Origin: Minisyncoccota bacterium
Lineage (GTDB): Bacteria > Patescibacteriota > Minisyncoccia > Phycocordibacterales > GCA-2401445
Reading direction: 5' to 3'
DNA length: 64,000 bases
Assembly: GCA_040879725.1 (NCBI GenBank)
Contig: JBBDJV010000015.1
Location: forward strand, 32,127-96,126
Under the pieces are notes generated by a model. It was not told the DNA's origin. It saw only the letters and a program-made list of their open reading frames with translations, and did not search any database. The translations under genes and the position numbers were made by a program. Of this stretch, positions 1 to 64,000 are shown piece by piece (the first letter of the stretch is position 1; each line of letters begins with the position of its first letter).

Positions 1-612
1 ACAAGTAGTACGCCAACGCTTCTATTCTCTACAACCGATGAACTTTCCGGCTTGAGTAAGTATGAAATTGTTATTGGTGGAGGAGAAACCATTGAGGTTC
101 CTGCGGAAGATATTACGGATGGTAGGTACGAGATGCCCGAGCAAGATAAGGGTGAGTACGCTGTTACAGTAACTGCATATGATCGCGCGGGAAATACCTC
201 TTCTTCTGAAGTAACTGTTACGGTAGAAGAGGAGCGGCAAGCAAGTTCACGTGGACCGGTTGAGTTTGAAGAAGAAGGTCCCTCTTTCATGGAGCGGTAT
301 GGAAATATAATATTTATACTATTCCTACTTTCTGTAATTATTGCACTTTTCATCACAATTCTATTTATGCGTCAAAAGCATAATGCGGAGAAGCGGCGTG
401 CTATTGAAGAAGCTCGAGAAGCTGAAAATAAAATGGAAATTATCTTCTCAACACTTCGCGATGAGGTAGAGGATCAGGTGCGACAATTGAGCGCAAAGGC
501 GCGCCTCAGTGACGCTGAAAAGCGTGTATTGGTGAAGCTTAGGGAAGCACTCGACATCTCAGAAGAGTTTATCGACAAAGAAATCTCAGATATTGAAAAA
601 GTGTTGAAATAG
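1..612 (+). CDS. 5'-truncated membrane-anchored surface protein, paralog of the 27539..29272 protein, with a C-terminal TM helix and charged coiled-coil tail
   Basis: The frame is open from base 1 with no upstream stop. The block '...YEIVIGGGETIEV...AYDRAGNTSSSEVTVTV' parallels 'RYEIQIGNDEPIV...AFDGADNYLVQTKTVTIV' in the 577-aa protein. A hydrophobic helix (IIFILFLLSVIIALFITILF) is followed by a K/E-rich tail, and both proteins end in 'IEKVLK'. Confidence 0.6.
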   Translation, partial: TSSTPTLLFSTTDELSGLSKYEIVIGGGETIEVPAEDITDGRYEMPEQDKGEYAVTVTAYDRAGNTSSSEVTVTVEEERQASSRGPVEFEEEGPSFMERYGNIIFILFLLSVIIALFITILFMRQKHNAEKRRAIEEAREAENKMEIIFSTLRDEVEDQVRQLSAKARLSDAEKRVLVKLREALDISEEFIDKEISDIEKVLK

Positions 613-695
613 CTATACACAAAAGGGTAAAAACCCTAGTAATAATTTGATATAATTAACATACATATCCAATAGTTGTTGGGGGCTTTTTTACA

Positions 696-3600
696 GTGGA
701 TGTGTTTGAAATGAGATTAATTAACCTGCTAAAAAAAGATATTTGGGTCGTGGGAAGCTTGCTACTAATCGTGTTAGTAGTGAGTGGTAATACCTACCTT
801 AAGAATGTATACGCCGACCCGGTGATTGAGGACAGTGTGTATCTTCTCCCAACAAAAGTTGAGTCTGTTGGTTGGAATAATGTTTCAACTGTTGGAGTGC
901 AGGAAATTTCAAGTGACGGAACTTTGGGCGCATTCAACAAATCAAACTCTGCCTTTGTTATTTTCAAAAACGGAGAGTATGCAAAAGAGGAGGCGGTTAT
1001 ACCCGTGAGAGAAACTGGTGTACCGAAAGCTGAGAAGATAGATGTAGGGGAAACAAAGGAAACAGAAGGGCAAGAGAAGTTGGATAACGAAGAAAGTATA
1101 CAAGATTTTATTGCAACAACTACCGCTACGACCACAACAGATAAGTCTGTTTCTACCAGTACTCCAGTAGCAGAGTCTCTAGAACCAGAAAATGAAGAGC
1201 TCGAAGGTGAAGGTGAAGAGGAACAGTCTACAACAACAGACAGTGTGGAGAATCATAATGTTTCGGAAGAAGTGTCGGAAGAAGTAGATAGTGAAGAAAC
1301 TAGCACTTCTTCTGAGGAAGTAAATCTTGACACGCAACAGGAAATAAATGAAGAAGAAAATAATTCAGCTGTTGAGGAAGAGAGTACTGATTCCGTGGAG
1401 AATGAAAATAATGCGTCTTCTTCCGCGCCGGTAACACGTTTTTTAAATGCGATAAAACGAGCGGTATTTTCGCTTGTACCAAGTTTTGTATTTGCGGATG
1501 AGGTAAGCACAACAACTGAAACAAGTACACCCAAAGTTTCGAGTACTACTGTCCCCGTCGAAGAAGTAAGCTCTACTACATCAGTAACGACTACACCTCA
1601 AATCGTCACTTCAGAGGAAGAAAAACAGGCGACAGAAAAAGAAATAGAGGAAAAGCAGGTGGCGGTGCCAAGTAAACCAAGTGAAGATGAAGTGATTGAT
1701 ACTGAGGCTCCAACACTAACAGTCCTCGGAAATAACCCCGCGGTACTTGCTATTGGAAGTACATACAACGACCTTGGGGTTACGGTTAGCGATAATATAA
1801 ACAATAATCTCGGATTCAAGACATCTGTTGACGGAGTAGAGGTTAGTGTTGTTTCTCTTGATACAAAAAGTGAGGGTGTATACGAAATTACGTATAGCGT
1901 GGTTGATCAGGCAGGTAATACAGGAACTGCAAAACGTATGGTATATGTCGGTATTGAACCGGAAGAAAAGATTGTTTCTGAAGCAGAAAATGAAACCATT
2001 TTAGACACATTCACCTGCGATAATTCAGAAGCATGCACAACCAACGTTCTCGAAGTAAGTGGATTTGGTGTGGGAGGTGAAGTATTCGGGGAAGGCTTGA
2101 TAGACACTGCGCAGTTAAGAATTTCAATGGGTAGTAATATTGCGCACTCCAAAACAAATGAGTTGCCGTTGAAGCTCGAAATAGAATATTTTTATAATGA
2201 ATCATGGTTCAGTGCCGGCTCCATAGTGCTCGATGAGGAAGTTTCAAACGCGATAAATGGAGGATATTTCCTCTATGCTCTTCCGTTCTTTGAGTCATGG
2301 GCTGAGTTTGCAGATTTTAAAGTTCGAATACGTTATGACCATAATAAGGAACTTGAAGGAGGAGTTTACATCGATAGTATTTGGATAGAAGCTTTTTCAG
2401 GTGAAGGAATAAATAAAGAAGAGTTTGGGCTCACGAAAGAAGAAAAGAAAAGAGCTGAGATAGAAAAGGGAATGAAAAAGCCAAAACTTCATTCTGTCAT
2501 CAAAGGTAAACCAGCGTTTGAAATAGACGAAAATCCTGAATTTGAATTTGAGTATGAACTCCAACGCTCAAATATTTCTCGGTTTTTCCGAGGTTTGTTT
2601 AAAGATGATCCCGACTACCGAGTTAGCTCGGTTGAGATTAAAACCGCTTCAGGGCAAGATATTGACCTTCCTATTTCCTTGCGATACGGAGGTGGGGAGC
2701 GGTGGGGCTTTTCAGTAGAAAAAAATAACGAATCACTTCATCCTGGAAAATATGAAGTTTCAATAACCATTCATGAAGGAAGCAAGAGTTTTACGGATTC
2801 CTTTGAATTTTATTGGGGCGTACTAACAGTTAATACAAACAAGTCAATATATTCACCGCAAGAAACAGCATTGTTTTCAATGGCGGCATTGACGGACAAT
2901 GGACATACAATGTGTGACGCTATTCTTCGGTTGGTTGTCGTCGATCCGGATCAGTCAGAAACAGTTGTTCCTGTAGAAAAGTCAGGACTCTGTGATGGAA
3001 ACAATGTTATAGACGTTCCAGATTATTTTGGCGAAATGCAACTTGCGGGTGTTGGAGAATACCAAGTATCGCTTGAACGATATAACGAAGAGGGAGGTCT
3101 TGTTATTCAAACAAACGATATTTTTGAGGTAAGAGACTATGTACCGTTTGATGTGGAGAGAGAAGGTCCTACTCGTATTTATCCACCGGCACCTTATGTT
3201 ATGTCTATCTCTTTTAGAGCAAATGAAGCATTTGATGGAGTAATAACTGAAACAGTACCGAAAGGATTTATTATAGAAGAAAGCGAAGGGGCGAATGTCG
3301 TAGTCAAAGAAGACGTTGTAGAAATTTCTTGGCCGGTTTCAGTTCGTGCGGGTGAACGTATTTTGAAAACATACAGGTTTGATGCTCCTGATATTAGTCC
3401 GTATATATATGAAACCGGCCCACTTGTCTTTAAGAAAGAAATAGCAACAACATCATTTCAAGAAATGAGTACTTCTTCACCTCTGTGTAGCGAAGGATTT
3501 TGCGAAGAAGAAATTACAGAGGAGGTAGTATTTCAAGAAATTCGAACATGGAAAATTGCTTCTGACGCAGTGGGAAGAATGCTTATTTTGTGGGATGGAG

Positions 3601-6600
3601 GAGCTGCACCCGCCGGCTGGGAATGTGTATCATGTACTGGAGGGGATCCATTTTATCAAAGATTCATACGAGGAGGTGCTACCTATGGCGGAACGGGTGG
3701 AAGTGCAACTCACACTCATACTGCTTCAGTGTCAGTTGGGGGCCCTTCTGCAACTACCGGACAAACACCAGGAGGTTCGACTGTTTCAGGCTCAGGGCAT
3801 ACTCATACGTTCACTCCAACTGTAAGTTCCGCAAGCAATTTGCCTGAGTATCGTCAGTTGAGAGTATTACGTTCAACCAGCGCGGGAACTCCAGCAACAC
3901 TTCCTGCGGGAGCAATTGTTTTCTTTACCGATACAGTTCCAACTGAGTGGACTCGATACAGCGCGCAAGATGGACGTTTTGTTCGAGGTGAGAGTGGCGT
4001 TGGGACAACAGGAGGTGCAAACACTCACAGTCATACTATTACTGGTACCACCGGCGCGGCAAGTGGGGACACGTACGGCACTCAAAATGGACAGACGAGA
4101 GCGGATGTCGCTCAAGTAAACCACACGCACAGCGTATCTGGTTCAACCGATTCAGTAAGTAATACTCCTCCATACATAGAAACCATTTTAGGGAAAATTG
4201 ACGCAGACGGTTCTCTTCCAATTGGAATGCTCGCAATGTGGGATGAGGATGTTCCTGTAGGTTGGAATCACAAATCTGAATCAGGGGATCCATTTTTTGA
4301 GCGTTTTATTCTCCCTTCAGCTACATATGGAACAATCGGTGGGAATATAACTCATAGTCATGCTAATCAGAATATCGTGAGTGGAGGTCCTGCTCAAACT
4401 ACAACAGCTCGAGCAGGCGGTAATGTTTCTTCATCGGATCACACACACACTATTAGTTTAACAAGCTATTCGTCTCCGAGTCACCTGCCGCCATATATTA
4501 ATGTTGTGATAGCGGAGTTTTTGGGCACAGATCCCGTTTTCACACAAGCTCAATTCAGATGGTATACGAATGCTAATGTCGAAACTCCAACCGACGCATG
4601 GCCACAAGGAAGCACACTTAACTTAAACGAAAATGAACCAATTACTGCTACTTCTACACCGGTATCACCAGATGACGTTGTGCGTCTTCGTATGGCTGTT
4701 GGGGTAGGTAATGCAACATCTACCGCAGGTTCAGTTAACTTTAAATTGCAGTACGGTCAAGGTTCTGTTTGTAGCGCAGTAACAACATGGAGTGATGTAG
4801 GAGAAATAAGCAGTTCAACGCCGTGGATAGGATATGACAATACGAGTGTTCTGGATGGTGTTGAGTTATCTTCAACAACTCTCTCTCTTTCTAATGTGTT
4901 TGGTTCATATGAAGAGGAAAATAACTCAACCACAACACCAAATGATATAAGTGTTGGCGAGTATGTTGAGTATGATTGGGTTATTCAGCACAATAACGCT
5001 ACGAGTGGTGTTCCGTATTGTTTCAGAATGGTAGAAGGTGACGGTACTCAGTTTTTCACTTATACATCGTATCCTAAATTACAAACTAACTCTGCTCCGA
5101 ATACTCCGACTCTCGATCGTTTGTTTGATAATGAAAAAATTGCTTCAACTTCTCCACATTTTTGGTTTGATGCTGAAGATGATGAAGGTGATGCGTTGTA
5201 CTATCAGATACAAGTTGATGAGGATTTTGCCTTCGGATCTGTACTTATAGATAACAATTCTCAATCTCACGGAGATCAGTTTACAAACCTTATAAATCCT
5301 TCTCAAAAGGAGCCATATACTGAAGGAAATACAGTTCAGTTTATTCCAAGTAGCTCACTCTCAAACAATACAACGTATTGGTGGAGGGTTCGTGCATGGG
5401 ATCCTAATGGGTCTGAAGACTATGGAGAGTGGTCTGAACCACAAAGCTTCACAACCGATTCGAATATTGTTGAGTCTACATGGTTTCAGACAACAGACGA
5501 GCAGTTTGATACCAACACACTTAACGGAGTTAGGACGTTGGGAACAGATGCAGTTGAATTGAATGTTGGCTCAAGTACGGGTTCTATGTACTCAACATTT
5601 ATTGATTTTTCAGATGGTACGTATGGAAATATATGGGAAGAATTTTCATTTAATGACGCCGAAACAACTGGATCAATAAGTTATCAGGTTGAATACCAAA
5701 CAGACGAAGGGGCAGAGTTAGTTCCTGATAGTATTCTTCCTGGGAATAGTACAGGATTCGGTACTTCACCCGTAAATCTTTCAGGGGTAGATCCGGAAGT
5801 GTATGACAATCTTCGACTGGTAGCTAACTTTACCAATAGTGGTGGTAGTCCACAATTGCTTGATTGGACACTCAAATGGGGAACAAAAATCGATACTCCG
5901 ACATTACTTCTTCCTTTTGCAAATGAGCGTTTTCCAACCACCACACCAACATTCACATTCACTACTACAGACCAACAAAGTGACGATCTTCAGTATGAAG
6001 TGTCATGGTCAACCGTGTATGATTTCACATCCTCAACTACTCGAAACTCATCATTGCATGCCGGTTTTGCTAATACTGAAGATAGTGGAGACTCTGATCC
6101 ATTTACATCGGGAGATACGATTAGGTTTACAATACAACCTGCTGATGCTCTAACTGCTTCCACTACCTATTGGTGGAGAGTCCGCGCAAAAGACCCAAGT
6201 GGGGGTAATGCATTTTCTGACTGGTCTGAACCAAGAAGTTTTACCCATAATTATTTGGATGTTGTATCAACGTGGTTCCAAACTACCGATGAGCAATTTA
6301 ATACGAACATTCTTTCCGGAACACGAAGTACGGGTAGTGACTCTCTTACTGTCGCAACAACTTCGAACGAAGCTATGATTGTATACGGGGAAGGAGCAGT
6401 AACTACTCCACAGTTTCGAATATGGAACGGTTCGTCATGGTCGAGTGAAAGCAGTGCGCTTAGCGTAGACTCTCAAATAAATTGGGTGGCAGTAAAAGAA
6501 GCCCCTACAAGAGAAGAGTATGTTCTCGGAACACTTGGATTAGATAGTGATGTTAATGTTCAGGTATATAGTGAGGGTATTTGGGATAATCTCCTCGAAG

Positions 6601-9600
6601 TTACTGCTAGTATTAGCAATGCAGATAAACGCGGTTTTGATATTACGTATGAATCAATTTCAGGTGATGCTATGGTTGTAAGTTGTGATGGCGATTCAAA
6701 TCCTACGTACTACACATGGAATGGTTCGTCATGGTCATCACCGGGTACTATAACAACTTCCACAGGAAGTAGCTGTGAGTGGATTCGACTTGCGTCTAAT
6801 CCTGTGTCGGACGAAATTATTATGGTTACTCTGCCGGGTGGAGGAGGTCAATATGAAGCTCAAGTATGGAATGGTTCAGCGTGGGGAAATGCTGTGGTGT
6901 GGGGAGGCATGAGTGAAGCACATGAAGGAATTGGTGTTGCGTATCAACCAAACGGTGCCCTTGCTGTTGTTACTGTAAACAATGATGGTTCAACACCTCC
7001 AAACCGTATGTCATCTCGTACATGGAATGGTTCATTTTGGAGTGGTACTACCGATACAAACGTTGGATACTTTGAACAGGGAACGCTGGTCGCTGATGAT
7101 GGAACAAATAACATGAACCTCTGTTTTGTAAATGACGCTACAACGGTTCAAGGGTTACCGTGGACAGGCACAGCGTGGGGAACGCAAACACAGCTTGATG
7201 CAACCGCCCACGCGAAGAATGATCGCCCGGTTGACTGTGTATACGAAACTACAAGCGGAAGAGATGGAAATGTTTTGACTGCATACAGTGACACAACATC
7301 AGCTCGGTACAGTGTGCTTAGCGGGGGAACCTGGTCTGCTGAAGCAAGTATCAGCACTATCAGTCGTTCCGCAACGGTTCAGCTTGAACGTGTTGGTGAT
7401 GGACTTATTTTGGGAACCTTCTTCGATCATGTAAATGAGCGATACGACTTCTCTTATTGGAATGGTAGTGCATGGTCAACTGCACAAACGCTCGAAAATA
7501 CTCCGTCGGTAAGTTCTGCTCCATTTAAAGAACCGTTTATGATGGCTGCTCGCGGACCGGCAACTAGTGGTACGGTAGCGGTATCTCCGGGTATTGTATT
7601 TTCAGATGGGACCGGTCCGTATTGGGGTGAATTGTCATTTAGTAATACGACTCCTGGAGCAAGTGGGGTGCTTTATCAAGTACAGTACGCAACTGCTACA
7701 ACATATGAGCTTATTCCGGACGTAGACCTTACTGGCAACTCAACAGGCTTTACTACATCACCAGTTGATCTTACCGGTTTGGATATTACTACGTATGATA
7801 CTATTCGAGTCAGAGCGACACTTACCTGTGATGGTTCTGACTGTCCAACTCTAGATGATTGGACGGTGACGTGGGCTGAAGGCGCTACAGTGTCGGGTAC
7901 CATTGCAGAACATGATGAGACAACTGCTGTAACAGAAGGGACGGTAGCTGTTGCGGTAAATGGAGTATTGCAAACAGGTAAAACGGGTGAAATCCAAGGT
8001 GACGGAACATGGAGTATAACCAATGTTACTGCATTTGTTGATGATATTATTACCGTATTTGTAAGTGGCGCAACAAGTGAGAATAAGGCTGTCGCTGTTA
8101 CAAAGTATGATGGGGTGGGAGATATTACAGGCATTGAATTACATGAGCGACATCTTACATTTGGATCAGATGATACCTCGCCTGTTATTACAAACAGCGA
8201 TTTGGGACTTTTCGATATTGCTGTGGGAGGAAGTGATGTGTTCTTTGATGTGGACGCATCGAATAACTTAGTTGCAACTTCAACAGGAGGTGGTTTTGAC
8301 GATGTTGTTGTGTACGTAACTTCTGGAACAACATATAGGCCTGACAGTACATCAAGTGGAAATGTCTCCACTCACGATATTGCTATTTTAGGAACGATAA
8401 TGGCAGACGGAAACACAATTTCACTTTCAGGTTCCTGGAGAAATAGTAGTACTTTTAGTGAGGGTACGAGTCACGTTGTCTTTACCGCTCTAAGTGGTTC
8501 GGAAAGTATAGATTCTACAGGGGCGAGTGCGAGCAATTTTTATCGAGTTACCTTCGGACAAACTTCTGGTACTGCAACATGGTTACTCTCCACACCTCTT
8601 GTGGTAACAAACAACACTGCTGTTAATTACGGAACGTTATCTCCAGGCTCACAAACTCTTTCTTTGGGAGGTAATCTTGCTATTGGTTCAAGTGGTCTGT
8701 TTACTAAAGGTACCGCCACAACAACATTTAACGGAACGGGCAGTAGTGTTTGGTCTGATGCGTCTTCCTTAAAGCAGGATATGGGAATTGTTGTTATTGA
8801 TGGAACAAGTAAAACCGTTACTCTTGGTTCAAATGTTCAAGCAACTGATATTGTTATAGGAGCTAATGATACGTTTGATATAACAACAGGAAACTACAGC
8901 ATAGGTGTAAATGGTTCATGGACTAACAATAATACTTTTCTTTCACGACAGGGAGAGGTAAACTTTACCGGTTCGTCATTTGGAGTTTCTATTTTACCTG
9001 GCTCATCATCTTTTTATAACCTTTCATTTGGTGGAAGCGGCTCGTGGACTTTTGGTTCTACTAATATCACCGTAGTAAATGACTTTAGTATTTCAAATGG
9101 TTTTGTTACGCTTCCGAGCGGAACCACTACCATTAGTGGTTCGTTTCTTGCGACTGCGAGCGGGTCTTTTGCAGGGAATACCGGAACTGTCCTCTTTACC
9201 GGTTCATCTGGATCGGAAAGTATTAGTCAAAATAATTCAAGTTTTTATAATCTTGTACTCAACGGAAGTGGCTCTTGGTCATTTAGTGAGCAAAATGCAA
9301 CCACAACAAACAACGTTCAAATCCTTAGCGGTACGCTAACCGCTCCGTCTGGTGCATTAGCTATTGGAGGTTCATTTACAAATGCTGGAACATTTACTCA
9401 CAATAGTGGCGCACTTCGTTTTTACTCAAGTGGTGATAGTAAGGTAGTACAACCAGGTCTATCTTCCATAAATGACATTATTTTTGATGGATCAGGAGGC
9501 TGGGTTCTTTCTCCATCAGCAAATATAACTGTTTCCGGTGATGTGAGTATTATTTCAGGAACAGCAACATCAACAGCAGAAACACTTTCTGTTGGAGGTT

Positions 9601-12600
9601 CGTGGCTAGTTGGTCCCTCAGGAATATTTAATCACTACGACGGAACTATTGCTTTTAATTCAAGTGATACAGGCGAAACTATTGCTTCAGGAAATTCACC
9701 TTTTGGAACCGTTAGCTTCAATAACTCAAATGGAGGATGGGCTGTCACAGAGAACGCCACATCAAGTTCTGGTTGGAATATTACTGACGTATCTGAATTT
9801 ACCGTTGAGTCAGGTGTGGTTGTGGCTGTTGGTGGTGATTTTAGTAATGATGTCGGAGGTGCGGAAACAACATGGACAGGATCGACTTTGGTTTTAAATT
9901 CCAATACCCCATTCTCAATAAATGATAAATCAACCGGAAGTGACGAGTATGCTTCTATTGTTTTAAATAGTGGCACTAAAGTGAGTATGTGGAATTCGAG
10001 CGCAACGGCGGTTAGTGCTAACAGCGATTCTTATTTATATTCACAAGATCATGCTGGTGTAGATGGAAATCTTTATATTTGGGGTGAGTATGTGCGTTCA
10101 TCAGGTGTGGAGCATTGGAGCCATGCGACTGACTTTGACGGAACCAGTCTTTCTGGTAGTGAACGAGCTGTTTCTGTTTTGTTTGACTCAGGAGCTAGTG
10201 CGGAAATAAATAACTCAACGCTTTCAATTGTTGGCGGAGTGGGAGCAACAACAACAATTAATAATCAAGGAAGTGGAGCATACTCTCTTTCAGTAGTAAA
10301 TAGTACAACCACTGCACAGTATTATGCATTCAGGAACTTAGATAGTAGTGGTTTTGTTTTAACAGGAGAAACGTCTGTTACTTCATTATCAAATGGAGAT
10401 TTTGAATTATCAGCAGATGGAGGTTCACTTGTAACACTTTCTGCTGAAACAATCGATGAGAATCCAACATTACAGATTAGCCGGGTTCGTTTTGCAACCT
10501 CAACAGGAATAACGTCTGGATTTAACGTTACCGCAACAGGAACACCTACTTCGTACTGGTGGTATAGGAATCATTATGGCAATTATGCTGGAGAAGCGTT
10601 TGATAATGATCCGGGAGATAACCCTGGAAATATTCGTTGGGATGACAGCAATCTTTCAATCACTGTTTCGGGAATAGTCTATTATTCTGATCGTGCTACT
10701 ACAATGGGTAGTCCTGTGTGTGATGGAAGCACTAACACTGTTCGTGTAGATGTTCAGGGAGGAACAGGGGGAAGTGCTCCGTGTAATGCAACAACTGGAG
10801 AATTTTCAATCGAAGGGGTGTCATTAAGTGGAGACGGAATAGTAACAACATATCTTGATACAAATGGTGGATCACGCGCGGTGGCGATATCAAAAACTCC
10901 AACCGCAGACATAACTAATCTTGGACTATATGAAAGTTGGCTTACAATTAGGAACGAAGATGTGAATTCGGTATCAATATCTGACCTTGTTGCCTTTGAT
11001 AGCTCGGGTGATTCTGATGTATTCTTCTCTGCAAATGAAGGCTCACCGGATACGTTGGTCTTGGAGGATGGTTTTGGATTATATGTTGAAGAAGGGAAGT
11101 CTTTTTCACCTAATGGAAATATAACACTTGTTTCAGGGAGTACTGATTTCGTTGCGGGAACATTTGAGCTGGGAACAAGTAGCCTTTTGACGTTTAATGA
11201 CGGAGAAGACCATGCAGTTGGCGGAAGCTTTATAGTAGGGACTAACGCAACCGCAACAGTAGCAAGTTCAAGTCTTACCTTTACCGCTACAACTTCCGGA
11301 AAAACCATTACACCTAATGGCTCATCACTCTATGATGTTGCCTTTACTGGTGTTGGTGGCGAATGGGAACTTAGTACCTCGAGTATTACGGGGGACTTTG
11401 TAGTAACCGCGGGAACTGTTGTTGGAACTTCAGATGTTTTGGTAACCAGCGGTTCAATAACCGGAAATGGCGTGCTTGCATTTACTGATGGCGCAGTAAC
11501 ACTTCAGAAAGCAGGAAACTTCGGAGGTTCGGAAAACTGGACATTCGCTAACTTGGTATTTGGTGACGGTACAACAAATGCAACTACAACAAAAATTGGA
11601 GCGAATAATATTCTGGTGGAAAATCAATTAACCATAGACACAAATCATGTTCTTCTTGCAGGAGATGATGAGTGGGAATTAGGAGGAAGTGGTACTCCGT
11701 TTGTAATTTCAGGAGACTTTGACGCGGAAACTTCAACCGTTACCTATAGTGGGACAAGCGCGACAACAGTTACTGCCGAAGAGTATAACGCTCTTACTCT
11801 TGCACCGTCTGGAGCGGGATCTCCAAACTACACTCTTGCCTCAGGGTCCTTTATTCTAAATACATTAGTAGTAGGTGACGGGGTTAATACGGTTTCGGTT
11901 AATGCAAACACCACTGATCCTTTAGTAAATGTAAATGGTGATGTAACAATAAATAGCAACGCAACATACGTATCATCAAATAGCTCATTGCTTTCCGTGG
12001 GGGGAAGTTGGACAAACAATGGTGCCTTTACGCATAGTAATGGAACGGTACTATTTAACTCAAGTGACACGGGAGAAATTGTATCTTCAGGTAATTCAGC
12101 GTTTGGAAATCTTCTATTTAGTAATGTTTCAGGCGGATGGGCTATTTCAGGAAATGCAACAACAAGCGGTAATTTAATTCTCGCATCAAGTACTTCCTTT
12201 ACTCTTTCTCCTGGTAGTACGCTTTCGGTTGGTGGGATGTTTGAAAACCAACTTGATGGAGGAGTAACAACATGGGACGGAACAACATTGGTTCTCGAAG
12301 GTGCGGTAGGATACTCAGTCAATTCAGCGACAAGTACAGGGGATACATACAATACATTAGTTATTGATGAAAATACCGATGTCCGCCTCTGGTCCTCATC
12401 CGCAGGAACCACCACTGTCGCAAGTACCGCATCACTCTACTCACAAGACCACGCAGGAGTAGACGGTGACCTCTACATCTGGGGAGACTATCGCCGAACT
12501 ACCGGTAATGACTACTGGAGCTATGCTACTGACTTTGACGGAACCGCACTTACCGGAGGAAGTGAACGACAAGTAAACGTACGCTTTGCTCCAAATGCTT

Positions 12601-15600
12601 CTACTACAGTAACCGGTGGAAGTTTGCAGATTATCGGAACATCAGATGCTACGACGACTATAGATAGGCAGAGTACGGGGAATTACGGTATTGAGATAGA
12701 AGGTGGTACGTTCACGGCTTCTTACTATAGTTTTGAAAATATGGGTTCTCGCGGACTTGGGTTTAGCGGAACACCGACAGTAACAAATATTTCAGATGGA
12801 GATTTTGAGTTGGGACTCGAAGGACAGACGCTCATAACGGTAGACGCAAGTGTTATTGATGCAAATCCAACTAAAACATTCAGTAGAAATCGTTTTGCTA
12901 CAGCAGGTTCTGTTACGAGTGGAATAAACGTTACTGTGGAGGGAACGTCCGTAAGTTCGTGGAGGTTTAGTGACCACTATGGTGATTTGGACGGTGAAGC
13001 AAATGACAGCGATCCAGGCGGTGATCCAGGATATGTTATTTGGGATGATAGCGCGGGAGATATTACTGTATCTGGTGTTGTGTATCAGAACGATAGAGTT
13101 ACTCCTGCTGGTGGAGCAGTGTGTGATGGAACAACGAATGTCGTTCGGCTTTTGGTGGAGGGAGCGGGTAGCTACTTCGTGCCGTGTGCTTCAGGAACAG
13201 GAGTATACACAATACCAAGTGTAACTTTCTTACCGAGCGATGTCTTCACGGTATTTCTTGATAATGCATCCGAAGATGCTGTAGCGGTAACGTACGGAGC
13301 ACTTACCAGTATTGCAAATATGCACCTTTATACAGATCACGTAATAGTGCGTCACGAAGGAGTAGACCCGATTACCATAAGTGAACTTGCGGTATATGAT
13401 GGAGGTGATGATGCGGATATTCCGTATACAACAACCCTAACTCCCGACACACTTTCTACTGGAGCGGGTACCGCTCTCTATGTATGGCAAGGAAAAACAT
13501 TTACTCCGGGAGGAGATGTGACGGTTACGGGAAATGGTACAACCAATGAGTATGACGGTACGCTGTATGTGTGGCAGAATGCAAATTTTGTTGCCGAAGG
13601 CAGTGAGTATTTCACTATCGGAGGAAGCTTGATTGCGAGCTCGAGCGCGGTTATTACCAGTGCTAGTTCAGATTTTGACTTTACTTCAACCGCTACCGGA
13701 AAAGTGGTACGCACAAACAGCTCGCCACTAGCTTCAGTTACATTCTCAGGTAGTGGAGGCGCGTGGTCCTTCCCCGAAACAACCGTTTCAGTGGAAGATG
13801 ATTTTACCATTACTGCTGGATCGGTAAGTCTTCCTGTGGGCACAACGACAGTTGCCGGATCATTTATAAATAATGGAGGAACCTTCACGCATAATAGTGG
13901 AACAGTGCAGTTAAATGGAACAGAAGTTGGTAATTCAATTCAAGTTGGTGGATCAGACTTCTATAACCTAACAATCGGAGGTACGGGTTCTTGGACATTC
14001 CTTGATACCAATGCAACCACAACAAATCAACTTCGCTTTGAGTATGGCTCAACAACGCTTCCGTCAGGGGTACTTACTGTGGGCGCTACACTTACTTCTG
14101 TAAATGGAACCTTTAATCACAACAACGGAGATGTGAAATTTATTTCTACCAGTTCAGGTAATGTTATTACCCAAAAAGGCTCAGGATTTGGCGGAATAAC
14201 TTTCGATGGTACTGGAGGATCTTGGTCATTTGCACAAAGTGTCGCTACTACTACCAAGGACTTCGCTATTGTAAACGGTTCGGTTGCATTACCGACAGAC
14301 ACGCTTCGGGTCGGAGGTTCGTTTATTAACGAAGGTTCATTCAGTCACAGTACCGGTACGGTGTTAATGAATTCCGCACTTACGGGAGAGGTAATAACTC
14401 CGGGAAGTGATCCATTCCATAACCTAACAATACAAAACAGCGCAGGGGGATGGACGCTTACCGGTTCAGCTACCACAACAAATAACTTTAACCTTTCTAC
14501 CAGCACAAGCTTTACTCTTGTTCCGGGTTCAACCTTGAATGTCGGGGGTTCATTTACAAATACCTCGGGCGGTGCGGGAACTTCGTGGGACGGAACGACG
14601 ATAAACCTTACTGGAGGCAATAGTTATTCAATAAATGGACGATTAAGCTCCGGAGATGAATACAATACTCTGGTAGTATCTACAACAACAAAAGCTCGCC
14701 TCTGGTCCTCATCCGCAGGAACCACCACTGTCGCAAGTACCGCATCACTCTACTCACAAGACCACGCAGGAGTAGACGGTGACCTCTACATCTGGGGAGA
14801 CTATCGCCGAACTACCGGTAATGACTACTGGAGCTATGCTACTGACTTTGACGGAACCGCACTTACCGGAGGAAGTGAACGACAAGTAAACGTACGCTTT
14901 GCTCCAAATGCTTCTACTACAGTAACCGGTGGAAGTTTGCAGATTATCGGAGCATCAGATGCTACGACGACTATAGATAGGCAGAGTACGGGCACGTATG
15001 GTCTTTCTGTGCTCGGAGGAACAGTAAATGTAGATAGATATCAGATAAGAAATATTGATGAATTGGGATTGTATATTTCTGGACAACCTACCGTTACCAG
15101 TCTTTCAAATGGAGATTATGAGCTCGATAAAGAGGGTGGTTCAATGATTACTGTTTCTTCCACAACGATTGATTTCAACCCATCGCTCTTTATTGGTGGT
15201 GCAAAATTTGCAACATCTACTGGAATAACAAGTGGATTCAACGTGACGTTGCTGGGAACACCAATAAATGCGTGGACTTTTACTGGGCATAGCGGAAATT
15301 ACGATGGAGAAGCATATGACAGTGATGGTGGAGATGCATGTGGAAAAATACGATGGAGTGACAGTGTGTGTCTCTTTGTAAGTCAAGAAAGCTATAGATT
15401 TAGAAATGATGACGGAGGGGAAGGGGTCCCTAATGACGAGTGGTACCATTCAGATTGGGATAAACGTATGAGAATTGCGATTACAAACGCTTCCACTTCA
15501 GCGCTCACAAATCAACAAGTAAAAATTGAGTTACCAAAGGCCACTGATATGCAAAGTGATTACGGAGACCTTCGGTTTACCGACAACTCAGGAACAACGA

Positions 15601-17660
15601 CAATTGATTATTGGATTGAAAGTTACACAACAGCAACTTCAACTGTGTGGGTAAAAGTTCCAAATCTCCCAGCAGAAGAAACCACTGGTATATACGTGTA
15701 CTATGACACTGTAGCAACACTCGATACTGATGGGGTAGCCACATCAACATTGATCGTATACGACGGTTTTGAGGATAACAATATAAGTGAGTATTCAGGG
15801 GACACTAGTATGTTTTCTGTATCGACAGGTTTTGATTTTGAGGGAACCTATGGACTTACATCTTCTTCAGGAAATGAAGACCAAAGAACAACAGATGGTA
15901 TTTACCGCACAGGTACAGGAAGTACCGTTTCGCAAGGAGAAACGATACATTTTGCACAATATATTGATACCTCGCTCGGTTTTCAGGATGAACCGTGTAT
16001 GGTGTTTGGTGTGCAAACACCGGGGTCAAATAATGAAAACTATGCAGTGTGTTTGGATGTATTTGGAGATTCTGTTGTTATTTCAAAAGATGTTTCTTCA
16101 AATGATGGTTCAGGAACAATACTGGCAAGCGATACTTCGGTAGGATTTTCAAGTGGGTGGTATGAAGTTGAGATTGACTGGCTCACAAGCGGAGTAATTA
16201 ATGTTGCTGTATACGATGATTCCGGTGCGCTCTTTTCTGAAGTAAGTACCACGGATTCAAGTTATAGTTCCGGAGGGTATGGATTTGGTTTTTGGATTCA
16301 GTACGGAGGATGGGATTATGTAAGTTCTTGGAAATATACTGAAGTTGTGCCGACGTATACGATTGGTATTGAACAAGTGGGTGAAGGTGCAACGTGGAGT
16401 AGTGCCGAAAACAGCCCTCTTGCGGGGCAGTCAGTAGGTGAAGATATGCGACTTCGATTCCTTGTTCAAAACTCAGGTCCGGAAATTACTGATCAAAACT
16501 TTAGATTACAAGTTGCATCAAAGGAGGGGTATGGTAGCTGTTCGTCTGTACCATACGGAAGCTTCAGTGATGTTCCTGTAAGTGGAAGTTGTGGATCCTC
16601 AGTTGCGTGTATGTCTACATCAAGTCAGGTGGTTAATAGTGCTTTAACCACACAACTGCTCTCTGTTCCTGATAGCGTGACTTTTACGCAAGGTCGTTTT
16701 GTTGAAAGTCCTTCAAACCAAACGTCAAACATTGATATCGGAACTAATCTCTATACTGAAGTTGAATATATATTTGATCTGACAAATTACGCCGTAGATT
16801 CCGCATACTGTTTGAGAACGACAGATTCTGGAACACCACTTGATAACTACGCGAATATTGCAGAGGTAAGTTTGATCCATGCCCCGACAATCACAAACTT
16901 TAACCTAAATGATAATCAGAATATTGAACTCTCAGTTGGGGCATCTACAACCATTTATGCGACAGGAACAGTAATTGACCTAAACGGATATGAAGATTTA
17001 GTGTACGCAACATCAAGTATTTATCGAACCGGTGTGGGGGCAACGTGTACTCCTGATGACAATTCATGTTATCAGGTTGCAAGTACGTCTTGTTCATTTG
17101 TAAATTGTTCTGGAAACAGCTGTGACGTGATATGTAGCGCTGACATTGCTTTCTTTGCGGATCCAACCGATGGTGGAGTGTTTGAGGCGGAAGAGTGGGA
17201 AGCTGAAATAACGGTGGTGGACCAAGGTGAGATTAGAGATACTGGTATTACCATGGGTGTTGAAATGGGAACACTTCGAGCACTTACTGTCGAAAATGAA
17301 ATTGATTACGGAACACTCGAAGTGGCAAGTAACACAGGAGATGCCAATGCAACAAGTACGGTAATTAATAAAGGAAATGACACTATTGATGTAAATCTGT
17401 ATGGTACTGACTTGGTGGGAGGTGCTAGTACGATTTCGGTAAATAATCAAAAGTTTGCAACGTCAACATTCTCATATAGTGCTTGTACTATTTGTCCATT
17501 TCTTGATAGTTCTCCTGTTCCTGCAGGTATTGATTTGAGTAAACCGACAACTACGGTGCCCGTAATGACTGAAATTTACTGGGGGTTGAATGTACCAATA
17601 GGTACCGCGGGTGTACCTCACTTTGGACAAACGACATTTGAAGCTACAGGAAGTGAGTAG
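696..17660 (+). CDS. giant (5,654 aa) multidomain secreted/surface protein, likely an adhesin
   Basis: A single uninterrupted ORF, starting at GTG 696 or ATG 711. It has an N-terminal hydrophobic anchor/signal, an acidic S/T-rich linker, an Ig-like module, three tail-collar repeats, FN3-like 'YWWRVRA' modules, a 'WNGSSWS' repeat run, very long Gly/Ser/Thr/Asn beta-helix-like repeats, DUF2341-like and LamG-like modules, and a C-terminal domain shared with the 22397..24229 protein. Confidence 0.85.
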   Translation: MDVFEMRLINLLKKDIWVVGSLLLIVLVVSGNTYLKNVYADPVIEDSVYLLPTKVESVGWNNVSTVGVQEISSDGTLGAFNKSNSAFVIFKNGEYAKEEAVIPVRETGVPKAEKIDVGETKETEGQEKLDNEESIQDFIATTTATTTTDKSVSTSTPVAESLEPENEELEGEGEEEQSTTTDSVENHNVSEEVSEEVDSEETSTSSEEVNLDTQQEINEEENNSAVEEESTDSVENENNASSSAPVTRFLNAIKRAVFSLVPSFVFADEVSTTTETSTPKVSSTTVPVEEVSSTTSVTTTPQIVTSEEEKQATEKEIEEKQVAVPSKPSEDEVIDTEAPTLTVLGNNPAVLAIGSTYNDLGVTVSDNINNNLGFKTSVDGVEVSVVSLDTKSEGVYEITYSVVDQAGNTGTAKRMVYVGIEPEEKIVSEAENETILDTFTCDNSEACTTNVLEVSGFGVGGEVFGEGLIDTAQLRISMGSNIAHSKTNELPLKLEIEYFYNESWFSAGSIVLDEEVSNAINGGYFLYALPFFESWAEFADFKVRIRYDHNKELEGGVYIDSIWIEAFSGEGINKEEFGLTKEEKKRAEIEKGMKKPKLHSVIKGKPAFEIDENPEFEFEYELQRSNISRFFRGLFKDDPDYRVSSVEIKTASGQDIDLPISLRYGGGERWGFSVEKNNESLHPGKYEVSITIHEGSKSFTDSFEFYWGVLTVNTNKSIYSPQETALFSMAALTDNGHTMCDAILRLVVVDPDQSETVVPVEKSGLCDGNNVIDVPDYFGEMQLAGVGEYQVSLERYNEEGGLVIQTNDIFEVRDYVPFDVEREGPTRIYPPAPYVMSISFRANEAFDGVITETVPKGFIIEESEGANVVVKEDVVEISWPVSVRAGERILKTYRFDAPDISPYIYETGPLVFKKEIATTSFQEMSTSSPLCSEGFCEEEITEEVVFQEIRTWKIASDAVGRMLILWDGGAAPAGWECVSCTGGDPFYQRFIRGGATYGGTGGSATHTHTASVSVGGPSATTGQTPGGSTVSGSGHTHTFTPTVSSASNLPEYRQLRVLRSTSAGTPATLPAGAIVFFTDTVPTEWTRYSAQDGRFVRGESGVGTTGGANTHSHTITGTTGAASGDTYGTQNGQTRADVAQVNHTHSVSGSTDSVSNTPPYIETILGKIDADGSLPIGMLAMWDEDVPVGWNHKSESGDPFFERFILPSATYGTIGGNITHSHANQNIVSGGPAQTTTARAGGNVSSSDHTHTISLTSYSSPSHLPPYINVVIAEFLGTDPVFTQAQFRWYTNANVETPTDAWPQGSTLNLNENEPITATSTPVSPDDVVRLRMAVGVGNATSTAGSVNFKLQYGQGSVCSAVTTWSDVGEISSSTPWIGYDNTSVLDGVELSSTTLSLSNVFGSYEEENNSTTTPNDISVGEYVEYDWVIQHNNATSGVPYCFRMVEGDGTQFFTYTSYPKLQTNSAPNTPTLDRLFDNEKIASTSPHFWFDAEDDEGDALYYQIQVDEDFAFGSVLIDNNSQSHGDQFTNLINPSQKEPYTEGNTVQFIPSSSLSNNTTYWWRVRAWDPNGSEDYGEWSEPQSFTTDSNIVESTWFQTTDEQFDTNTLNGVRTLGTDAVELNVGSSTGSMYSTFIDFSDGTYGNIWEEFSFNDAETTGSISYQVEYQTDEGAELVPDSILPGNSTGFGTSPVNLSGVDPEVYDNLRLVANFTNSGGSPQLLDWTLKWGTKIDTPTLLLPFANERFPTTTPTFTFTTTDQQSDDLQYEVSWSTVYDFTSSTTRNSSLHAGFANTEDSGDSDPFTSGDTIRFTIQPADALTASTTYWWRVRAKDPSGGNAFSDWSEPRSFTHNYLDVVSTWFQTTDEQFNTNILSGTRSTGSDSLTVATTSNEAMIVYGEGAVTTPQFRIWNGSSWSSESSALSVDSQINWVAVKEAPTREEYVLGTLGLDSDVNVQVYSEGIWDNLLEVTASISNADKRGFDITYESISGDAMVVSCDGDSNPTYYTWNGSSWSSPGTITTSTGSSCEWIRLASNPVSDEIIMVTLPGGGGQYEAQVWNGSAWGNAVVWGGMSEAHEGIGVAYQPNGALAVVTVNNDGSTPPNRMSSRTWNGSFWSGTTDTNVGYFEQGTLVADDGTNNMNLCFVNDATTVQGLPWTGTAWGTQTQLDATAHAKNDRPVDCVYETTSGRDGNVLTAYSDTTSARYSVLSGGTWSAEASISTISRSATVQLERVGDGLILGTFFDHVNERYDFSYWNGSAWSTAQTLENTPSVSSAPFKEPFMMAARGPATSGTVAVSPGIVFSDGTGPYWGELSFSNTTPGASGVLYQVQYATATTYELIPDVDLTGNSTGFTTSPVDLTGLDITTYDTIRVRATLTCDGSDCPTLDDWTVTWAEGATVSGTIAEHDETTAVTEGTVAVAVNGVLQTGKTGEIQGDGTWSITNVTAFVDDIITVFVSGATSENKAVAVTKYDGVGDITGIELHERHLTFGSDDTSPVITNSDLGLFDIAVGGSDVFFDVDASNNLVATSTGGGFDDVVVYVTSGTTYRPDSTSSGNVSTHDIAILGTIMADGNTISLSGSWRNSSTFSEGTSHVVFTALSGSESIDSTGASASNFYRVTFGQTSGTATWLLSTPLVVTNNTAVNYGTLSPGSQTLSLGGNLAIGSSGLFTKGTATTTFNGTGSSVWSDASSLKQDMGIVVIDGTSKTVTLGSNVQATDIVIGANDTFDITTGNYSIGVNGSWTNNNTFLSRQGEVNFTGSSFGVSILPGSSSFYNLSFGGSGSWTFGSTNITVVNDFSISNGFVTLPSGTTTISGSFLATASGSFAGNTGTVLFTGSSGSESISQNNSSFYNLVLNGSGSWSFSEQNATTTNNVQILSGTLTAPSGALAIGGSFTNAGTFTHNSGALRFYSSGDSKVVQPGLSSINDIIFDGSGGWVLSPSANITVSGDVSIISGTATSTAETLSVGGSWLVGPSGIFNHYDGTIAFNSSDTGETIASGNSPFGTVSFNNSNGGWAVTENATSSSGWNITDVSEFTVESGVVVAVGGDFSNDVGGAETTWTGSTLVLNSNTPFSINDKSTGSDEYASIVLNSGTKVSMWNSSATAVSANSDSYLYSQDHAGVDGNLYIWGEYVRSSGVEHWSHATDFDGTSLSGSERAVSVLFDSGASAEINNSTLSIVGGVGATTTINNQGSGAYSLSVVNSTTTAQYYAFRNLDSSGFVLTGETSVTSLSNGDFELSADGGSLVTLSAETIDENPTLQISRVRFATSTGITSGFNVTATGTPTSYWWYRNHYGNYAGEAFDNDPGDNPGNIRWDDSNLSITVSGIVYYSDRATTMGSPVCDGSTNTVRVDVQGGTGGSAPCNATTGEFSIEGVSLSGDGIVTTYLDTNGGSRAVAISKTPTADITNLGLYESWLTIRNEDVNSVSISDLVAFDSSGDSDVFFSANEGSPDTLVLEDGFGLYVEEGKSFSPNGNITLVSGSTDFVAGTFELGTSSLLTFNDGEDHAVGGSFIVGTNATATVASSSLTFTATTSGKTITPNGSSLYDVAFTGVGGEWELSTSSITGDFVVTAGTVVGTSDVLVTSGSITGNGVLAFTDGAVTLQKAGNFGGSENWTFANLVFGDGTTNATTTKIGANNILVENQLTIDTNHVLLAGDDEWELGGSGTPFVISGDFDAETSTVTYSGTSATTVTAEEYNALTLAPSGAGSPNYTLASGSFILNTLVVGDGVNTVSVNANTTDPLVNVNGDVTINSNATYVSSNSSLLSVGGSWTNNGAFTHSNGTVLFNSSDTGEIVSSGNSAFGNLLFSNVSGGWAISGNATTSGNLILASSTSFTLSPGSTLSVGGMFENQLDGGVTTWDGTTLVLEGAVGYSVNSATSTGDTYNTLVIDENTDVRLWSSSAGTTTVASTASLYSQDHAGVDGDLYIWGDYRRTTGNDYWSYATDFDGTALTGGSERQVNVRFAPNASTTVTGGSLQIIGTSDATTTIDRQSTGNYGIEIEGGTFTASYYSFENMGSRGLGFSGTPTVTNISDGDFELGLEGQTLITVDASVIDANPTKTFSRNRFATAGSVTSGINVTVEGTSVSSWRFSDHYGDLDGEANDSDPGGDPGYVIWDDSAGDITVSGVVYQNDRVTPAGGAVCDGTTNVVRLLVEGAGSYFVPCASGTGVYTIPSVTFLPSDVFTVFLDNASEDAVAVTYGALTSIANMHLYTDHVIVRHEGVDPITISELAVYDGGDDADIPYTTTLTPDTLSTGAGTALYVWQGKTFTPGGDVTVTGNGTTNEYDGTLYVWQNANFVAEGSEYFTIGGSLIASSSAVITSASSDFDFTSTATGKVVRTNSSPLASVTFSGSGGAWSFPETTVSVEDDFTITAGSVSLPVGTTTVAGSFINNGGTFTHNSGTVQLNGTEVGNSIQVGGSDFYNLTIGGTGSWTFLDTNATTTNQLRFEYGSTTLPSGVLTVGATLTSVNGTFNHNNGDVKFISTSSGNVITQKGSGFGGITFDGTGGSWSFAQSVATTTKDFAIVNGSVALPTDTLRVGGSFINEGSFSHSTGTVLMNSALTGEVITPGSDPFHNLTIQNSAGGWTLTGSATTTNNFNLSTSTSFTLVPGSTLNVGGSFTNTSGGAGTSWDGTTINLTGGNSYSINGRLSSGDEYNTLVVSTTTKARLWSSSAGTTTVASTASLYSQDHAGVDGDLYIWGDYRRTTGNDYWSYATDFDGTALTGGSERQVNVRFAPNASTTVTGGSLQIIGASDATTTIDRQSTGTYGLSVLGGTVNVDRYQIRNIDELGLYISGQPTVTSLSNGDYELDKEGGSMITVSSTTIDFNPSLFIGGAKFATSTGITSGFNVTLLGTPINAWTFTGHSGNYDGEAYDSDGGDACGKIRWSDSVCLFVSQESYRFRNDDGGEGVPNDEWYHSDWDKRMRIAITNASTSALTNQQVKIELPKATDMQSDYGDLRFTDNSGTTTIDYWIESYTTATSTVWVKVPNLPAEETTGIYVYYDTVATLDTDGVATSTLIVYDGFEDNNISEYSGDTSMFSVSTGFDFEGTYGLTSSSGNEDQRTTDGIYRTGTGSTVSQGETIHFAQYIDTSLGFQDEPCMVFGVQTPGSNNENYAVCLDVFGDSVVISKDVSSNDGSGTILASDTSVGFSSGWYEVEIDWLTSGVINVAVYDDSGALFSEVSTTDSSYSSGGYGFGFWIQYGGWDYVSSWKYTEVVPTYTIGIEQVGEGATWSSAENSPLAGQSVGEDMRLRFLVQNSGPEITDQNFRLQVASKEGYGSCSSVPYGSFSDVPVSGSCGSSVACMSTSSQVVNSALTTQLLSVPDSVTFTQGRFVESPSNQTSNIDIGTNLYTEVEYIFDLTNYAVDSAYCLRTTDSGTPLDNYANIAEVSLIHAPTITNFNLNDNQNIELSVGASTTIYATGTVIDLNGYEDLVYATSSIYRTGVGATCTPDDNSCYQVASTSCSFVNCSGNSCDVICSADIAFFADPTDGGVFEAEEWEAEITVVDQGEIRDTGITMGVEMGTLRALTVENEIDYGTLEVASNTGDANATSTVINKGNDTIDVNLYGTDLVGGASTISVNNQKFATSTFSYSACTICPFLDSSPVPAGIDLSKPTTTVPVMTEIYWGLNVPIGTAGVPHFGQTTFEATGSE
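3574..4520 (+). other. three tandem phage tail-collar (MdpB-like, Pfam Collar-type) repeats inside the giant protein
   Basis: The recurring motif chain is 'G.L..W.G..P.GW..C.G' ... 'RF.RG...G..GG...HTH(T)' ... 'LPPY/TPPYI..I'. The three instances end NLPEYRQLRVL, TPPYIETILGKI and HLPPYINVVIAEF. Confidence 0.6.
12384..12680. repeat. intragenic near-identical direct repeat, copy 1 (about 297 bp)
   Basis: The nucleotide string 'cgcctctggtcctcatccgcaggaacc...gcagattatcgga' is identical to 14697..14993 except for one mismatch. Confidence 0.9.
14697..14993. repeat. intragenic near-identical direct repeat, copy 2
   Basis: This copy lies 2,313 bp downstream of copy 1 and encodes the same ~99-aa block (RLWSSSAGTTTVASTASLYSQDHAGVDGDLYIWGDYRRTTGNDYWSYATDFDGTALTGGSERQVNVRF...). 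A diverged third copy is at ~9981..10280. Confidence 0.9.
15440..15710 (+). other. DUF2341-like module in the giant protein
   Basis: 'DWDKRMRIAITNAS...QQVKIELPKA...DYGDLRFTDNSGTTTIDYWIESY...TVWVKVPNL...GIYVYYDT' follows the DUF2341 pattern W..R..I.I......L..FP.L...F.D..G..L..E.E...........WVK.P.L....I.MYYGN. A LamG/ConA-like region follows. Confidence 0.45.
16870..17657 (+). other. C-terminal ~260-aa domain of the giant protein, homologous to the C-terminal half of the 22397..24229 protein
   Basis: Aligned blocks: YRTGVGATCTPDDNSCY ~ YRSGVTAASC..DPNNCY; FFADPTDGGVFEAEEWEAEITVVDQ ~ FLADATDAGSFYAAEDWRATVTATDD; NQKFATSTFSY ~ NQKFGTTTTGY; EIYWGLNVPIGTAG ~ DIYWGIGIPGTITFAG. Confidence 0.7.
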
Positions 17661-17803
17661 CTATAGTAGAGGAGGTATTGACGATTACAGTCAGTGGTAT
17701 ACACTAGATATATTATGAATAGAGTAGGAAACATATTCTTTTTCTTTGCCTTTAGCCAGCACTCTGGTTGAGGTTTTGCTTGTTTCTGGAAATATTCTTG
17801 AAA

Positions 17804-17836
17804 AAAGCCAGCTCTCAACCAGAGCTGGCTTTTTAG
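17804..17836 (+). terminator. rho-independent terminator after the giant gene
   Basis: A perfect 9-bp stem 'gccagctct'/'agagctggc' with loop 'caacc', followed by TTTTT. Confidence 0.7.
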
Positions 17837-18096
17837 TTCTTTACAACAAAATACAAATTATGCACGCTATGACTACGCAAAGAAAACACAAACGAACACC
17901 GGGTGCTACATTCACGCTCAAAACTGATTTTGTTATTTCCTTCCACGAAGGTCGGAAAAAAATCACACGCACGTATTCCACCGGAACAAAAGGGAAGTTG
18001 GTAGCAACATCTTTTTCCCAAGGGTCTTGGTTCTTTGTTCTCATGATGCCCGACTGAAACGTCATTAACGTCAATGAGTGTAAGCTCATATAAACC

Positions 18097-18131
18097 ACAC
18101 CCCACTTAGACACGTTCAAGTGGGGTTTTTA
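18097..18131 (+). terminator. second rho-independent terminator
   Basis: Stem 'ccccactt'/'aagtgggg' with loop 'agacacgttc', followed by TTTTT. Confidence 0.65.
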
Positions 18132-18249
18132 ATTAATGGCAAACAATACGTGGTTTTAAAATTTTCTTTATTCCTATAGAAATTTTTATCTACAACAGAG
18201 ACACAACTCTCACTACTCGCATGATATACTTTTAACGAGACTTGCCTCT

Positions 18250-19755
18250 ATGCATTTTTTACGTACCAACATTTTAGTTAAAATAACACTCTATACCTTT
18301 TTGATTGTGGGAGTAGGTGTATTTTCTTTCCATAAAGGAAGTTTGGCGCAGGTAAATAATCGTACTGCGCCTGTCATAACTGACATTTCTATCGCTGAAG
18401 TAAAAGAATCAGAGGTCCGTATTTTATGGGAAACCGATAAAGAGTCTGACTCAATGGTAAACTTCGGACTCGATAAGCGATATGGAATTATTCGTCTTCC
18501 TGGAACAAGTCGAACCGACCATGAGTTAACTATTGGAGAGTTGAAACCTTCAACCACATACCATTTTCGAGTTGTTTCTTCTGATGCATCCGGAAACCAA
18601 AGCATTTCTGGTGACTTTCAGTTTACTACGAAGGGAATAGTAGAAGTAGAAGATATTGAGCGGGTTGAATCTCGCGAACAGCGCGCGGTTGTTGAACAAG
18701 CGGTAGCGCAAATTGATGAAATTACCGATGTTGAAGCTCTTGATATTGTCATTCAAAAAATACAACAAGTTGCGTCAGGTATTACCGATGATTTAACTAT
18801 TATCGGAACACCAGATGTTGAACCTCGTACAACAACAGCAGTTGTGCGATGGGTAACAAACAGACCCTCTGATTCCACTGCATCATTTGTTTCCGAAGAT
18901 GACTACAATCCACAAAGTAGCAATCCATACACCTCTTCTCAGAGTAGCAATGATGAAAATGTTACGGACCACCAAGTTACTATTATTGGTCTTGAACCAT
19001 TTACTGTTTATCGTTTGCAAGTGTCATCACGTGATCAGTTTGGTATCGTGGGAAAAAGTAAGGAGATAACCTTTACTACAAAATCAGTATTGCCGAATAT
19101 TACCAATATTGATTTAGAGAAAATAGAAGAAACCTCAGCTACTATTGTGTGGAATACAACTGTCCCTGCTAAATCTCTTATTGATTATGAAAACTTAGAT
19201 ACTGGTGAAATTAAGTCACTCGGTAGTCCAAGTTTGGCGACAAGTCACTCGCTCCGTCTTTCAGACCTTACGCTTGGAACACAGTACCGCGCGATAATTA
19301 CCGCAGAAAATGCGGGAGGAGAAAGAGTAAGTAGTGATCCTATTACCTTCGTTACTATTATAGATGAAGAACCTCCAGTGATTTCAAAAGTAACAAACGA
19401 ATCAACGCTTTTCCCCGGTTCGGAGGCTAGAATTCAGACCATTATTAGCTGGGAAACCGATGAGCCTTCACTGTGTAATTTCTTCTATCACCAAGGGTTG
19501 GTTCCGGGAGTAGTTCCTGAACAAACATTGCCAAGAAAGGACGATAACTATAAACAGGAACATGTACAGGTTGTTGTAGACTTCGCCCCTTCAACCGTAT
19601 ACAAGTTTTGGGTAATGTGTGAGGATGCATCCGAAAATGAATCTCGTTCGGAAGACTTTGTATTGTTTACTCCCGAGAAGGAAAAAAATATTATTGATAT
19701 AATTCTTGAGAACTTCGAAGGAACGTTCGGTTGGGTTCAGGATATCGGAGCTTAA
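18250..19755 (+). CDS. membrane-anchored protein with four FN3-like repeats (likely extracytoplasmic partner of the downstream ABC transporter)
   Basis: An N-terminal TM (ITLYTFLIVGVGVFSF) is followed by four ~95-aa repeats, each ending in '...Y.FRV.S.D..GN.S.S..F.FTT'-like strands. The stop TAA overlaps the next gene's start in TAATATG. Confidence 0.7.
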   Translation: MHFLRTNILVKITLYTFLIVGVGVFSFHKGSLAQVNNRTAPVITDISIAEVKESEVRILWETDKESDSMVNFGLDKRYGIIRLPGTSRTDHELTIGELKPSTTYHFRVVSSDASGNQSISGDFQFTTKGIVEVEDIERVESREQRAVVEQAVAQIDEITDVEALDIVIQKIQQVASGITDDLTIIGTPDVEPRTTTAVVRWVTNRPSDSTASFVSEDDYNPQSSNPYTSSQSSNDENVTDHQVTIIGLEPFTVYRLQVSSRDQFGIVGKSKEITFTTKSVLPNITNIDLEKIEETSATIVWNTTVPAKSLIDYENLDTGEIKSLGSPSLATSHSLRLSDLTLGTQYRAIITAENAGGERVSSDPITFVTIIDEEPPVISKVTNESTLFPGSEARIQTIISWETDEPSLCNFFYHQGLVPGVVPEQTLPRKDDNYKQEHVQVVVDFAPSTVYKFWVMCEDASENESRSEDFVLFTPEKEKNIIDIILENFEGTFGWVQDIGA

Positions 19756-19756
19756 T

Positions 19757-21082
19757 ATGGCAAAAGCACAAATTTTCGCAAAAAACCTGGAGGTTACATA
19801 TAACGAAGGAAAGTCCAATGAATTCAAAGCATCTCGTGATTTGAACGTGGAAATTTTTGCTGGAGAATACATTATTCTTTTCGGTCCGTCTGGATGCGGA
19901 AAGTCAACACTACTCTACTCAATCCTTGGAGCACTTCCACCTTCTCGGGGCCAAATGCTCGTAAAGGGAGACGATATATATAAGTATGAACAGGATCAGT
20001 TGGTTAATTTCCAAAGAAATGTTATCGGGATTATGTATCAGGCTTTTAACCTTATTCCGTCTATCAGCGTGCTCGATAATGTAGTACTTCCGCAAATATT
20101 TGCATCAGTAGATAAAGCACGGAGAGATAACCGGGGGAGAGATTTGCTTAGGCGCTTTGGTGTGGATCATATTGCAAACAAACTTCCAACAAACCTATCA
20201 GGAGGACAGATGCAACGTGTGGCTGTAGCTCGTTCACTGGTAAATGACCCAGAGATTCTCTTAGCTGATGAGCCGGTAGGTAACTTGGACAGTATTTCCG
20301 CGGAGCAGGTTATGAACACTCTTGAGCAGATTAATTTGAATGATAAAAAAACTGTTATTTTGGTTACTCACGATGCGAAATATTTACCCTATGCGCACCG
20401 CGTGTACTATTTGCGTGATGGTAAAAATGAACGAGAGGTGCCAAATCCAGAAAAAAAGCAAATTAAAAAAGTAGAGGCTGGTAAAACTATAACCACTGAA
20501 ATTGAAAAGCTGGCTCGTATGTATCCGTATTCTTCTATTGAAGAACTTCGAGTAAAAAGCCTGGTTAATTATCTTATCGAAGATATTGACTTTGATCAGC
20601 TTGTTATTCTTGAAAAAGCGGTAGAAGATGTGATCAAGGGGAGAATGGGTGATAATCGATTTCTCGATATTTTAAATAAGCGCATAGGAGAGGGTGGGGT
20701 TGGTTTTAGTAAAGCTCGTTCAGAGATGATAACAAAAAAGATTTTCACTATAATGGAAGAGTCTCGAGATATAACCCGCTTTAGGTCAACTATTGATATG
20801 GATTTAGGTTATTACTACCAGTCAAGATTTGTTGAACGACTCAAAAAGTATACCCTCAGTGAAGTTAAAATAAAGTTAAGCAAAGAACAACATGAGCGAT
20901 TAGATGACTTTATCTCAGATAGACTTACAGGACTAACTCGTCGGCATGAATTTCTACTTGCGCTTGATAAGCCTGTGAAAGAGGGTGGTTTAGGTCTGAA
21001 CAAAAAGGCTTCTGCTCTTATTTCACGACATATTGAAAAACTACTTGCACAGGGAGTAAGCTATATAATCGCAAAACACTAA
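19757..21082 (+). CDS. ABC transporter ATP-binding protein (MacB/LolD/FtsE class) with an atypical ~200-aa C-terminal extension
   Basis: Walker A GPSGCGKST, the signature LSGGQMQRVAVAR, Walker B ILLADEP and H-loop VTHD are all present. The extension is two tandem ~90-aa repeats, each containing an 'EGG(V/L)G(F/L).K' core. I moved the start from the ORF-track ATG at 19706 to the ATG at 19757, which sits in TAATATG overlapping the upstream stop. Confidence 0.85.
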   Translation: MAKAQIFAKNLEVTYNEGKSNEFKASRDLNVEIFAGEYIILFGPSGCGKSTLLYSILGALPPSRGQMLVKGDDIYKYEQDQLVNFQRNVIGIMYQAFNLIPSISVLDNVVLPQIFASVDKARRDNRGRDLLRRFGVDHIANKLPTNLSGGQMQRVAVARSLVNDPEILLADEPVGNLDSISAEQVMNTLEQINLNDKKTVILVTHDAKYLPYAHRVYYLRDGKNEREVPNPEKKQIKKVEAGKTITTEIEKLARMYPYSSIEELRVKSLVNYLIEDIDFDQLVILEKAVEDVIKGRMGDNRFLDILNKRIGEGGVGFSKARSEMITKKIFTIMEESRDITRFRSTIDMDLGYYYQSRFVERLKKYTLSEVKIKLSKEQHERLDDFISDRLTGLTRRHEFLLALDKPVKEGGLGLNKKASALISRHIEKLLAQGVSYIIAKH

Positions 21083-21083
21083 T

Positions 21084-22292
21084 ATGCAACTCATTGACCT
21101 CGCAAAACTTTCAACTCGTATGTTTAAAACCAACCCGGCTCGTACATGGCTGACTATTTTAGGTATGGGTGTGGGTACTGGAGCGGTGGTGGTGCTGGTG
21201 GGATTGGGTTTTGGTTTGCAGGGAGTATTGCTCGAGCAGATTGTGTTCGGAGAAACACTGCTTTCGCTTAACGTTTCAAGCCCTACCTCTGATACGGTTA
21301 AGTTAAACGATGAAGCGATTGAAGAATTTTTTGCAATAGAAAATGTTCTCGATGTTTCTCCGAGAGCGAGTTTTCCCGCGTCGGTTACGTACGGTGATCT
21401 AACGGGGAATATTTTCTTAGAGGGGTTAAACCCCGCGTATGTTCGGTATACTGGTACACAAGCAGAAGCAGGAGAAGTGTTTACGGAAGAAACAAGAGCA
21501 GAAGATCAGAAAAGTGTTCTTCTCACACAGTCAGTACTAAAGCTTTTTGGTGTCGAAACACCAGAGGAAATTATCGGAGAGTCCGTAACGTTTAGAATTT
21601 TTCTTGAAACTGGCGTGGGTGAGGTTGCCAGAGAGGTTATACTTCGCGATAAATATATTGTAAAAGGAGTAACTAACGATGCAACGTCGCTTTCGGCGCA
21701 AATGCTTATGGAAGAGCTCGAACAGCATGTTGGAATTGAGCTTTATGATCGTGCCCAAGTGCGCGTTTCAAAAACTGACTTTCTCACCCCTACTACGGAC
21801 GCACTTATTGAAATGGGTTTTAATGTAACTGCGCTATCCAAGACAGTGGAACAGGCAACAAAGATTTTCCAAGGAGTGCAAGCCGTTCTCGCATCATTTG
21901 GCGGTATAGCGCTCATTGTGTCTGCAATCGGAATGTTTAACACCATGACCGTTACGCTCCTTGAGAGAACGGGAGAAATTGGAATTATGCGTACCATCGG
22001 TGCGTCGTCTCTTGATATTAAGATTTTATTCGTTTCGGAAGCGGTTATTGTAGGTTTTTTGGGAGGGCTTATGGGTATAGCCATAGGTATGGGTATTGGG
22101 ATTACGTTAAATACAGGTATAAATATTCTAGCAAGCCAGTTCGGTGGTGTTGCAGTGAAGCTTTTTCGGTTTCCGTTTTGGTTCCTCGCATTTATTTCTA
22201 CATTCTCAGGAATTGTTGGTTTTATGACGGGTATTTTCCCAGCACGGCGGGCGGCAGGACTTAATCCACTCGATGCTATTCGTTACAAGTAA
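21084..22292 (+). CDS. ABC transporter permease, FtsX/MacB type (4 TM, large extracytoplasmic domain between TM1 and TM2)
   Basis: TM1 ARTWLTILGMGVGTGAVVVLVGLGFG is followed by a ~220-aa loop and a C-terminal FtsX core 'IALIVSAIGMFNTMTVTLLERTGEIGIMRTIGAS'. It starts 1 nt after the ATPase stop. Confidence 0.85.
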   Translation: MQLIDLAKLSTRMFKTNPARTWLTILGMGVGTGAVVVLVGLGFGLQGVLLEQIVFGETLLSLNVSSPTSDTVKLNDEAIEEFFAIENVLDVSPRASFPASVTYGDLTGNIFLEGLNPAYVRYTGTQAEAGEVFTEETRAEDQKSVLLTQSVLKLFGVETPEEIIGESVTFRIFLETGVGEVAREVILRDKYIVKGVTNDATSLSAQMLMEELEQHVGIELYDRAQVRVSKTDFLTPTTDALIEMGFNVTALSKTVEQATKIFQGVQAVLASFGGIALIVSAIGMFNTMTVTLLERTGEIGIMRTIGASSLDIKILFVSEAVIVGFLGGLMGIAIGMGIGITLNTGINILASQFGGVAVKLFRFPFWFLAFISTFSGIVGFMTGIFPARRAAGLNPLDAIRYK

Positions 22293-22396
22293 ACGTTGTA
22301 CACAGGTTGTTTGCTTTTAAGAGACAAAAGTTATGTATAATAAGAGCAAGACGCATTTAGTGTCATTTTCTTTACAATAAACATCGTGCGATATAT

Positions 22397-24229
22397 ATGC
22401 ATATAATTAAAAGATTTAACAAAGCACAAGCTACTGCAGGAAAGGTAACTATCGTTACTGTTCTCGCGGGGATAATGGTTTTTGCCGCCTTTTATGTGCT
22501 TAACCTCGACGAACACACCGTTCCCAAGGTTGAAGCTCAAAGTAATGCAACTACTTCCGTGGAAGTCCTTAACACTCCACCTGATTGGACTGTTGATGCG
22601 GAAGAAGGTGCGGAATCATCTATCACAAATCCTACTAACTCAGGGGATGCTGTTTCGTGGGTAGCAACAGGAACCGACGCTAACGGAGAAGATTATTACC
22701 TTCTTATCTGTAATGCGTCTTCTACACCGATTGCTAATTCAAACGCTGCTCCAGAATGTACTGGTGGAACTCAGTGGGCAGTTTCAACCTCTACCGCAAG
22801 TGGTCAGCCGGCAAGTGTCTCAACTACCACAGCAGAAGCATGGGATGAGAGCAATGACTGGTATGCGTATATTTGTGATGATAATACAAGTACACCACGG
22901 TGTAATGCTGCACATCGACAAGGAAGTGGCTCGACAGCATCTCCGTTTTTAGTAAACCACAGACCAACTTTTTCACTGTTTAGCGATAGTTCACCAACTC
23001 TTCCTGGTGCTGTAATTACATGGCACTCAACATCAACTGACTCTGACATCGAGGGTGGAGCTGACACTCTTATACTTCATGTATGTAAAGAAGCAGACTT
23101 TACCGGCACAGAATGTGGTGCGGGAGGTTTCTGGGCTTCAACAACACTTACCTATACAGCAGACACTGCCGCAAGTACAACGCTTCCAGTTCCATTGCAA
23201 GACGATGATTATGAAGCATACGGGTATGTTGTTGACAACCACGGTCACGCAGCAACAGGTGGGCAGCAAGGAGCCGACTCTGTTCTAACTGTCGCAAATG
23301 CTACCCCTACGGTTAGCTCGGGTACTATCAATATTAACGGATTAGCTGACCTTGAGCTTGCGATTGCGGGAGGAGAAACTGAAAACTTCACACTTTCATT
23401 TGCTGTAAGTGATGGAAATAGCTGTGTTGCGAATGCATCTACTACGTATGAAGTGGCAACTGTTTCTGCAGACTTCTATCGCTCAGGAGTTACAGCTGCG
23501 AGCTGTAATTCTGCAGGCGATTATGATCCGAATAACTGCTATACTGGAACAGTAGCTACAACAACATGGAATTTGGTTTGTACACAAGATAATACATCAT
23601 GTGGAGGTCCTGATGACTCAACAGTTACGTGGAGCTGTACGTTCCCTCTATGGTTCCTCGCTGATGCAACTGATGCAGGAAGTTTCTATGCGGCGGAAGA
23701 TTGGAGAGCTACAGTAACTGCTACAGATGATAATTCTTCCGCAAGTACTCCAACAGAAAGTGCTGGTGGACAAGATGTCCTCCAACTTATGTCTTTCGTT
23801 CTTAATACTTCTGATATTCCATACGGAGCCCTAGAGCCAGGTCAGACAACAGAGGATTTGATCGCAACAACAACGATTGCTGCAAATGGTAATGTTGGCC
23901 TTGACCAAAACCTCTATGGAGAACATATGTGTCCAGGGTATAGTGGTCAAGGAACATGTCCATTCCAAAGTCCAGCTACCTCTTCAATCCATGCTGATAA
24001 CCAAAAATTCGGAACAACAACCACTGGATATGTAGATAATGATGCGTATGCTCTGGCTACAACAACTCAAGAGCTTGAGCTAAACCTTGCTAAAACAATA
24101 AGTACATCAACACTCTCTGAGGCAGATATTTACTGGGGTATTGGTATCCCTGGTACTATTACTTTCGCTGGTGAATATTTCGGAGAAAATACATTCCAAA
24201 TGGTTACTTCGGAATCTGCTGAGTGGTAA
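22397..24229 (+). CDS. secreted/N-terminally anchored protein whose C-terminal half is homologous to the giant protein's C-terminal domain
   Basis: N-terminal hydrophobic segment VTIVTVLAGIMVFAAFYVL. The N-terminal half contains two internal Cys-containing repeats. The C-terminal half aligns to 16870..17657. Confidence 0.75.
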   Translation: MHIIKRFNKAQATAGKVTIVTVLAGIMVFAAFYVLNLDEHTVPKVEAQSNATTSVEVLNTPPDWTVDAEEGAESSITNPTNSGDAVSWVATGTDANGEDYYLLICNASSTPIANSNAAPECTGGTQWAVSTSTASGQPASVSTTTAEAWDESNDWYAYICDDNTSTPRCNAAHRQGSGSTASPFLVNHRPTFSLFSDSSPTLPGAVITWHSTSTDSDIEGGADTLILHVCKEADFTGTECGAGGFWASTTLTYTADTAASTTLPVPLQDDDYEAYGYVVDNHGHAATGGQQGADSVLTVANATPTVSSGTININGLADLELAIAGGETENFTLSFAVSDGNSCVANASTTYEVATVSADFYRSGVTAASCNSAGDYDPNNCYTGTVATTTWNLVCTQDNTSCGGPDDSTVTWSCTFPLWFLADATDAGSFYAAEDWRATVTATDDNSSASTPTESAGGQDVLQLMSFVLNTSDIPYGALEPGQTTEDLIATTTIAANGNVGLDQNLYGEHMCPGYSGQGTCPFQSPATSSIHADNQKFGTTTTGYVDNDAYALATTTQELELNLAKTISTSTLSEADIYWGIGIPGTITFAGEYFGENTFQMVTSESAEW

Positions 24230-24269
24230 AATAGACTTTGCTCTCCACAGAATATCTCCTTATTTTTCT

Positions 24270-24297
24270 TGCGAAATCTAGCATAAGCGGTATGATA
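24270..24297 (+). promoter_or_regulatory. candidate sigma70-type promoter
   Basis: TTGCGA, a 16-nt spacer, then TATGAT. Confidence 0.35.
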
Positions 24298-24340
24298 GGT
24301 ATACACAGGCATAGTCTGGCTTGTTTGTACTTGGCCTATA

Positions 24341-25276
24341 ATGAAAATTTCTAAAAAACTGGCATATACTCTTGTTCTTGTAATTTTTCTGTGTGCACCG
24401 TTTTTCCTGCATGCGAGTTTTGGTATTACGCCACCATACGTAAAGAATACAAGCTTAACTCGTAACTCTGAGTTTACACAGAAAATTACGTTAGTGCGCG
24501 GTGATCCAGTTTCTGACCTGAAGGCGGAGCTCACTATGGATGTTCCTGGAGCAAATGACTGGATCACCATAGATAAAGGTATGACCTTTTTGTTACCTAA
24601 AGGGGAGCAGAAGGTACCTATGTATGTTACTGTAAAAATTCCCGATGGAGCTCGTTTTCAAAAATATAAAGGTAACATCCGTATACGAACATCTCCGGCA
24701 GACGGGGAGAGAAGTGGTGGTGGAGCCGTGTCCATTGCTCTCGGTGCACAAATCGATGTTGACTTTGATGTTATAGATAGAAAAATTTTTGACTTTAGAG
24801 TAAGAAAGATAGCAATTGAAGATGTTGCTGAGGGGCACTCACTCGCATGGTTATATTTTCCCGGGAAAATTAATTTCAAAATCTCACTTGAAAATACCGG
24901 TAACATAGATGTCGCACCTTCGAAAGTAGTCTTTGATATTTTTGATTTTAACGGGGAGACATTACTCGAAACTACAGAAAGTAAAAATAAAATAGAAAAG
25001 GTTAAGCCGTTTGAAACCAAAGAGGTTGTAGCAGAACTTCCTACTTCACTTCCAGCAGGAAGCTATTTGGTACGGTATGTAATTTATAACAATGATGAAG
25101 TGAAGCAAGAAGGGGAGCTCAATCTCTCAATAGTACCTTACGGCACACTCGCGCAAGCTGGATATGGTTTCAGTGGTCTGTCTATCCCGCATAAACTTAC
25201 GATTATTGTCCCTATAGCTGTTCTTCTTTTGTTTGTATTTTTGGTATTTAAAAAGTCTAGGAAAAGAAAAAGATAA
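24341..25276 (+). CDS. surface protein with a signal peptide, two beta-sandwich-like domains, and a C-terminal TM plus polybasic tail
   Basis: N-terminal signal-like LAYTLVLVIFLCAPFFLHA. The C-terminal anchor reads LTIIVPIAVLLLFVFLVF followed by KKSRKRKR. Confidence 0.6.
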   Translation: MKISKKLAYTLVLVIFLCAPFFLHASFGITPPYVKNTSLTRNSEFTQKITLVRGDPVSDLKAELTMDVPGANDWITIDKGMTFLLPKGEQKVPMYVTVKIPDGARFQKYKGNIRIRTSPADGERSGGGAVSIALGAQIDVDFDVIDRKIFDFRVRKIAIEDVAEGHSLAWLYFPGKINFKISLENTGNIDVAPSKVVFDIFDFNGETLLETTESKNKIEKVKPFETKEVVAELPTSLPAGSYLVRYVIYNNDEVKQEGELNLSIVPYGTLAQAGYGFSGLSIPHKLTIIVPIAVLLLFVFLVFKKSRKRKR

Positions 25277-25282
25277 TTAACG

Positions 25283-26416
25283 ATGAATAGAATATTCTTT
25301 TCTATTACTTTGTTTTGTATCTCATTTGGGCTACTATACCCGTTTTCTTTGAGTGCGATAACGATAGGAGTTGCCTCCACAACAATCAGAGTTTCTATTT
25401 GTGGCGACGGAATAGTTAATCAAGGGGAAGACTGTGATCCTCCCGGATCAGGAAATTACAGTACGAGTATTGCTGGCAGGGAGTGTAACTCGCTGTGTGA
25501 GTGGGCGCCGTACTGTGGAGATAGTGTCGTGCAAACAAGTTTCGGAGAAGAATGTGATGACGGAAATAATACCTCAAAAGATTTTTGTTCCGCTGAGTGT
25601 CTTGCTGAGGAAATTGTATTAAATACTGGTGGTGGAGGAGGAGGGGGAGGTGCGGGTATTTTCCCAGGAGGAAGTTTTGCTCCACCTTCAAACTCAGACG
25701 TTACTATAACTGGTAAAGCGTATCCAAACTCCACTGTTACTATCCTTAAAGACGGAGAGGTTATTGGTGAGGTAGCTACAGATAGTAATGCAGATTTTTT
25801 ATTCACAACAAGTGGTATCACTCCGGGAACCGCAACATTCGGTTTTTGGGCAGAAGATAGCAAGGGGCTACGTTCTATTTCCTATACTACGACCTTTGAG
25901 GTTATCCAAAGTGCAGTAACAACTGTTTCCGGAGTATATCTTCCACCAACAATACGAGTTGAACCTCGTTCCCTTGATCGAGGAGACACACTTACTATTG
26001 ATGGAACTTCAGTTCCAGATGCTGTTATTACTGCCCAAATAAGTGGAGATGATGAGTACTTGGAAACAGTAACTGCGGAAACAGACGGTTCTTGGGAGCT
26101 TTTGTTTGATACATCACCGATACCAAACGATTCTTATACTGCTCGTGCGTCTTTCAGACGAAGTGACACAAACGGATTAACAATTGAAAGTGGTTTTGGG
26201 CAAGCACTTTCATTTTTTGTGGGAGTCGATGCGGTACCCGATACCGGACCCTCAGACCTAAACCTTGATGGGAGAATAAATATTGTGGACTTTTCCATTA
26301 TGCTTTTTCATTGGGGAACAGACGGAGCCGGTTCAAGCCCATCGGCTGACATAAATGGAGATGGAAGAGTAAACTTAACAGACTTTTCCATTATGATTTT
26401 CAACTGGACGGGATAG
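25283..26416 (+). CDS. secreted protein with a cysteine-rich repeat, an Ig-like region and a C-terminal dockerin
   Basis: Signal peptide. 'CGDGIVNQGEDCDPPG' and 'CGDSVVQTSFGEECDDGNNTSKDFCSAEC' are Myxococcus-type Cys-rich repeats. Then a poly-Gly linker. The C-terminus has two dockerin Ca-loops, 'DLNLDGRINIVDFSIMLFHW' and 'DINGDGRVNLTDFSIMIFNW'. Confidence 0.65.
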   Translation: MNRIFFSITLFCISFGLLYPFSLSAITIGVASTTIRVSICGDGIVNQGEDCDPPGSGNYSTSIAGRECNSLCEWAPYCGDSVVQTSFGEECDDGNNTSKDFCSAECLAEEIVLNTGGGGGGGGAGIFPGGSFAPPSNSDVTITGKAYPNSTVTILKDGEVIGEVATDSNADFLFTTSGITPGTATFGFWAEDSKGLRSISYTTTFEVIQSAVTTVSGVYLPPTIRVEPRSLDRGDTLTIDGTSVPDAVITAQISGDDEYLETVTAETDGSWELLFDTSPIPNDSYTARASFRRSDTNGLTIESGFGQALSFFVGVDAVPDTGPSDLNLDGRINIVDFSIMLFHWGTDGAGSSPSADINGDGRVNLTDFSIMIFNWTG

Positions 26417-26471
26417 GTGTGCATAATCTTTTATAACGAAGCGTGTACCACATGCTATACTCAATAGTACA

Positions 26472-27536
26472 ATGGTGATGAATTGGAAAACTTTTTTGGT
26501 GCGAGTGATAAGTACTTCTGTATTACTTTTTTTTATTTTGCCTGGGTTGGTTGATGCATCTCTTTTATACCTTGATCCTACCGGAGCTGAGTATAGAAAA
26601 GGAAGTACGTTTGTAGTGACCGTTCGGCTTGATCCTGAAGGAGAGTGTGTAAATGCTGTTAATGCTGTTATTACCTACCCAACAGAGGAGCTTACTGCTT
26701 TTGATGTATCACGAAGTGGTTCTATTCTTTCGCTCTGGGTTGAAGAGCCATATATAGATGAAGTAAATGGAAAGATTTATTTCCAGGGAGGTATTCCAAA
26801 TGGATACTGTGGGAGAATAGACGGCGATCCAGGCAATACGAATATTATTGGTAGAATTGCTTTCAGGAAACCCGGTGGTCTGAGTGTTGGGGGAGCGAGT
26901 GAGGGAGGAGTGCTTGAGGTAGCTTTTGATGAAGAAGAAAGTGAAGCGCTTGCAAATGATGGCCGAGGTACACCAACAGACCTTACATTTCAGAATGGAA
27001 CATACATAATTTCTCCTGACGCTCCTCTAACTGATGATAGCGTGTGGTTTAACGCACTTCGAGATGACAGAATTCCTCCAGAGAGCTTCACTGTCACCCT
27101 GCACACAAAAGATGATATACAGAAAGGAAAGTACTTTGTTGTTTTCTCTACAACCGATAAACAGAGTGGCTTGGATGAATATCAAATAATGGAGGAATCG
27201 ATAGATAATCCGGGTTTTGTTGAATGGAAAAAAAATACCAGAGTACTTTGGGAGCAGGCAAAAAGCCCGTATGTTTTGAAAGACCAAAATTTGAATAGCG
27301 TTATACGAGTGAAAGCAATAGACAAAGCAGGAAATGAACGTATTGCAGCATATGTCCCAGGGGAAGATGAACGACCGGCAACACAGACGTCAGGTAGTAG
27401 CATGATGACTTACGCGGGTGGAGTGTTGTTGGTACTCGTACTAATATTGATTGGTTTTATTATTAGAAAAAGGGTAAATAGGAGAAAAACATCAGTCGGT
27501 GTAGATACTCCGGGTTCAATTAATCAAGAAAAGTAA
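26472..27536 (+). CDS. membrane-anchored surface protein with an N-terminal cohesin-like domain (paralog of 27539..29272)
   Basis: Signal peptide. 'GSTFVVTVRLD...VNAVNAVITYPTEELTAFDVSRSGSI...GKIYFQGG' resembles a cohesin beta-sandwich. The C-terminal TM is GVLLVLVLILIGFII followed by RKRVNRRK. Confidence 0.5.
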   Translation: MVMNWKTFLVRVISTSVLLFFILPGLVDASLLYLDPTGAEYRKGSTFVVTVRLDPEGECVNAVNAVITYPTEELTAFDVSRSGSILSLWVEEPYIDEVNGKIYFQGGIPNGYCGRIDGDPGNTNIIGRIAFRKPGGLSVGGASEGGVLEVAFDEEESEALANDGRGTPTDLTFQNGTYIISPDAPLTDDSVWFNALRDDRIPPESFTVTLHTKDDIQKGKYFVVFSTTDKQSGLDEYQIMEESIDNPGFVEWKKNTRVLWEQAKSPYVLKDQNLNSVIRVKAIDKAGNERIAAYVPGEDERPATQTSGSSMMTYAGGVLLVLVLILIGFIIRKRVNRRKTSVGVDTPGSINQEK

Positions 27537-27538
27537 GT

Positions 27539-29272
27539 ATGAAAAAAGGTTTATTTGTGTTTATCGGTATCTGTGCTGTTTTCGTAAGTGTGCTTACCTT
27601 TCTTCCCTCGGTTGCTTACGCAGCGGGGTCACTCGTGCTTTCTCCTCCAACCGGTGTGTATACTGCTGGGAGCACGTTTACCGTTCGGGTACTTGTAAAT
27701 ACAGATGGACAAGCAATAAATGCAGCGGAAGGTGAGATTACTTTCAATCCAAGCGAGCTGTCTGTTGTGGCTGTGTCACAAGCCGGATCTATTTTTAATC
27801 TTTGGACGGTGGAGCCGACATATTCAAATGGAGCAGGAACAATTTCATTTGGTGGTGGAAGTCCGAAGGGGTACACCGGTAGCTCAGGAACGGTTATTAC
27901 TATTACGTTCCGCGCCCTGAAAGAAACCAGTGCCACAGTACGATTTTCTTCCGGGTTGATACTTGCTGCGGACGGAAAGGGTACTAATATTATTGGAGCT
28001 CTTTCTTCTGGTTCTTACACACTACAGTCAAGCAAGCAAACACCTCCTCCTGAAATTGTAGTACCTGATAATTCTCCAAGTGCTCCAGCGGTTGTTTCTT
28101 CGACACATCCGAATGAAACAAAGTGGTATCCACTTACAGACGCAAAACTTTCTTGGGAGGTACCCGACAGTGTGAGTGCGGTGCGATTACTTATCGACCA
28201 AACAGAGTATACAATTCCTACCGTATTTTACGGTGAGCCGATAAGTGAAAAGTTGATTGAAGACCTTGATAACGGCGAGTGGTATTTCCATGCACAGTTT
28301 AGGAACGCAGACGGATGGGGCAAGGTGCGACACTTTAGAATAGGAGTTGATACTGAGTTGCCGTCTTCTTTTGAAATACGCGAACCTGAAGACCGAGATC
28401 CAACCAGTCCAAACACACAACTTATTTTTGACGCTACCGATGAAGTTTCGGGTATTGCGCGATACGAAATCCAGATTGGGAATGATGAGCCGATTGTATG
28501 GATAGATACTGAAGGAGATGGTTTATATACACTTCCAACACTTCCAGCAGGAAAACATACTCTTATTGTAAAGGCATTTGATGGTGCTGATAACTATCTT
28601 GTGCAAACCAAGACTGTTACGATTGTCGCACTCGGAGCTCCTACGTTTACCGAGTATCCTGACACTATCTCAACCGATACTATTTTAGTTATGCGTGGTA
28701 CCGCTATTCCAAACAGTACTGTTACCGTGTGGACCAGACGAGGAGGAGAAGAGCCGGTTCCTTACACACTGACATCTGATGCTGATGGAGGATTTACCTT
28801 TATCTCTGATAATGAGCTCGCAAAAGGAGTTCATACATTTTGGGCAACAGTAACCGACGAGCGGGGAGCTCAGAGCGAGCCAAGTGCTGAGGTTAAGGTA
28901 GTGGTCAGAGACCCGGGGTATGTCAGAATCGGATCATTTGCTCTCAGTATTCTTTCACTTATAGTTCCATTGGTTGGTGTTATTGCGCTTCTGGTTTTCC
29001 TCTTCTGGTATACTCGCCATAAAATTATTTTGTTACGAAAGCGATTAAATAAAGAAGTGTTTGAAGCGGAAGCCGCATTACATAAAGCGTTTATCACTTT
29101 GCAGAAGGGAGCAGAGAAACAAGTGAAGGCTCTTGAGGCAGTTTCTGAGAAGCGTAAGCTTACTGCAGAGGAAAAAGATATTCTCGCAAACCTTAAAAAG
29201 AATCTGACTCAAGCGGAAAAGGCGGTCGCCAAAGAGATTGAAGATATTGAAAAGGTACTGAAGAGTAATTAA
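27539..29272 (+). CDS. membrane-anchored surface protein: cohesin-like N-terminal domain, Ig-like domains, TM helix and cytoplasmic coiled-coil tail
   Basis: 'GSTFTVRVLVNTDGQAINAAEGEITFNPSELSVVAVSQAGSIFNLW...ISFGGG' is paralogous to the N-terminus of 26472..27536. The TM is IVPLVGVIALLVFLFWY and the protein ends '...IEDIEKVLKSN', like the fragment at 1..612. Confidence 0.6.
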   Translation: MKKGLFVFIGICAVFVSVLTFLPSVAYAAGSLVLSPPTGVYTAGSTFTVRVLVNTDGQAINAAEGEITFNPSELSVVAVSQAGSIFNLWTVEPTYSNGAGTISFGGGSPKGYTGSSGTVITITFRALKETSATVRFSSGLILAADGKGTNIIGALSSGSYTLQSSKQTPPPEIVVPDNSPSAPAVVSSTHPNETKWYPLTDAKLSWEVPDSVSAVRLLIDQTEYTIPTVFYGEPISEKLIEDLDNGEWYFHAQFRNADGWGKVRHFRIGVDTELPSSFEIREPEDRDPTSPNTQLIFDATDEVSGIARYEIQIGNDEPIVWIDTEGDGLYTLPTLPAGKHTLIVKAFDGADNYLVQTKTVTIVALGAPTFTEYPDTISTDTILVMRGTAIPNSTVTVWTRRGGEEPVPYTLTSDADGGFTFISDNELAKGVHTFWATVTDERGAQSEPSAEVKVVVRDPGYVRIGSFALSILSLIVPLVGVIALLVFLFWYTRHKIILLRKRLNKEVFEAEAALHKAFITLQKGAEKQVKALEAVSEKRKLTAEEKDILANLKKNLTQAEKAVAKEIEDIEKVLKSN

Positions 29273-29274
29273 CA

Positions 29275-29303
29275 AAAATACCCCTTTAAAGGGGTATTTT
29301 TGT
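29275..29303 (+). terminator. rho-independent terminator
   Basis: 'aaaaataccccttt aaa ggggtattttt': a 10-bp stem followed by a T-run. Confidence 0.75.
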
Positions 29304-29320
29304 GTTATCCACGGGAAAAT

Positions 29321-29349
29321 TTGGCTTGTGAACATTTGTTCACTATAGT
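29321..29349 (+). promoter_or_regulatory. promoter with an embedded Cheo-type LexA/SOS box
   Basis: TTGGCT, then a 17-nt spacer 'tGTGAACATTTGTTCAC', then TATAGT. The spacer is a perfect 16-bp palindrome containing GAAC-N4-GTTC, the Gram-positive LexA/DinR consensus. The ATG is 9 nt downstream. Confidence 0.65.
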
Positions 29350-29358
29350 GTATGTGTC

Positions 29359-29928
29359 ATGGATGATGTATACGAAAAGAAAATATACGAATACTACCTG
29401 CGAGAGAAACGAATTCCCGTGTATCGTGTTATTGCAAAGCTTTGTGGTTTCGCTTCTACAAATGCCGTAAGTCGTTTAGTAACACGGTTGCTCGAGTCAC
29501 GCTTCCTTGAACGTAATTCTCGAGGAAAATTAATTCCCGGAGCGCGTATGGGAAGTGTTCGTTTGCTGGGTCTTGTTGAGGCGGGTTTTCCTTCTCATGC
29601 TGAAGAAGCTGACTTAGACACGATAACCATAGATGAATTTTTAATCGAGAATAGAGAAGCGAGTTATATGTTAAAGGTAAAGGGTGACTCTATGATCGAC
29701 GCTGGTATTTGTCCGGGTGACTTTGTTATTGTAGAGCGAAAGAATACCGCAAAAGTGGGAGATATTATCGTTGCCGAGGTGGACCAGGAATATACGATGA
29801 AATACTTGGCAGAGAAAAATGGAGTGAGATATCTCAAGCCTGCAAATAAAAAGTATCGACCTATTTTCCCTTGTGAAAGTCTAACAATAGTTGCAGTAGT
29901 TCGTTCAGTGATCAGAAAATATGCATGA
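29359..29928 (+). CDS. lexA: LexA-like repressor (wHTH plus S24 peptidase domain)
   Basis: N-terminal wHTH. The catalytic Ser is in 'KGDSMIDAGI' and the Lys in 'TMKYL', with the same spacing as LexA/UmuD. Confidence 0.8.
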   Translation: MDDVYEKKIYEYYLREKRIPVYRVIAKLCGFASTNAVSRLVTRLLESRFLERNSRGKLIPGARMGSVRLLGLVEAGFPSHAEEADLDTITIDEFLIENREASYMLKVKGDSMIDAGICPGDFVIVERKNTAKVGDIIVAEVDQEYTMKYLAEKNGVRYLKPANKKYRPIFPCESLTIVAVVRSVIRKYA

Positions 29929-31148
29929 CGCAACGATGCATCTTACATCTTGATGGAGACGGTTTTTTTGCCGGTTGCGAAATGGCGGTTAACCCAAAAC
30001 TTAAAGGAAGAGCGGTTGTTGTTGGTGCCGAGAAGGGGATTGTAACCGCGTTGAGCTATGAAGCCAAAGCACTCGGAATCGCGCGGGGTATGGCTACGTT
30101 TCAGATACGAAAAGACTTTCCTGAAGCGGTGGTACTGCCGGGCAATTACCGCTTGTATCGTGAGTTATCTAAAAGAATGAATGCGATTGTTTCGAGATAC
30201 GCGCACAGGGTTGAGCCATACAGTATCGATGAGTGTTTTGCTGATATTACGGGTATTCCCGAACGTTTTGGAAAAACTCCGGAAAGCTTTGGACGCATGG
30301 TGCAGAAAGTGCTTTTGTCGGAACTAAACGTTTCTTTTTCAATGGGTATTGGCAGTACGAAAGTTCGCGCAAAAACAGCATCAAAACTAGAAAAACCTTT
30401 TGGCTGTAGTGTGTTTGAACTGCGCAAAAATCAAAATAGCTTAATGGCACTACCTGTCGGATCTTTGTGGGGAATAGGCAAAAGTAGCGCGATGGCTTTG
30501 AATGCACTTGGCATTTGGACTGTCGGGGATTTTATGGCAAAGGAGAGGTTTTTTATCAATAATTTTTTTAATAAGCAGGTATGTGAATTATGGAGTGAAC
30601 TGAAGGGTGAGTCGTTGTACGATATTTCAGCTAAGCGTGAGTCTCCTCAGTCGGTAAGCCATACGCGTACATTCACACCAGCAAGTGGATCACTTAAAAC
30701 ACTATGTAGAGAGCTTACGTGCCATGCGGAAGCAGTGGCATTTCGTTTGCGGATGCAAGGTCTCGCTGCACAGGAGTATTCTTTTTTTGTGAAAACAAAA
30801 AGTTTCGAGTATAAAACATTCAAAGTGTCTTTTGTATCACCAACGCATGACGATCATGAAATTGTACCCGAAATACTTAGGTGTTTACGAAATGCCATAG
30901 TGCCCGGGGGAATGTACCGAGCAACCGGAGTTACAGCTCTTGGTGTTGTTCCGTCTATTGCTGTGTCGGGGAATATGTTTGCGCGAGAAGTAAATTCAAA
31001 GGCTCTGTACGGGGCATTTGACCGTATTTTGCGAAGGTATGGCAGTAGTGCAATCATGCTGGCATCCGGAATGCATCCCCAAAGAAAGGCAAAGAAGAAG
31101 TTCGAAGAGCTTCATTTTTCGATACCCTGTATCGGGTATGTGGATTAG
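29925..31148 (+). CDS. Y-family DNA polymerase (DinB/UmuC-like)
   Basis: 'ILHLDGDGFFAGCE' and 'SIDECFADITG' are the Y-family palm motifs. It overlaps lexA by 4 nt. Confidence 0.8.
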   Translation: MTQRCILHLDGDGFFAGCEMAVNPKLKGRAVVVGAEKGIVTALSYEAKALGIARGMATFQIRKDFPEAVVLPGNYRLYRELSKRMNAIVSRYAHRVEPYSIDECFADITGIPERFGKTPESFGRMVQKVLLSELNVSFSMGIGSTKVRAKTASKLEKPFGCSVFELRKNQNSLMALPVGSLWGIGKSSAMALNALGIWTVGDFMAKERFFINNFFNKQVCELWSELKGESLYDISAKRESPQSVSHTRTFTPASGSLKTLCRELTCHAEAVAFRLRMQGLAAQEYSFFVKTKSFEYKTFKVSFVSPTHDDHEIVPEILRCLRNAIVPGGMYRATGVTALGVVPSIAVSGNMFAREVNSKALYGAFDRILRRYGSSAIMLASGMHPQRKAKKKFEELHFSIPCIGYVD

Positions 31149-31179
31149 TATGACGGGATTCAATGTATAATATAAGGTA

Positions 31180-32166
31180 ATGGTATCGATATTACATATA
31201 CTGATTGTACTTGCGGGAATTTCCGGTTTTTTTCTTGCGTACTACATTCATCACAAAAAAGTAACCAACACTCGATTAGTATGTCCCGTAGGAGCAAACT
31301 GTGAAGCGGTAGTTCATAGTGAATATTCAAGCTTTTTGGGCGTCTCACTTGAGTACTGGGGAATGCTCTACTATGCGTCAATTGTTTTTTCTTACATATG
31401 GATAGGGCTATTGCCTGAAACGGTACCTTCTCTTGTGTATCTGGGAATTATTGCGCTTACTGTGAGCGGCTTTATTTTTTCTTTGTACTTAACTTCAATC
31501 CAAGCATTTGTTATTCGTCAGTGGTGCACGTGGTGTCTTACTTCAGCAGGACTTTCTACTTTGATATTTTTCTGTACCATAGCGGGAAGCATGGAAGGCA
31601 TCGGTTCTCTTATTACAGACAACCTTATGTTGCTCTCATCAATTCACGCACTTTCACTCGCACTCGGAGTTGGAGCAATAACAGTTAATGTTATTTTCCT
31701 CTTTAAGTTTGTGAGTGACTATGTGGTTACTATTGGAGAGTACGAAACACTAAAAACAGTGAACAATATTGTATGGGTGGCACTCGGACTATTTGTTATT
31801 ACTGGTGTCGGGTTACATATCCTTACGCCGATTATTGAGTACGAAGGCTTTTTCTTATTAAAAATGACTACAGCGCTTTTGATAACAATAACGCTCTGGT
31901 TCACACAGTTTGTTATTGTGCCTCAGTTTATGCAGGCTATTACCACAGACGGGGAACCGCCTTCTTCTGTTCGTTCTCAGCTTCACCAAAGAGTATTTAT
32001 TACCGGTAGTGTAAGTCTCGTTGCGTGGTACGCATTATTTGGAGCGAACTTATTTATCCAAGCGGTGCAAAGTGTTACCATTCTTTCTATAGTGTTCTTG
32101 GTTCTTCTTGCGGGTAGCGTGACAGGAGGTTTGGCACTTGAGCAAGTTGTCGCTCATCGGAAATAG
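31180..32166 (+). CDS. VKOR (vitamin K epoxide reductase) family membrane protein with additional C-terminal TM domain
   Basis: A Cys pair (CPVGANC) and a CxxC redox motif 'WCTWC' sit in a polytopic membrane context. About 5 further TM helices follow. Confidence 0.6.
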   Translation: MVSILHILIVLAGISGFFLAYYIHHKKVTNTRLVCPVGANCEAVVHSEYSSFLGVSLEYWGMLYYASIVFSYIWIGLLPETVPSLVYLGIIALTVSGFIFSLYLTSIQAFVIRQWCTWCLTSAGLSTLIFFCTIAGSMEGIGSLITDNLMLLSSIHALSLALGVGAITVNVIFLFKFVSDYVVTIGEYETLKTVNNIVWVALGLFVITGVGLHILTPIIEYEGFFLLKMTTALLITITLWFTQFVIVPQFMQAITTDGEPPSSVRSQLHQRVFITGSVSLVAWYALFGANLFIQAVQSVTILSIVFLVLLAGSVTGGLALEQVVAHRK

Positions 32167-32207
32167 TTCGCGTTACTATTTATTAGTGTAAACGTATTAT
32201 AAGGTAT

Positions 32208-33005
32208 ATGGAAAATAACAATACACAACAAACATGGGTGCGTGTAGCGCATCGACTTTCATTACTCATAACAGTGCTCTCTGTTCTCGCTATTGTCTTT
32301 GTATTCGGTGCTTTTAAATGGTACGGGACTATTGGGGCAGACATTACTCCACAAGCAACTATAAGTGTCAGTGGCGAAGGGAAGGCGTACGCTACGGCAA
32401 ATATTGCTCAGTTTACTCTCACTGTCCGTGACATGCAGGATACGGTTGCTCTGGCGCAAGACAATGCTACAGAATGGAGTAACAATATTGTTGCGTACCT
32501 TCGAGAGCAGGGCATAGCGGAAAAAGACATTAAAACAACCGGCTACAATATTTACCCACAGTATTCATACCCTGAAGTTCGATGTATGGGCAATATATGT
32601 CCACAGCCAAGTAGGCAGTTGGATGGATATGAGGTAAGTCAGTCTATTACGGTAAAGGTACGAAATCTTGATACTGTAGGAACACTGCTTGCCGGAGTTG
32701 GACAGAGAAATGTTGATTCGGTTGGCGGAGTTAATTTCATTGTCGAAGACGAAACAAATGTACAAGCTGAAGCTCGACAGGAAGCGATTGCGAATGCCGA
32801 GGCAAAAGCTAAAACACTTGCAAATCAGTTAGGAGTTAAGCTTGTGCGAATCATTAACTTCAATGAAAACGGCCACACGCCATATTATGCAAAGACTGAA
32901 ATGGCTCAATCGATGTCAGATGGTGCAGGAAGCGTAGCACCATTACTGCCAGTCGGTGAGAATGAGTACCTCTCAAATGTAAGTATTACCTACGAGATAC
33001 GGTAA
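32208..33005 (+). CDS. SIMPL-domain (DUF541) protein, N-terminally anchored
   Basis: N-terminal TM, then 'ISVSGEGKAYATANIAQFTLTV...WSNNIVAYLREQGIAEKDIKTTGYNIYPQY', typical of SIMPL/'26 kDa periplasmic immunogenic protein'. Confidence 0.7.
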   Translation: MENNNTQQTWVRVAHRLSLLITVLSVLAIVFVFGAFKWYGTIGADITPQATISVSGEGKAYATANIAQFTLTVRDMQDTVALAQDNATEWSNNIVAYLREQGIAEKDIKTTGYNIYPQYSYPEVRCMGNICPQPSRQLDGYEVSQSITVKVRNLDTVGTLLAGVGQRNVDSVGGVNFIVEDETNVQAEARQEAIANAEAKAKTLANQLGVKLVRIINFNENGHTPYYAKTEMAQSMSDGAGSVAPLLPVGENEYLSNVSITYEIR

Positions 33006-33026
33006 ATAATATAGAAAACAAAAAAG

Positions 33027-33050
33027 CGCCTTCGGGCGCTTTTTTGTTTT
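33027..33050 (+). terminator. rho-independent terminator
   Basis: 'gcgcc ttcg ggcgc' followed by TTTTTTGTTTT. Confidence 0.8.
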
Positions 33051-33167
33051 CACTATGAAGAATAAATAGAATAAACCTTAGAGAAATCTGTCAAAAAAAT
33101 TCCTGAGGTTTAACCTCAGGAGACAAGTAACAGATATGACAACCCTCCACAAATACAAAACCCCCAA

Positions 33168-33189
33168 GTGTACCGATATATCGGTACAC
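33168..33189. promoter_or_regulatory. perfect 22-bp palindrome (candidate operator or structured element) in the 340-bp gap before secE
   Basis: 'GTGTACCGATATATCGGTACAC' is self-complementary with no mismatch. Confidence 0.3.
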
Positions 33190-33314
33190 TTGTATTCACA
33201 CGCATAGCTGATTTTGCTTAGGCTGTAATTCAATACAAAGGAATCCCTTTTGTATAGACGGTAAGTGCTGATAGTGTGGGTTATATTTGAATTAAGCCAC
33301 GCATTATGGTGTGG

Positions 33315-33344
33315 TTGACAACTATACTACATATCTAGTATGAT
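33315..33344 (+). promoter_or_regulatory. candidate sigma70 promoter for secE-nusG-rplK
   Basis: TTGACA, an 18-nt spacer, then TATGAT, about 40 nt before the secE ATG. Confidence 0.5.
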
Positions 33345-33386
33345 GTGTGTATTAAAGCCCTGCGGGGCATTTTTAATAGGAAATAT

Positions 33387-33719
33387 ATGGGATTATTTGA
33401 ATATATCAGTGAAACACGAGGTGAAATGAAGCATGTGAGTTGGCCGACTCGGAAGCAGACAATCATGTACACTACTCTTGTGATACTTATTTCGGCTATA
33501 GTTGCGATGTATCTAGGTGCGCTTGATTTCTTGTTCAGAGAGGCATTTTTGTCACGTTTGCTTGGTGTAAGTAGTACTCCACAAACATCAACTCCGGCAG
33601 AAACTACTGAAGGAAGCGAAGCGGTGGGAGTTCCTTCTGAGGAGGGAGAATCTTCTGAAGAACCACAGTTTGATATATCAGTAGATGGTACTGAAGTAAC
33701 CCCAACAATAAACGAATAA
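33387..33719 (+). CDS. secE: preprotein translocase subunit SecE with an acidic C-terminal extension
   Basis: 'ETRGEMKHVSWPTRKQTIMYTTLVILISAIVAMYLGALDFLF' is the SecE core. I moved the start from the ORF-track ATG at 33345 to the ATG at 33387. An extension of ~50 aa rich in S/T/E follows. Confidence 0.8.
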   Translation: MGLFEYISETRGEMKHVSWPTRKQTIMYTTLVILISAIVAMYLGALDFLFREAFLSRLLGVSSTPQTSTPAETTEGSEAVGVPSEEGESSEEPQFDISVDGTEVTPTINE

Positions 33720-33720
33720 T

Positions 33721-34266
33721 ATGTCAAAACAAGCTACAAACAATGAGCGACACTGGTATGCTATTCATACCTATGCAGGGTATGAGAATGCCGTGGTGCG
33801 TAACCTAAAACAGCGTATTGAATCTCTTGGAATGGAAGACAGGATATTCAATGTTCTTGTTCCTACTGAAAAAACTTTTAAAATAAAAGGAAGTAAGCGG
33901 GTTGAGGAAGAAGAGAAGATATACCCAGGGTACGTTCTCGTGGATATGATCGTAACCGATGATTCTTGGTTTGTTGTTAGAAACACTCCTCGAGTAACCG
34001 GGTTCGTTGGTTCAGGGGTACATCCTGTTCCTCTTGATAAGAAAGAAGTAGACATGCTACTTAACCGCATGAGTACCGATACCGTAAAGCATACTATTGA
34101 CCTTGCTGTGAATGATGCGGTAACGATTGCCGATGGTCCGTTTAAGGACTTGGACGGAAAGGTGAGTGAAGTAGATTCCGCACGAGGTAAGGTAAAGGTG
34201 CTTGTTTCAATGTTCGGGAGAGAAACACCTGTTGAATTAGACTTTTTACAAGTTAAGAAGCTCTAA
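33721..34266 (+). CDS. nusG: transcription termination/antitermination factor NusG
   Basis: NGN domain 'WYAIHTYAGYENAV...'. KOW motif 'VTIADGPFKDLDGKVSEVD...KVKVLVSMFGRETPVEL'. Confidence 0.9.
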   Translation: MSKQATNNERHWYAIHTYAGYENAVVRNLKQRIESLGMEDRIFNVLVPTEKTFKIKGSKRVEEEEKIYPGYVLVDMIVTDDSWFVVRNTPRVTGFVGSGVHPVPLDKKEVDMLLNRMSTDTVKHTIDLAVNDAVTIADGPFKDLDGKVSEVDSARGKVKVLVSMFGRETPVELDFLQVKKL

Positions 34267-34311
34267 GCTTGACGCTGTTTAAATATCTGGTATCTTTAAT
34301 CAACTATACAT

Positions 34312-34737
34312 ATGGCAAAGAAAATACTTAAAAAACTTAAATTACAAATTCCTGGAGGCGCAGCTAATCCTGCTCCTCCAGTAGGTCCTGCGCTTGGACA
34401 GGCGGGAATTAACATTGGTGACTTCGTAAAGAAGTTCAATGACGCAACTCAGGACAAGCGAGGTGATATTATTCCGGTTGTTATTAGCGTGTATGAAGAT
34501 AGAAGCTATGACTTCGTGCTTAAAACACCACCGGCAACAAATCTTATTCTAAAAGCAATAAACCTACAGAAAGGTTCAGGCAAGAATGCAGTACAGAAGG
34601 TAGGTAAAATTACCAAAGCCCAAGTACGCGAGGTTGCTGAGAAGAAAATGGCGGATCTGAACGCAAACGACATTGAAGGCGCAATGAAAATTATCGAAGG
34701 AAGTTGTCGTTCAATGGGAGTAGAGGTTGTACAATAA
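34312..34737 (+). CDS. rplK: 50S ribosomal protein L11
   Basis: '[26 protein letters not shown]' is the L11 N-terminal motif. Confidence 0.95.
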
Positions 34738-34749
34738 TTCAAAAAATAA

Positions 34750-34790
34750 AAACAAAAAACCCGCACTTGCGAGTTTTTTGTTTTTAGAGT
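34750..34790 (+). terminator. probable intrinsic terminator
   Basis: A short GC stem 'cgca..tgcg' followed by 'gagttttttgttttt'. Confidence 0.4.
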
Positions 34791-34816
34791 AGTTTTCAGT
34801 GTAGAAAGGAAAAATA

Positions 34817-35233
34817 ATGAAAACAAGTATTTATGTCGGATGTGCATTAACGCACGCTCCGCAAGAGTACCGTGACAGTATTGCAGACTTGAAATGGCGC
34901 CTCGGGCATTATTTTAGAGTAAAGGAGTTTCTTGGCTTAACCGCGGGGGATGAGTTTGCGGTATACCACGAAGATATTCGGTGTGGGGTCGGTGGAGCAG
35001 ATATTTTTGTGGCGTTTGCTGACTATCCTTCAACAGGCCTTGGTCTTGAGCTTGGTGCCGCGTTTTGGCGTTTTCAAAAACCAGTATTGTTATTGTGGCA
35101 GGAGGATGCTGTGGTAACGCGTCTCATAAAGGGAATCGATGACTATCCTCATTTGATACGCAAGACGTACAAGACGCTCAGTATGCAGAGTGCCGGAAAG
35201 ATTATTGTAAGAACAATTCCAGGTTTACTTTAG
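34817..35233 (+). CDS. nucleoside 2-deoxyribosyltransferase / DNPH1(Rcl)-like protein
   Basis: 'IYVGCALTHAPQEY' (N-terminal Rossmann-like start) and 'ADIFVAFADYPSTGLGLELGAAFWRFQKPVLLLW' (the conserved Glu in an 'ELG' context) match the NDT/Rcl fold pattern. Confidence 0.45.
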   Translation: MKTSIYVGCALTHAPQEYRDSIADLKWRLGHYFRVKEFLGLTAGDEFAVYHEDIRCGVGGADIFVAFADYPSTGLGLELGAAFWRFQKPVLLLWQEDAVVTRLIKGIDDYPHLIRKTYKTLSMQSAGKIIVRTIPGLL

Positions 35234-35411
35234 CAACAACCCCGCTTTTCGGAAGCGGGGTATGTTTTTGGTATTGCATTGAAAATAGTATGTACATTTT
35301 ATTTTTACCTAAGCTTAGCTTAGGTAAAAATCAGATTTGTATAGTTTTTATTAAATGCGCACGCCGGCGTGCGCATTTAAATGGCTCTATATAAGCCATA
35401 TTTGACCTACA

Positions 35412-35903
35412 TTATTCTCGCTCGAGGGTGAGCCATTTGAAGGGGGGCGTGTGTTCTGTGTGGTGTTCTTCAGAAATTTTCTTCGTGAAGTTGTCATACG
35501 GGGGAAAATAAGTATCGCCTTGTTCATCACTTTCAATTAAGGTGAGATAGAGCCGAGAGGTTGCGGGGAGTAGCTGTTTATATATTTCTCCACCTCCGAT
35601 AATAAAAATTTCTTGGGACTCTATTGTTCTGGCATAGGCAAGTGCGTCTTCGGGGGAAGGTACAACAACCACGCCAGCAGGCGCGAAATTCGCGTTGCGC
35701 GATATGACGATAGAGGTGCGACCAGGGAGTGGACGTCCGATGGATTCGTAAGTTTTGCGTCCCATGATGATGGGGTGATTCATTGTAAGTTGTTTAAAGC
35801 GCTTCAAGTCACTCCCGATACGCCAAATAAGCTCATTGCCTTTTCCAATAACGCGTGTTTCTTTGCCAAGAGCGACAATCATGCTTACAATAGGTATATT
35901 CAT
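35412..35903 (-). CDS. folA: dihydrofolate reductase
   Basis: 'MIVALGKETRVIGKGNELIWRIGSDLKRFKQLTMNHPIIMGRKTYESIGRPLPGRTSIVISRN'. I moved the start from the ORF-track start at 36056 to the ATG at 35903 (MNIPIVSMIV...). Confidence 0.85.
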   Translation of the reverse strand: MNIPIVSMIVALGKETRVIGKGNELIWRIGSDLKRFKQLTMNHPIIMGRKTYESIGRPLPGRTSIVISRNANFAPAGVVVVPSPEDALAYARTIESQEIFIIGGGEIYKQLLPATSRLYLTLIESDEQGDTYFPPYDNFTKKISEEHHTEHTPPFKWLTLERE

Positions 35904-35919
35904 TTGGTAATAGTAACGT

Positions 35920-36411
35920 ATGGATAAAGAAAAGTACAAGCGACCATCCTGGGATGAATATTTCATGGGATTGGTAAAAGAAGTAGGTACTCGAGCAACT
36001 TGTGATAGAGGAAGATCTGGTTGTGTTATTACTCGTGACCGAAGAATACTTTCCACTGGTTATGTTGGAGCTCCATCTGGGTGTAAGGATTGTGATGAAG
36101 CAGGGCATGAGATGCATACCGTAACACATCCAAATGGTAAAACATCACAACATTGTATTCGAACGAGTCACGCTGAAGCAAACGCCATAGCGCTTGCCGC
36201 GAGGAATGGAGTGATGCTTGATGGTGCGACTCTTTATTGCAACATGACACCTTGTTATGCTTGTGCAAAGATTATTATCAATGCTGGTGTTGTACGAGTT
36301 GTCGTTCGTACCGATTACCATGCAGGAGAAAGAAGTAAAGAAATTTTTAAAGAAGCGGGAGTTGCTTTTGAAATGACGGAAGGAGGTATGGAAACATATG
36401 ATAACCAGTAA
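35920..36411 (+). CDS. dCMP deaminase (cytidine/deoxycytidylate deaminase family)
   Basis: Zn-binding 'HAEANA' and 'PCYACAKII'. Confidence 0.85.
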   Translation: MDKEKYKRPSWDEYFMGLVKEVGTRATCDRGRSGCVITRDRRILSTGYVGAPSGCKDCDEAGHEMHTVTHPNGKTSQHCIRTSHAEANAIALAARNGVMLDGATLYCNMTPCYACAKIIINAGVVRVVVRTDYHAGERSKEIFKEAGVAFEMTEGGMETYDNQ

Positions 36412-36413
36412 TT

Positions 36414-36728
36414 ATGATTGATATAAAAAAATTACAAAAAGAAGTTTTTCAAAACAAGATTGAAAAAGGTTTTAATACCACAGATGTAGCTCTTGAGTTT
36501 TGTCGCGCACACGAAGAGCTTTCAGAAGCGTTTAAGAAATATAACCAAAAGGAAGCCGGTGTTGCTGAAGAGCTAGCTGACGTCGCAATTTTCCTACTTG
36601 GCATGGCTGAGATCCTTGGGTTTGATTTGGAGTCAGAACTAACACGAAAAGTAGAAATAAATAAAAAAAGAAAATATAAGAAAGTAAATGGAGTGTTAGT
36701 GCGAGAAAAAACAGATATTGACCCGTAG
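36414..36728 (+). CDS. MazG-like nucleotide pyrophosphohydrolase
   Basis: 'ALEFCRAHEELSEAFKK...EELADVAIFLLGMAEILGFDL' is the all-alpha NTP-PPase EExxE/D signature. Confidence 0.65.
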   Translation: MIDIKKLQKEVFQNKIEKGFNTTDVALEFCRAHEELSEAFKKYNQKEAGVAEELADVAIFLLGMAEILGFDLESELTRKVEINKKRKYKKVNGVLVREKTDIDP

Positions 36729-37571
36729 CTACACAATCATCTTCGCTTTGATAGGGTCGTGGTGTTTGTAGTTTTCAAGTTTGATATCGTCCATGGTGAA
36801 CGCGTCAATATCAGTGATGTCTGGGTTAAGCCATAGTGTCGGAGGTGTTAAAGGAGTACGAGAAAGTTGTTCTTTTACTGCGTCAAAATGTTCGTGATAA
36901 ATATGAGCGTCGTTCAAGGTGAGTATGCATTCATGTGCTTTTTTGCCTGTTACTTGTGCCACCATTGCGAGCATGAGGGCATAGGAAGCGATGTTGAAAG
37001 GAACTCCCAAGAACATATCACAACTCCTCTGTATCATGTGAAGTGAAAGTTTGTCGTCGTGTACAAAAAACTGGAACATCATATGGCAAGGAGGAAGTGC
37101 CATGTCGTCCATTTCGCCCGGGTTGAACGCGGTAACAAGTAGTCGTCTGTCGTGTGGGTTTGTTTTTATCTTCTGAATAACTTCCGCAAGTTGATCAACC
37201 GTTGTTCCGTCCGGCTTTTTCCATTTTCTCCATTGTATTCCGTACACTCGTCCAAGATCTCCATCAGACTGAGCTTTTGGCTTCCAATAGTCTGATTCCG
37301 CATTTGCGGTCCAGATTGTTGAATCTTTACCGACAAGTTTTTTTAGGTCGTTGTCATTCATGCGGTCTTTTTTCCCGCCTGCTTCAATAAACCAGAGTAG
37401 TTCACTTTTTACTGCCTTAAACGCAAGCTTTTTCGTGGTAACTGCAGGGAAGCCATCTTCCATGTTAAAGCGCATTTGAATAGCAAATAACGCTCGAGTG
37501 ACCGCATTTCTTGTTTGTCTGTCGTGTCCTTCATCAAGGATGCGCTTGAGTACATCATTATATATTTTCAT
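36729..37571 (-). CDS. thyA: thymidylate synthase (ThyA)
   Basis: 'ALPPCHMMFQFFV' carries the catalytic Cys and 'GVPFNIASYAL' has Asn at the dUMP-specificity position. The gene ends tail-to-tail with the MazG-like gene at zero gap. Confidence 0.9.
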   Translation of the reverse strand: MKIYNDVLKRILDEGHDRQTRNAVTRALFAIQMRFNMEDGFPAVTTKKLAFKAVKSELLWFIEAGGKKDRMNDNDLKKLVGKDSTIWTANAESDYWKPKAQSDGDLGRVYGIQWRKWKKPDGTTVDQLAEVIQKIKTNPHDRRLLVTAFNPGEMDDMALPPCHMMFQFFVHDDKLSLHMIQRSCDMFLGVPFNIASYALMLAMVAQVTGKKAHECILTLNDAHIYHEHFDAVKEQLSRTPLTPPTLWLNPDITDIDAFTMDDIKLENYKHHDPIKAKMIV

Positions 37572-37631
37572 ATAATTATAATAGCATATCCCATTAAAGC
37601 CTTATGTTTCGCCATGTGTTACTATAAGGAG

Positions 37632-38252
37632 ATGAAAAAAGGACTATTTATCGTTATGGACGGGTGCGAAGGGGCAGGGAAAAGCTCAATGATTGAGGTT
37701 TTGAAAGAACATTTTTCTGAGAAGAACTTCCTATTTACACGCGAGCCGGGTGGGTCGCTGTTTGCTGAACAGATACGGACACTCATGCTTTCTCCTGAAG
37801 CAAAAGAAGCGAGTGCGGAAACTCAGTTTGGGTTAGTGTGGGCTGCACGGCACGACCACGTGACACAAACCATTGAGCCTGCTCTCCAAGAAGGACTTAC
37901 GGTAGTGAGTGACCGGTTTGATTCTTCTACATTTGCATACCAACTGTATGGCCAGAAAAGTCTACATTTAAGAGAGCACTTTTGGAATACGCGAGACGTG
38001 TATTTAAAGCACACCGTGCCAGACCTCTATGTATTCTTTGATGTTGATCCAAAGGTGGGAATGGAGAGGGTGCAGAAGCGAAAAGGAGAACGGACGCACT
38101 TTGATGAGCGTGATCTAAGTTTTCACAATGAAGTAAGAAAAGGATTTAAGGAGTTCTTAACGCAAGTTCCGAGTGTTGTTATTGATGCGAATAAAACGCA
38201 AGAAGAAGTAAAGAAACTTTTTATAGCAGAGATAGAAAAAATAATGCAATGA
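37632..38252 (+). CDS. tmk: thymidylate kinase
   Basis: P-loop 'FIVMDGCEGAGKSS', and an RBS 'aggag' before ATG 37632. I moved the start from the ORF-track start at 37515. Confidence 0.85.
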   Translation: MKKGLFIVMDGCEGAGKSSMIEVLKEHFSEKNFLFTREPGGSLFAEQIRTLMLSPEAKEASAETQFGLVWAARHDHVTQTIEPALQEGLTVVSDRFDSSTFAYQLYGQKSLHLREHFWNTRDVYLKHTVPDLYVFFDVDPKVGMERVQKRKGERTHFDERDLSFHNEVRKGFKEFLTQVPSVVIDANKTQEEVKKLFIAEIEKIMQ

Positions 38253-38671
38253 ACCTCAGAATAAAAAAGTTACACAGCGATGCAATTATTCCTTCATACG
38301 CGCACGAGGGTGATGCGGGCATGGATTTGTTCTCACTTGAAAAAGTTGTGATAGAACCCAATACGCAAGTATCACTTGCTACGGGTATTGCGCTTGAAAT
38401 ACCGGAAGGGTACGTAGGTTTGATTTGGGATAAGAGCGGATTGTCGCATAAGCACAGACTAAAAACATTTGGAGGTGTCGTAGACGCAGGGTATCGAGGA
38501 GAAGTGCGAATTGGAATTATGAATTTGTCAGACACTTCATATGTTTTTGAAAAGGGACACAAGATAGCACAGATGTTGATTCAACCTGTCGTCTCGGCTA
38601 CTATTACGGAGTCAGACAACCTTTCAGACTCATCTCGTGGTGAAGGTGGTTTTGGAAGTACAGGAAAATGA
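38249..38671 (+). CDS. dut: dUTP diphosphatase
   Basis: 'AGMDL', 'GVVDAGYRGEV' and 'RIAQ' are dUTPase motifs. It overlaps tmk in ATGA. Confidence 0.9.
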   Translation: MNLRIKKLHSDAIIPSYAHEGDAGMDLFSLEKVVIEPNTQVSLATGIALEIPEGYVGLIWDKSGLSHKHRLKTFGGVVDAGYRGEVRIGIMNLSDTSYVFEKGHKIAQMLIQPVVSATITESDNLSDSSRGEGGFGSTGK

Positions 38672-40374
38672 AAAACGAACTGGAAAAACATATTACAGAA
38701 GCGCTCATAAGTCTTGGTATTGAAGTTACCAAGGGTGTTGTAGTTGAACGTCCAGCGGACAGTACTCACGGAGACTGGTCGAGTACTGTTGCACTTGCAT
38801 ACGCAAAGCAGGCAAAAAAAGCTCCCTTGGCTCTCGGAGAGTCGCTTGTCGCTATTCTGAAAGAAAAAAATATACAACACGTAAAAGATATTTCACTTTT
38901 GCATCCCGGGTTTATAAACATCACACTTACTTCGGAGTACTACACGGAACGCATTAAAGATATCCTTTTAAAAGGAAAAGAGGGTGAGGTGAGTGGTGAG
39001 TTTAAGGGTAAGCGGGTTATGGTTGAATATACCGACCCAAACCCGTTTAAGGTTTTTCATATCGGCCATTTGATGAACAACACAATCGGTGAGTCTATCG
39101 CCTGTTTGATGAGTGCGGGTGGTGCAGACGTGGTGCGTGCTAACTATCAAGGAGATGTCGGTTTGCACGTGGCAAAGGCGATATGGGGAATGCGCCAGAG
39201 TAGGCCGGCATTTCCGGAGGATACCGATGATCTTAAAACAAAAATGACTTTTGTTAGCAATGCGTACGCATACGGTGCTAGTCAGTATGAAAGTGATGAG
39301 CAAGCAAAAAAAGATATTGATGCAATTAACAAAGAAGTCTACACACGTGAAAATGAAGATATAAATGTATACTACGACAAAGGGCGCGCGTGGAGCTTGG
39401 AACATTTTGAAGAAGTTTATGCACTTCTCGGTACAAAGTTTGATATCTACTATTTTGAAAGTGAGGTTGCTACTAAGGGTGTTGAAATTGTTCGCAAGCA
39501 TATAGGGACAGTGTTTGAGGAGAGCAACGGTGCGGTAATATATCGTGGCGAAAAAAATGGATTGCACACACGAGTGTTTATTAACTCACAAGGACTTCCA
39601 ACGTATGACGGAAAAGATATCGGACTTACTTGGAGAAAAGAGGAAACAGACCCAAGTGATATTTCTGTTGTCGTGAGTGCTGAAGAACAGAAAGAGTATT
39701 ACAAAGTACTCGTATCAGCGATACGCGAGATTGATCCCGCGATAAGTGAAAAGATGAGACATGTGACACACGGCATGATGCAAGGGCCTGACGGGACTAA
39801 ATTATCATCAAGAAAAGGTACCGCACTTACCGGAGAGTCACTTATTGAAGAGGTTGAAGAACTTGTATGGGAAAAGCTTCGTGAGAGGGATATGAGTGAA
39901 GAGGATAAAAGAGAAGTGATGCAAGCTGTTTCTGTTGGCGCGGTGAAGTATTCAATACTCCGTTCAAAAACAAGTAGTAACATTGCGTTTGATTTTGATA
40001 AATCAATTTCGTTTGAAGGAGACTCGGGTCCGTACTTGCAGTATACTGCCGTGCGCGCGCGTTCGGTTTTGGATAAAGCGGGAAGCCAATTTCTTGCAGA
40101 TGCTACTCCGGTGTTTGAGGAAGTAGGAAAAGCCCTTTATCTTCTACTTGATAAATTTGAAGAGGTTGTGGTTCGCTCGCAGCGAGAGCTCGAACCGCAT
40201 CATATAGCGACGTACGCAATAGAGCTCGCAAGTGCATTTAACGCTTTCTATGCCAATACGCCTATTCTTAATGTTCCTGAAACACCTTCTCGTCTTGCTC
40301 TTGTGCATGCGGTTGAGTTGGTACTTACACACTCTCTTTCACTTCTCGGTATACGGGTCCCTAAGAAAATGTAG
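38668..40374 (+). CDS. argS: arginine--tRNA ligase
   Basis: 'PNPFKVFHIGHLMNNTIG' (HIGH) and a C-terminal DALR-type anticodon-binding region. It overlaps dut in ATGA. Confidence 0.9.
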   Translation: MKNELEKHITEALISLGIEVTKGVVVERPADSTHGDWSSTVALAYAKQAKKAPLALGESLVAILKEKNIQHVKDISLLHPGFINITLTSEYYTERIKDILLKGKEGEVSGEFKGKRVMVEYTDPNPFKVFHIGHLMNNTIGESIACLMSAGGADVVRANYQGDVGLHVAKAIWGMRQSRPAFPEDTDDLKTKMTFVSNAYAYGASQYESDEQAKKDIDAINKEVYTRENEDINVYYDKGRAWSLEHFEEVYALLGTKFDIYYFESEVATKGVEIVRKHIGTVFEESNGAVIYRGEKNGLHTRVFINSQGLPTYDGKDIGLTWRKEETDPSDISVVVSAEEQKEYYKVLVSAIREIDPAISEKMRHVTHGMMQGPDGTKLSSRKGTALTGESLIEEVEELVWEKLRERDMSEEDKREVMQAVSVGAVKYSILRSKTSSNIAFDFDKSISFEGDSGPYLQYTAVRARSVLDKAGSQFLADATPVFEEVGKALYLLLDKFEEVVVRSQRELEPHHIATYAIELASAFNAFYANTPILNVPETPSRLALVHAVELVLTHSLSLLGIRVPKKM

Positions 40375-40413
40375 ACAGCTTGTTTTTGTTGTGCTATTTT
40401 CGATGTAGAGAAT

Positions 40414-40803
40414 ATGAGCACCACCAAAGTTATTGGGTCTGAATCGTGGAAACAACGCGATCGGTTGTTTCTGAAGGAACTGAAGAAAAAACGAAAGAAA
40501 GGATTACTATCGAAAGAAGAAGAGAGCACAATCACCAATTCATTGTCTTGTTTGAGCACAGATACACGAGAGGTTAATCTCTCGCTTGCGGGGAATGAAG
40601 AAGATTTCAAGCTGTACGAGGGTATGGTTCGAAACATTGTTTTGGATGTTGCCAAAGTAAAGAAGCTACTTTCACTTCTCGCGACACCTAAACACGATGC
40701 AGTTTATGGCCAGTTTGCTTTTGCGGTAGAAGTGCTTGAGCAATCCCGCAGAACCATAACTGAATTCCACGAAAAAAATACTCAAAAAGGGAGCGTGAAA
40801 TGA
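40414..40803 (+). CDS. hypothetical protein (K/E-rich, likely coiled-coil)
   Basis: An ORF with no recognisable motif. It overlaps the next ORF by 4 nt. Confidence 0.45.
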   Translation: MSTTKVIGSESWKQRDRLFLKELKKKRKKGLLSKEEESTITNSLSCLSTDTREVNLSLAGNEEDFKLYEGMVRNIVLDVAKVKKLLSLLATPKHDAVYGQFAFAVEVLEQSRRTITEFHEKNTQKGSVK

Positions 40804-41096
40804 ATTTGTATGTACTTGTCGAGCATGGGATTCTTCCTCCGGACGGAGTGGGAATTCTTAAAACAAACATGGATAAGTGGAGGCTTTCTGTTTCCGCGCG
40901 TGAGCAGTTATGCTTACTGATTCACGACATTGAGTCTCCATACATTACTCTGGATGATGTGATCAGGGTCTGGCGTGAGCTCGGACTTCACGACTGGGTG
41001 AGTGATGAAGGAGAGTCCCTTGAGTGGGGACTCCGCAGGGCGGGCGAGGCGTATACCAGGCTCAAAGCGTTGCACCAGGAGCGAAGATTGGTGTAA
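40800..41096 (+). CDS. hypothetical protein
   Basis: An ORF co-transcribed with 40414..40803 and followed by a strong terminator. Confidence 0.45.
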   Translation: MNLYVLVEHGILPPDGVGILKTNMDKWRLSVSAREQLCLLIHDIESPYITLDDVIRVWRELGLHDWVSDEGESLEWGLRRAGEAYTRLKALHQERRLV

Positions 41097-41110
41097 TTCA
41101 AAAAAAATCA

Positions 41111-41145
41111 AAAGCGCTGGAGAAAGAATCCAGCGCTTTTTTTGT
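41111..41145 (+). terminator. rho-independent terminator
   Basis: 'agcgctgga gaaagaa tccagcgct' followed by TTTTTTT. Confidence 0.8.
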
Positions 41146-41168
41146 GGGAAGTGCTTGCCTTGAGACTA

Positions 41169-41226
41169 TAAGAAATAATTGACAGGGTAGGTATTTAAAC
41201 GTACATTACTTTTAGTTCTTTGATAC
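41169..41226 (+). repeat. 58-bp promoter-containing direct repeat, copy 1
   Basis: 'taagaaataaTTGACAgggtaggtatttaaacgTACATTacttttagttctttgatac' contains TTGACA, a 17-nt spacer, then TACATT. It is identical to 42032..42089. Confidence 0.85.
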
Positions 41227-41307
41227 AGATGTTCATTTTCAGCTGTGGCGAAATGTAGTAGTCACACATCAACAAAAATAGCGAAAACCAAGAAAGGAAA
41301 AACCGCT

Positions 41308-41931
41308 ATGAGCAAGCTCCATAAACAAACTACCAAATTGATTGCCCGTATCGCTGAAAATCTCCCTGAGATGGACAGCGACATCATACAGAGATGGATA
41401 GACAATCCCAAAAGACTTCAGAAGTTTCTGCGGAAGCTTTGTATGCCCGAAAAGGAAATTCCCTTGAATACTATCGACCTCGGCGCACCACCTCGACTTC
41501 CGTTTGACGGAGTCGAAGTAGCTCAGCATGTTGGAAAAGGAATTGTCGAAATCGAACTGCGATCGGACGACAATCTTTACATCGGGGGCAAAAAGGTACT
41601 TCTGTATTTGTCGGAATTGCAGATAGGTAATAAGAAAATTGAGGGACACAAACTTCGCCAAGAGCTCGAAGAAAGCAAACGAGAAGTTCTCTTGAACGCA
41701 AATGTCTCGGACTACCTCTACCACCACCCCGAATTGTTTCCTGAACACTGGAAGAAAGACAAAATCGGGGAAACTCTCTATATCTTCTTCTGGGGAAGCA
41801 TTTTTGTCTCTCCAATGCACGATTTTCTGTATGTCCCGGTTCTGTTTTGGCGTGATGGCGGGTTGTGTCGGGATACCCGCTTCCTCGAGGACGGATGGCA
41901 TCGTCAGGATCCGTCTGCTTCCGTAGCATAA
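41308..41931 (+). CDS. hypothetical protein (alternative start at 41245)
   Basis: An ORF directly downstream of repeat copy 1. The coding strand is supported by the flanking plus-strand promoter and terminator, although two long antisense ORFs cover the same DNA. Confidence 0.5.
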   Translation: MSKLHKQTTKLIARIAENLPEMDSDIIQRWIDNPKRLQKFLRKLCMPEKEIPLNTIDLGAPPRLPFDGVEVAQHVGKGIVEIELRSDDNLYIGGKKVLLYLSELQIGNKKIEGHKLRQELEESKREVLLNANVSDYLYHHPELFPEHWKKDKIGETLYIFFWGSIFVSPMHDFLYVPVLFWRDGGLCRDTRFLEDGWHRQDPSASVA

Positions 41932-41984
41932 CTTGGGTACTTTGGACTTGGTCACTTAGACCTAGCCTTTGAGAACCTTTGATC

Positions 41985-42027
41985 TCAGCCCTGCCCAATT
42001 TTAGATTGGTGCGGGGCTTTTTATTTA
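41985..42027 (+). terminator. probable intrinsic terminator
   Basis: GC-rich imperfect stem 'cagccctgccc...gcggggct' followed by TTTTTATTT. Confidence 0.5.
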
Positions 42028-42031
42028 GGGA

Positions 42032-42089
42032 TAAGAAATAATTGACAGGGTAGGTATTTAAACGTACATTACTTTTAGTTCTTTGATAC
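42032..42089 (+). repeat. 58-bp promoter-containing direct repeat, copy 2
   Basis: Identical to 41169..41226. Confidence 0.85.
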
Positions 42090-42096
42090 GAAGGTT

Positions 42097-42146
42097 GGTC
42101 ATAGCGAAAAGCCTTTTAACTATGTTCAGGGTTTCTCGCTATGACC
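42097..42146 (+). promoter_or_regulatory. 17-bp stem / 16-nt loop hairpin in the 5' leader of 42217..42894
   Basis: 'ggtcatagcgaaaagcc' pairs with 'ggtttctcgctatgacc' (1 mismatch, 1 G-U). Immediately downstream is a tandem 'acagatatg' x2, giving a 3-codon uORF (ATG GGC AAC TGA). Confidence 0.5.
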
Positions 42147-42216
42147 ATGCTGGAAATAGCACCCACCTCGGTGTAGAGGTACAGATATGGGCAACTGAGC
42201 CCAAGGAGATACAGAT

Positions 42217-42894
42217 ATGAGCACAAAAGAATTCGCAATTGCTGAGGTTATGCCGGGGCAATTAAACGCACTGGTTAAAACCATTATGCGTCAGACTGGA
42301 GTGAGTGACCCAAACGAAGCGGTTCGCCTCGTCAATTCAAGGGAGTTTGTACTTACCCGACCAGTCCGTGATTGGCATAAGAAAGAGGGTTTTGTTTATT
42401 TTACTGTTACGAGTGAAAATATGACCGGCGAGGATTGGATTACGTGGTACAAAAATAAGGGCATTGATTTGGAGGACGATGTGAAATGTTTGCTCCGTTC
42501 AGAACATTTTAAGCCGACCTCTGGCGTGACAACGAGAGTTGTGCTTTCCCCGGGATCATCTTTATTGATGAGAGAACGTTTGAAGATTGAATGTCTAGAT
42601 GAGGCGCTTTGTGCTCATGGTTATATGACACCAAACATCGAGCTTGGTTTTCTCATGGACAAAAAGTTCGCAAAAAAGGAAATTGCAGAAGATATGGGCT
42701 TCAACTACATTACGGTCATGCATGATCCCGTTCACATAGCCGGACCAGATCAGCGTTTGGTTTATGTGAGTTCAAGTGCTGATAGGCGTCAGTTTTGTTT
42801 GTTTCGTTACAGATCAAATACTGCATTTGTTCTAAAAGAGGCGTTTGCATTTGCTATTTCGGAAGAACAGTATGCTCTCAGTAAATCAAGCTGA
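42217..42894 (+). CDS. hypothetical protein
   Basis: An ORF preceded by 'aggag' and followed by a strong terminator. Confidence 0.55.
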   Translation: MSTKEFAIAEVMPGQLNALVKTIMRQTGVSDPNEAVRLVNSREFVLTRPVRDWHKKEGFVYFTVTSENMTGEDWITWYKNKGIDLEDDVKCLLRSEHFKPTSGVTTRVVLSPGSSLLMRERLKIECLDEALCAHGYMTPNIELGFLMDKKFAKKEIAEDMGFNYITVMHDPVHIAGPDQRLVYVSSSADRRQFCLFRYRSNTAFVLKEAFAFAISEEQYALSKSS

Positions 42895-42923
42895 GTTTGG
42901 TTTCAAGCAGTGTTAACCTTTTA

Positions 42924-42960
42924 GGCCCCGTCCCACTTTGCGGACGGGGCTTTTCTTTTT
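42924..42960 (+). terminator. rho-independent terminator
   Basis: 'ccccgtcc cactttgc ggacgggg' followed by CTTTTCTTTTT. Confidence 0.8.
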
Positions 42961-43050
42961 ACGGAATTACGGAAGCCAGGCTTCCGTGAAAAGAAAATGT
43001 GGTGTAATTTGCTTACCCTTATTTATACCAAAATTTTCTCTGACATATAG

Positions 43051-43079
43051 TCCACAAAACTCTCCAAAAGTGCTAGAAT
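43051..43079 (+). promoter_or_regulatory. candidate promoter with extended -10 for ileS
   Basis: 'tccaca', a 17-nt spacer, then 'TGcTAGAAT'. This places the transcription start after the ORF-track ATG at 43078. Confidence 0.4.
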
Positions 43080-43101
43080 GACTACATTCGGGCACTTTTT
43101 T

Positions 43102-46100
43102 ATGAGCGAAGAAAATAAAAAATTACAAAAAACACGAGGGGAAAAAGAAAGAGAGATTCTTGAGTTTTGGCGTGAAAATAAGGTGTTTGAGACTTCAGAG
43201 CAAAAACCCGCTCCAAAGGGTGATTTTGTATTTTATGACGGCCCTCCTTTCGCGACAGGTCTTCCTCACTATGGACACATGCTTCCGGCTACTATCAAGG
43301 ACGTAATTCCGCGTTTCAAGACGATGCAAGGTTTTCGCGTGCGCAGACGTTGGGGGTGGGACTGTCACGGGCTACCAGTTGAAAATCTTATTGAGAAAGA
43401 ATTAGGTCTCAAAGACAAGCAAGATATTCTAAAGTACGGAATTGGGAAGTTTAACGTGGAAGCAAAAAATAGTGTTTTGCGCTATGCGGATGATTGGCGT
43501 GAACGTGTTCCACGGTGGGGAAGATGGATAGATATGGAGCAGGACTACCGAACCATGGACCTTGCGTACACAGAATCTATTTGGTGGATGTTTAAAACTT
43601 TGTATGAAAAAAATCTGATTACCGAAGGGTACAAGTCTATGCACCTGTGTCCGCGGTGCGAAACAACTCTTTCGAATTTTGAAGTGAACCAAGGGTATAA
43701 AGATATTACGGATATTTCAGTGTACGTTGCATTTGAATTATCTGATACACCAAACACTTTCCTCCTCGCATGGACAACAACTCCATGGACGCTTCCGGGA
43801 AATGTCGCACTTGCCGTGCATCCTGATGTTGCGTACGTAACAGTAGAACAAGGTGGTAAGAAATATATTCTTGCCGAAGAGCTAGCTCAAAAGAGATTTG
43901 CTATCGGGAGCGATGCCGTACTCAGCGGTTCGCCTATAAAAGGAAGTGAACTTATCGGAAAAGCATACAAACCGGTATTTCCGTACTATGCGGAAGATAC
44001 CACTCTCGAACAGAGAGAAAATGGATGGAAAGTGTACGGCGCGGATTTTGTTACTACGGAAGATGGAACAGGCATTGTGCATATCGCTCCTGCGTTTGGA
44101 GATGACGACATGAAGCTCGGAGAAAAAGAATCACTACCGTTTGTTCAGCATGTTACAACAGGTGGAGTGTTCAAACCGGAAGTAAGTGATTTCGCGGGAG
44201 TGAGTGTGAAGCCGAAAGATGACCATCAGTCAGGTGATGTCGCGATAATTAAATATCTTGCTGGGAAAGGAGTACTTTTTGCAAAAGAAAAAATTATTCA
44301 CTCGTATCCGCACTGTTGGCGGTGCGATACTCCACTTCTTAATTACGCATCAAGCTCTTGGTTTATTAAAGTAACCGCATTTAAAGACAGGCTGGTAGAA
44401 GCAAATAACAATGTTTCTTGGGTACCAAAAGAAATGGGCGAAGGGCGTTTCGGTAAGTGGCTTTTGGGTGCTCGTGATTGGGCAATATCTCGCTCGCGGT
44501 TTTGGGGAGCACCTCTGCCGGTATGGAGAAATGAAGAATCGGGAGAATTATTTATTCCAGGATCGGTTTCTGAACTAAAAGAAAAAATAGGATTTAGAAA
44601 TACGTATTTGGTAATGCGACACGGTGAGGCGGACAGTAATGCGCAAAATATTTTAAGTGGAAAAAAAGATAACCCTCATCACGTAACAGAAAAAGGTAAA
44701 AAGCAGGTTGCTCATGCGGTTGAAAAACTGAAGGGAACATCAGTGGATGTTGTTTTCGTTTCTCCATTTGTTCGCACGAAAGAAACCGCAGAAATGGTAA
44801 AAGAAGCACTCGGGCTTACTGACACACAGATAGTTGTAGATGAGAGAATAGGGGAAATAGATACGGGTGATTTTAATAACACACCTATAGACGAGTATCG
44901 TGCTTACTTTAAGAGTACCGCTGAGAAGTTTTCAAAACCCGCACCAAACGGAGAAAGTTTGCGCGACGTGCGAAGACGAGTAGGCGAGTTTCTGTATGAA
45001 ATTGACGCAAAATATGAAGGCAAAACCATTTTAATTATTTCTCACGAATATCCTATCTGGCAGTTGTATTCTGTTGCGGAAGGATGGGATGAACGTGGTT
45101 CTATTCAGGCAAAAAATGACCGAGATGATTTCGTTGAAACGGGAAGTGTTAACAAAATTTCGTTTGCACGTCTGCCGGTTAATGAATCGTTTGAAACAGA
45201 CTTACATCGTCCGTATATTGATGAAATTGAACTCACCGCAAAAGACGGAACAAAACTGAAAAGAGTACCCGAAGTGTTTGACTGCTGGGTTGAGTCTGGG
45301 TCAATGCCGTTTGCTTCTCGGGGGTATGTTGGGAAAGCACTTCCTGACTTTGATCCGAATACGGGAGTTGGTTTTCCGGCAGACTTTATCGCTGAAGGGC
45401 AAGACCAAACCCGTGGTTGGTTTTACTCACTTATTGTTCTCGGGGTTGCATTGTTTGGAAAATCTCCGTTTAAGAATGTTGTGGTAAACGGTGTGGTGCT
45501 TGCCGGAGATGGGCAGAAAATGAGTAAACGACTTAAGAATTATCCCGATCCGATGGAAGTCGTTGAAACGTACGGTATGGACGCGCTTCGATTGTATTTT
45601 CTCGGTTCACCGCTGGTGAAAGCGGAAGATGTTTCTTTTTCAGAAAAAGGAGTTGATGAGGTAATGAAGAAAAATATCGGCAGACTTGAAAATGTTGTTA
45701 TGTTCTATCAGATGTTTAGTGCGGATGCTGAAGCGACTACAGAGAGCCCACATGTTCTCGATAGATGGATTGTCAGTACGCGTAATAATCTCATTGCGTC
45801 TGTTACGGCTTCACTCACAGCGTATCAGTTTGACCGAGCAGTCAGAGCACTTTCTGATTTTATTGATGATCTTTCAACGTGGTATGTTAGGCGTTCTCGA
45901 GACCGATTCAAAGGGGAAGACAGAGAGGATGCGGGACATGCACGAAGAGTACTTCGAGAAACACTCTCTCTCTTTTCGCAAGTTAGTGCGCCGTTTATTC
46001 CTTTTACCGCAGAGTCTGTGTATCAAATCGTAAAACAAGATGGAGCACCGAAAAGTGTGCATCTCACTGTGTGGCCGGTTGCGGGAGAAATTGACGAAAC

Positions 46101-46584
46101 CCTTTTGTCTGAAATGAAGACAGTAAGAGAAGTGGTGTCACTGGCATTCGAAGCAAGAACCAAAGCAAAAATTAAAGTACGGCAACCTCTCGCATCCCTC
46201 ACAATAAAAACAACACTGCCTACAGTGCTACTTGAACAGATTGCGGAAGAGGTAAATGTAAAAGAAGTTCGGATTGGAGAAACAAAAAATGAAGAAGTAC
46301 TACTCGACACTGTACTTACTCCGGAGTTGATAGAGGAAGGGTACATGCGCGATGTGCTTCGACACATTCAAGAGAAAAGAAAGGACGCAGGTCTAGAGAC
46401 GAGTGACTATATTACACTTACCGTAGTGGGGAATAAAGAAGTTCAAACCCTTATTTCTTCTATGAAAAAAGAATTAGAACGCGTGGCGCAAGTGTCGCGT
46501 ATTGAATTCGAGGAAAAGAGTGAAATGGAGCCGACACTTACACTGGGAGATATGAGTCTTTCGGTTTCAATAAAGAAAGTATAA
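43102..46584 (+). CDS. ileS: isoleucine--tRNA ligase with an embedded histidine-phosphatase (PGM-family) domain
   Basis: Class I motifs 'PFATGLPHYGHM' and 'KMSKRLKN', plus an editing domain. Between 'WAISRSRFWGAPLPVW' and 'RVPEVFDCWVESGSMPF' lies a ~210-aa insert containing 'LVMRHGEADSN' and 'LIISHEYP'. Confidence 0.9.
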   Translation: MSEENKKLQKTRGEKEREILEFWRENKVFETSEQKPAPKGDFVFYDGPPFATGLPHYGHMLPATIKDVIPRFKTMQGFRVRRRWGWDCHGLPVENLIEKELGLKDKQDILKYGIGKFNVEAKNSVLRYADDWRERVPRWGRWIDMEQDYRTMDLAYTESIWWMFKTLYEKNLITEGYKSMHLCPRCETTLSNFEVNQGYKDITDISVYVAFELSDTPNTFLLAWTTTPWTLPGNVALAVHPDVAYVTVEQGGKKYILAEELAQKRFAIGSDAVLSGSPIKGSELIGKAYKPVFPYYAEDTTLEQRENGWKVYGADFVTTEDGTGIVHIAPAFGDDDMKLGEKESLPFVQHVTTGGVFKPEVSDFAGVSVKPKDDHQSGDVAIIKYLAGKGVLFAKEKIIHSYPHCWRCDTPLLNYASSSWFIKVTAFKDRLVEANNNVSWVPKEMGEGRFGKWLLGARDWAISRSRFWGAPLPVWRNEESGELFIPGSVSELKEKIGFRNTYLVMRHGEADSNAQNILSGKKDNPHHVTEKGKKQVAHAVEKLKGTSVDVVFVSPFVRTKETAEMVKEALGLTDTQIVVDERIGEIDTGDFNNTPIDEYRAYFKSTAEKFSKPAPNGESLRDVRRRVGEFLYEIDAKYEGKTILIISHEYPIWQLYSVAEGWDERGSIQAKNDRDDFVETGSVNKISFARLPVNESFETDLHRPYIDEIELTAKDGTKLKRVPEVFDCWVESGSMPFASRGYVGKALPDFDPNTGVGFPADFIAEGQDQTRGWFYSLIVLGVALFGKSPFKNVVVNGVVLAGDGQKMSKRLKNYPDPMEVVETYGMDALRLYFLGSPLVKAEDVSFSEKGVDEVMKKNIGRLENVVMFYQMFSADAEATTESPHVLDRWIVSTRNNLIASVTASLTAYQFDRAVRALSDFIDDLSTWYVRRSRDRFKGEDREDAGHARRVLRETLSLFSQVSAPFIPFTAESVYQIVKQDGAPKSVHLTVWPVAGEIDETLLSEMKTVREVVSLAFEARTKAKIKVRQPLASLTIKTTLPTVLLEQIAEEVNVKEVRIGETKNEEVLLDTVLTPELIEEGYMRDVLRHIQEKRKDAGLETSDYITLTVVGNKEVQTLISSMKKELERVAQVSRIEFEEKSEMEPTLTLGDMSLSVSIKKV

Positions 46585-47172
46585 ATGTACCACGTTCATA
46601 CGACTGAGGCGTATATACTGAGTCGCGTATCACACGGTGAGACAAATGCACTCATTGTGCTTTTTACTCGTGATTTCGGAAGAATACAGGCGGTGGCTCA
46701 AGGTGTGCGAAAAACAACATCAAAGCTCAACCCCTTTTTACAAGAGTACGCATTTGTTCGTATTTCGCTTGTGCGAGGAAAAGAATGGTGGCGTATAGTG
46801 ACCGTGGAGGGAATAGGGTCGCTGTATGTATCCGCAAGAGGAGACGAGCGTCGTCTGCGAATCATAACGCATATTATCAAACTCCTTAATCGTCTTGTTC
46901 AGGGTGAAGAATGCAACGAAGTTTTATTTGATTCACTCTCTGAGGTTTTTCAAAAGCTTTCAGACAGAACACTTACAAAAGAAGAAGTGGTGTCGCTTGA
47001 GATAGTCGGAGTACTGCGCTTGCTTTACCACCTCGGATACGTATCGCGTTCGGACGAAACGGTAGCGCTTTCGGAAGAAGTGATAACAAAAGATATTCTT
47101 ACTCGCGTGCACACATTGCGGAAGTCATACATTTCTTCCATAAACGCGTCCCTTAAAATTACTCACCTCTAG
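46585..47172 (+). CDS. recO: DNA repair protein RecO (short form, no zinc finger)
   Basis: 'EAYILSRVSHGETNALIVLFTRDFGRIQAVAQGVRKTTSKLNPFLQ' is the RecO N-terminal OB-fold pattern. The ATG follows the ileS stop directly. Confidence 0.6.
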   Translation: MYHVHTTEAYILSRVSHGETNALIVLFTRDFGRIQAVAQGVRKTTSKLNPFLQEYAFVRISLVRGKEWWRIVTVEGIGSLYVSARGDERRLRIITHIIKLLNRLVQGEECNEVLFDSLSEVFQKLSDRTLTKEEVVSLEIVGVLRLLYHLGYVSRSDETVALSEEVITKDILTRVHTLRKSYISSINASLKITHL

Positions 47173-47196
47173 AGGTGCTATGATATACTGAATACA

Positions 47197-49140
47197 ATGC
47201 AAAACGAGCGTCCGGAAGATAATATAGAGCGAATAAAGAGGAAGCTGTATTCACCGCAGGGTACTCGGATTCAACGTGAAAAGACGGTTGAATTGCATAA
47301 GCAGTCCTTTGAGGTACCCGAGGGGTGGCAGGAAGGGGGTGGAGCAAATGCAAAAAATATCGACTATTCTATGGCACGACGTAATTTACATGATCACTCA
47401 CTACTAAAGAAACTACTGCTTGTCGCGGTTGTATTTTTCTGTGTCGCTGTGGGAATATTCTCGTATCTATATTTCGGTGGATTAAACACTATTTCATCTC
47501 AGAATGTCGATATCAGTATTGTTGCTCCTGTTTCAGTTGGTGGAGGAGAAGAGTTACCAATACAACTTACCGTAACCAACCGTAATGCAATTCCGCTTGA
47601 ATCGGTACTATTAACAGTTGAGTTTCCTGAAGGTACACGGTCTCCTACTAACTTAAGTCAGCCGTTGCTTCGGTATACTTATGACTTGGGTGGGATACAG
47701 TCTGGAGATAGCGTAAACCACACGGTCGACGCAATACTTTTCGGTGAAGAAAATAGCATTAAGAATATCAAAGTATCAATTGAGTATCGTGTTCCTGATT
47801 CGAGTGCGCGTTTATATAAAGAGAAAATGTATGAACCGACAATCAGCTCATCGCCTATTCTTGTTGCACTTCAGTCAATTACTGAAACAAGCTCAGGAAA
47901 AGAATTTGAAATGACGATTAACGTTTCTTCAAACTCAAATACTACAGTTGAAGACTTACTCCTTCGAGCAGAATATCCTTTCGGATACCAGTTTGTGAGC
48001 GCAAGTCCTGAGCCGGATTTTGATGACAATGTGTGGCAAATTGGTGATTTGCGACCTGAACAAAAGAAAACTATTACAATCAGAGGGTCACTAACTGGCG
48101 AGGATGGTTCAATGCGCGCGTTTAACTTTTCTGTGGGAAGCCAAGGTGGTTCGGATGAAAAGAACATAGGCATTCCGCTTATATCAAGACAAGAAACAAT
48201 TGAAATAACTCGTCCGTTTATCGGAACATCACTGGCGCTTAACGGTAACTCAAACGGGGACGCGGTAATCCGCGCGGGGCAGACAGTACGTGGAGATATC
48301 ACATACGTAAATAATTTACCAACACAAGTGACTGATGTTCAGATTGAGGTGAAGCTCGCTGGCTCTGTTCTTGATCGCCGTTCTGTTTCAGCAGGTACAG
48401 GATTTTATCGCTCAATCGACGACACAATAGTATGGGAGAAGAGCAGAGTGTCGGATTTAGCAACACTTAATCCAGGTGAAAATGGAACGCTGTCTTTCAG
48501 TGTCTCACCGGTTACCATTACATCCGGAACTCTTTCTTCATTCCAAAACCCGGAGATGTCGTTTGTGGTGAGCGTAAAGGGTACCCGAGTTTCCGAATCA
48601 AATGTTCCGGAGGAAATAACATCAAGTGTTGAATCAAAAGCAACACTCTCATCAAATTTGTCTATTAGGCCTCGATTGGTATACTCTGAGGGTCCATTCG
48701 TAAATACTGGTCCGGTTCCTCCAAAGGTGGAAACGGAAACTGTTTACACCGTGTACTGGACAATAACAAACACAACAAACGACGTTTCGGGCGCGCGGGT
48801 TACCGCTTCGCTTCCATTTTACGCTCGGTGGGTGGGTCAGGTAAGTCCTCCAAATGAGCGCGTAACCTATAATCAGGTGGGAAGTCAGATTGTTTGGGAT
48901 GTGGGCGATGTGTCTGCGGGTAGCGGAATACTTTCAACCCCGCGTGAAGTGGCGTTCCAGGTTGCTATTCTTCCGAGTTTGAGCCAAGTAGGTGTAGCAC
49001 CGAATGTTATCGGAGGAACCCAACTGAGAGGGTTTGATACATTTACTGAAACAACAATTACAGCGGATGCGGATGCAATTACAACACAGCTAAGTAGTGA
49101 TCCGGTATACGGATTTTCAAGTGGACGAGTGGTTGAATAA
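47197..49140 (+). CDS. hypothetical N-terminally membrane-anchored extracytoplasmic protein (647 aa)
   Basis: A ~60-aa cytoplasmic N-terminus, a TM (LLLVAVVFFCVAVGIFSYLYF) and a large S/T-rich beta-type ectodomain. Confidence 0.6.
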   Translation: MQNERPEDNIERIKRKLYSPQGTRIQREKTVELHKQSFEVPEGWQEGGGANAKNIDYSMARRNLHDHSLLKKLLLVAVVFFCVAVGIFSYLYFGGLNTISSQNVDISIVAPVSVGGGEELPIQLTVTNRNAIPLESVLLTVEFPEGTRSPTNLSQPLLRYTYDLGGIQSGDSVNHTVDAILFGEENSIKNIKVSIEYRVPDSSARLYKEKMYEPTISSSPILVALQSITETSSGKEFEMTINVSSNSNTTVEDLLLRAEYPFGYQFVSASPEPDFDDNVWQIGDLRPEQKKTITIRGSLTGEDGSMRAFNFSVGSQGGSDEKNIGIPLISRQETIEITRPFIGTSLALNGNSNGDAVIRAGQTVRGDITYVNNLPTQVTDVQIEVKLAGSVLDRRSVSAGTGFYRSIDDTIVWEKSRVSDLATLNPGENGTLSFSVSPVTITSGTLSSFQNPEMSFVVSVKGTRVSESNVPEEITSSVESKATLSSNLSIRPRLVYSEGPFVNTGPVPPKVETETVYTVYWTITNTTNDVSGARVTASLPFYARWVGQVSPPNERVTYNQVGSQIVWDVGDVSAGSGILSTPREVAFQVAILPSLSQVGVAPNVIGGTQLRGFDTFTETTITADADAITTQLSSDPVYGFSSGRVVE

Positions 49141-49146
49141 CATTAT

Positions 49147-50526
49147 ATGAGCAAAAAAGAAATTAATAACACAATGGAGCAGGTGGTTTCTCTCGCGAAG
49201 CGACGAGGTTTTATATTTCAAGGTTCAGAAATTTACGATGGACTTGCCGGTACGTGGGACTACGGACCGCTTGGTGTTGCTCTTAAAAACAATATCAAGC
49301 AACTATGGTGGAGGCGTTTCGTCGAATCACGTGAAGATATGTATGGCGTGGACGCGGCAATTTTAATGAATCAGAATGTTTGGAAAGCGAGCGGACACGT
49401 GGGAGGTTTTAACGACCCTCTTGTTGATGATACAAAAACAAAAAAACGGTACCGCGCAGACCATTTACTTGAAGAAAATGGGGTTAACCCTATAGGAATG
49501 TCACTGGCGGACATGAATGCGTGCATAAAGGAAAAGGGAATAAAGAGTCCTGATGGAAATCCGCTCGGCGAAGTGAGACAGTTTAACATGATGTTCAAAA
49601 CACATGTCGGGGCAACCGAAGATGAGAATGCCATCTCATACCTTCGCCCAGAGACCGCGCAGGGTATGTTTGTTAATTTTAAAAATGTGATGGATTCGTT
49701 TAGTCCCAAACTGCCGTTTGGTTTGGGGCAAATAGGTAAAGCATTTCGAAATGAAATCGCACCTCGTGACTTCATTTTCAGAACAAGAGAGTTTGAGCAA
49801 ATGGAAGTTGAGTACTTTGTACACCCAAATGACTGGGAGCGAGCATTTGAAGAGTGGAGACTTGAAATGCATGCATTTATTGCCGATATTGGTTTACCTG
49901 AAGACAGAGTGCATGATCTTGAGGTTGCGGATGGTGATCGAGCCCATTATTCAAAGCGTACTATTGATATTGAATTCGATTATCCTTTCGGACGAAAGGA
50001 ATTGTATGGTCTTGCGTACCGAACAGACTACGATTTGAAGAAACATCAGGAGTTCAGTGGAGAATCACTTGAATACTTTGATCAGGAAACGCGAGAAAAG
50101 TTTGTTCCGCATGTTATAGAGCCGTCACTGGGTCTTGATAGAACGGTTCTTGCGGTTCTTACAAGCGCGTATACGGAAGACGATTTAGGAGGGGAGAAGC
50201 GTGTGTACTTAAAATTTTCACCTCGTATTGCACCAGTACAGGTGGCAGTATTTCCGCTTCTCAAGAATAAACCTGATTTGGTGGAAAAAGCCAGAGAGGT
50301 ATTTGCTCTCCTCAAGAGTGAAGGGTTCCGCACCCGTTTTGATGATAATGGAAATATCGGAAAGCGATACAGAAGACAAGATGAGATAGGAACACCATTT
50401 TGTGTGACGATAGACTTTGACACCATTGAAAAAGATTCTACTGTAACAGTAAGAAATAGAGATACCGGTAAGCAAGAGAGAGTTCCTCTTGATTCACTCA
50501 TAGCAGAAATCAAAAAACACCTTTAG
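49147..50526 (+). CDS. glyS: glycine--tRNA ligase (alpha2 dimeric type)
   Basis: 'FIFQGSEIYDGLAGTWDYGPLGV' and 'FRNEI.PR' are class II motifs. Confidence 0.9.
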   Translation: MSKKEINNTMEQVVSLAKRRGFIFQGSEIYDGLAGTWDYGPLGVALKNNIKQLWWRRFVESREDMYGVDAAILMNQNVWKASGHVGGFNDPLVDDTKTKKRYRADHLLEENGVNPIGMSLADMNACIKEKGIKSPDGNPLGEVRQFNMMFKTHVGATEDENAISYLRPETAQGMFVNFKNVMDSFSPKLPFGLGQIGKAFRNEIAPRDFIFRTREFEQMEVEYFVHPNDWERAFEEWRLEMHAFIADIGLPEDRVHDLEVADGDRAHYSKRTIDIEFDYPFGRKELYGLAYRTDYDLKKHQEFSGESLEYFDQETREKFVPHVIEPSLGLDRTVLAVLTSAYTEDDLGGEKRVYLKFSPRIAPVQVAVFPLLKNKPDLVEKAREVFALLKSEGFRTRFDDNGNIGKRYRRQDEIGTPFCVTIDFDTIEKDSTVTVRNRDTGKQERVPLDSLIAEIKKHL

Positions 50527-50571
50527 GTGTTTTTTGTTTCCATAGTCATATTTTTTTGATAGACTGCCTGA

Positions 50572-51840
50572 ATGAAACCAAAAAAATATATTCTGAACAA
50601 TGGAATTCGCCTTGTTGTGGCGCCCATGAAAGATAACCCTACCGTAACAGCTTTAGTGCTGGTTGAAGCCGGTTCAAAGTATGAAAAAAAGGAGGAAAAT
50701 GGTATTTCTCATTTTCTTGAACATATGATGTTTAAGGGAACTCTTAAACGCCCGCGTGCACTTGATATTAGCCGGGAGCTTGATGCTCTTGGTGCTGAGT
50801 ACAACGCATTTACATCACAGGAATTTACCGGTTACTACGCAAAAGCTAACAAAAAACATGCAGAAAAAGTGGTTGATGTTGTGGCGGATATTTTTCAAAA
50901 CCCAACGTTTCCCGAAGTGGAATTAAACCGTGAGCGAGGAGTGATTATCGAGGAGATAAATATGTACGAAGACATGCCTCATCGCATGGTACACGATGTA
51001 TTTATGGAGTTGCTCTACGGAGACCAGCCAGCTGGCTGGGGTATAGCCGGAACAAAAGAGGTTATAAAGAGTGTAAAACCCGAACAGTTTAGAAACTACC
51101 ACACGGCTCACTACGTACCTGAGGCAACGACTGTTGTTATTGCAGGTGCGATAACAACGGGAGACGCAAAGAAACTCGCAGAAAAATATTTTGGGGAAAT
51201 GAAAAAAGCGAAAAAATCTCCAAAGAAAAAAGTAAAAGAATCTCAAAAGGCTCCACAGATAAAGATTAGAGAAAAGAAAACAGATCAAATGCATCTAGTG
51301 CTTGGTGTGCGTACGTTTAGTATGACACACATGGATGATGTCGTACTCTCAGTGCTTTCGGGAGTGCTTTCGGGCGGAATGAGTTCTCGGCTATTTCAGA
51401 AAATGCGAGAAGAGCTTGGGGTTTGTTACTACGTACGTGCAACAAATGATGCCTATACTGACCATGGAGTACTCACTATTTCAGCGGGAATTGATAAATC
51501 ACGACTACACGAAGTTATTGAAGTGTTACTGTCTGAACTTAAACGGCTCACTGTCGAAAAAGTAGATGAAAGCGAACTGAAAAAAGTAAAAGAGTATTTG
51601 ATTGGAACGTACTTACTTCGGATGGAAACAAGTGACGCGGTGGGGCAGAGTTTTGGATTTGAAGAATGCCTAAAACACTCAGTAAAAGGAGTGGCTGAAA
51701 CTATTGCGGAAGTAAAGGCGGTTACAGGCGAAGATATTAAACGTGTCGCAAAAAAGATTATGAAAAACGATCGTCTTAATTTGGCGATTATTGGGAGCGG
51801 AGTTGATGAAAAAGCTATTAAAAAGATTTTGACATTCTAA
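50572..51840 (+). CDS. M16-family (pitrilysin-like) zinc peptidase
   Basis: The inverted zinc motif 'HFLEHMMFKGT' (HxxEH) and a downstream Glu. Confidence 0.8.
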   Translation: MKPKKYILNNGIRLVVAPMKDNPTVTALVLVEAGSKYEKKEENGISHFLEHMMFKGTLKRPRALDISRELDALGAEYNAFTSQEFTGYYAKANKKHAEKVVDVVADIFQNPTFPEVELNRERGVIIEEINMYEDMPHRMVHDVFMELLYGDQPAGWGIAGTKEVIKSVKPEQFRNYHTAHYVPEATTVVIAGAITTGDAKKLAEKYFGEMKKAKKSPKKKVKESQKAPQIKIREKKTDQMHLVLGVRTFSMTHMDDVVLSVLSGVLSGGMSSRLFQKMREELGVCYYVRATNDAYTDHGVLTISAGIDKSRLHEVIEVLLSELKRLTVEKVDESELKKVKEYLIGTYLLRMETSDAVGQSFGFEECLKHSVKGVAETIAEVKAVTGEDIKRVAKKIMKNDRLNLAIIGSGVDEKAIKKILTF

Positions 51841-51851
51841 GAGGTGCGTCC

Positions 51852-52973
51852 TTGTGGTATTATGAAGGCATGCGGTATGAGAATACTCCTATTTCTATAA
51901 CCATCACATCGGGAACAATAATAAAAGTTCTCCTCCTTCTTGTTACGGTATATCTGCTTTTTGTATTGAAAGATATCGTAATGGTTATTCTGACATCCGT
52001 GGTTATTGCTTCAGCGGTGGAGCCGTGGACACTTTGGTTTGAAAAACGAGGTATGCGCAGACTTCCTGCAGTTATGGTTATCTACGGTACTGTTGCGCTA
52101 TCGGCAATAGCATTTTTCTACCTTTTCCTTCCACCACTCCTTGACGAAACGGCTGGATTACTTCGTACACTTCCTGCGTATCTTGAATCTACTGAACTAT
52201 GGGATCCTGGGAATACCGACAATGCACTTATTAATATAAGTAATACTTTCGAAGAGTTGGGAGATTCATTTTCAACGAGAGATTTACTCGGTAGTGTTCA
52301 GTCGAGCATCTCAAACATCTCCGCCGGGTTTATCAGAACCGCAAGTGTATTTTTCGGTGGCTTACTTAGCTTTGTAATTATTGTGGTACTTTCTTTTTAC
52401 TTGGCGGTACAAAAAGGAGGCGTTGAGTCTTTCTTACGTATAGTTACTCCAATCAAAAACGAGACATATATTATTGGTTTGTGGCAGAGGTCTCAAATGA
52501 AAATAGGGCAGTGGATGCAGGGACAGTTACTGCTTGGTGTTATTGTTGGAGTGTTGGTATACCTCGGACTTTCTATTTTGGGAGTTCCGTATGCGTTCCT
52601 TCTCGCCCTTCTTGCTGCGGTTCTCGAGTTGGTACCACTCTTTGGTCCGATTATCGCCGCAATACCAGCTGTTGGAATTGCATTTGGTGACGGGGGAGTG
52701 ACAGCGGTACTTCTTGTTGTAGGTCTCTATGTTATCATTCAACAATTCGAAAATCATCTCATTTATCCCCTTGTTGTACGGAAAGTGGTCGGCGTGCCTC
52801 CTCTATTGGTAATCTTGGCGCTTCTTGTCGGAGCTAAACTTGCTGGTTTCCTCGGAGTGCTCCTTGCGGTCCCTATCGCCGCAGCGCTTCGAGAGTATCT
52901 CTTCGATGTGGAAGTGAATAGAAAGAAGGCTGAAGAGGTGCTTGCGGACGATGCCCAACATGAGGTAAGGTAG
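51852..52973 (+). CDS. AI-2E family transporter (UPF0118/PerM-like permease)
   Basis: A polytopic membrane protein with the characteristic 'LELVPLFGPIIAAIPA' segment. Confidence 0.7.
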   Translation: MWYYEGMRYENTPISITITSGTIIKVLLLLVTVYLLFVLKDIVMVILTSVVIASAVEPWTLWFEKRGMRRLPAVMVIYGTVALSAIAFFYLFLPPLLDETAGLLRTLPAYLESTELWDPGNTDNALINISNTFEELGDSFSTRDLLGSVQSSISNISAGFIRTASVFFGGLLSFVIIVVLSFYLAVQKGGVESFLRIVTPIKNETYIIGLWQRSQMKIGQWMQGQLLLGVIVGVLVYLGLSILGVPYAFLLALLAAVLELVPLFGPIIAAIPAVGIAFGDGGVTAVLLVVGLYVIIQQFENHLIYPLVVRKVVGVPPLLVILALLVGAKLAGFLGVLLAVPIAAALREYLFDVEVNRKKAEEVLADDAQHEVR

Positions 52974-52978
52974 AGCAA

Positions 52979-54415
52979 ATGGACAAAAAACCTGTTTATA
53001 TAACAACAACACTTCCGTATGTTAATGCAGAACCGCATATTGGTTTTGCTATGGAAATTGTGCGAGCTGATGCTCTAGCACGGTTTTTTAGAAATGAAGG
53101 TCATGACGTTTTTTTTAATACCGGAACCGATGAGCACGGCACAAAGATATATGAGAAAGCACGCGAGCTCGGGGAAGATACGCAAACGTTTACAGACCGT
53201 TTGGCGGAGAGATTTTTGGATCTTACTCGCGAACTGGGTATTTCAAATGATGCGTTTATCCGAACAACAAACGAACATCATAAACATTCAGCTCAGACAT
53301 TTTGGAAACTCGTAGATAGCAATGGGTATATTTACAAGAAAAAGTACAAGGGACTATATTGCGTGGGGTGTGAGCTGTTTGTAACCGAAAAAGATTTAGT
53401 GGATGGAAAGTGTCCGCATCACCCAACTAAAAAGCCAGAAATTTTAGAAGAGGAAAATTACTTTTTTAAATTCAGCGCATTTCAAGATGCATTAGAGAAG
53501 TATTATGCAGTGAATAAAACGTTCGTAACTCCTGATTTTCGTTTTAATGAAATAAAGGCTTTTCTTGGAAGGGGTTTGGAGGATTTCAGTATTTCACGTT
53601 CCAAAGAACGTATGCCGTGGGGGGTTCCTGTCCCGGGAGATGATACACAAGTGATGTATGTTTGGTTTGATGCGTTGGTAAATTACATTTCAACACTTGG
53701 GTGGCCTGAAGATACGGAAGGGAAGTATAAAACTTTTTGGGAAAATGGAGTGACAATACAGTATGCCGGTAAGGATAATCTCCGCCAGCAGTCTGCGATG
53801 TGGCAGGCAATGCTTCTATCTGCGGGTATTCCTTGTACGAACAACATCATAATCAACGGTTTTATTATGAGTGACGGACAAAAGATGAGTAAGTCACTCG
53901 GTAATGTAATTGACCCATTTGAGATAGTTTCAGAATATGGACGCGATGCTCTCCGTGCGTTTTTGTTACTCGAACTCTCTTCTTTTGAAGATAGTGACTT
54001 TACTATTGAACGCTTTAAAAGTGCGTACAATGCAAATATGGCAAATGGTATTGGCAACTTGTCTTCAAGAATTATGAAGCTTGCCGAGAAACATATTTCG
54101 CCAGTTAAAAAATTGGATAGTGAATTGCCAAGTGATTATCGGGAAGCTTTTGAAGAGTATAATTTACAACGTTCAGCGCAAATTGCGTGGCACTATATCC
54201 GTGACCTTGATAGGTATATACAAGAAACAGAACCATTTAAGGTGATTAAAGAGGATGAAGCTCGAGGGATAGAATTAATTGCGGAAACTGTTGTGCGGTT
54301 AGGGAAGATAGCTTATATGCTTATGCCGTTTATACCTGACACAAGTGAAAAAATCCTTGAGCATATCAGAGAAAATAAATCTTTCACTACTCCACTTTTC
54401 CTGCGAAAAGAATAA
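52979..54415 (+). CDS. metG: methionine--tRNA ligase (minimal form)
   Basis: 'TTTLPYVNAEPHIGF' (HIGH-type) and 'KMSKSLGNVI'. Confidence 0.9.
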   Translation: MDKKPVYITTTLPYVNAEPHIGFAMEIVRADALARFFRNEGHDVFFNTGTDEHGTKIYEKARELGEDTQTFTDRLAERFLDLTRELGISNDAFIRTTNEHHKHSAQTFWKLVDSNGYIYKKKYKGLYCVGCELFVTEKDLVDGKCPHHPTKKPEILEEENYFFKFSAFQDALEKYYAVNKTFVTPDFRFNEIKAFLGRGLEDFSISRSKERMPWGVPVPGDDTQVMYVWFDALVNYISTLGWPEDTEGKYKTFWENGVTIQYAGKDNLRQQSAMWQAMLLSAGIPCTNNIIINGFIMSDGQKMSKSLGNVIDPFEIVSEYGRDALRAFLLLELSSFEDSDFTIERFKSAYNANMANGIGNLSSRIMKLAEKHISPVKKLDSELPSDYREAFEEYNLQRSAQIAWHYIRDLDRYIQETEPFKVIKEDEARGIELIAETVVRLGKIAYMLMPFIPDTSEKILEHIRENKSFTTPLFLRKE

Positions 54416-54416
54416 T

Positions 54417-55754
54417 ATGCGGTTTTTTAGTACAAGCAATAAAGAACGCACATTGATTCGTTCTTCGTTCAAAGAAGTTATTATGGAAGGACAGGCGCCT
54501 GACGGAGGTTTGTACATGCCTGAGTACATACCTTCATTTTCTGAAGAAGAGCTTTCCTCACTTTCTAAGTGTTCGCTTAGTGAGTGTGCGTACGCTTTGC
54601 TTTCAAAGTATGTAGAGGGAGAAATTCCTGATACTGAACTCAAGTCGCTTTTAAATGACGCGTATACATTTGAAGTTCCTATTCAGCCTGTGTACGGGGA
54701 ACACTCTATTATGCGTCTTGATGAAGGTCCTACGGCATCATTTAAAGATATCGCTGCGCAGGCAATGGCTCGCATGGTGGGATACTTTTTAAAACAAGAT
54801 AAAAAAGAGTCTGTAATACTCGTTGCGACATCAGGAGACACGGGGAGCGCGGTGGCTCATGCGTACCACAAAATTCCCGGTGTTACAGTAGTTATTCTTT
54901 TTCCTGAAGGGGAGGTAAGCGAGCGACAGCGCAAACAGATGACGACATTAAAAGATAATGTACACGCTATTGCGGTTAAGGGTAAATTTGATGATTGCCA
55001 AAGAATGGTAAAGAAAGCATTTGCTGATACAAAACTGGCAGAGTATCCTCTTACTTCAGCAAACTCTATTAACTTGGGTCGCTTGTTACCGCAGGCATCG
55101 TATTACCTATACGCGTATGCGCAGATCAATAAACCGTTGGTGTACGCTATACCATCCGGAAATTTTGGGAATATGATGGGTGGGATGATCGCAAGCCGTA
55201 TGGGAGTGCCAGTGGTAAAGTTTGTTATCGGAGTGAATGATAACGATTCATTTCCTCTGTTCCTCAAGACGGATACATTTTCTCCTATCACTCCTTCACG
55301 AAATAGTATCTCAAATGCGATGAATGTTGGACATCCGAGCAACTTAGCTCGAATAGTTTCTCTCTTTGGTGGAACGCTCGATGGAGCGGGGAATATGGAA
55401 GTACAGCCCAACATGAATGAAATGCGCAGCGAGCTCGTAAGTGTTTCTGTAAATGACGCAGAAACAAAAGCCGTCATGAAGAAAGTATACGATGAATACG
55501 GAGTGATACTGGAACCTCACGGGGCGGTTGGGTGGTCTGCACTTCACGAAAAACATCCTGAACTCACAGCTTACCCAAGCATTGTTATTGAAACGGCACA
55601 TCCAGCGAAATTCAACACTACGGTAAAAGAGGTGCTTAATGTCGAGCCTCCGCTTCCTGAAAGTATTTCGGTACCACTTTCAAAGGAGGAAGAATACACA
55701 ACTATTTCATCTGAGTATGATGAATTTGTTTCAACACTTTTAAAAATAATATGA
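54417..55754 (+). CDS. thrC: threonine synthase
   Basis: 'EGQAPDGGLYMPE', with the PLP lysine in 'ASFKDIA'. I moved the start from the ORF-track ATG at 54345 to the ATG at 54417, immediately after the metG stop. Confidence 0.8.
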   Translation: MRFFSTSNKERTLIRSSFKEVIMEGQAPDGGLYMPEYIPSFSEEELSSLSKCSLSECAYALLSKYVEGEIPDTELKSLLNDAYTFEVPIQPVYGEHSIMRLDEGPTASFKDIAAQAMARMVGYFLKQDKKESVILVATSGDTGSAVAHAYHKIPGVTVVILFPEGEVSERQRKQMTTLKDNVHAIAVKGKFDDCQRMVKKAFADTKLAEYPLTSANSINLGRLLPQASYYLYAYAQINKPLVYAIPSGNFGNMMGGMIASRMGVPVVKFVIGVNDNDSFPLFLKTDTFSPITPSRNSISNAMNVGHPSNLARIVSLFGGTLDGAGNMEVQPNMNEMRSELVSVSVNDAETKAVMKKVYDEYGVILEPHGAVGWSALHEKHPELTAYPSIVIETAHPAKFNTTVKEVLNVEPPLPESISVPLSKEEEYTTISSEYDEFVSTLLKII

Positions 55755-56593
55755 AATACATCGACATACATGCGCACCTAAACTTTGCGGTGTACCAAGA
55801 CGACTTATCTGAAGTTGTAAAACGAACAGAAGAAGCAGAAGTAGCGGTTATTAATGTAGGGACACAGAAGAATACTTCAGAAAAAGCGGTACAGCTCGCT
55901 CTCGCACATAAACACATGTACGCTATTGTCGGTCTACATCCTATTCATACGGAAGCGTGTTTCCATGATGAAAGCGAGTTAGGGGCAGGCAATGATGCAT
56001 TTACTTCTCGAGGTGAGGAGTTTGATTATGAATTCTATAAAACATTAGGTAAGAGTGAAAAAGTTGTGGGGATAGGTGAGTGTGGACTCGATTATTTTCG
56101 GTTAACTGATGGTTCGTACTCGGCTCAGAGTGAAGCTTTTGATGCACAGCTAAGACTTGCTGAAGAGTTAAAAAAGCCAGTTATGCTCCATACGCGCCCA
56201 CAGAAAGGTGTGGGAAGGAGAGTGTACGCTGATGTGCTTGAGCATTTGAAACGCTATCCAAATGTTGTTGGTAATTTACATTTTTTTGCCGGTACGTGGG
56301 AAGAAGCAAAGGAATTTTTAAATATCGGATACACACTGTCTGCAACGGGAGTTATTACTTTTGTTACTGATTACCACGAAGTTATAAAAAATATTCCACT
56401 TGAAAGTTTGATGTCTGAAACAGACTGTCCTTATGTTACGCCTGTGCCATTTAGGGGGCAGAGGAACGAACCAATACATGTGCGAGAGGTAGTAAAGAAG
56501 ATAGCTGAAATTAAAAATCTTCCGTTAGAAGAAGTGCGAATTCAGTTACTTAAGAACGCAGAAAGGGTTTTTGGTATTAGTCTTAGTTCGTAA
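55751..56593 (+). CDS. tatD: TatD-family metal-dependent hydrolase/DNase
   Basis: 'MKYIDIHAHLNF', 'GECGLDY' and 'LHTR' are TatD motifs. It overlaps thrC by 4 nt. Confidence 0.85.
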   Translation: MKYIDIHAHLNFAVYQDDLSEVVKRTEEAEVAVINVGTQKNTSEKAVQLALAHKHMYAIVGLHPIHTEACFHDESELGAGNDAFTSRGEEFDYEFYKTLGKSEKVVGIGECGLDYFRLTDGSYSAQSEAFDAQLRLAEELKKPVMLHTRPQKGVGRRVYADVLEHLKRYPNVVGNLHFFAGTWEEAKEFLNIGYTLSATGVITFVTDYHEVIKNIPLESLMSETDCPYVTPVPFRGQRNEPIHVREVVKKIAEIKNLPLEEVRIQLLKNAERVFGISLSS

Positions 56594-56784
56594 TTTCCTT
56601 ATAGAAGCTCAAAGGAAGGTGGAAATATAAGGGTATTGGATATTCGGGTAAGCTATCTCTCTTATTTGCAGCACTACTTGCTCGATAAGGCTCTTTTGTG
56701 GTACTCTTATGCCCACGTAGGTTACTTGTCGGGTAGCTCTACGAATCCAAGGATAATCCTTGGATAGTAAATTAACAACACATT

Positions 56785-57306
56785 ATGTCAGAAAAAATGC
56801 ATGATGATATGCCGGAGGTAAAAGTATATGAAATAGGATACTGGCTCTCTCCGCTCATTGCCGAAGAACACGTTGGGCAGCATGTCACTGAGATTAAGGA
56901 TATGTTGGAAAAAGCAGGTGCAAACATGATTTCGGAAGAATTTCCGAGAGAACGAGCACTTGCCTACCCGATAACTCAGTCTGTTGAACACAAAAACACT
57001 GTGTTTACCAAAGGATACTTCGGATGGGTGAAGTTTGAGCTTACACCAAACGCTATCAAAGAAGTCGAAGACTTTATGAGAAGCTACCAGTTGGCGTTTC
57101 GTTATATTGTTATTCTAACAGTAAAAGAAAACACCATTTCAGAAAAACGGGTAGCTGAAGTAAAGAAGGGTGAGCCTGTAGGAGAGAAGACTCCTCAGTC
57201 AAGCGCAGAAGGTGATTCTCTTGCAAAGAGCAAGAAAAAGACCGGCGATGACCCAATATCTGAAGAAGACCTCGATAAGACCATTGATGATCTTGTCATT
57301 GAGTAG
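56785..57306 (+). CDS. rpsF: 30S ribosomal protein S6 with a C-terminal extension
   Basis: 'VKVYEIGYWLSP...GYFGWVKFELTPNAIKEVEDFMR' is S6-like. Confidence 0.8.
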   Translation: MSEKMHDDMPEVKVYEIGYWLSPLIAEEHVGQHVTEIKDMLEKAGANMISEEFPRERALAYPITQSVEHKNTVFTKGYFGWVKFELTPNAIKEVEDFMRSYQLAFRYIVILTVKENTISEKRVAEVKKGEPVGEKTPQSSAEGDSLAKSKKKTGDDPISEEDLDKTIDDLVIE

Positions 57307-57351
57307 TACTATTAAGTTACTTCAGTCTCTTATTAACTAACTGAAAACGGT

Positions 57352-57816
57352 ATGTATCTCAACAAAGCACTCGTATATGGAAATCTCACTCGCGATCCGG
57401 AAATGCGCGCACTTCCTTCGGGAGTACAAATTGCAAGTTTCTCGGTAGCGACAAACAGGGTCTGGAAAGACAAAAATGGCGCTCGACAGGAATCAACCGA
57501 CTATCACAACATTGTGGTATTCGGTCGTCAGGCAGAAACTGCCGGACAGTACCTGAAAAAAGGAAGTGGTGTTTTTGTAGAAGGACGAATGCAAACCAGA
57601 AGCTGGGAAGCGGATGGTGGGAAGAAATATCGAACTGAAATTGTTGCAGATCGTGTACAGTTTGGTCCTCGAGGAGGAGCGGGAGGTGATAGTGGCGGTT
57701 CACGCACAAGTGCTGAAAAGCCACAAAAGACCGAAAAAGCACCTCAAAAGGACGACTCTATGGATTCTATTGATTATCCTGAAGAGGATATAAATCCGGA
57801 GGATATACCGTTTTAA
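57352..57816 (+). CDS. ssb: single-stranded DNA-binding protein
   Basis: OB-fold 'LNKALVYGNLTRDPEMR...TDYHNIVVFGRQAE', a Gly-rich tail, and a C-terminal 'DIPF'. Confidence 0.9.
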   Translation: MYLNKALVYGNLTRDPEMRALPSGVQIASFSVATNRVWKDKNGARQESTDYHNIVVFGRQAETAGQYLKKGSGVFVEGRMQTRSWEADGGKKYRTEIVADRVQFGPRGGAGGDSGGSRTSAEKPQKTEKAPQKDDSMDSIDYPEEDINPEDIPF

Positions 57817-57834
57817 TTAACCCAATTTACGTTT

Positions 57835-58035
57835 ATGGCACAATGCTATTTCACACAAAACGGGATTAAGCATATTGACTATAAGGATATTGAACTTCTC
57901 AAGAAGTTTATCAATCCTCATGCACGTATGCAGTCTCGAAAGCGGACAGGAGTAAGTGCAAAAAACCAGCGAAAGCTGGCACTTGCAATAAAACGCGCTC
58001 GATACATGGGATTACTTCCTTACGTATTACGATAA
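57835..58035 (+). CDS. rpsR: 30S ribosomal protein S18
   Basis: '[13 protein letters not shown]...[25 protein letters not shown]'. Confidence 0.9.
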
Positions 58036-58039
58036 TAAA

Positions 58040-58067
58040 AAACGCCCTTCATAAGGGCATTTTTTAT
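58040..58067 (+). terminator. rho-independent terminator after rpsR
   Basis: 'gccctt cata aagggc' followed by ATTTTTT. Confidence 0.75.
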
Positions 58068-58104
58068 ATGAAAAGAGAAAGGGAAAGAGGAAAGGGGTTT
58101 TTAT

Positions 58105-58140
58105 AAAATAAAAACCCCCTCGCACCGAAGTGCGAGGGGA
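58105..58140 (-). terminator. minus-strand intrinsic terminator
   Basis: On the minus strand this reads 'cccctcgcac uucg gugcgagggg' followed by UUUUUAUUUU. Confidence 0.65.
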
Positions 58141-58487
58141 TGATGCGGAGCAATGTGTTCCACTTTAGCCTTACCTGGATGACTCGTTCGTTCACTGAGT
58201 GAGCTTAGAGAAAACATACAGGCAGATTTCCACAACCAACACGTCGACGTGTTTTCCGCGCATCCACTTGGATATGCAATATCAGCTGTTAACCGAGTTG
58301 TGTACTAGGGATTTCTCTACCCTGTAAGAGACTGCAAGTTCCGTCTATAACCGGCAGTTGTATCATTCAAGGATGTTGAGGTCCCACGACCCTGCGTGCT
58401 AACAAGTAATACAAGCAGACAGTTTTAGGCTATTCCCGTTTAAGGGAATCATTATTATTTTCTTGCGGAAGGGACAGTGCTTTCCAT
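58105..58487 (-). ncRNA. candidate ~380-nt structured noncoding RNA of unassigned class
   Basis: A 517-bp gap between convergent rpsR and efp has no ORF of 60 aa or longer on either strand. A minus-strand promoter lies at 58488..58516 and a minus-strand terminator at 58105..58140. Several internal hairpins are present, including the palindrome 'aacacgtcgacgtgtt'. Confidence 0.3.
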
Positions 58488-58516
58488 ATACTATAGAAAA
58501 GTGATTTTATTGTCAA
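58488..58516 (-). promoter_or_regulatory. candidate minus-strand sigma70 promoter
   Basis: On the minus strand it reads TTGACA, a 17-nt spacer, then TAGTAT. Confidence 0.4.
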
Positions 58517-58552
58517 TAACCGCTCATGTGAGCGGTTATTTAGTGACAAGTA

Positions 58553-59122
58553 TTATTTTACCCGTTCTACGTATTCGCCAGTTACTGTATTTATACGTAG
58601 AAATTCTCCTTCTTCAATAAACATAGGAACTGTTACCATTGCACCTGTTTCAAGCTTTACGAGCTTATTTCCGCCTTGTGCGGTACTTCCTTTTACGTTT
58701 GGCGGAGCTTCGACTACTTTAAGATCCACTTTGTGGGGAAGCTCTACTCCGATAACTTGTTCATTGAATATAAGCGCGGTAATAGTCGAGTTGGGAAGTA
58801 GATACTGTGTTGCTGAACCAAGCAGTGCTTCTTCTAGCTTGAAGCGCTTTGAAGCATCGTTTGCGTCACAGAACCACCATTCTCCCTTATTGCTGTAGAG
58901 GAATTTTTTATCTACCTTTTCAATGTCTGCTTCCTGCACTTTATCAGATACGTGGAATGAATACTCAGTCACGCGACCAGATATCATATTTTTCAGCTTT
59001 GTTGCATTTACCGGTTTACGTTGTTGCTTGCGAAATACGTGACTGGTAAGTACTTCAAACGGTTCACCATCCATAATGATGTATTTTCGTTCGCGGATTT
59101 CATTGTATTCAAGCATTGACAT
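58553..59122 (-). CDS. efp: elongation factor P
   Basis: 'MLEYNEIRERKYIIMDGEPFEVL...RKQQRKPVNATKLKNMISG' is the EF-P pattern. I chose the start by homology; the ORF-track start is 59140. Confidence 0.85.
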   Translation of the reverse strand: MSMLEYNEIRERKYIIMDGEPFEVLTSHVFRKQQRKPVNATKLKNMISGRVTEYSFHVSDKVQEADIEKVDKKFLYSNKGEWWFCDANDASKRFKLEEALLGSATQYLLPNSTITALIFNEQVIGVELPHKVDLKVVEAPPNVKGSTAQGGNKLVKLETGAMVTVPMFIEEGEFLRINTVTGEYVERVK

Positions 59123-59191
59123 AAAACATAGCGTATACACGCTCGGTTATATAAATAATATGATGAGTGTAGCCCAAGGGCTCAAAAAAGT

Positions 59192-60232
59192 CTAGTTGTT
59201 TGCGTTTGCTTTAGAAGTACGTTCCTCTTTCATTTTTTCACGGACTTCTTTGAGTATTGCGTCGGCTATTTTCTTTTCGGACTTTAGTAATTGTCTGGTT
59301 GCGTCATAGCCACGTCCAAGTTTTGTCTCTCCGTATGAGTATGAAGAACCACTTTTTTGAACGATGCCGTATTTTTCACCGAGTGCGATAAGCTCTCCCT
59401 CGCGAGAAATTCCTTCGTTGTACATAAGGTCAAACTCAGTGTTTCGGAAAGGTGCCGCAACTTTGTTTTTAACCACTTTTGCTCGTACGCGACCTCCCAT
59501 GATTTCATCTCCTTTCTTTATTTGAGCGATACGTCGAATATCAATACGTACTGATGTGTAGAACTTGAGAGCCTTTCCTCCTGGTGTGGTTTCCGGATTA
59601 CCAAACATCACTCCAATCTGCATTCGAATTTGGTTGATGAAAATAACGATTGTTTTTGACTTCGCAACAATACCGGTGAGTTTTCTCAGGGCTTGAGACA
59701 TTAAGCGTGCTTGCTTTCCAACATGGTGAGCTCCCATTTCTCCCTCGATTTCATCTTTTGGTGTGAGTGCCGCAACGGAGTCTATGACAATAACATCTAC
59801 TTTTCCTGAACGAACCAAACTCTCGGTTATTTCAAGTGCCTGTTCTCCGGTATCTGGCTGTGAGATAAGTAGCTCATCTATTTTAACACCAAGCCGTCCT
59901 GCGTATTCCGGATCCATAGCATGTTCAGCATCTATAAAAGCACAAATACCGTTTTTCTTTTGCGCTTCGGCAATTACGTGGAGGGAGAGGGTTGTTTTTC
60001 CTGAAGATTCAGGTCCATAGATTTCAACAATTCGTCCTCGTGGAAGACCTCCGACACCGAGGGCGTCATCAAGTCCGATAGATCCTGTGGAGACTGAATC
60101 AATATTTACATGAGGTTTGTTCCCGAGTGTCATGATCGCCTCGTCACCAAACTTAGTTTTTATTTGAGCAATGGTGGCGTCAATGTTTGGACGTTCGGTT
60201 TTTTCTACTGGTTTGGTACTTTTTTTAGGCAT
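59192..60232 (-). CDS. recA: recombinase RecA
   Basis: '[20 protein letters not shown]' (Walker A) and 'FINQIR'. Confidence 0.95.
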
Positions 60233-60233
60233 A

Positions 60234-60587
60234 TTACTGTGTTCGTACTAATTGTAATGTTTTTGTCACAGACCTGTTAAAACGGTCTTTCGCTGTCATC
60301 TCAATTATAGTATAGCCGAGAGGGAGGAGCAATTTTTCACTAAAGTTGCCTTCTTCGGTAATAAAAATCTCACGGTCGTTTAGCGTCAGGGTGCTAATAC
60401 GCTCTGTTTTCCCTAAAATGGTAATTGATGTTGTTCCGGTAGAGCTGTGGTTTAACGGCTCAAATATTTCGAGGTGAGGTCCAGCTAGTAGCGGTCTTGC
60501 TTGGTAGTACGCGTATAAGCCGATACCTAGTATAACTCCTATGATAGCAATGCGTTTTATGTACGTGAGAAAGTCAGTTTCCATCAT
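60234..60587 (-). CDS. hypothetical small N-terminally anchored protein between ftsK and recA
   Basis: TM '[16 protein letters not shown]'. It lies 1 to 2 nt from both neighbours. Confidence 0.5.
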
Positions 60588-60589
60588 TC

Positions 60590-62923
60590 TTAGCGGTTAT
60601 TTTCATCTTCTTCGTCAGCGTACTCTTCGTCTGATTCGTCAGATTCTGTACCAAGGGCTGAGTCTTCTTCTGCTTCATCATCTTCGTTCCTGTAAATCTC
60701 TCTTGGTTTAGAACCGTTTTTAGGACCGATAATTCCGTTTTCCTCAAGCTGGTCAATAATTTTTGCAGAACGTGAATAGCCGATTCCAAGTCTTCTTTGT
60801 AGGTAGGATATTGATGCTTGTCCCGATTCAAAAATAATCGCTTTTGCCTCGTCATACTTAGGATCTTCAGACTTCTCGTCATCGTCAGAAATTGCTCCAA
60901 AGGCAAGGTTCTTTTCTTTTACTTCAGAGAGGTCGATTTGTGTGTTGAGTTCTCCCAGATAAGCATCCTTAAGATATTTCACTACTTCCTTCACTTCTTC
61001 TTCTGAAATAAATGATGCTTGAATACGCTGAGGTTTAGACATCTCTCCGGATATATAGAGCATATCTCCTGAACCAAGGAGTTTTTCTGCTCCTGCACTG
61101 TCCAAAATTGTCCGAGAGTCAATCTGTGACGCAACCTGAAGGGCAATACGTGCTGGTACGTTTGCCTTGATAAGACCCGTGATGACGTTTACTGAAGGAC
61201 GTTGTGTAGAGAGAATAAGGTGAATACCAACCGCACGACTCATTTGTGCAAGGCGCACAATACCGGCTTCCAGCTCTCGTGGATACATCTGCATTATGTC
61301 AGCCAACTCATCAATAATAAAGACCACAAAAGGCATCATTTCCGGAGGTTGCGGTTCTTCGCTTTCTTCTTTTTCTGCGTCTGAAAGTCCTTCGTACTTT
61401 TCTTTTGCTTTTTTGTATTTCTCCAGTAAGGGGTTTCGTATATTTTCGTGATATGACTCGATATCTCTTACTTGTTCAGCTTCCAGTATGTCGTACCGGC
61501 GTGTCATTTCATTAACCGCCCATTTGAGTGCCTTTAAACAATCTCTTGGATCGGTAATAACCGGAGTCAGAAGGTGAGGTATTTTGTTGTACATAGTAAG
61601 TTCAACTCTTTTTGGGTCAACCATGAGCAACTTCATATTTTCAGGAGAGTTGCGATAGAGGAGAGAAATAAGAAGGTTGTGTATTGTTACCGATTTTCCG
61701 GCACCGGTTGCACCAGCTACAAGCAGGTGGGGCATTTTTGCAAGGTTTGCGAAATGAGGTGCACCGGAAATACCTTTTCCAAGTGATACGAGAAGTTGCT
61801 TTGGTGATTTTTGGTAATCAGGACTCGCAAGCAAGCTACCCAAGCCCACTTTTGTTTTCGTGCTGTTTGGTATCTCAATTCCCACGAGTGACTTCCCTGG
61901 GATTGGAGCTTCAATACGAATAGGGTGTGCAGCGAGCGCGAGAGAGAGGTCACTCTGGAGTCCGACAATACGGGAGAGCTTAACCCCTTCTGCGGGCTTA
62001 AGTGAGTAGCGGGTTACCGATGGTCCAATATTGATTTCGTCCATCTCGACATTGATGCCGAAGTTCTGAAGAGAGCGCTTGATAATATTTGCATTTGCTT
62101 TTATGTCGCCAACACCAGGCTTACCTTTATCATGCGCAAGAAGAGAGAGGGGGGGTGTGGAATACGGACGCCCTACGTATGACTCATGGGGAGAGAGAAC
62201 AAGGTCATCACTCTCAGCTTCCGGTTTTGCTTTCTTTTGTCGACGAGGGGTTACCTCTTCTTCATCTACTTCCTCACTTTCATCCTCTTCTTCATCATCC
62301 TCATCTTCTGCTTCACTTTCTTCCTCCGAGAGCTCTTCTACTTCTTTAGGGTCGAGACCGACAACTGAAATACCATCAACATCAACCTGATTTTTTTGAA
62401 ACCATTTTCTCCAGAAAAGGAGTTTTTCAAAATGCAGTTCTGAGTTAAGCGTGATAAGTATTGAAACAAAAAGAAGTGAAATCAAAATAAGCGTGCTTGG
62501 TATATTTCCAAAGAGTGACACAAGAGGTTTTTCAAGTAACTCACCAAACAAGCCGGATCCGTTTTCAGATGCGCGTGCTATCAGACCAAGACCCGATAAG
62601 AAAAATAAAACAATACCTACAATGCGAGACTTAGGAAGGTCCGTGTGGAGTGCTCTGAAGTACGCAAAAGAAAAGAAGAGAGCGGTAGCAGGAAGGAGAA
62701 AGTAACCAATCCCGAGGAGGTTGGTAAACCAATTAAAAAGTTTGTTTCCTACAACTCCTGCTATTTCAAGGGGTGCCAAAAAAAGTATTACTGCAATCAG
62801 TAAAAAGAATGTTCCCGACACCATGTGTCGAGTGCTCTCATTTAATTCGCTTATGAATGAAGGACGCTTATCAATTTTTTTCTTTCTGCCCATACAAGAG
62901 AATTGTATCACGCTGAAAAGCAA
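60590..62923 (-). CDS. ftsK: DNA translocase FtsK/SpoIIIE
   Basis: N-terminal TM segments, an acidic linker, the motor Walker A 'LLVAGATGAGKS', and the gamma winged-helix 'ISYLQRRLGIGYSRSAKIIDQLEENGIIGP'. Confidence 0.9.
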   Translation of the reverse strand: MLFSVIQFSCMGRKKKIDKRPSFISELNESTRHMVSGTFFLLIAVILFLAPLEIAGVVGNKLFNWFTNLLGIGYFLLPATALFFSFAYFRALHTDLPKSRIVGIVLFFLSGLGLIARASENGSGLFGELLEKPLVSLFGNIPSTLILISLLFVSILITLNSELHFEKLLFWRKWFQKNQVDVDGISVVGLDPKEVEELSEEESEAEDEDDEEEDESEEVDEEEVTPRRQKKAKPEAESDDLVLSPHESYVGRPYSTPPLSLLAHDKGKPGVGDIKANANIIKRSLQNFGINVEMDEINIGPSVTRYSLKPAEGVKLSRIVGLQSDLSLALAAHPIRIEAPIPGKSLVGIEIPNSTKTKVGLGSLLASPDYQKSPKQLLVSLGKGISGAPHFANLAKMPHLLVAGATGAGKSVTIHNLLISLLYRNSPENMKLLMVDPKRVELTMYNKIPHLLTPVITDPRDCLKALKWAVNEMTRRYDILEAEQVRDIESYHENIRNPLLEKYKKAKEKYEGLSDAEKEESEEPQPPEMMPFVVFIIDELADIMQMYPRELEAGIVRLAQMSRAVGIHLILSTQRPSVNVITGLIKANVPARIALQVASQIDSRTILDSAGAEKLLGSGDMLYISGEMSKPQRIQASFISEEEVKEVVKYLKDAYLGELNTQIDLSEVKEKNLAFGAISDDDEKSEDPKYDEAKAIIFESGQASISYLQRRLGIGYSRSAKIIDQLEENGIIGPKNGSKPREIYRNEDDEAEEDSALGTESDESDEEYADEEDENNR

Positions 62924-63051
62924 TTCAGTAATGGTAAAAGCCGTAATAAATCTTTGACTTTTAGGCTCGTCCTATATACACTGAGACTGTGAGACAAAAA
63001 CTATAAAAGTCATACTCTAAGACATAAATTGTCCCATAAAGCATAAGCAAT

Positions 63052-63783
63052 ATGTCTATAAGTCAAAAAGAACATTTGTCCAATATGGAGGTTTCACTGG
63101 TAGGGAGTTCCGACAGGATACTTGGTGCTTTATATTTAGTTACATCACTCTTGGACGAAAGCGAACCATTAAGGACATCTATTAGGGACAAAGGAATTAG
63201 TGTGTCTGATAGTATTGGACATATATTATTCTCAAGTACACACATTGCGTCACATATAAGACAAACACAGTTGGCAGTACAAAAAGTCTTGTCGCTTTTG
63301 TCGGTAGCGAGAACCGCCGGTCTGATTTCTGAAATGAACTACTCAATACTGCGAAGGGCGTATGAGAAACTTTCTACAGAAATATCTCGAATTATTGAAA
63401 GTACGTTCGATAAGAAATTCGATATCATTGAAGCCCCATTGGTTGAAACCGTTTCGTCACTTGAGTCTACGTTTACTAATAACGGAGCACACACAACGTC
63501 GTCAGTTAAAAATTTTCCGATACGTGATAAAAAAGCGCCAACAGCTACACCGCGCACTCGGAATGACGAATATGTAAAGGACACTAAAAAGACATCGTCA
63601 GATAGAAGGGAAATTATACTTTCCATTATCAAAGATAAGGGGCCAGTTTCGATTAAAGATATATCCACAGTCTTTACTGATTGCAGTGAGAAAACAATCC
63701 AACGAGAGCTAACTGCGCTTATTTCTGAGGGCGTCATCACCAAAAAGGGAGAGAGACGGTGGAGTACGTACGCTATTTCATAA
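63052..63783 (+). CDS. hypothetical protein with a C-terminal winged-HTH (probable transcriptional regulator)
   Basis: The C-terminus 'RREIILSIIKDKGPVSIKDISTVFTDCSEKTIQRELTALISEGVITKKGERRWSTY' resembles a HrcA/DeoR-type wHTH. The N-terminal domain has no recognisable motif. Confidence 0.5.
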   Translation: MSISQKEHLSNMEVSLVGSSDRILGALYLVTSLLDESEPLRTSIRDKGISVSDSIGHILFSSTHIASHIRQTQLAVQKVLSLLSVARTAGLISEMNYSILRRAYEKLSTEISRIIESTFDKKFDIIEAPLVETVSSLESTFTNNGAHTTSSVKNFPIRDKKAPTATPRTRNDEYVKDTKKTSSDRREIILSIIKDKGPVSIKDISTVFTDCSEKTIQRELTALISEGVITKKGERRWSTYAIS

Positions 63784-64000
63784 GTTTTGTAACAGGAAAT
63801 TTTGTTACATAACCATATCTCAGCCGTCTAGGTTAGTAAGCTGTTTTGTGTAAAAATAGTGTCGAGCCATTTGTCCAAAATAGCATAAACATCAGGGAAG
63901 AGTGGAGCTACTTTTGCGCCCCATTTCTTTGACTTTTTTGTTCATTTATGCGAATATTGCTCGGGTAGTGGACACTTGTAATGCACACTCGTAAGTGGGC

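Follow-up and report, generated by a model that had tools for sequence, protein, structure and literature searches.

A conserved gene cluster of uncultured Paceibacteria that may encode a modular cell-surface complex

Do ten consecutive genes at the start of a 64,000-nucleotide stretch of a Candidatus Paceibacterota MAG (the window) encode one cell-surface system, or are they unrelated neighbors? Few uncultured bacteria are as diverse and abundant as the Paceibacteria (Parcubacteria/OD1), whose genomes are usually under 1 Mb. An initial annotation of the sequence had proposed a single surface assembly with a MacB-type transporter at its center. We found no paper describing this locus in the literature searched. 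We used profile searches, structure prediction, and comparison with related genomes, and propose, at a probability of roughly 55%, that the locus encodes one modular Paceibacteria cell-surface complex that works in the way set out in the last section.

Ten genes in a conserved order

Our gene calls agree with the initial annotation: ten consecutive genes lie on the plus strand at 1-29272. We refer to the products of this block of about 29 kb as envelope proteins. A gene cut by the window edge is followed by genes for a giant secreted protein, an anchored FN3 x4 protein, an ABC ATPase, a permease, a small protein that shares its C-terminal domain with the giant one (g5), an anchored protein with two Ig domains (g6), a secreted dockerin protein (g7), and two anchored cohesin or cohesin-like proteins (g8 and g9). 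According to a TM scan, every exported protein of the locus starts with an N-terminal hydrophobic, Sec-type signal or anchor. The same scan found neither a signal peptide nor a TM segment in the ABC ATPase, which corrects the earlier statement that each protein carries one or the other. A motif scan of the exported proteins detected no LPXTG and no RTX motifs, and none of the locus proteins has the combination of an LPXTG-like motif, a TM segment, and a basic tail that goes with sortase anchoring. The sole LPXTG-like motif in the last 60 residues of any of them, VPDTG at aa 318 of g7, precedes the dockerin and not a TM segment.

A terminator-like hairpin (17802-17834, plus strand), with a 14-bp stem followed by a T run, lies 140 nt past the end of the giant gene, and a second hairpin (18099-18126) follows before the FN3 x4 gene. 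This region gave only sub-threshold leader- or terminator-like matches in Rfam. The terminator-like hairpin suggests that the giant gene and the downstream genes may be separate transcription units.

The gene order recurs in about 80 species-level genomes and is kept across Kaiser-, Nomura-, Lloyd-, and Sungbacteria-type Paceibacteria; the arrangement is therefore not due to chance. We counted synteny relative to g5, using for each gene only those loci with enough DNA on that side. The FtsX permease gene is directly upstream of g5 in 64 of 71 loci; farther upstream are the ABC gene (56/63), the FN3 gene (51/56), and the C terminus of the giant protein (39/46). Downstream, g6 is found in 75 of 76 loci, g7 in 60 of 62, g8 in 44 of 45, and g9 in 36 of 39. 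The locus is thus a real gene cluster, its order conserved in dozens of tiny, uncultured Paceibacteria. The initial annotation had made its reading depend on the domain calls and on the neighborhood being conserved in related genomes; the neighborhood is conserved. Together with the HMM calls described below, this supports well a single cell-surface assembly system rather than a set of unrelated genes.

Secreted proteins and their candidate anchors

The giant protein (696-17660; 5,654 aa from a GTG start, or 5,649 aa if it begins at the ATG at 711) carries a signal peptide at its N terminus, is rich in S, T, and G, and is strongly acidic, with a net charge of about -455. Self-blastp detected no internal sequence repeats, and Pfam domains cover only about 6% of its length: a Bact_surface_Ig-like domain (aa 341-418), two Ig_Rha78A_N domains (aa ~1480-1587), and DUF2341 (PF10102; aa 4955-5030, nt 15558-15785; E 7e-17, 62 bits versus a cut-off of 23.4). 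The Pfam Collar domain proposed at the outset was not found in the proteins of the locus. Giant orthologs at the equivalent position have 5,587 and 6,296 aa, the size of the large protein ranges from 864 to 6,296 aa across genomes, and the N-terminal half of the giant is 43-48% identical to parts of 2,000-3,400-aa proteins. Some of its distant relatives carry a Peptidase_M23 domain.

By blastp, the 610-aa protein g5 (22397-24229) is 30% identical over its aa 357-606 to the end of the giant protein (aa 5439-5654; E 2e-15), which bears out the C-terminal domain that the two had been said to share. This Cys-rich domain of about 250 aa, here called CTD, occupies nt 16938-17657 in the giant gene and 23414-24226 in g5. 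A CTD HMM matches the giant at aa 5415-5665 of the reading frame (1.6e-86); among all ORFs of 80 loci and the window, it matches only orthologs of the giant and of the 610-aa protein, and every significant match is at the extreme C terminus. The two families have 39 conserved columns in common. In the predicted CTD structure, the second half is poorly modeled (pLDDT about 50), and Pfam WxL did not match any of 13 CTD sequences even at E <= 10. Ahead of its CTD, g5 has an N-terminal hydrophobic helix, an invariant ATTSVxVLNTPP stretch near the N terminus, and about four Ig/PKD-like domains.

The gene for g6 (24341-25276; 311 aa) always directly follows that of the small CTD protein. Its product has a signal peptide, two Ig domains of the PapD-like/ASH type (aa 27-119 and 135-265), and, at its C terminus, a TM helix with a basic tail. 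As predicted by modeling, both the architecture and the fold are those of WxLIP in the WxL surface clusters of Firmicutes. The predicted structure matches PapD-like chaperones and WxLIP, including the PDB entry "WxLIP ... bound to long WxL." The Foldseek TM-scores against WxLIP are low (0.29-0.36) because the domain orientation differs, and many unrelated tandem PapD-like proteins score equal to or above WxLIP. DUF916 and DUF3324 had no match at E <= 0.1 in 30 members of the g6 family. Since Pfam WxL, DUF916, and DUF3324 do not match, the WxL parallel is one of architecture and fold and not of shown homology. WxL clusters consist of a small WxL protein, a large WxL protein, and a WxLIP (PMC10599100, PMC9772566). 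The locus has this gene arrangement, with a small and a large protein that have a common C-terminal domain beside a two-Ig TM protein. The key relation, absent from the initial annotation, is likely the constant pairing of g6 with CTD proteins, as of WxLIP with WxL proteins.

We also considered that the locus makes a structural layer of the envelope, either a coat like an S-layer or the system that anchors one, needed by most cells of these lineages, and not an attachment organelle. The giant and small CTD proteins would then be the coat, and the anchored proteins would tie it to the membrane. The conservation of the surface proteins points this way, being very high across order-level lineages: in syntenic loci, identity is 54-84% (mostly about 60%) for the permease, which is conserved better than any other protein here, 47-78% (mostly 50-60%) for g6, and 35-74% for g5. 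The families are also very large, with >800 and >1,500 clusters at 90% identity, and g6 gives a weak match to the NCBIfam model "putative S-layer protein," its relatives have CARDB-type matches, and distant relatives carry a bacterial SH3 domain, a type that binds the cell wall. However, the S-layer score is far under the cut-off (19.8 against 110 bits), giant non-repetitive proteins of 5-6,000 aa are atypical lattice formers, and the size variation of the large protein fits a variable, outward-facing part. We regard a coat as rather unlikely. Conservation this unusually high is atypical of a host-specific adhesin, and fits a conserved envelope machine at least as well.

The dockerin protein g7 (25283-26416) matches Dockerin_1 (PF00404; nt 26252-26398) at 7e-9, with 36.1 bits versus a cut-off of 22.9, and contains a canonical Ca-loop repeat at aa 325 (DLNLDGRINIVD) and another at aa 356 (DINGDGRVNLTD). 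A match above the threshold and a duplicated 12-residue Ca-binding loop make this a type I dockerin. It forms the C terminus of the protein, after Cys-rich DUF4215/myxo_disulf repeats (DUF4215, 2e-6), a Gly linker, and Big_6 Ig domains (8e-9). The last protein of the block, g9 (27539-29272), has a signal peptide, a Pfam Cohesin domain (PF00963; aa 42-145, nt 27662-27973; 1.9e-9, 38.3 bits versus a cut-off of 24.1), Ig-like domains (Big_13, 8e-12), a TM segment (aa 471-489), and a cytoplasmic coiled-coil tail of ~88 aa. Its neighbor g8 (26472-27536) has a signal peptide, a cohesin-like N-terminal domain (nt ~26559-27011), an Ig-like domain, a C-terminal TM segment (aa 313-331), and a basic tail. 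The two proteins had been annotated as cohesin-like paralogs. This stands directly for g9; g8 itself does not match Pfam Cohesin, and 9 of its 17 orthologs do (best 4e-7). The g8 family profile matches only cohesins in the PDB, weakly (E 0.02-0.5), and the cohesin-like N termini of g8 and g9 are 33% identical (blastp, E 5e-17). Related loci also encode a 250-aa protein with a cohesin and a dockerin, like an adaptor scaffoldin.

The gene at the window edge (the 3' part, 1-612) encodes a Big_13 Ig-like domain (Pfam, 1.8e-6), a TM helix at aa 103-121 as counted in the fragment, and a coiled-coil tail on the cytoplasmic side. Two alignments with the C-terminal half of g9, one of 142 aa at 35% identity (E 4e-13) and one of 75 aa at 40%, make it a paralog of that half. 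It had been described as a truncated paralog: the paralogy is borne out, and the truncation comes from the window edge and not from the genome. A g9-like gene is also found upstream of the large protein in three other loci (L026, L040, and L076).

The ABC module

HMM searches upheld the annotation of the FN3 x4 protein, the ABC ATPase, and the MacB_PCD and FtsX permease, as they did that of Dockerin_1 and DUF2341. The FN3 protein (18250-19755) is anchored by an N-terminal TM segment (aa 8-26) and has four FN3/Pur_ac_phosph_N-type domains (aa 40-127, 184-277, 281-370, and 395-474), each at E <= 1e-22 with an ortholog-derived profile; the Pfam values are 4e-23 for Pur_ac_phosph_N and 2e-16 for fn3. 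Four such domains are present in 50 of 56 orthologs. The stop codon of its gene abuts the ABC start codon, and we consider the protein a candidate extracytoplasmic adaptor of the ABC system. The ATPase (19757-21082), of the MacB/LolD/FtsE type, matches ABC_tran (Pfam, 1e-30) and has intact Walker A, LSGGQ, Walker B, and H-loop motifs. In NCBIfam it comes closest to DarD, MacB, LolD, and FtsE, with scores far under every equivalog cut-off. It ends in a family-specific, helical extension of 215 aa (nt 20432-21079) for which we found no PDB match and no known relative; its length is conserved, the whole protein being ~440 aa long in most of 55 orthologs. The permease (21084-22292) matches MacB_PCD (7e-15) and FtsX (5e-15) and has four TM helices in the TM scan, with a MacB-like extracytoplasmic core domain between TM1 and TM2. 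The two proteins belong to the type VII ABC superfamily, which has the MacB/FtsX fold.

Several known systems were tried and rejected. MacAB-TolC, defined by a fused NBD-permease, a HlyD-type adaptor (MacA), and an outer-membrane duct, differs in that the locus has separate ATPase and permease genes and an FN3x4 upstream partner; against the MacB equivalog cut-off of 966 bits, the ATPase scores 177 and the permease 94. For FtsEX, the NCBIfam equivalog scores are 170 versus 265 (FtsE) and 27-42 versus 225-255 (FtsX), and for LolCDE, 172 versus 308 (LolD) and 58 versus 362 (LolCE). A type I secretion adhesin of the LapA/SiiE kind, which would have RTX or a secretion signal at the C terminus, lack an N-terminal signal peptide, and use an ABC_membrane-type exporter, does not agree with the N-terminal signal, the count of 0 RTX motifs, and the FtsX-type permease.

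The module usually accompanies the CTD and where present is always between the genes for the large and the small CTD protein. The co-occurrence is broken in 7 of 71 loci, where g5-g9 lack the upstream FN3-ABC-FtsX module, and in four others. Two distant loci (L084 and L085) have a minimal core with no ABC module: a 1,092-aa CTD protein, a 321-aa protein made of a TM segment and the CTD only, a g6 homolog, a dockerin protein, and two cohesin-TM proteins. Two more (L082 and L083) have the g5-g6 pair alone. Since the module is absent beside the same core in some loci, it looks like an accessory and not, as the initial annotation had it, the center of the system.

This separability could mean that two or three independent systems sit side by side by vertical inheritance: an efflux or resistance pump like MacAB, with the FN3 protein as its adaptor; a giant adhesin; and a cohesin and dockerin that form a surface display pair. 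Some Gram-positive MacB-type pumps are resistance pumps, and the terminator-like hairpin divides the giant gene from the rest. We think this unlikely: the ABC module keeps one insertion spot in 64 of 71 genomes with protein identities of only 40-60%, the CTD connects the genes that flank it, and g6 has dockerin and cohesin genes after it whether the locus is of the large or the minimal version.

That flanking CTD also raises the idea of a dedicated exporter, for which the CTD would mark proteins for secretion in the manner of type I or type IX systems. The domain is at the extreme C terminus of exactly the two proteins that flank the transporter genes, and Gram-negative giant adhesins are often paired with a dedicated ABC exporter. 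Both CTD proteins, however, have N-terminal Sec-type hydrophobic signals and lack RTX repeats, and CTD proteins with g6 exist without adjacent ABC genes in the four loci L082 to L085. MacB/FtsX-fold permeases are not known to thread proteins across the membrane, but act from its outer face. We judge such an exporter very unlikely, and with Sec-type signals on the exported proteins and a dispensable module, the earlier notion of a dedicated MacB-type transporter with shared-domain substrates is not supported.

A proposed complex and its known counterparts

In our best reading, WxL-like and cohesin-dockerin contacts would anchor a single complex, to which a type VII ABC mechanotransducer would be an accessory. 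All components save the ATPase would be exported by Sec. The two-Ig protein g6 would bind the CTDs of the small and giant proteins, probably by beta-strand insertion, as WxLIP does with WxL domains, and retain both at the membrane or wall. The dockerin protein would be docked, with Ca2+, on the two cohesin anchors. The ABC pair would not translocate locus proteins; rather, judging from its position and from what is known of type VII ABC systems, the ATPase would hydrolyze cytoplasmic ATP and so move the extracytoplasmic domain of the permease, with FN3x4 in the adaptor position, and this motion may serve to build, lengthen, or reshape the complex through the wall. The giant protein, acidic and without repeats, may project as a long fiber contacting a partner cell or a surface. 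Host or partner attachment is a plausible function.

A bolder version, which we find rather doubtful, is a previously unrecognized, ATP-powered, Paceibacteria-specific surface organelle, in which the ABC mechanotransducer, its unique cytoplasmic extension, and an FN3x4 stalk drive the assembly, extension, or movement of a 5-6,000-aa fiber that a WxL-like strand-insertion anchor and a scaffold of cohesin and dockerin keep in place, as an apparatus for host contact (or predation or motility). If this were true, the CTD and two-Ig pair would be an ancient anchoring principle shared with Firmicutes WxL systems, by descent or convergence.

For partner contact in Paceibacteria, the literature names type IV pili and, without specifying them further, "large adhesin-like proteins" (PMC4508563, PMC11809585). 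The locus offers a conserved part list of about ten proteins, taking up roughly 29 kb of a usually <1-Mb genome. The CTD and two-Ig families are possible metagenome markers for finding and comparing the apparatus, and targets for cryo-ET labeling in enrichment cultures.

Among known systems, cellulosomes and non-cellulosomal cohesin/dockerin modules resemble the locus, where the type I dockerin, with its two Ca-binding repeats, is part of a secreted protein and the cohesin modules belong to cell-anchored proteins of the same operon. We rejected a cellulosome: there is no glycoside hydrolase, CBM, or other catalytic domain in the ten proteins, and each anchor protein has a single cohesin. Anchoring is by TM helices instead of SLH domains or sortase, and the cohesins are divergent (E about 1e-9, or recognized via orthologs only). 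This would be another case of a non-cellulosomal cohesin-dockerin pair, with no carbohydrate-active enzyme involved.

As in other type VII ABC systems (MacAB-TolC, FtsEX, LolCDE, and Gram-positive MacAB-like pumps), the ATPase and a 4-TM FtsX permease are separate genes, and a gene for an N-terminally anchored extracytoplasmic protein is directly upstream, in the adaptor position. Unlike in those systems, this partner is FN3x4 and not of the HlyD/MFP, EnvC, or PcsB type, and the ATPase has the conserved 215-aa C-terminal extension. Patescibacteria are not known to have an outer membrane, a further difference. The module would be a new type VII ABC subfamily, with an FN3 partner and an unexplained cytoplasmic extension. 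Chaperone-usher chaperones (PapD, FimC, CsuC) share the fold predicted for g6; the locus has no usher or pilin-type subunits, an outer membrane is not expected, and g6 is membrane anchored and unrelated in sequence.

Patescibacteria proteins of >4,000 aa with FhaB/DUF2341 and giant genes of Omnitrophota have been reported (PMC11809585, bioRxiv 10.1101/2023.11.21.568195), and the giant protein is like them in size class, DUF2341 domain, and surface targeting. Those reports describe single proteins without conserved full-length homologs, and no syntenic multi-gene system, whereas the giant protein of this locus has conserved orthologs and a defined set of partners.

The WxL/Csc clusters of Lactobacillales and Listeria, whose WxLIP is DUF916-DUF3324-TM, also encode small and large secreted proteins with a common C-terminal domain, the large one with long adhesin-like N-terminal parts and the small one at times the domain alone (here the 321-aa protein of L084), and after these a protein whose two Ig-like domains stand between a signal peptide and a C-terminal TM helix. 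The locus differs in having no detectable sequence homology to them and no LPXTG protein, and the CTD is Cys-rich and larger than the WxL domain. Over 91% of WxL proteins are in Firmicutes (PMC9772566), whereas the locus is in Patescibacteria and also includes cohesin-dockerin proteins and, in most cases, an ABC module of type VII. A WxL-like logic, in which small and large proteins with a common C-terminal domain go with a two-Ig anchor, now appears in another phylum, outside Firmicutes.

Layout and conservation of the locus

ORF layout places ten consecutive plus-strand genes at window 1-29272, which we call g0 to g9. The first, g0 (1-612), is cut by the window edge. It is followed by the gene of the giant protein, g1 (696-17660; 5,654 aa), and then by g2 (18250-19755), g3 (19757-21082), g4 (21084-22292), g5 (22397-24229), g6 (24341-25276), g7 (25283-26416), g8 (26472-27536), and g9 (27539-29272). 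The genes are separated by 1 to 112 nt, with the sole exception of a 590-nt gap after g1 (17660-18250). This gap contains a strong terminator-like hairpin at 17802-17834 and a second hairpin at 18099-18126, both with T runs. The small ORFs within it are all implausible, and an Rfam search of the gap returned only terminator-like, sub-threshold leader matches. A related locus with 74% identity, L002, has just 40 nt at this site, so the long gap is particular to the window genome. Across the 64 kb, tRNA and Rfam scans found no tRNA genes and no Rfam families at gathering score.

The initial annotation took these genes for a single surface locus. We scanned the neighbourhood in one genome per species, which gave 80 loci labelled Kaiser-, Nomura-, Lloyd-, and Sungbacteria, Paceibacteria, Parcubacteria, and generic Patescibacteria. 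The gene order is kept in these loci; two independent look-ups agreed with it, and the giants found there have 5,587 and 6,296 aa. Because the neighbourhood did not fall apart in related genomes, we consider the locus real and conserved. Counting only loci whose sequence extends far enough on the side in question, FtsX lies directly upstream of g5 in 64 of 71 loci, and the ABC gene (56/63), the FN3 gene (51/56), and the C-terminus of the giant (39/46) are found farther along on the same side. Downstream of g5 we found g6 in 75 of 76 loci, g7 in 60 of 62, g8 in 44 of 45, and g9 in 36 of 39. Furthermore, g5 has more than 800 full-length homologs at about 50% identity, and g6 has more than 1,500, which form 1,192 clusters at 50% identity. 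A genome scan by exact peptide patterns yielded at least 101 matches, a lower bound since exact patterns were required. The window's own g5 (610 aa) is 100% identical to an NCBI protein of a "Candidatus Paceibacterota bacterium" MAG. The labels of three locus-bearing contigs (L056, L076, and L077) read Azotimanducaceae, Ectothiorhodospiraceae, and "uncultured Gammaproteobacteria," which probably reflects mis-binning of Paceibacteria contigs. The generic label "uncultured Candidatus Saccharibacteria" is attached to many other loci.

The window has a shorter version of the locus. Most related genomes have extra genes, all four of which it lacks: one for a secreted protein of about 381 aa (between g7 and g8), one for a helical TM protein of about 221 aa, one for a protein of about 525 aa with a TM segment, an acidic region, and a propeller-like part, and one for a protein of about 250 aa. 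The last combines a cohesin-like domain with a C-terminal dockerin (L038:19196-19948, with equivalents in L005, L009, L015, L020, L044, and L048) and resembles an adaptor scaffoldin. In three loci (L026, L040, and L076), the "giant" has just 864 to 1,516 aa, and a g9-like gene lies upstream of it, like g0 in the window.

A mobile or phage origin was considered and rejected: GC content and skew of the locus equal those elsewhere in the window, housekeeping genes flank it, and it is inherited across the class. The downstream genes encode a LexA-like protein, DinB, VKOR, NusG, L11, ThyA, tRNA synthetases, RecA, and FtsK. High conservation also bears on what the locus is for. Given this conservation, a structural coat is still a serious rival to the attachment system proposed in the initial annotation.

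The flanks themselves gave several observations. Directly after the locus (29359-31148), the genes of a LexA-like Peptidase_S24 protein and a DinB/IMS polymerase overlap by 4 nt, forming a pair of the SOS type within a reduced genome. In L002, the g9 ortholog is followed by ORFs of 213, 407, 329, and 270 aa, which match the window's downstream genes in size. At 43078-46584 we found a 1,168-aa class I tRNA synthetase (IleRS-like) with a His_Phos_1 domain (E 1e-33) inserted at aa 511-672, where it splits the halves of the catalytic domain. The 1,154-aa ortholog in two related loci, L084 and L085, has the same insertion, which is therefore a trait of the lineage rather than an error of assembly. 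A 647-aa surface-type protein with a DUF11 domain (47197-49140) is encoded outside the locus, between RecO and a class II tRNA synthetase. GC skew on the plus strand is strongly positive up to about 58 kb and about zero beyond, where genes turn to the minus strand (RecA and FtsK).

Domains and anchors of the proteins

Most of the domain calls in the initial annotation held in HMM searches, namely, ABC, FtsX, MacB_PCD, Dockerin_1, DUF2341, and the four FN3 domains; Pfam Collar was not found in g1, even when the giant was searched in 1,100-aa pieces. A signal peptide or anchor had been ascribed to every protein, which is true of all but one: the ATPase g3 has neither, whereas the others carry a hydrophobic signal or anchor at the N-terminus. 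A motif scan found no LPXTG or RTX motif in any locus protein, and we rejected sortase anchoring and RTX/type I secretion on this ground. Lipoprotein (Lol-like) substrates were likewise rejected, since the signal peptides have no lipobox Cys.

The giant g1 has a signal peptide, is rich in S, T, and G, and carries a net charge of about -455. No internal repeats were detectable in it. Pfam covers about 6% of its length with three domain types only, Bact_surface_Ig-like, Ig_Rha78A_N, and DUF2341. A 2,000-aa query (g1 aa 301-2300) recovered distant relatives of its N-terminal half from a collection from which the longest proteins are apparently missing. Three of these (P0137, P0139, and P0141; 2,000 to 2,750 aa) carry Peptidase_M23, a domain of the peptidoglycan endopeptidase type, along with domains of the DUF2341 or LamG type. 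Peptidase_M23 was not detected in the window's g1.

The ABC module consists of g2, g3, and g4. g2 has an N-terminal anchor followed by four domains of the FN3/purple-acid-phosphatase-N type. g3 is an ABC ATPase whose Walker A, LSGGQ, Walker B, and H-loop motifs are all intact, and g4 is an FtsX permease with four TM helices and a MacB_PCD ectodomain; the two form a type VII ABC pair. Their nearest NCBIfam models are MacB, LolD/LolCE, FtsE/FtsX, and DarD, and they score far under every equivalog cut-off. g3 also has a C-terminal extension of 215 aa, the length of which is kept in 55 orthologs. Sequence and profile searches of Pfam and PDB returned no relatives of this extension. A helix-hairpin-helix reading of its two GGxG motifs was rejected, there being no supporting profile match.

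The last three proteins carry the dockerin and the cohesin or cohesin-like modules. In g7, Cys-rich DUF4215 repeats and a Big_6 domain occur together with a type I dockerin, the two Ca-loop repeats of which are both present. In g9, the cohesin scores over the Pfam threshold, as the initial annotation had anticipated, and is accompanied by Ig domains, a TM helix, and a coiled coil on the cytoplasmic side. g8 has no Pfam match of its own; its N-terminus shares 33% identity with the g9 N-terminus (E 5e-17), 9 of 17 g8 orthologs match Pfam Cohesin, and the g8 family profile matches only cohesins in PDB, weakly. g0 is paralogous to the C-terminal half of g9.

The shared C-terminal domain and its proposed partner g6

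The last ~250 aa of g1 and g5 are homologous (30% identity, E 2e-15), which bears out the C-terminal domain (CTD) that had been proposed for the two. An HMM built from both families matched only g1 and g5 orthologs among all ORFs of the 80 related loci and the window, and every significant match was at the extreme C-terminus. Thirty-nine columns are conserved in both families, including YRSG, NNCY, ADPTD, I-YG-L, GN, WG[IL]x[VI]P, GxNxF, and several Cys. By sequence, the CTD has no relatives in Pfam or PDB, and PDB sequence and profile searches with g5 produced nothing useful. An AF2 model of g5 (pLDDT 72) has a helix at the N-terminus followed by a row of Ig/PKD/FN3-like sandwiches, with generic fold matches only; the model is poor in the second half of the CTD. 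Just downstream of the locus (31180-33005) lie genes for a SIMPL/DUF541 protein and a 328-aa VKOR-family protein, which has a VKOR domain and an additional membrane region of ~190 aa. VKOR could be a disulfide source for the cysteines of the CTD and of DUF4215.

g6 is a 311-aa protein. Its AlphaFold2 model (pLDDT 83.8; 30-sequence alignment) shows a signal helix followed by two beta-sandwich domains and, at the C-terminus, a TM helix. PDB sequence and profile searches with g6 gave nothing useful. Foldseek with the model listed 9i25_C, "WxLIP ... bound to long WxL" (E 1.4e-7), a non-exclusive fold match. Distant g6 relatives of 467 to 505 aa (P0331, P0358, P0360, P0368, P0382, P0398, and L082:10001-11476) terminate in a bacterial SH3_3 domain, which is preceded by additional hydrophobic segments; these ends hint at cell-wall binding in the two-Ig family.

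The locus is modular in its distribution. In the distant context of L084 and L085, the first gene encodes a 1,092-aa CTD protein and the second a 321-aa protein; next come a homolog of g6, a dockerin protein rich in Cys, and two cohesin-like TM proteins. The 321-aa protein is a signal or TM segment plus the CTD and nothing else. No FN3, ABC, or FtsX genes occur in this context, which is flanked by ArgRS on one side and by an IleRS-RecO pair on the other, like the window's. In a second distant context, L082 and L083, a g6 homolog with a bacterial SH3 domain directly follows a 561-aa homolog of g5 (hhalign E 6e-91), and no other locus genes are nearby. The expected co-occurrence of the CTD with the FN3-ABC-FtsX module is borne out by the position of FtsX next to g5 in most loci, but not in these two contexts, which have no ABC module nearby. 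Because of these contexts, we regard the g5-g6 pair as the unit that stays invariant, with the cohesin-dockerin genes as a second layer around it. The ABC module is accessory and, in a large subclade, occupies a fixed insertion site.

Immediately past its likely signal cleavage site, g5 carries an invariant ATTSVxVLNTPP (aa 51-62; 22547-22582), unstructured in the model. A similar sequence, TATTTVTVGNAAP, lies ahead of the CTD in the 321-aa L084 protein (L084:9021-9986). One idea is that ATTSVxVLNTPP could be a donor strand that complements the PapD-like g6.

Proposed assembly and comparison with known systems

How might these parts work together? We propose that the proteins would be exported by Sec and that g6 would hold the CTDs of g5 and g1 at the membrane or wall via strand insertion. 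The dockerin protein g7 would dock on the two cohesin-like anchors, and the giant acidic g1 would be the outward-facing element. With the FN3x4 protein in the adaptor position, the ABC pair may work by mechanotransmission from the outer face, by analogy with MacB and FtsEX. It would aid assembly or remodelling of the complex and not its translocation.

Our literature searches found no description of this locus, only general statements. Large adhesin-like proteins occur in OD1 (PMC4508563), and Patescibacteria have proteins of >4,000 aa with FhaB or DUF2341 and without conserved full-length homologs (PMC11809585). The essential proteins of Saccharibacteria include dockerin and FN3 proteins (PMC10633639), and Absconditicoccaceae send very large proteins to the surface (PMC13059738).

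A parallel in logic comes from the WxL/Csc surface clusters of Firmicutes. A minimal WxL cluster encodes a small WxL protein, a large one with a C-terminal WxL domain, and WxLIP, in which a signal peptide is followed by DUF916, DUF3324, and a TM helix at the C-terminus; one strand of WxLIP is predicted to enter the WxL domain (PMC10599100, PMC9772566). The locus follows the same logic, with a CTD common to g1 and g5 and then g6. This parallel is an analogy drawn from architecture, gene order, and the non-exclusive fold match, and it is strengthened by the contexts in L084/L085 and L082/L083. Pfam WxL was not found in the CTD, nor DUF916 or DUF3324 in the g6 family, and we therefore do not claim homology to WxL systems. 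The locus is WxL/Csc-like in its logic and cohesin-dockerin in its parts, and it joins these with a new type VII ABC subfamily.

Follow-up and report, generated by a model that had tools for sequence, protein, structure and literature searches.

An ordered triplet of HxH-bearing repeats in a giant surface protein of a Minisyncoccota bacterium, a probable single-chain relative of trimeric phage fibre tips

Introduction

How do three repeats that resemble the collar domains of phage tail fibres come to lie in the middle of a giant bacterial surface protein, and do they act there as three domains or as one? The question is raised by a 64,000-nucleotide stretch of DNA from a Minisyncoccota bacterium (GCA_040879725.1, hereafter the window), for which a preliminary description had proposed an array of tail-collar (MdpB-like) domains. 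It touches on a wider problem, the means by which ultrasmall episymbionts find and attach to their hosts, described as largely unknown in PMC11623550. Type IV pili are so far the main host-binding factor with experimental support.

Results

The giant protein and its genomic setting

We consider the gene that hosts the repeats. It is a single open reading frame on the plus strand (696..17660, 5654 aa) with a listed GTG start at 696, and the first methionine of its translation is residue 6 (window position 711). A hydrophobic N-terminal segment, IWVVGSLLLIVLVVSG (aa 16-31), can be read as a signal anchor. Pfam recognizes Bact_surface_Ig-like at aa 341-418, Ig_Rha78A_N at aa 1480-1587 and DUF2341 near the C-terminus, and the protein consists of Ig-like, DUF2341 and beta-helix-like sequence. 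The triplet of repeats (aa 960-1280; window 3573-4535, plus strand) is in frame within this reading frame and is placed in-line, away from the protein's distal end.

One may ask whether such a gene is a phage tail fibre, left behind as a prophage or phage remnant whose cellular context is only apparent. The thought is prompted by the matches described below, where the only viral proteins similar to the whole triplet come from the tail region of an actinophage and the single-copy relatives of the repeats are mostly phage-like tail fibre proteins. We nevertheless regard it as highly improbable, because the window is core chromosome (NusG, ThyA, Tmk, RecA, FtsK, RecO and several aminoacyl-tRNA synthetase genes, ArgRS and MetRS among them), none of the 30 other window ORFs scanned has a phage structural domain, and neither the hydrophobic N-terminal segment nor the 5654-aa composition given above suits a tail fibre. 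A collinear ortholog of the giant protein, found on a 140-kb contig of a Saccharibacteria MAG (CAYTAR010000002.1), argues in the same direction. The cellular surroundings that the preliminary description assumed for this surface protein are thereby confirmed.

Three related repeats

The three repeats of about 100 aa that were first noticed are real. They measure about 105 aa each, and pairwise BLASTP relates r1 to r3 (E 2e-22, 46% identity), r2 to r3 (E 2e-12, 30% identity) and r1 to r2 (E 4e-11, 34% identity). On the plus strand, r1 runs from 3573 to 3899 (aa 960-1068), r2 from 3900 to 4214 (aa 1069-1173) and r3 from 4215 to 4535 (aa 1174-1280). Our repeat model, A3, matches r1 over aa 961-1060 with E 5.9e-31, r2 with E 1.7e-31 and r3 with E 5.1e-28, values that are not independent since the three repeats were included in building the model. 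The span originally given, 3574-4520, needs slight adjustment: it begins one base past the codon boundary at 3573, and r3 continues about 15 nt beyond its end. No DNA-level repeat is detected within this stretch, which is what an old triplication would lead one to expect.

The chain of motifs proposed for the repeats is present in all three, with deviations from its consensus. The P.GW position reads PAGW, PTEW and PVGW in r1, r2 and r3 respectively. The N-terminal hairpin motif GxIxxφ(x)nPxGWxxCdG is represented in r1 by MLILWDGGAAPAGWECVSC; r2 (AIVFFTDTVPTEWTRYS) and r3 (MLAMWDEDVPVGWNHKS) keep P..W and lack the cysteine, which is found in r1 only. At the F.RG position we find FIRG, FVRG and FILP, at the C-terminal motif LPEY, TPPY and LPPY, and GG...H(T/S)H occurs in every repeat. 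The second repeat is without the 'GDPFYQ' insert and has WTRYSAQDG.F.RG, which is typical of the family. A second H(T/S)H, absent from the proposed chain, follows the first by about 29-32 residues in each of the three repeats.

Relation to the collar superfamily

The next question is "are these repeats tail-collar domains?" The Pfam Collar profile (PF07484, gathering score 24 bits) gives no match at E<=0.1 to a 2000-aa segment or to a 388-aa region, and the region and its single repeats stay unmatched even at E<=10, so that the profile check suggested earlier came out negative. Gp10_C (PF21939) has no match to the window repeats either, and PHROGs and NCBIfam searches of the module return nothing. 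The 'F.LPDLRGR' signature at the end of Collar is missing from the repeats, which have PFYQRFIRG, DGRFVRG and PFFERFILP. What the module shares with PF07484/COG4675 MdpB is GxIxxφ...PxGWxxC.G, the 'GG' turn, HxH and the C-terminal 'N.PPY..φ.φI' strand; it differs in having '(P)F..RF.RG' in place of 'LPDLRGR', and in forming an ordered triplet within one chain, whereas the members of that family are single-copy and presumably homotrimeric.

Alternatively, the connection can be followed through intermediates. A profile of 63 repeats recovers single-copy proteins of 113-200 aa with the motif chain 'IPxGWxxCDG..PDLRxRF..HxH..LPPYYxLxYIMK', in which TPDLRDRF is still kept. The A3 profile aligns with the profile of these single-copy proteins (A4) over 101 columns with an hhalign probability of 99.4% and E 1.4e-21. 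The single-copy relatives have sub-threshold matches to Pfam Collar, over profile positions 1-22 only (E 1e-4), and to the C-terminal domain of T4 gp10 (Gp10_C), where most of the model is covered (P0046, E 1.9e-4, positions 40-125 of 139; P0050, E 6.9e-3, positions 29-138); their Pfam match to Phage_fiber (PF03335) is below significance. The wider A4 family has more than 7041 members, and among those listed 28 of 120 carry PF07484 and three bear the JGI name 'microcystin-dependent protein'. Another single-copy member, P0052, has matches in 201 phage records to genes annotated as tail fibre or tail collar. At the level of sequence profiles, then, the phage link of the repeats survives as superfamily kinship, transitive through the single-copy proteins and not direct; the tail-collar identity proposed at the outset stands in this broader sense and fails for the Collar profile itself.

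The triplet as a unit

Searching 1.84e9 representative proteins with the repeat profile (E<=1e-3) yields matches in at least 4058 clusters at 50% identity, and almost all of the best 150 of these 4058 matches have three or six matched stretches. A copy census by hmmsearch, covering 197 fetched proteins and the window protein, gives exactly three copies in 153 and exactly six in 23 (3 or 6 in 176 of 198). Among the exceptions that we looked at are sequences that are short or cut off, proteins in which an inserted domain breaks up a repeat, and truly single-copy proteins; the window protein itself has three full-length repeat domains. For 429 of 459 repeats (93%) the nearest neighbour is the repeat of equal ordinal position in another protein, and in six-copy proteins the repeat types run 1-2-3-1-2-3. 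The window protein likewise has distinct r1, r2 and r3 types in the fixed order, with two invariant HxH motifs in each. What is new here is that the triplet is one obligatory, ordered r1-r2-r3 unit.

The 29 loci recovered from reference genomes are mostly from Patescibacteria, with two from archaea, and the domains that co-occur with the module in relatives are DUF2341, Laminin_G_3 and Ig_Rha78A_N. One relative joins the module to an RHS toxin core. In the 41 closest homologs the stretch that corresponds to the module has no precomputed Pfam domain, and the family is without annotation in Pfam, NCBIfam and PHROGs.

AlphaFold2 models the triplet as one compact body (pLDDT 89.6, pTM 0.84) with equivalent strands in each repeat. 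For r3 modelled alone, with a deeper alignment, the values are pLDDT 75 and pTM 0.48. Confidence is high (>90) at its collar-like ends, and its residues 31-95, the part with the HxH motifs, have no secondary structure (pLDDT 57-80). The same residues in the triplet model have pLDDT 94-98 outside the variable loop and 77 within it. This is suggestive of an HxH core that is unfolded in a lone repeat and folded in the triplet, a comparison of models that is not decisive because the alignments differed between the runs. PDB fold searches give no significant match between the triplet model and solved structures, so the comparison with phage receptor-binding domains that had been recommended found nothing significant there. 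With the Collar profile silent as well, the outcome is the one that the preliminary description had named as refuting its idea.

These results bear on whether the repeats could be three independent tandem collar-like domains, arranged as beads on a string, with each folding and binding alone. The confident N- and C-terminal collar-like subdomain of the lone-repeat model would suit such an arrangement, as would the many tandem Ig-like and other domains of the giant protein. It would be hard to reconcile, however, with a copy number quantised at 3 or 6, with ordinal positions that are orthologous family-wide and repeat as 1-2-3-1-2-3, with the pTM of the triplet, or with a lone repeat in which the HxH-bearing two thirds are not predicted to fold; one HxH pair by itself is also too little for the site of six histidines described in phage fibres (PMC6116203). 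We consider independent domains unlikely, and the copy numbers, the positional orthology and the triplet and single-repeat models speak against the original picture of an array of them.

A second arrangement places the threefold symmetry between chains: the giant protein would be a homotrimeric fibre in which each repeat pairs with its counterparts in two other chains to give three successive trimeric knobs, in place of one knob within the chain. All the characterised relatives (T4 gp12, gp37, gp10 and Pa223 gp60) are homotrimers, and the module is in-line within a long, probably extended protein. Yet pairing across chains would neither restrict the copy number to multiples of three nor preserve three position-specific repeat types through the history of the family, and AlphaFold2 gives a compact and confident body from a single chain. 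Monomer models of the phage proteins Pas28 and Pas29, moreover, superpose on the whole triplet (TMq 0.57-0.62). There is, in our judgement, little chance that this arrangement is correct.

HxH motifs and the loops between them

All six HxH motifs of the protein are inside the triplet and at matching repeat positions (47/49 and 76/78 in r1 and r3; 43/45 and 75/77 in r2). The first motif of each repeat, proposed as a ligand pair of axial metal site A, is H1006-T-H1008 in r1 (3711..3719), H1111-S-H1113 in r2 (4026..4034) and H1220-S-H1222 in r3 (4353..4361). The second, proposed as a ligand pair of axial metal site B, is H1035-T-H1037 in r1 (3798..3806), H1143-T-H1145 in r2 (4122..4130) and H1249-T-H1251 in r3 (4440..4448), all on the plus strand. 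The 321 residues of the triplet contain 14 of the 58 histidines of the protein, where 3.3 are expected (hypergeometric P 3e-6), and four histidines per repeat are invariant across 63 repeats from 30-odd proteins. HxH motifs are thus present in three equivalent copies, as in a fibre tip, with the copies coming from one chain and not from three. In T4 gp37, gp12, pyocin fibres and P2 gpV, three symmetry-related HxH motifs form octahedral six-His Fe/Zn sites on the axis (PMC6116203; PMC11705849).

Could the twelve invariant histidines instead build a metal centre for catalysis or redox chemistry, so that the module would be an enzyme or a binder of metal or siderophore and not a structural recognition head? 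They are absolutely conserved while the remainder varies, the scaffold is reused in six-copy and insertion-bearing variants, and an iron-carrying role has been proposed for the HxH fibres of phages (PMC11705849). In solved homologs, on the other hand, the HxH sites are buried, coordinatively saturated and structural, on the fibre axis (PMC6116203); no enzyme-family similarity appears in Pfam, NCBIfam or PDB, and the co-occurring domains are lectin- or Ig-like and not catalytic. We therefore give this reading a low probability.

Between the two motifs of each repeat lies a loop (r1, 3720..3797, aa 1009-1034; r2, 4035..4121, aa 1114-1142; r3, 4362..4439, aa 1223-1248; plus strand) that is proposed to be exposed or to contact a ligand. 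It is the most variable segment of the repeat, with a mean column entropy of 3.09 bits against about 2.0 in the cores; pLDDT falls there in the triplet model, and in relatives entire domains are inserted at this point. When close orthologs are compared, conservation is 77-86% in the loops and 86-93% in the cores, a small difference that does not point to the diversifying selection usual in receptor-binding tips.

Phage counterparts

Pas28 and Pas29 of the Actinoplanes phage phiAsp2 (NC_005885; UniProt Q6J803 and Q6J802) are alone among viral proteins in matching the triplet as a whole. In a Foldseek search of BFVD, with predicted structures on both sides, the triplet model matches Pas29 with E 3.6e-14 and TMq 0.62 and Pas28 with E 4.8e-14 and TMq 0.57, both at probability 1.00. 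Weaker fold matches, at about one third coverage, are named 'tail fiber protein' and 'tail collar domain containing protein'. By tblastn, query residues 94-315 match phiAsp2 at 26.5% identity (E 2e-4), a low identity that speaks against recent transfer. Pas28 has three tandem copies of the repeat at aa 732-1148, and the record of Pas29 reads 'possible receptor recognizing protein; contains HXHY motifs; similar to phage TuIa tail fiber'. Both are phage tail-module proteins of about 940-1290 aa, in contrast to the 5654-aa cellular surface protein, and their repeats are longer, with more HxH motifs each. The whole-module viral counterparts are confined to this phage of Actinomycetota.

Among other fibres, T4 gp12 has the same order of elements as the repeats (IPVGAIMMW...W.FC.G...PDMRGLFVRG...GGY...HKH...NISLNYIIKV), and its HxH motifs coordinate a single metal that lies on the threefold axis (PMC6116203). 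The tail fibre Pa223 gp60 is a homotrimer whose tip is like that of T4 gp37 (preprint 10.1101/2025.06.11.659172). Profile matches to the Pa223 structure (9NXK, E 0.03) and to 7z47 are marginal, and the scores to the gp37 tip (2XGF), 9NXK and PF03335 are all below significance. The gp37 and gp60 tips are long needles of three identical chains, whereas the module would have two HxH layers from three non-identical repeats of one chain.

Discussion

Taking the evidence together, we think it probable that aa 960-1280 are one folding unit, a single-chain pseudo-trimer of the trimeric phage fibre-tip domain with axial metal sites, belonging to the Collar / T4 gp10_C / gp12 / gp37 HxH superfamily. Counting against this are the lack of a significant match to solved structures, the negative Collar and Gp10_C searches of the repeats themselves, the in-line position of the module and the small difference in conservation between loops and cores. 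In this reading, each repeat would contribute a small collar-like subdomain, in which the C-terminal strand 'PPYIxVVIA' pairs with the N-terminal strands 'GxIxxW...PxGW...RFxRG', and a central beta segment bearing the two HxH motifs. The three central segments would interlock about a pseudo-threefold axis, a geometry that is suggested by the pTM, the DSSP pattern and the analogy with phage fibres. By the same analogy, the first HxH motifs of r1, r2 and r3 would together surround an Fe(II) or Zn(II) ion octahedrally with six histidines, and the second motifs would bring six more to another site, these two putative intrachain sites mimicking the three-chain sites of the fibres. The variable loops, of 26-29 residues, may gather on one face and there contact a ligand. 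With the three "chains" joined into one, such a head would fit in-line into a giant surface protein that is monomeric and anchored in the membrane; the fusion also leads one to expect that each chain binds two metal ions and that the module is a monomer. The predicted function is likely to recognise, or adhere to, a glycan or protein ligand on a cell surface, and the target is plausibly the host cell of a Saccharibacteria-like episymbiont.

A broader proposal, which we offer as a tentative possibility, is that episymbionts (Patescibacteria and some archaea) use the ordered HxH triplet to recognise their hosts, the triplet being a phage receptor-binding tip that gene fusion turned into a single-chain head fit for mounting on monomeric giant surface proteins. 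If this is true, the triplet would help to set which host cell an episymbiont attaches to. Actinomycetota is the phylum parasitised by cultivated Saccharibacteria, and phages and epibionts would then rely on one fold for reading cell surfaces of one kind. For protein evolution, a fold that needs three chains has apparently become, by fusion, a single chain with three specialised repeats. As a large, unannotated family with a sharply defined architecture, the module is a concrete candidate for experiment, and a Pfam-style profile built on the triplet would give an annotation to a segment that recurs in many "dark" giant proteins.

The repeats and the protein that carries them

We consider the three repeats within the giant open reading frame that encloses them (696..17660, + strand), whose product of 5654 residues has as its N-terminus a hydrophobic segment, IWVVGSLLLIVLVVSG, which we read from its sequence as a putative signal anchor, and contains Bact_surface_Ig-like, Ig_Rha78A_N and DUF2341 domains (Pfam). 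The first repeat, r1, occupies 3573-3899 (+; residues 960-1068), the second, r2, 3900-4214 (+; residues 1069-1173) and the third, r3, 4215-4535 (+; residues 1174-1280), and the module that they form is not at a distal position in the protein. The preliminary description had placed three phage tail-collar (MdpB-like) repeats at 3574-4520, which is nearly right, the start being off by one base and the end by about 15 nt. The motif chain that it listed is present in the repeats, except that the cysteine occurs in r1 only, r3 has FILP in place of F.RG, and r1 has LPEY in place of PPY. A second H(T/S)H motif, present in all three repeats, had been overlooked. The complete protein contains six HxH motifs, all of them in the repeats and at equivalent repeat positions (HxH-1 and HxH-2 of each). 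Four histidines per repeat and one proline are invariant, and no other residues are.

A recent tandem duplication is ruled out, since the repeats share only 30-46% of their residues (pairwise identities of 46% for r1/r3, 30% for r2/r3 and 34% for r1/r2, with BLASTP E-values of 2e-22, 2e-12 and 4e-11 respectively) and no DNA-level repeat is detectable over the triplet stretch; the triplication is therefore old. The same gene also contains a super-repeat of 2.3-2.4 kb (10038-14944, +), with copies beginning near 10038, 12438 and 14751, in which a 300-nt stretch is 92% identical (12332-12631 versus 14645-14944). This duplication is far more recent than that of the HxH triplet.

Elsewhere the window has the gene content of an ordinary chromosome: NusG, thymidylate synthase and kinase, ArgRS, MetRS, RecO, RecA and FtsK, together with a class I and a class II synthetase, an ABC/FtsX pair, and proteins that bear cohesin or dockerin domains. 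No phage structural domains are found in the 30 other open reading frames scanned. The gene context speaks against the module being part of a prophage, a reading to which we give very little credence, and it rules out a prophage origin. Among genomic sequences, the nearest relative of the module is 84% identical and comes from the MAG of an uncultured Candidatus Saccharibacteria, where it lies on a contig of 140 kb, and the ortholog there is collinear with the giant protein from the N-terminus; for this reason we take the host to be a Saccharibacteria-like member of the Patescibacteria. That the repeats sit in a cellular surface protein, as had been proposed, is borne out by the core genes of the window, the surface domains and this collinear ortholog.

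Several other features of the window deserve mention. Downstream of the giant gene, at a distance of a few kb, lie the genes for a dockerin-bearing protein (Dockerin_1, Big_6, DUF4215; 25283-26416, +) and a cohesin-bearing protein (Cohesin, Big_13; 27539-29272, +), a pairing that suggests a surface assembly of the cohesin-dockerin type in this bacterium with its small genome. A class I aminoacyl-tRNA synthetase of 1168 residues (43078-46584, +; tRNA-synt_1, Anticodon_1, DUF5915) is interrupted at residues 511-672, between synthetase parts, by an inserted histidine phosphatase domain (His_Phos_1, PF00300, E 9.7e-34), and no published parallel to this insertion is known to us. An S24 peptidase (LexA/UmuD-like) adjoins a Y-family polymerase (IMS, IMS_C) at 29359-31148 (+), an ordinary-looking umuDC-like pair. 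Scanned with ARAGORN for intronless tRNA genes and for tmRNA, the 64-kb window contains neither.

Relation to phage fibre tips

We turn to the family to which the repeats belong. Pfam Collar (PF07484) is absent from hmmscan results even at E<=10, both for the whole region and for each single repeat, and PHROGs and NCBIfam give no meaningful match for either; the matches to KIF1B, FdxA and phrog_24063 that appear in these searches (Pfam, with cut-offs of E<=0.1 and of E<=10, PHROGs and NCBIfam) are at chance level. The sole phmmer matches in the PDB, 7tm3 and 7tut ('nascent chain'), are compositional, a Gly/Ser-rich tag region being aligned. A profile of the whole module finds nothing in the PDB, and the repeat profile finds only marginal fibre matches. 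With 36 homologs as input, AlphaFold2 models residues 948-1295 confidently (pLDDT 89.6, pTM 0.84), and every Foldseek match to the PDB has a TM below 0.1 and is meaningless. By the criterion set in the preliminary description, the lack of a significant match to the tail-collar profile or structures, the tail-collar interpretation would be refuted.

Intermediate sequences provide a link. The profile of 63 repeats (A3) finds single-copy proteins of 113-200 residues in a 5.8-billion-sequence database, with E-values from 2.9e-9 to 2.7e-3 and the motif chain 'G.I..WSG...IP.GW.LCDG..(T)PDLR.RF.VG...GG..THTH...H.H...N.LPPYY.L.YIMK'. Aligned profile to profile, A3 and a set of eight such small proteins (A4) match over the full repeat length with a probability of 99.4% (E 1.4e-21). 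The sub-threshold Pfam matches of the intermediates are Collar, confined to positions 1-22 (E 1.1e-4 to 7e-3), T4 Gp10_C, over most of the profile (E 1.9e-4), and Phage_fiber. Their wider family has more than 7000 members; among the 120 members listed, PF07484 occurs in 28, PF21939 and PF03335 in one each, and three carry the JGI name 'microcystin-dependent protein'. With the single-copy relative P0052 as tblastn query, 201 phage records show matches to genes annotated as tail fibre, tail collar or short tail fibre (best E 4e-13). By eye, T4 gp12 has its elements in the same order as the repeats, but a direct HMM search of T4 gp10, gp11 and gp12 gives no significant match.

The triplet itself also has phage counterparts. 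In BFVD the triplet model matches Pas29 (E 3.6e-14, TMq 0.62) and Pas28 (E 4.8e-14, TMq 0.57), followed by entries named 'tail fiber protein' and 'phage tail collar domain containing protein' with a TMq of about 0.3 over roughly one repeat. The same two proteins are the only tblastn matches of the triplet among 50,697 phage records. They are encoded by adjacent genes in the tail block of Actinoplanes phage phiAsp2 (NC_005885.1, 3472-10190), and each carries the HxH repeat module. In Pas28 the repeat occurs three times in tandem (residues 732-1148), and the record of Pas29 mentions HXHY motifs and tail fibre similarity. On the basis of the single-copy intermediates, the profile alignment, the phage tail genes and the Pas28/Pas29 matches, the repeats are members of the phage fibre tip superfamily that takes in Collar, gp10_C and gp12, and they are too divergent for the Pfam Collar family as now defined.

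The triplet as one unit

An exhaustive search of 1.84 billion representative proteins with the repeat profile gives 4058 proteins at E<=1e-3, of which 521 reach E<=1e-30, and nearly all of the best 150 of the 4058 have 3 or 6 matched stretches. When 198 proteins (197 fetched ones and that of the window) are re-scanned, exactly three full-length copies are found in 153 and exactly six in 23; the exceptions examined are short or truncated sequences, repeats split by inserted domains, and genuinely single-copy phage-like proteins. For 429 of the 459 repeats of three-copy proteins, the nearest neighbour is the repeat at the same ordinal position in another protein, and six-copy proteins have the order 1-2-3-1-2-3; the positional pattern is the same in a smaller set of proteins. 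By this sequence comparison r1, r2 and r3 are not interchangeable.

The predicted structures give a similar picture. In the triplet model r1, r2 and r3 have equivalent strand patterns, and pLDDT dips nowhere except in the loops that separate HxH-1 from HxH-2. If r3 is modelled alone, with a deeper alignment, the pTM is 0.48; the N-terminal strands and the C-terminal strand are confident (>90), and residues 31-95 have no secondary structure and a pLDDT of 57-80, against 94-98 in the triplet model (77 in the variable loop), a comparison confounded by the difference in alignments. Three independent domains, each folding and acting separately, would conflict with the copy-number rule, the positional orthology and this folding behaviour, and we consider them unlikely. 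Nor do we expect a homotrimeric fibre with three successive knobs, which we hold to be equally unlikely, as it would leave both the multiples of three and the three specialised repeat types unexplained. The triplet is one unit, a point missed by the preliminary description.

Two unusual arrangements were seen among the relatives. In P0036, a 638-residue protein from a JGI metagenome that looks N-terminally truncated, the end of a third repeat comes first, then repeats of the r2 and r3 types, which are joined to an RHS repeat-associated core (PF25023) with a tail at the C-terminus; as judged from its domains, this fusion would place the module on a polymorphic-toxin-type protein. P0001 breaks off partway through a repeat of the r1 type, and P0002 opens with the remainder of such a repeat. 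The longest contig for each is 16872 bp, and a locus was fetched from a contig of 16872 bp (CAWCZQ010000006.1; L017). The two look like one frameshifted or mis-called gene with two ordered triplets and a beta-rich spacer domain between them; the spacer resembles the domain after the triplet in the window protein.

The loop of 26-29 residues between the HxH motifs is the most variable part of the repeat (mean column entropy of 3.09 bits versus about 2.0 for the cores). In three relatives (P0071, P0075 and P0131) one repeat is split by a segment of about 200-415 residues, always between the HxH motifs (profile positions ~50-77), so the loop tolerates whole inserted domains. Compared with the 84%-identical ortholog, the module is 84% identical, the upstream flank 69% and the downstream flank 77%, and the loops are slightly less conserved than the cores. 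Hypervariable loops are not seen between these close orthologs; there is therefore no sign, at this evolutionary distance, of arms-race variability of the kind found in many phage receptor-binding tips.

A proposed pseudo-trimer

In phage fibres and spikes, three symmetry-related HxH copies bring six histidines together around an octahedral Fe(II) or Zn(II) on the threefold axis, as documented for T4 gp37, gp12, R-pyocin fibres and P2 gpV (PMC6116203; PMC11705849). We propose that the module is a single-chain pseudo-trimer, its geometry being deduced by analogy, with three peripheral collar-like subdomains around an interlocked central beta core. The three copies of HxH-1 and the three of HxH-2 would form two stacked six-histidine sites, presumably occupied by metals as in the fibres. 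Because such a domain would need three HxH copies, only multiples of three would be kept after fusion into one chain, and the four histidines would be the near-sole invariant residues. The variable loops would form an exposed surface that may contact a ligand. With trimerisation no longer needed, a giant protein that is itself monomeric and anchored in the membrane could carry the head in-line. A catalytic role for the metal centre would find no support from homologs or from co-occurring domains, and we rate it as slightly less probable than either independent domains or a homotrimeric fibre.

Distribution and implications

A scan with two peptide patterns, which is a sample and not a census, yields 29 module loci from reference genomes. 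Most are from Patescibacteria (Saccharibacteria, Paceibacterota, Kaiserbacteria, Parcubacteria, Kazan, Dojkabacteria), two are archaeal (Woesearchaeota, Methanobacteriota), and single loci are labelled Chloroflexi, Elusimicrobia and Pseudomonadales. Among relatives the module is combined with DUF2341, ConA-like lectin and Ig-like domains. These domain partners, the RHS fusion and the mostly patescibacterial loci point to a putative function in recognising the surface of another cell.

It is already known that bacterial proteins can contain collar-type domains and that fibres have HxH metal sites. Neither the libraries queried nor the literature searched describes a triplet of this fold that is obligatory, ordered and contained in one chain, nor do they describe the size of its family, at least 4058 clusters, or the predominance of Patescibacteria among the genomes from which it is recovered. 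The literature search returned no pseudo-trimeric tail collar, Saccharibacteria phage-fibre-like adhesin or giant protein with the module, and a text search of the giant-gene preprint did not find the module. The host-binding mechanisms of ultrasmall episymbionts are described as largely unknown (PMC11623550). The triplet offers a candidate module for host recognition in such organisms, along with a structural prediction that can be tested.

Follow-up and report, generated by a model that had tools for sequence, protein, structure and literature searches.

Near-identity of a 296-nt tract in two diverged modules of a giant Patescibacteria gene is probably the trace of recent intragenic gene conversion

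Ectopic recombination has been described among the yeast FLO adhesin genes (PMC3512402), and antigen variation in bacteria has been reviewed (PMC4534519). Concerted evolution and intragenic conversion in bacterial and eukaryotic cell-surface repeats amount to non-reciprocal copying between paralogous units, with mosaic identity and substrates for unequal crossover. A different kind of repeat protein is the 1.5-MDa adhesin of Marinomonas primoryensis, whose region II consists of ~120 identical 104-aa repeats (PMC4083281). For Patescibacteria, large proteins (>4000 aa) with FhaB and/or DUF2341 have been noted, with a presumed role in adhesion or host interaction, no full-length homologues and a variable domain order (PMC11809585).

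We analyzed a 64,000-nt stretch of a Minisyncoccota bacterium contig (“the window”), in which a giant ORF of 5654 aa occupies 696..17660 on the forward strand. The ORF call was complemented by a Pfam scan of the protein, done piecewise, which identified Bact_surface_Ig-like, Ig_Rha78A_N and DUF2341 domains and no FhaB-named Pfam family. An N-terminal hydrophobic anchor or signal is followed by an acidic S/T-rich linker, Ig-like domains, a run of WNGS.WS repeats, three beta-helix super-repeats, DUF2341 and C-terminal domains. The DUF2341 domain (PF10102, E 1e-16) lies at 15558..15785 on the forward strand, just 3' of the third repeat module. The protein thus shares phylum, size class and DUF2341 with the proteins of PMC11809585, and its relatives come from Paceibacterota, Parcubacteria and Minisyncoccia metagenome-assembled genomes. 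It differs from them in that its family retains both synteny and the entire architecture in dozens of species: the giant protein of these Paceibacteria-type Patescibacteria (~5,600 aa) has a near-constant length and a conserved linkage to a MacB-like ABC transporter. The protein database entries of the family are fragments only, and our literature search found the family and its repeats described nowhere beyond that general note on large DUF2341/FhaB proteins.

The locus resembles the conversion systems above in its copying between paralogous units, and departs from them in having just three units of ~800 aa. These are ancient, are orthologous by position throughout a bacterial class and hardly vary in copy number, and conversion reaches no further than ~100-160 codons in the module's most conserved part. 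With the Marinomonas primoryensis type it shares a giant, repeat-built and probably extracellular fibre whose DNA identity makes assembly and copy number uncertain. There, however, whole repeats are identical and numerous, whereas here identity is confined to a 296-nt patch and copy number is conserved. The process is of a known type; the protein family in which it occurs is uncharacterised.

The repeat units were delimited by segment-wise self-BLASTP and a three-way module alignment, all on the forward strand. Unit 1 (aa 2394-3330, 7875..10685) opens with a short domain (aa ~2394-2500), continues with beta-helix coils and ends in core module A (aa 2940-3330, 9513..10685); its pre-A segment precedes module A in 58/61 loci. 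Unit 2 (aa 3331-4130, 10686..13085) ends in core module B (aa 3740-4130, 11913..13085), and unit 3 (aa 4131-4895, 13086..15380) ends in core module C (aa 4513-4900, 14232..15395), directly followed by the DUF2341 region; their inter-module segments are positionally orthologous in 60/61 loci (A-B) and occupy the B-C slot in 59/61. The short domain recurs at the opening of each unit, aa 2384-2593 resembling 3368-3473 and 4107-4305. The earlier note had described three super-repeats of ~770 aa starting at position 9960. Three units there are, with LYSQDHAGVDG motifs at aa 3114, 3914 and 4685 and hence periods of 800 and 771 aa, but unit 1 is ~940 aa long and begins well upstream, so that the repeat region spans ~aa 2394-4895 (7875..15380). 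The shared module order at the end of each unit also stood in its motifs, except that unit 3 lacks the final 'VCDG.TN.VR' and several motif positions vary between units (HWS in A; HSG..YDGEA in C). Outside the tract discussed below, protein identity between whole units is ~45-55%, and near-identity does not extend over their whole length.

For module B, structure prediction yields a right-handed parallel beta-helix with stacked three-stranded coils and structural matches to known beta-helix members, as had been proposed from the sequence. Identity to these proteins (AlgG C5-epimerase 4nk8, phage tailspikes, and the EtpA, Fap2, Hap and pertactin adhesins) is 6-17%. The module matched none of the curated beta-helix families (Pfam Beta_helix, Pectate_lyase, NosD and similar), even at E<=5, and a PDB profile search with it returned no sequence-level match; the predicted likeness to pectate-lyase-like beta-helix proteins is one of fold only.

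Modules B and C share one stretch that is almost the same at the DNA level. Pairwise matching and codon alignment place it at 12384..12679 (aa 3897-3995) and 14697..14992 (aa 4668-4766), both on the forward strand and offset by 2313 nt, or 771 codons, in frame; 295 of the 296 positions agree, in exact runs of 255 and 40 nt. The sole difference is A at 12639 versus G at 14952, a non-synonymous difference between ACA (Thr3982) and GCA (Ala4753). The block had been reported as 297 bp with a single mismatch; its last base, 12680/14993, differs too, so one mismatch holds for 296 nt and 297 nt would contain two. As the earlier note had stated, the units are otherwise diverged and the flanks different: the B-C flanks are 36-61% identical by codon alignment, no better than A-B or A-C, whose nucleotide identity is 44-68% in the three-way alignment. 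Module A lies outside the near-identical tract. Third-codon-position identity between B and C rises from 0.31 upstream to 1.00 within the tract and drops to 0.38 downstream, and selection at the protein level therefore does not explain the block. Nor does chance, since in a null set of 600 paralogous module pairs drawn across genomes the longest exact match reaches 29 nt, far below the 255-nt run. The tract spans the family's most conserved motif (LYSQDHAGVDG...W..ATDFDG...R), and the invariant residues of alignment A1 lie there.

We conclude that the 296-nt block is most probably a recent intragenic (non-allelic) gene-conversion tract, the reading favored in the earlier note and the one that best accounts for a near-identical tract with sharp limits inside far more diverged paralogous flanks. 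The phylogeny is discordant: the paralogues are older than the species, and the tract is lineage-specific. The tract's similarity to B-class and to C-class orthologues is 0.60 in each case, so that B and C are equally plausible as donor. One of the two would have been the template from which homologous recombination repaired the other, with 99 codons overwritten in register. Genes for the machinery are encoded in the same genome, namely recA (59192..60232, reverse strand; Pfam RecA, E 5e-136), which lies outside the repeat, and, from a Pfam scan of neighbouring ORFs, those for RecO (46585..47172) and SSB (57352..57816); the tract may have formed through a RecA/RecFOR pathway in which these genes would take part. 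A point against this reading is that the sharp limits adjoin flanks of ~55% identity, which is too low for RecA-dependent initiation, and an earlier, higher similarity of the island must therefore be assumed. The most conserved, N-terminal half of the modules would then act as a conversion-prone island, in which each conversion restores the identity that permits the next event, while the position-specific flanks have escaped; such an island might sustain itself.

Similar tracts occur in relatives. L002 and L005 carry B-C tracts of 473 and 467 nt, respectively, and L022 an A-B tract of 447 nt, each 100% identical, and L043 has an A-C tract that is 96.6% identical; all four fall at aaB ~3776-4035. 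As L002 and L005 are only ~66% identical to each other overall and ~70-73% in the tract, their modules were homogenised separately in each genome. Judged by these sequences, gene conversion appears to recur as independent inter-module tracts in the same module region. Once the loci with obvious tracts are removed, a same-genome excess of 0.041±0.009 in the N-terminal part versus 0.029±0.006 in the C-terminal part hints weakly at older, family-wide conversion, although this excess may partly reflect shared composition.

The triplication itself is ancient, conserved and essentially fixed at three copies across Patescibacteria. The earlier note had viewed the repeats as a substrate for copy-number variation and suggested comparing relatives. 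We did so in 44 Patescibacteria loci that span both anchors, DUF2341 being the downstream one: exactly three modules are present in 43, over a nearly constant span (mostly 7.43-7.55 kb), and routine copy-number variation is therefore not supported. For 147/150 modules the nearest non-self neighbour sits at the same module position, which means that the paralogues predate the species; the C-terminal part of module C, for instance, is nearest to C-position modules of other genomes, and for both B and C, positional orthologues exist in >40 species. Because the window has this canonical layout and orthologous inter-module segments, its three units are not an artificial assembly duplication.

The one exception is L001 (CAYTAR010000002.1, study SRP319275), the nearest relative, which has two modules and is exactly one unit shorter than the window gene. 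Its second module starts out B-like and turns C-like within the patch region, the junction lying at L001 ~10,480-10,780. Identical copies make the tract a substrate for unequal crossover or collapse: in-register crossover, or collapse by the assembler, would each remove exactly one 771-aa unit, as in L001, whose two modules reflect either a genuine deletion by unequal crossover or a collapse in assembly. The expectation that this region is prone to collapse or unequal recombination was thus borne out by the L001 junction and by two other assemblies that break at k-mer-sized inter-module repeats, the contigs of L061 and L012 ending in exact inter-module repeats of 55 and 99 nt.

Assembly is also the source of the first alternative, in which the two copies truly differ and one repeat consensus was threaded or polished into both, or the wrong path was taken through a repeat node. 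A length of ~300 nt is the classic size of a short-read repeat node, contigs do end at such repeats (L061, L012), and L001 may be a collapse. De Bruijn assemblers, however, have no power to make loci that are ~55% identical the same, one mismatch survives within the tract, and no fewer than three unrelated assemblies show the same phenomenon. Given the canonical three modules, their spacing and the positionally orthologous flanks in the window, the repeat was traversed along the correct path, and we consider an artefact quite unlikely. The tract's identity is known from one assembly. The only other contig of the organism that we found (L078, 3.4 kb, with an exact protein match to a neighbouring gene) ends before it reaches the giant gene; the organism is contained in sequencing run SRR27977663. 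In JGI metagenomes, 0 matches were obtained with an exact 50-mer of the tract, and a metagenome protein scan with the B-to-C segment found nothing close, all matches being at <=51% identity and the best extended one at 37%.

The base composition of the tract is unusual, with a G+C of 0.514 against a gene mean of 0.429 (first of 169 windows along the gene) and a GC3 of 0.42 against 0.298 (second of 169). The unconverted copy A has a G+C of 0.433 and a GC3 of 0.27 over the same stretch. We counted the top-ranking G+C against conversion, as it might point to a foreign donor. The window's composition is suggestive of G+C-biased conversion, but as a general explanation this was set aside as inconsistent across L002, L005, L022 and L043. 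The same composition, above both the gene mean and copy A, would fit an import of foreign DNA, in which a homologous segment from a higher-G+C relative entered one module and was then copied across, or entered both. Yet the best external match is the L001 orthologue at only 79%, no near-identical donor exists in 77 loci, the non-overlapping neighbour window 14259..14554, outside the tract, also has a GC3 of 0.41, and G+C enrichment is absent from the tracts of L002 and L043. Import would, moreover, still require an intragenic conversion step, and it has in our estimation a very small chance of being correct.

That the tract covers the most conserved part of the module might instead reflect constraint on the nucleotides themselves, with an internal promoter, RNA structure, antisense gene or other such DNA or RNA element selected to be identical in both copies. 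A 195-aa antisense ORF (11828..12415, reverse strand) does overlap the first 32 nt of the tract, but this overlap is slight; copy A does not share the identity, and the tracts of L002, L005 and L022 differ in sequence and partly in limits, with for the most part no motif or structure in common between genomes. No element is conserved across species, given that the orthologous L001 stretch is only 79% identical, and we hold such constraint to be highly improbable.

Retroelement-based diversification systems are known in Patescibacteria, and a diversity-generating retroelement or a cassette-type antigenic-variation system could copy segments between modules. The lone mismatch, an A/G difference, could be read in this way, and recombination-driven variation of large Patescibacteria proteins has been the subject of speculation (PMC11809585). 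A retroelement was rejected when the Pfam scan of 30 neighbouring ORFs of >=150 aa showed no reverse transcriptase. Both copies are in-frame parts of a single ORF, conversion among only three templates homogenises rather than diversifies, and a single mismatch is too few to establish an adenine-specific pattern; programmed diversification is just as improbable as nucleotide constraint. Lastly, a whole unit might have been duplicated recently, with everything except the tract then diverging fast. This would suit the in-frame 771-codon period, but was rejected as barely conceivable with flanks saturated at synonymous sites and B and C positionally orthologous in >40 species.

Recent gene conversion between modules B and C would make this gene a clean natural example of concerted evolution, an island within position-specific paralogous modules that are conserved class-wide, in a phylum with little study of recombination. 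It draws attention to a conserved surface protein of ~5,600 aa with three predicted beta-helix modules. Because the tract marks where short-read assemblies break or collapse (L001, L061, L012), published lengths and module counts of the giant gene need checking. A bolder reading, which we think unlikely, is that the conserved core is a maintained recombination hinge: recurrent conversion would keep two modules identical along a few hundred bases, and populations would switch between three- and two-module fibre lengths by in-register unequal crossover. If so, the L001 gene would be a real, fixed example, and the finding would imply length variation of the host-contact apparatus in episymbiotic Patescibacteria.

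The giant open reading frame (696..17660, + strand; 5654 aa) contains a core module of ~390 aa in three copies, which we delimited by segment-wise self-BLASTP and three-way alignment as A (aa 2940-3330), B (aa 3740-4130), and C (aa 4513-4900). The periods from A to B and from B to C are 800 and 771 aa, and every core module forms the end of a larger super-repeat unit (aa 2394-3330, 3331-4130, and 4131-4895, respectively). The motif strings that an earlier note had assigned to these units are roughly correct, except that the final motif, ‘VCDG.TN.VR’, is missing from the third. Pfam matches in the protein are restricted to a bacterial surface Ig-like domain, two Rha78A-type Ig domains, and DUF2341; the repeat region has no Pfam match even at E <= 5, and a profile search with the module found no solved structure by sequence. 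Also without a Pfam match are three internal repeats of ~105 aa with GG..THTH motifs (window ~3576..4565; aa 960-1290) and about seven WNGS.WS units of beta-propeller-like appearance (~6345..7535; aa 1884-2280). Three antisense ORFs within the gene (7676..8371, 10754..11308, and 11828..12415, − strand; 184-231 aa) are probably spurious; the last covers the first 32 nt of the near-identical tract shared by modules B and C.

The two copies of this tract (12384..12679 in B, 14697..14992 in C) agree at all but one of their 296 positions (295/296); they differ only by 12639 A versus 14952 G (Thr3982 versus Ala4753). The near-identity reported in the earlier note is therefore real, but its 297-nt block has two mismatches rather than one, since 12680/14993 also differs. 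Because the offset between the copies is 2313 nt, or exactly 771 codons, both are in frame. Aligned by codon, B and C have a nucleotide identity of 1.00 over the tract versus 0.36-0.61 on either flank, where A-B and A-C give the same values; third codon positions are identical throughout the tract (1.00) but reach only 0.31 upstream of it and 0.38 downstream. The longest exact run in the tract is 255 nt, versus a maximum of 29 nt among 600 module pairs that differ in both genome and position. Judged from these comparisons, the identity is due neither to chance nor to selection at the protein level. In the structural model, the tract corresponds to residues ~158-256, a stretch predicted with high confidence, and it contains most of the residues invariant across the family (S, L, G, W, DFDG, R, V, G, T).

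A module scan of one genome per species yielded 241 module-encoding stretches, from which 77 loci were kept. Homologues came exclusively from Patescibacteria MAGs (labeled Paceibacterota, Parcubacteria, Minisyncoccia, Kaiser-, Adler-, and Lloydbacteria), and in nearly all loci with enough flank the modules number three, at spacings like those of the window (~2400 and ~2310 nt). With one anchor where the WNGS.WS-repeat region ends and the other where DUF2341 begins, we counted three modules in 43 of 44 anchored loci, with an anchor-to-anchor span of mostly 7.43-7.55 kb. This distance is near-constant across species with only ~65% DNA identity; it is longer by ~0.9-2.3 kb in a minority of loci. 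The three-module stalk appears to be constrained in length. The repeats, which the earlier note took to allow copy-number variation, do not act like an array of variable copy number. For 147 of 150 modules, the nearest non-self relative occupies the matching position (A, B, or C), and the window's inter-module segments map to their corresponding slots in 58-60 of 61 loci. On this comparative evidence, the triplication is ancient and fixed. The canonical layout and positional orthology indicate that the window's three units are ancestral, so that the artificially duplicated segment considered in the earlier note is not borne out, as far as the comparative data reach. The positional signal resides mainly in the C-terminal third of the module, where orthologue-minus-paralogue identity is 0.090 versus 0.022 in the N-terminal 200 aa.

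Self-comparison of the related loci, with in-register tracts placed on module coordinates, revealed further cases: B-C tracts in L002 (473 nt, 100%) and L005 (467 nt, 100%), an A-B tract in L022 (447 nt, 100%), and an A-C tract in L043 (435 nt, 96.6%), all within residues ~3776-4035 on the scale of module B and overlapping the window's tract (3897-3995). As L002 and L005 are only ~66% identical overall and ~70-73% in the tract, homogenization must have been separate in each genome. L005 also has two older tracts, A-C and A-B (452 and 338 nt, 86-87%). With obvious-tract loci removed, same-genome paralogues still exceed cross-genome ones in identity by 0.041±0.009 in the N-terminal part and 0.029±0.006 in the C-terminal part, a weak effect that is consistent with older conversion in the N-terminal part and to which shared composition could contribute. 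In L070, the first and third modules share a 1.7-kb segment at 90% identity (6760..8470 / 12660..14367), with apparently extra sequence within modules and altered module spacing; either a duplication or a conversion of greater size or age may account for it. A 379-nt repeat with 97% identity in L074 (1394..1772 / 6563..6941) lies outside the core modules, in another part of the orthologous gene, and conversion-like homogenization may therefore extend beyond the predicted beta-helix modules.

In the best-supported reading, one of modules B and C was repaired from the other in a RecA-dependent, non-reciprocal way. The window encodes recA, recO, and ssb, whose involvement we infer. The tract resembles B- and C-class orthologues equally (0.60 each), which is compatible with transfer in either direction. 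The B and C flanks are too diverged for strand invasion, and the sharp tract limits would be best explained by conversion within an island kept similar by earlier events; the 86-87% tracts of L005 look like such an island ageing. This proposed model draws on the general population genetics of concerted evolution. Among the alternatives, a foreign donor is suggested solely by composition: tract G+C (0.514) is the highest of 169 windows of the gene (mean 0.429) and GC3 (0.42) the second-highest (mean 0.298), versus 0.433 and 0.27 over the same stretch of copy A. However, no donor was found among the 77 loci, and the enrichment is inconsistent across the tracts of other genomes. Identity created by the assembler is unlikely given the mismatch retained in the tract, the canonical architecture of the gene, and similar tracts in unrelated assemblies. 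Copying by a retroelement or cassette system would be at odds with the finding of no reverse transcriptase among the scanned neighboring ORFs. The tract is only 79% identical to its orthologue in L001, the nearest relative, which contradicts preservation by a functional element at the nucleotide level. Recent whole-unit duplication is refuted by positional orthology.

L001 (CAYTAR010000002.1; ~72% DNA identity to the window, shared downstream gene order) is colinear with the window except that it has two modules only. Its second module is closer to B upstream (0.5-0.8 versus 0.3-0.5 to C), equally close to both in the tract region, and closer to C downstream (0.64-0.88 versus 0.42-0.56 to B), and the B-to-C inter-module segment has no orthologue in L001. 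Read from these alignments, the arrangement is exactly the expected product of an in-register crossover within the B-C identity tract. It could represent a real deletion in the lineage or an assembler's short path through the repeat node; we lean slightly toward collapse, given how strongly the three-module state is conserved in other loci.

The giant gene has housekeeping neighbors (aminoacyl-tRNA synthetases, NusG, thymidylate synthase, FtsK, RecA, RecO, SSB) as well as cohesin- and dockerin-bearing proteins and a MacB-like ABC/FtsX pair, at a G+C of ~42%. Immediately downstream (17660..22292) lie an fn3/purple-acid-phosphatase-N-like protein, an ABC ATPase, and a MacB-like FtsX permease. 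The linkage holds in 44-47 of 52 loci with enough downstream sequence (FtsX: 37 of 52), which suggests a functional unit with the giant gene, perhaps in export or mechanotransmission. A few kb 3′ of the gene, the dockerin- and cohesin-bearing proteins (25283..26416 and 27539..29272, + strand) may form a surface-assembly pair in a Patescibacteria genome. An unusual insertion is present in a class I aminoacyl-tRNA synthetase (43078..46584, + strand; 1168 aa; tRNA-synt_1, Anticodon_1, DUF5915): its catalytic-domain match (aa 27-504) is followed by a His_Phos_1 (histidine-phosphatase) domain at aa 511-672 (E 1e-33), and only then comes the domain that binds the anticodon.

Repeats of surface proteins are well known to undergo intragenic conversion and concerted evolution (PMC3512402, PMC4534519), and an earlier paper on Patescibacteria mentions large DUF2341/FhaB proteins and speculates on recombination (PMC11809585). 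In the literature searched, we found no account of the conserved three-module family or its conversion island. Two loci end their contigs at perfect inter-module repeats of exactly 55 nt (L061, 10142..10196 / 12446..12500) and 99 nt (L012, 1531..1629 / 3943..4041). These are typical k-mer lengths, which indicates that de Bruijn graphs break at longer identical tracts. Such breaks fit the protein database, where the giant family is present only as fragments on short contigs. The main practical consequence of the conversion concerns the assembly and annotation of this giant gene family.
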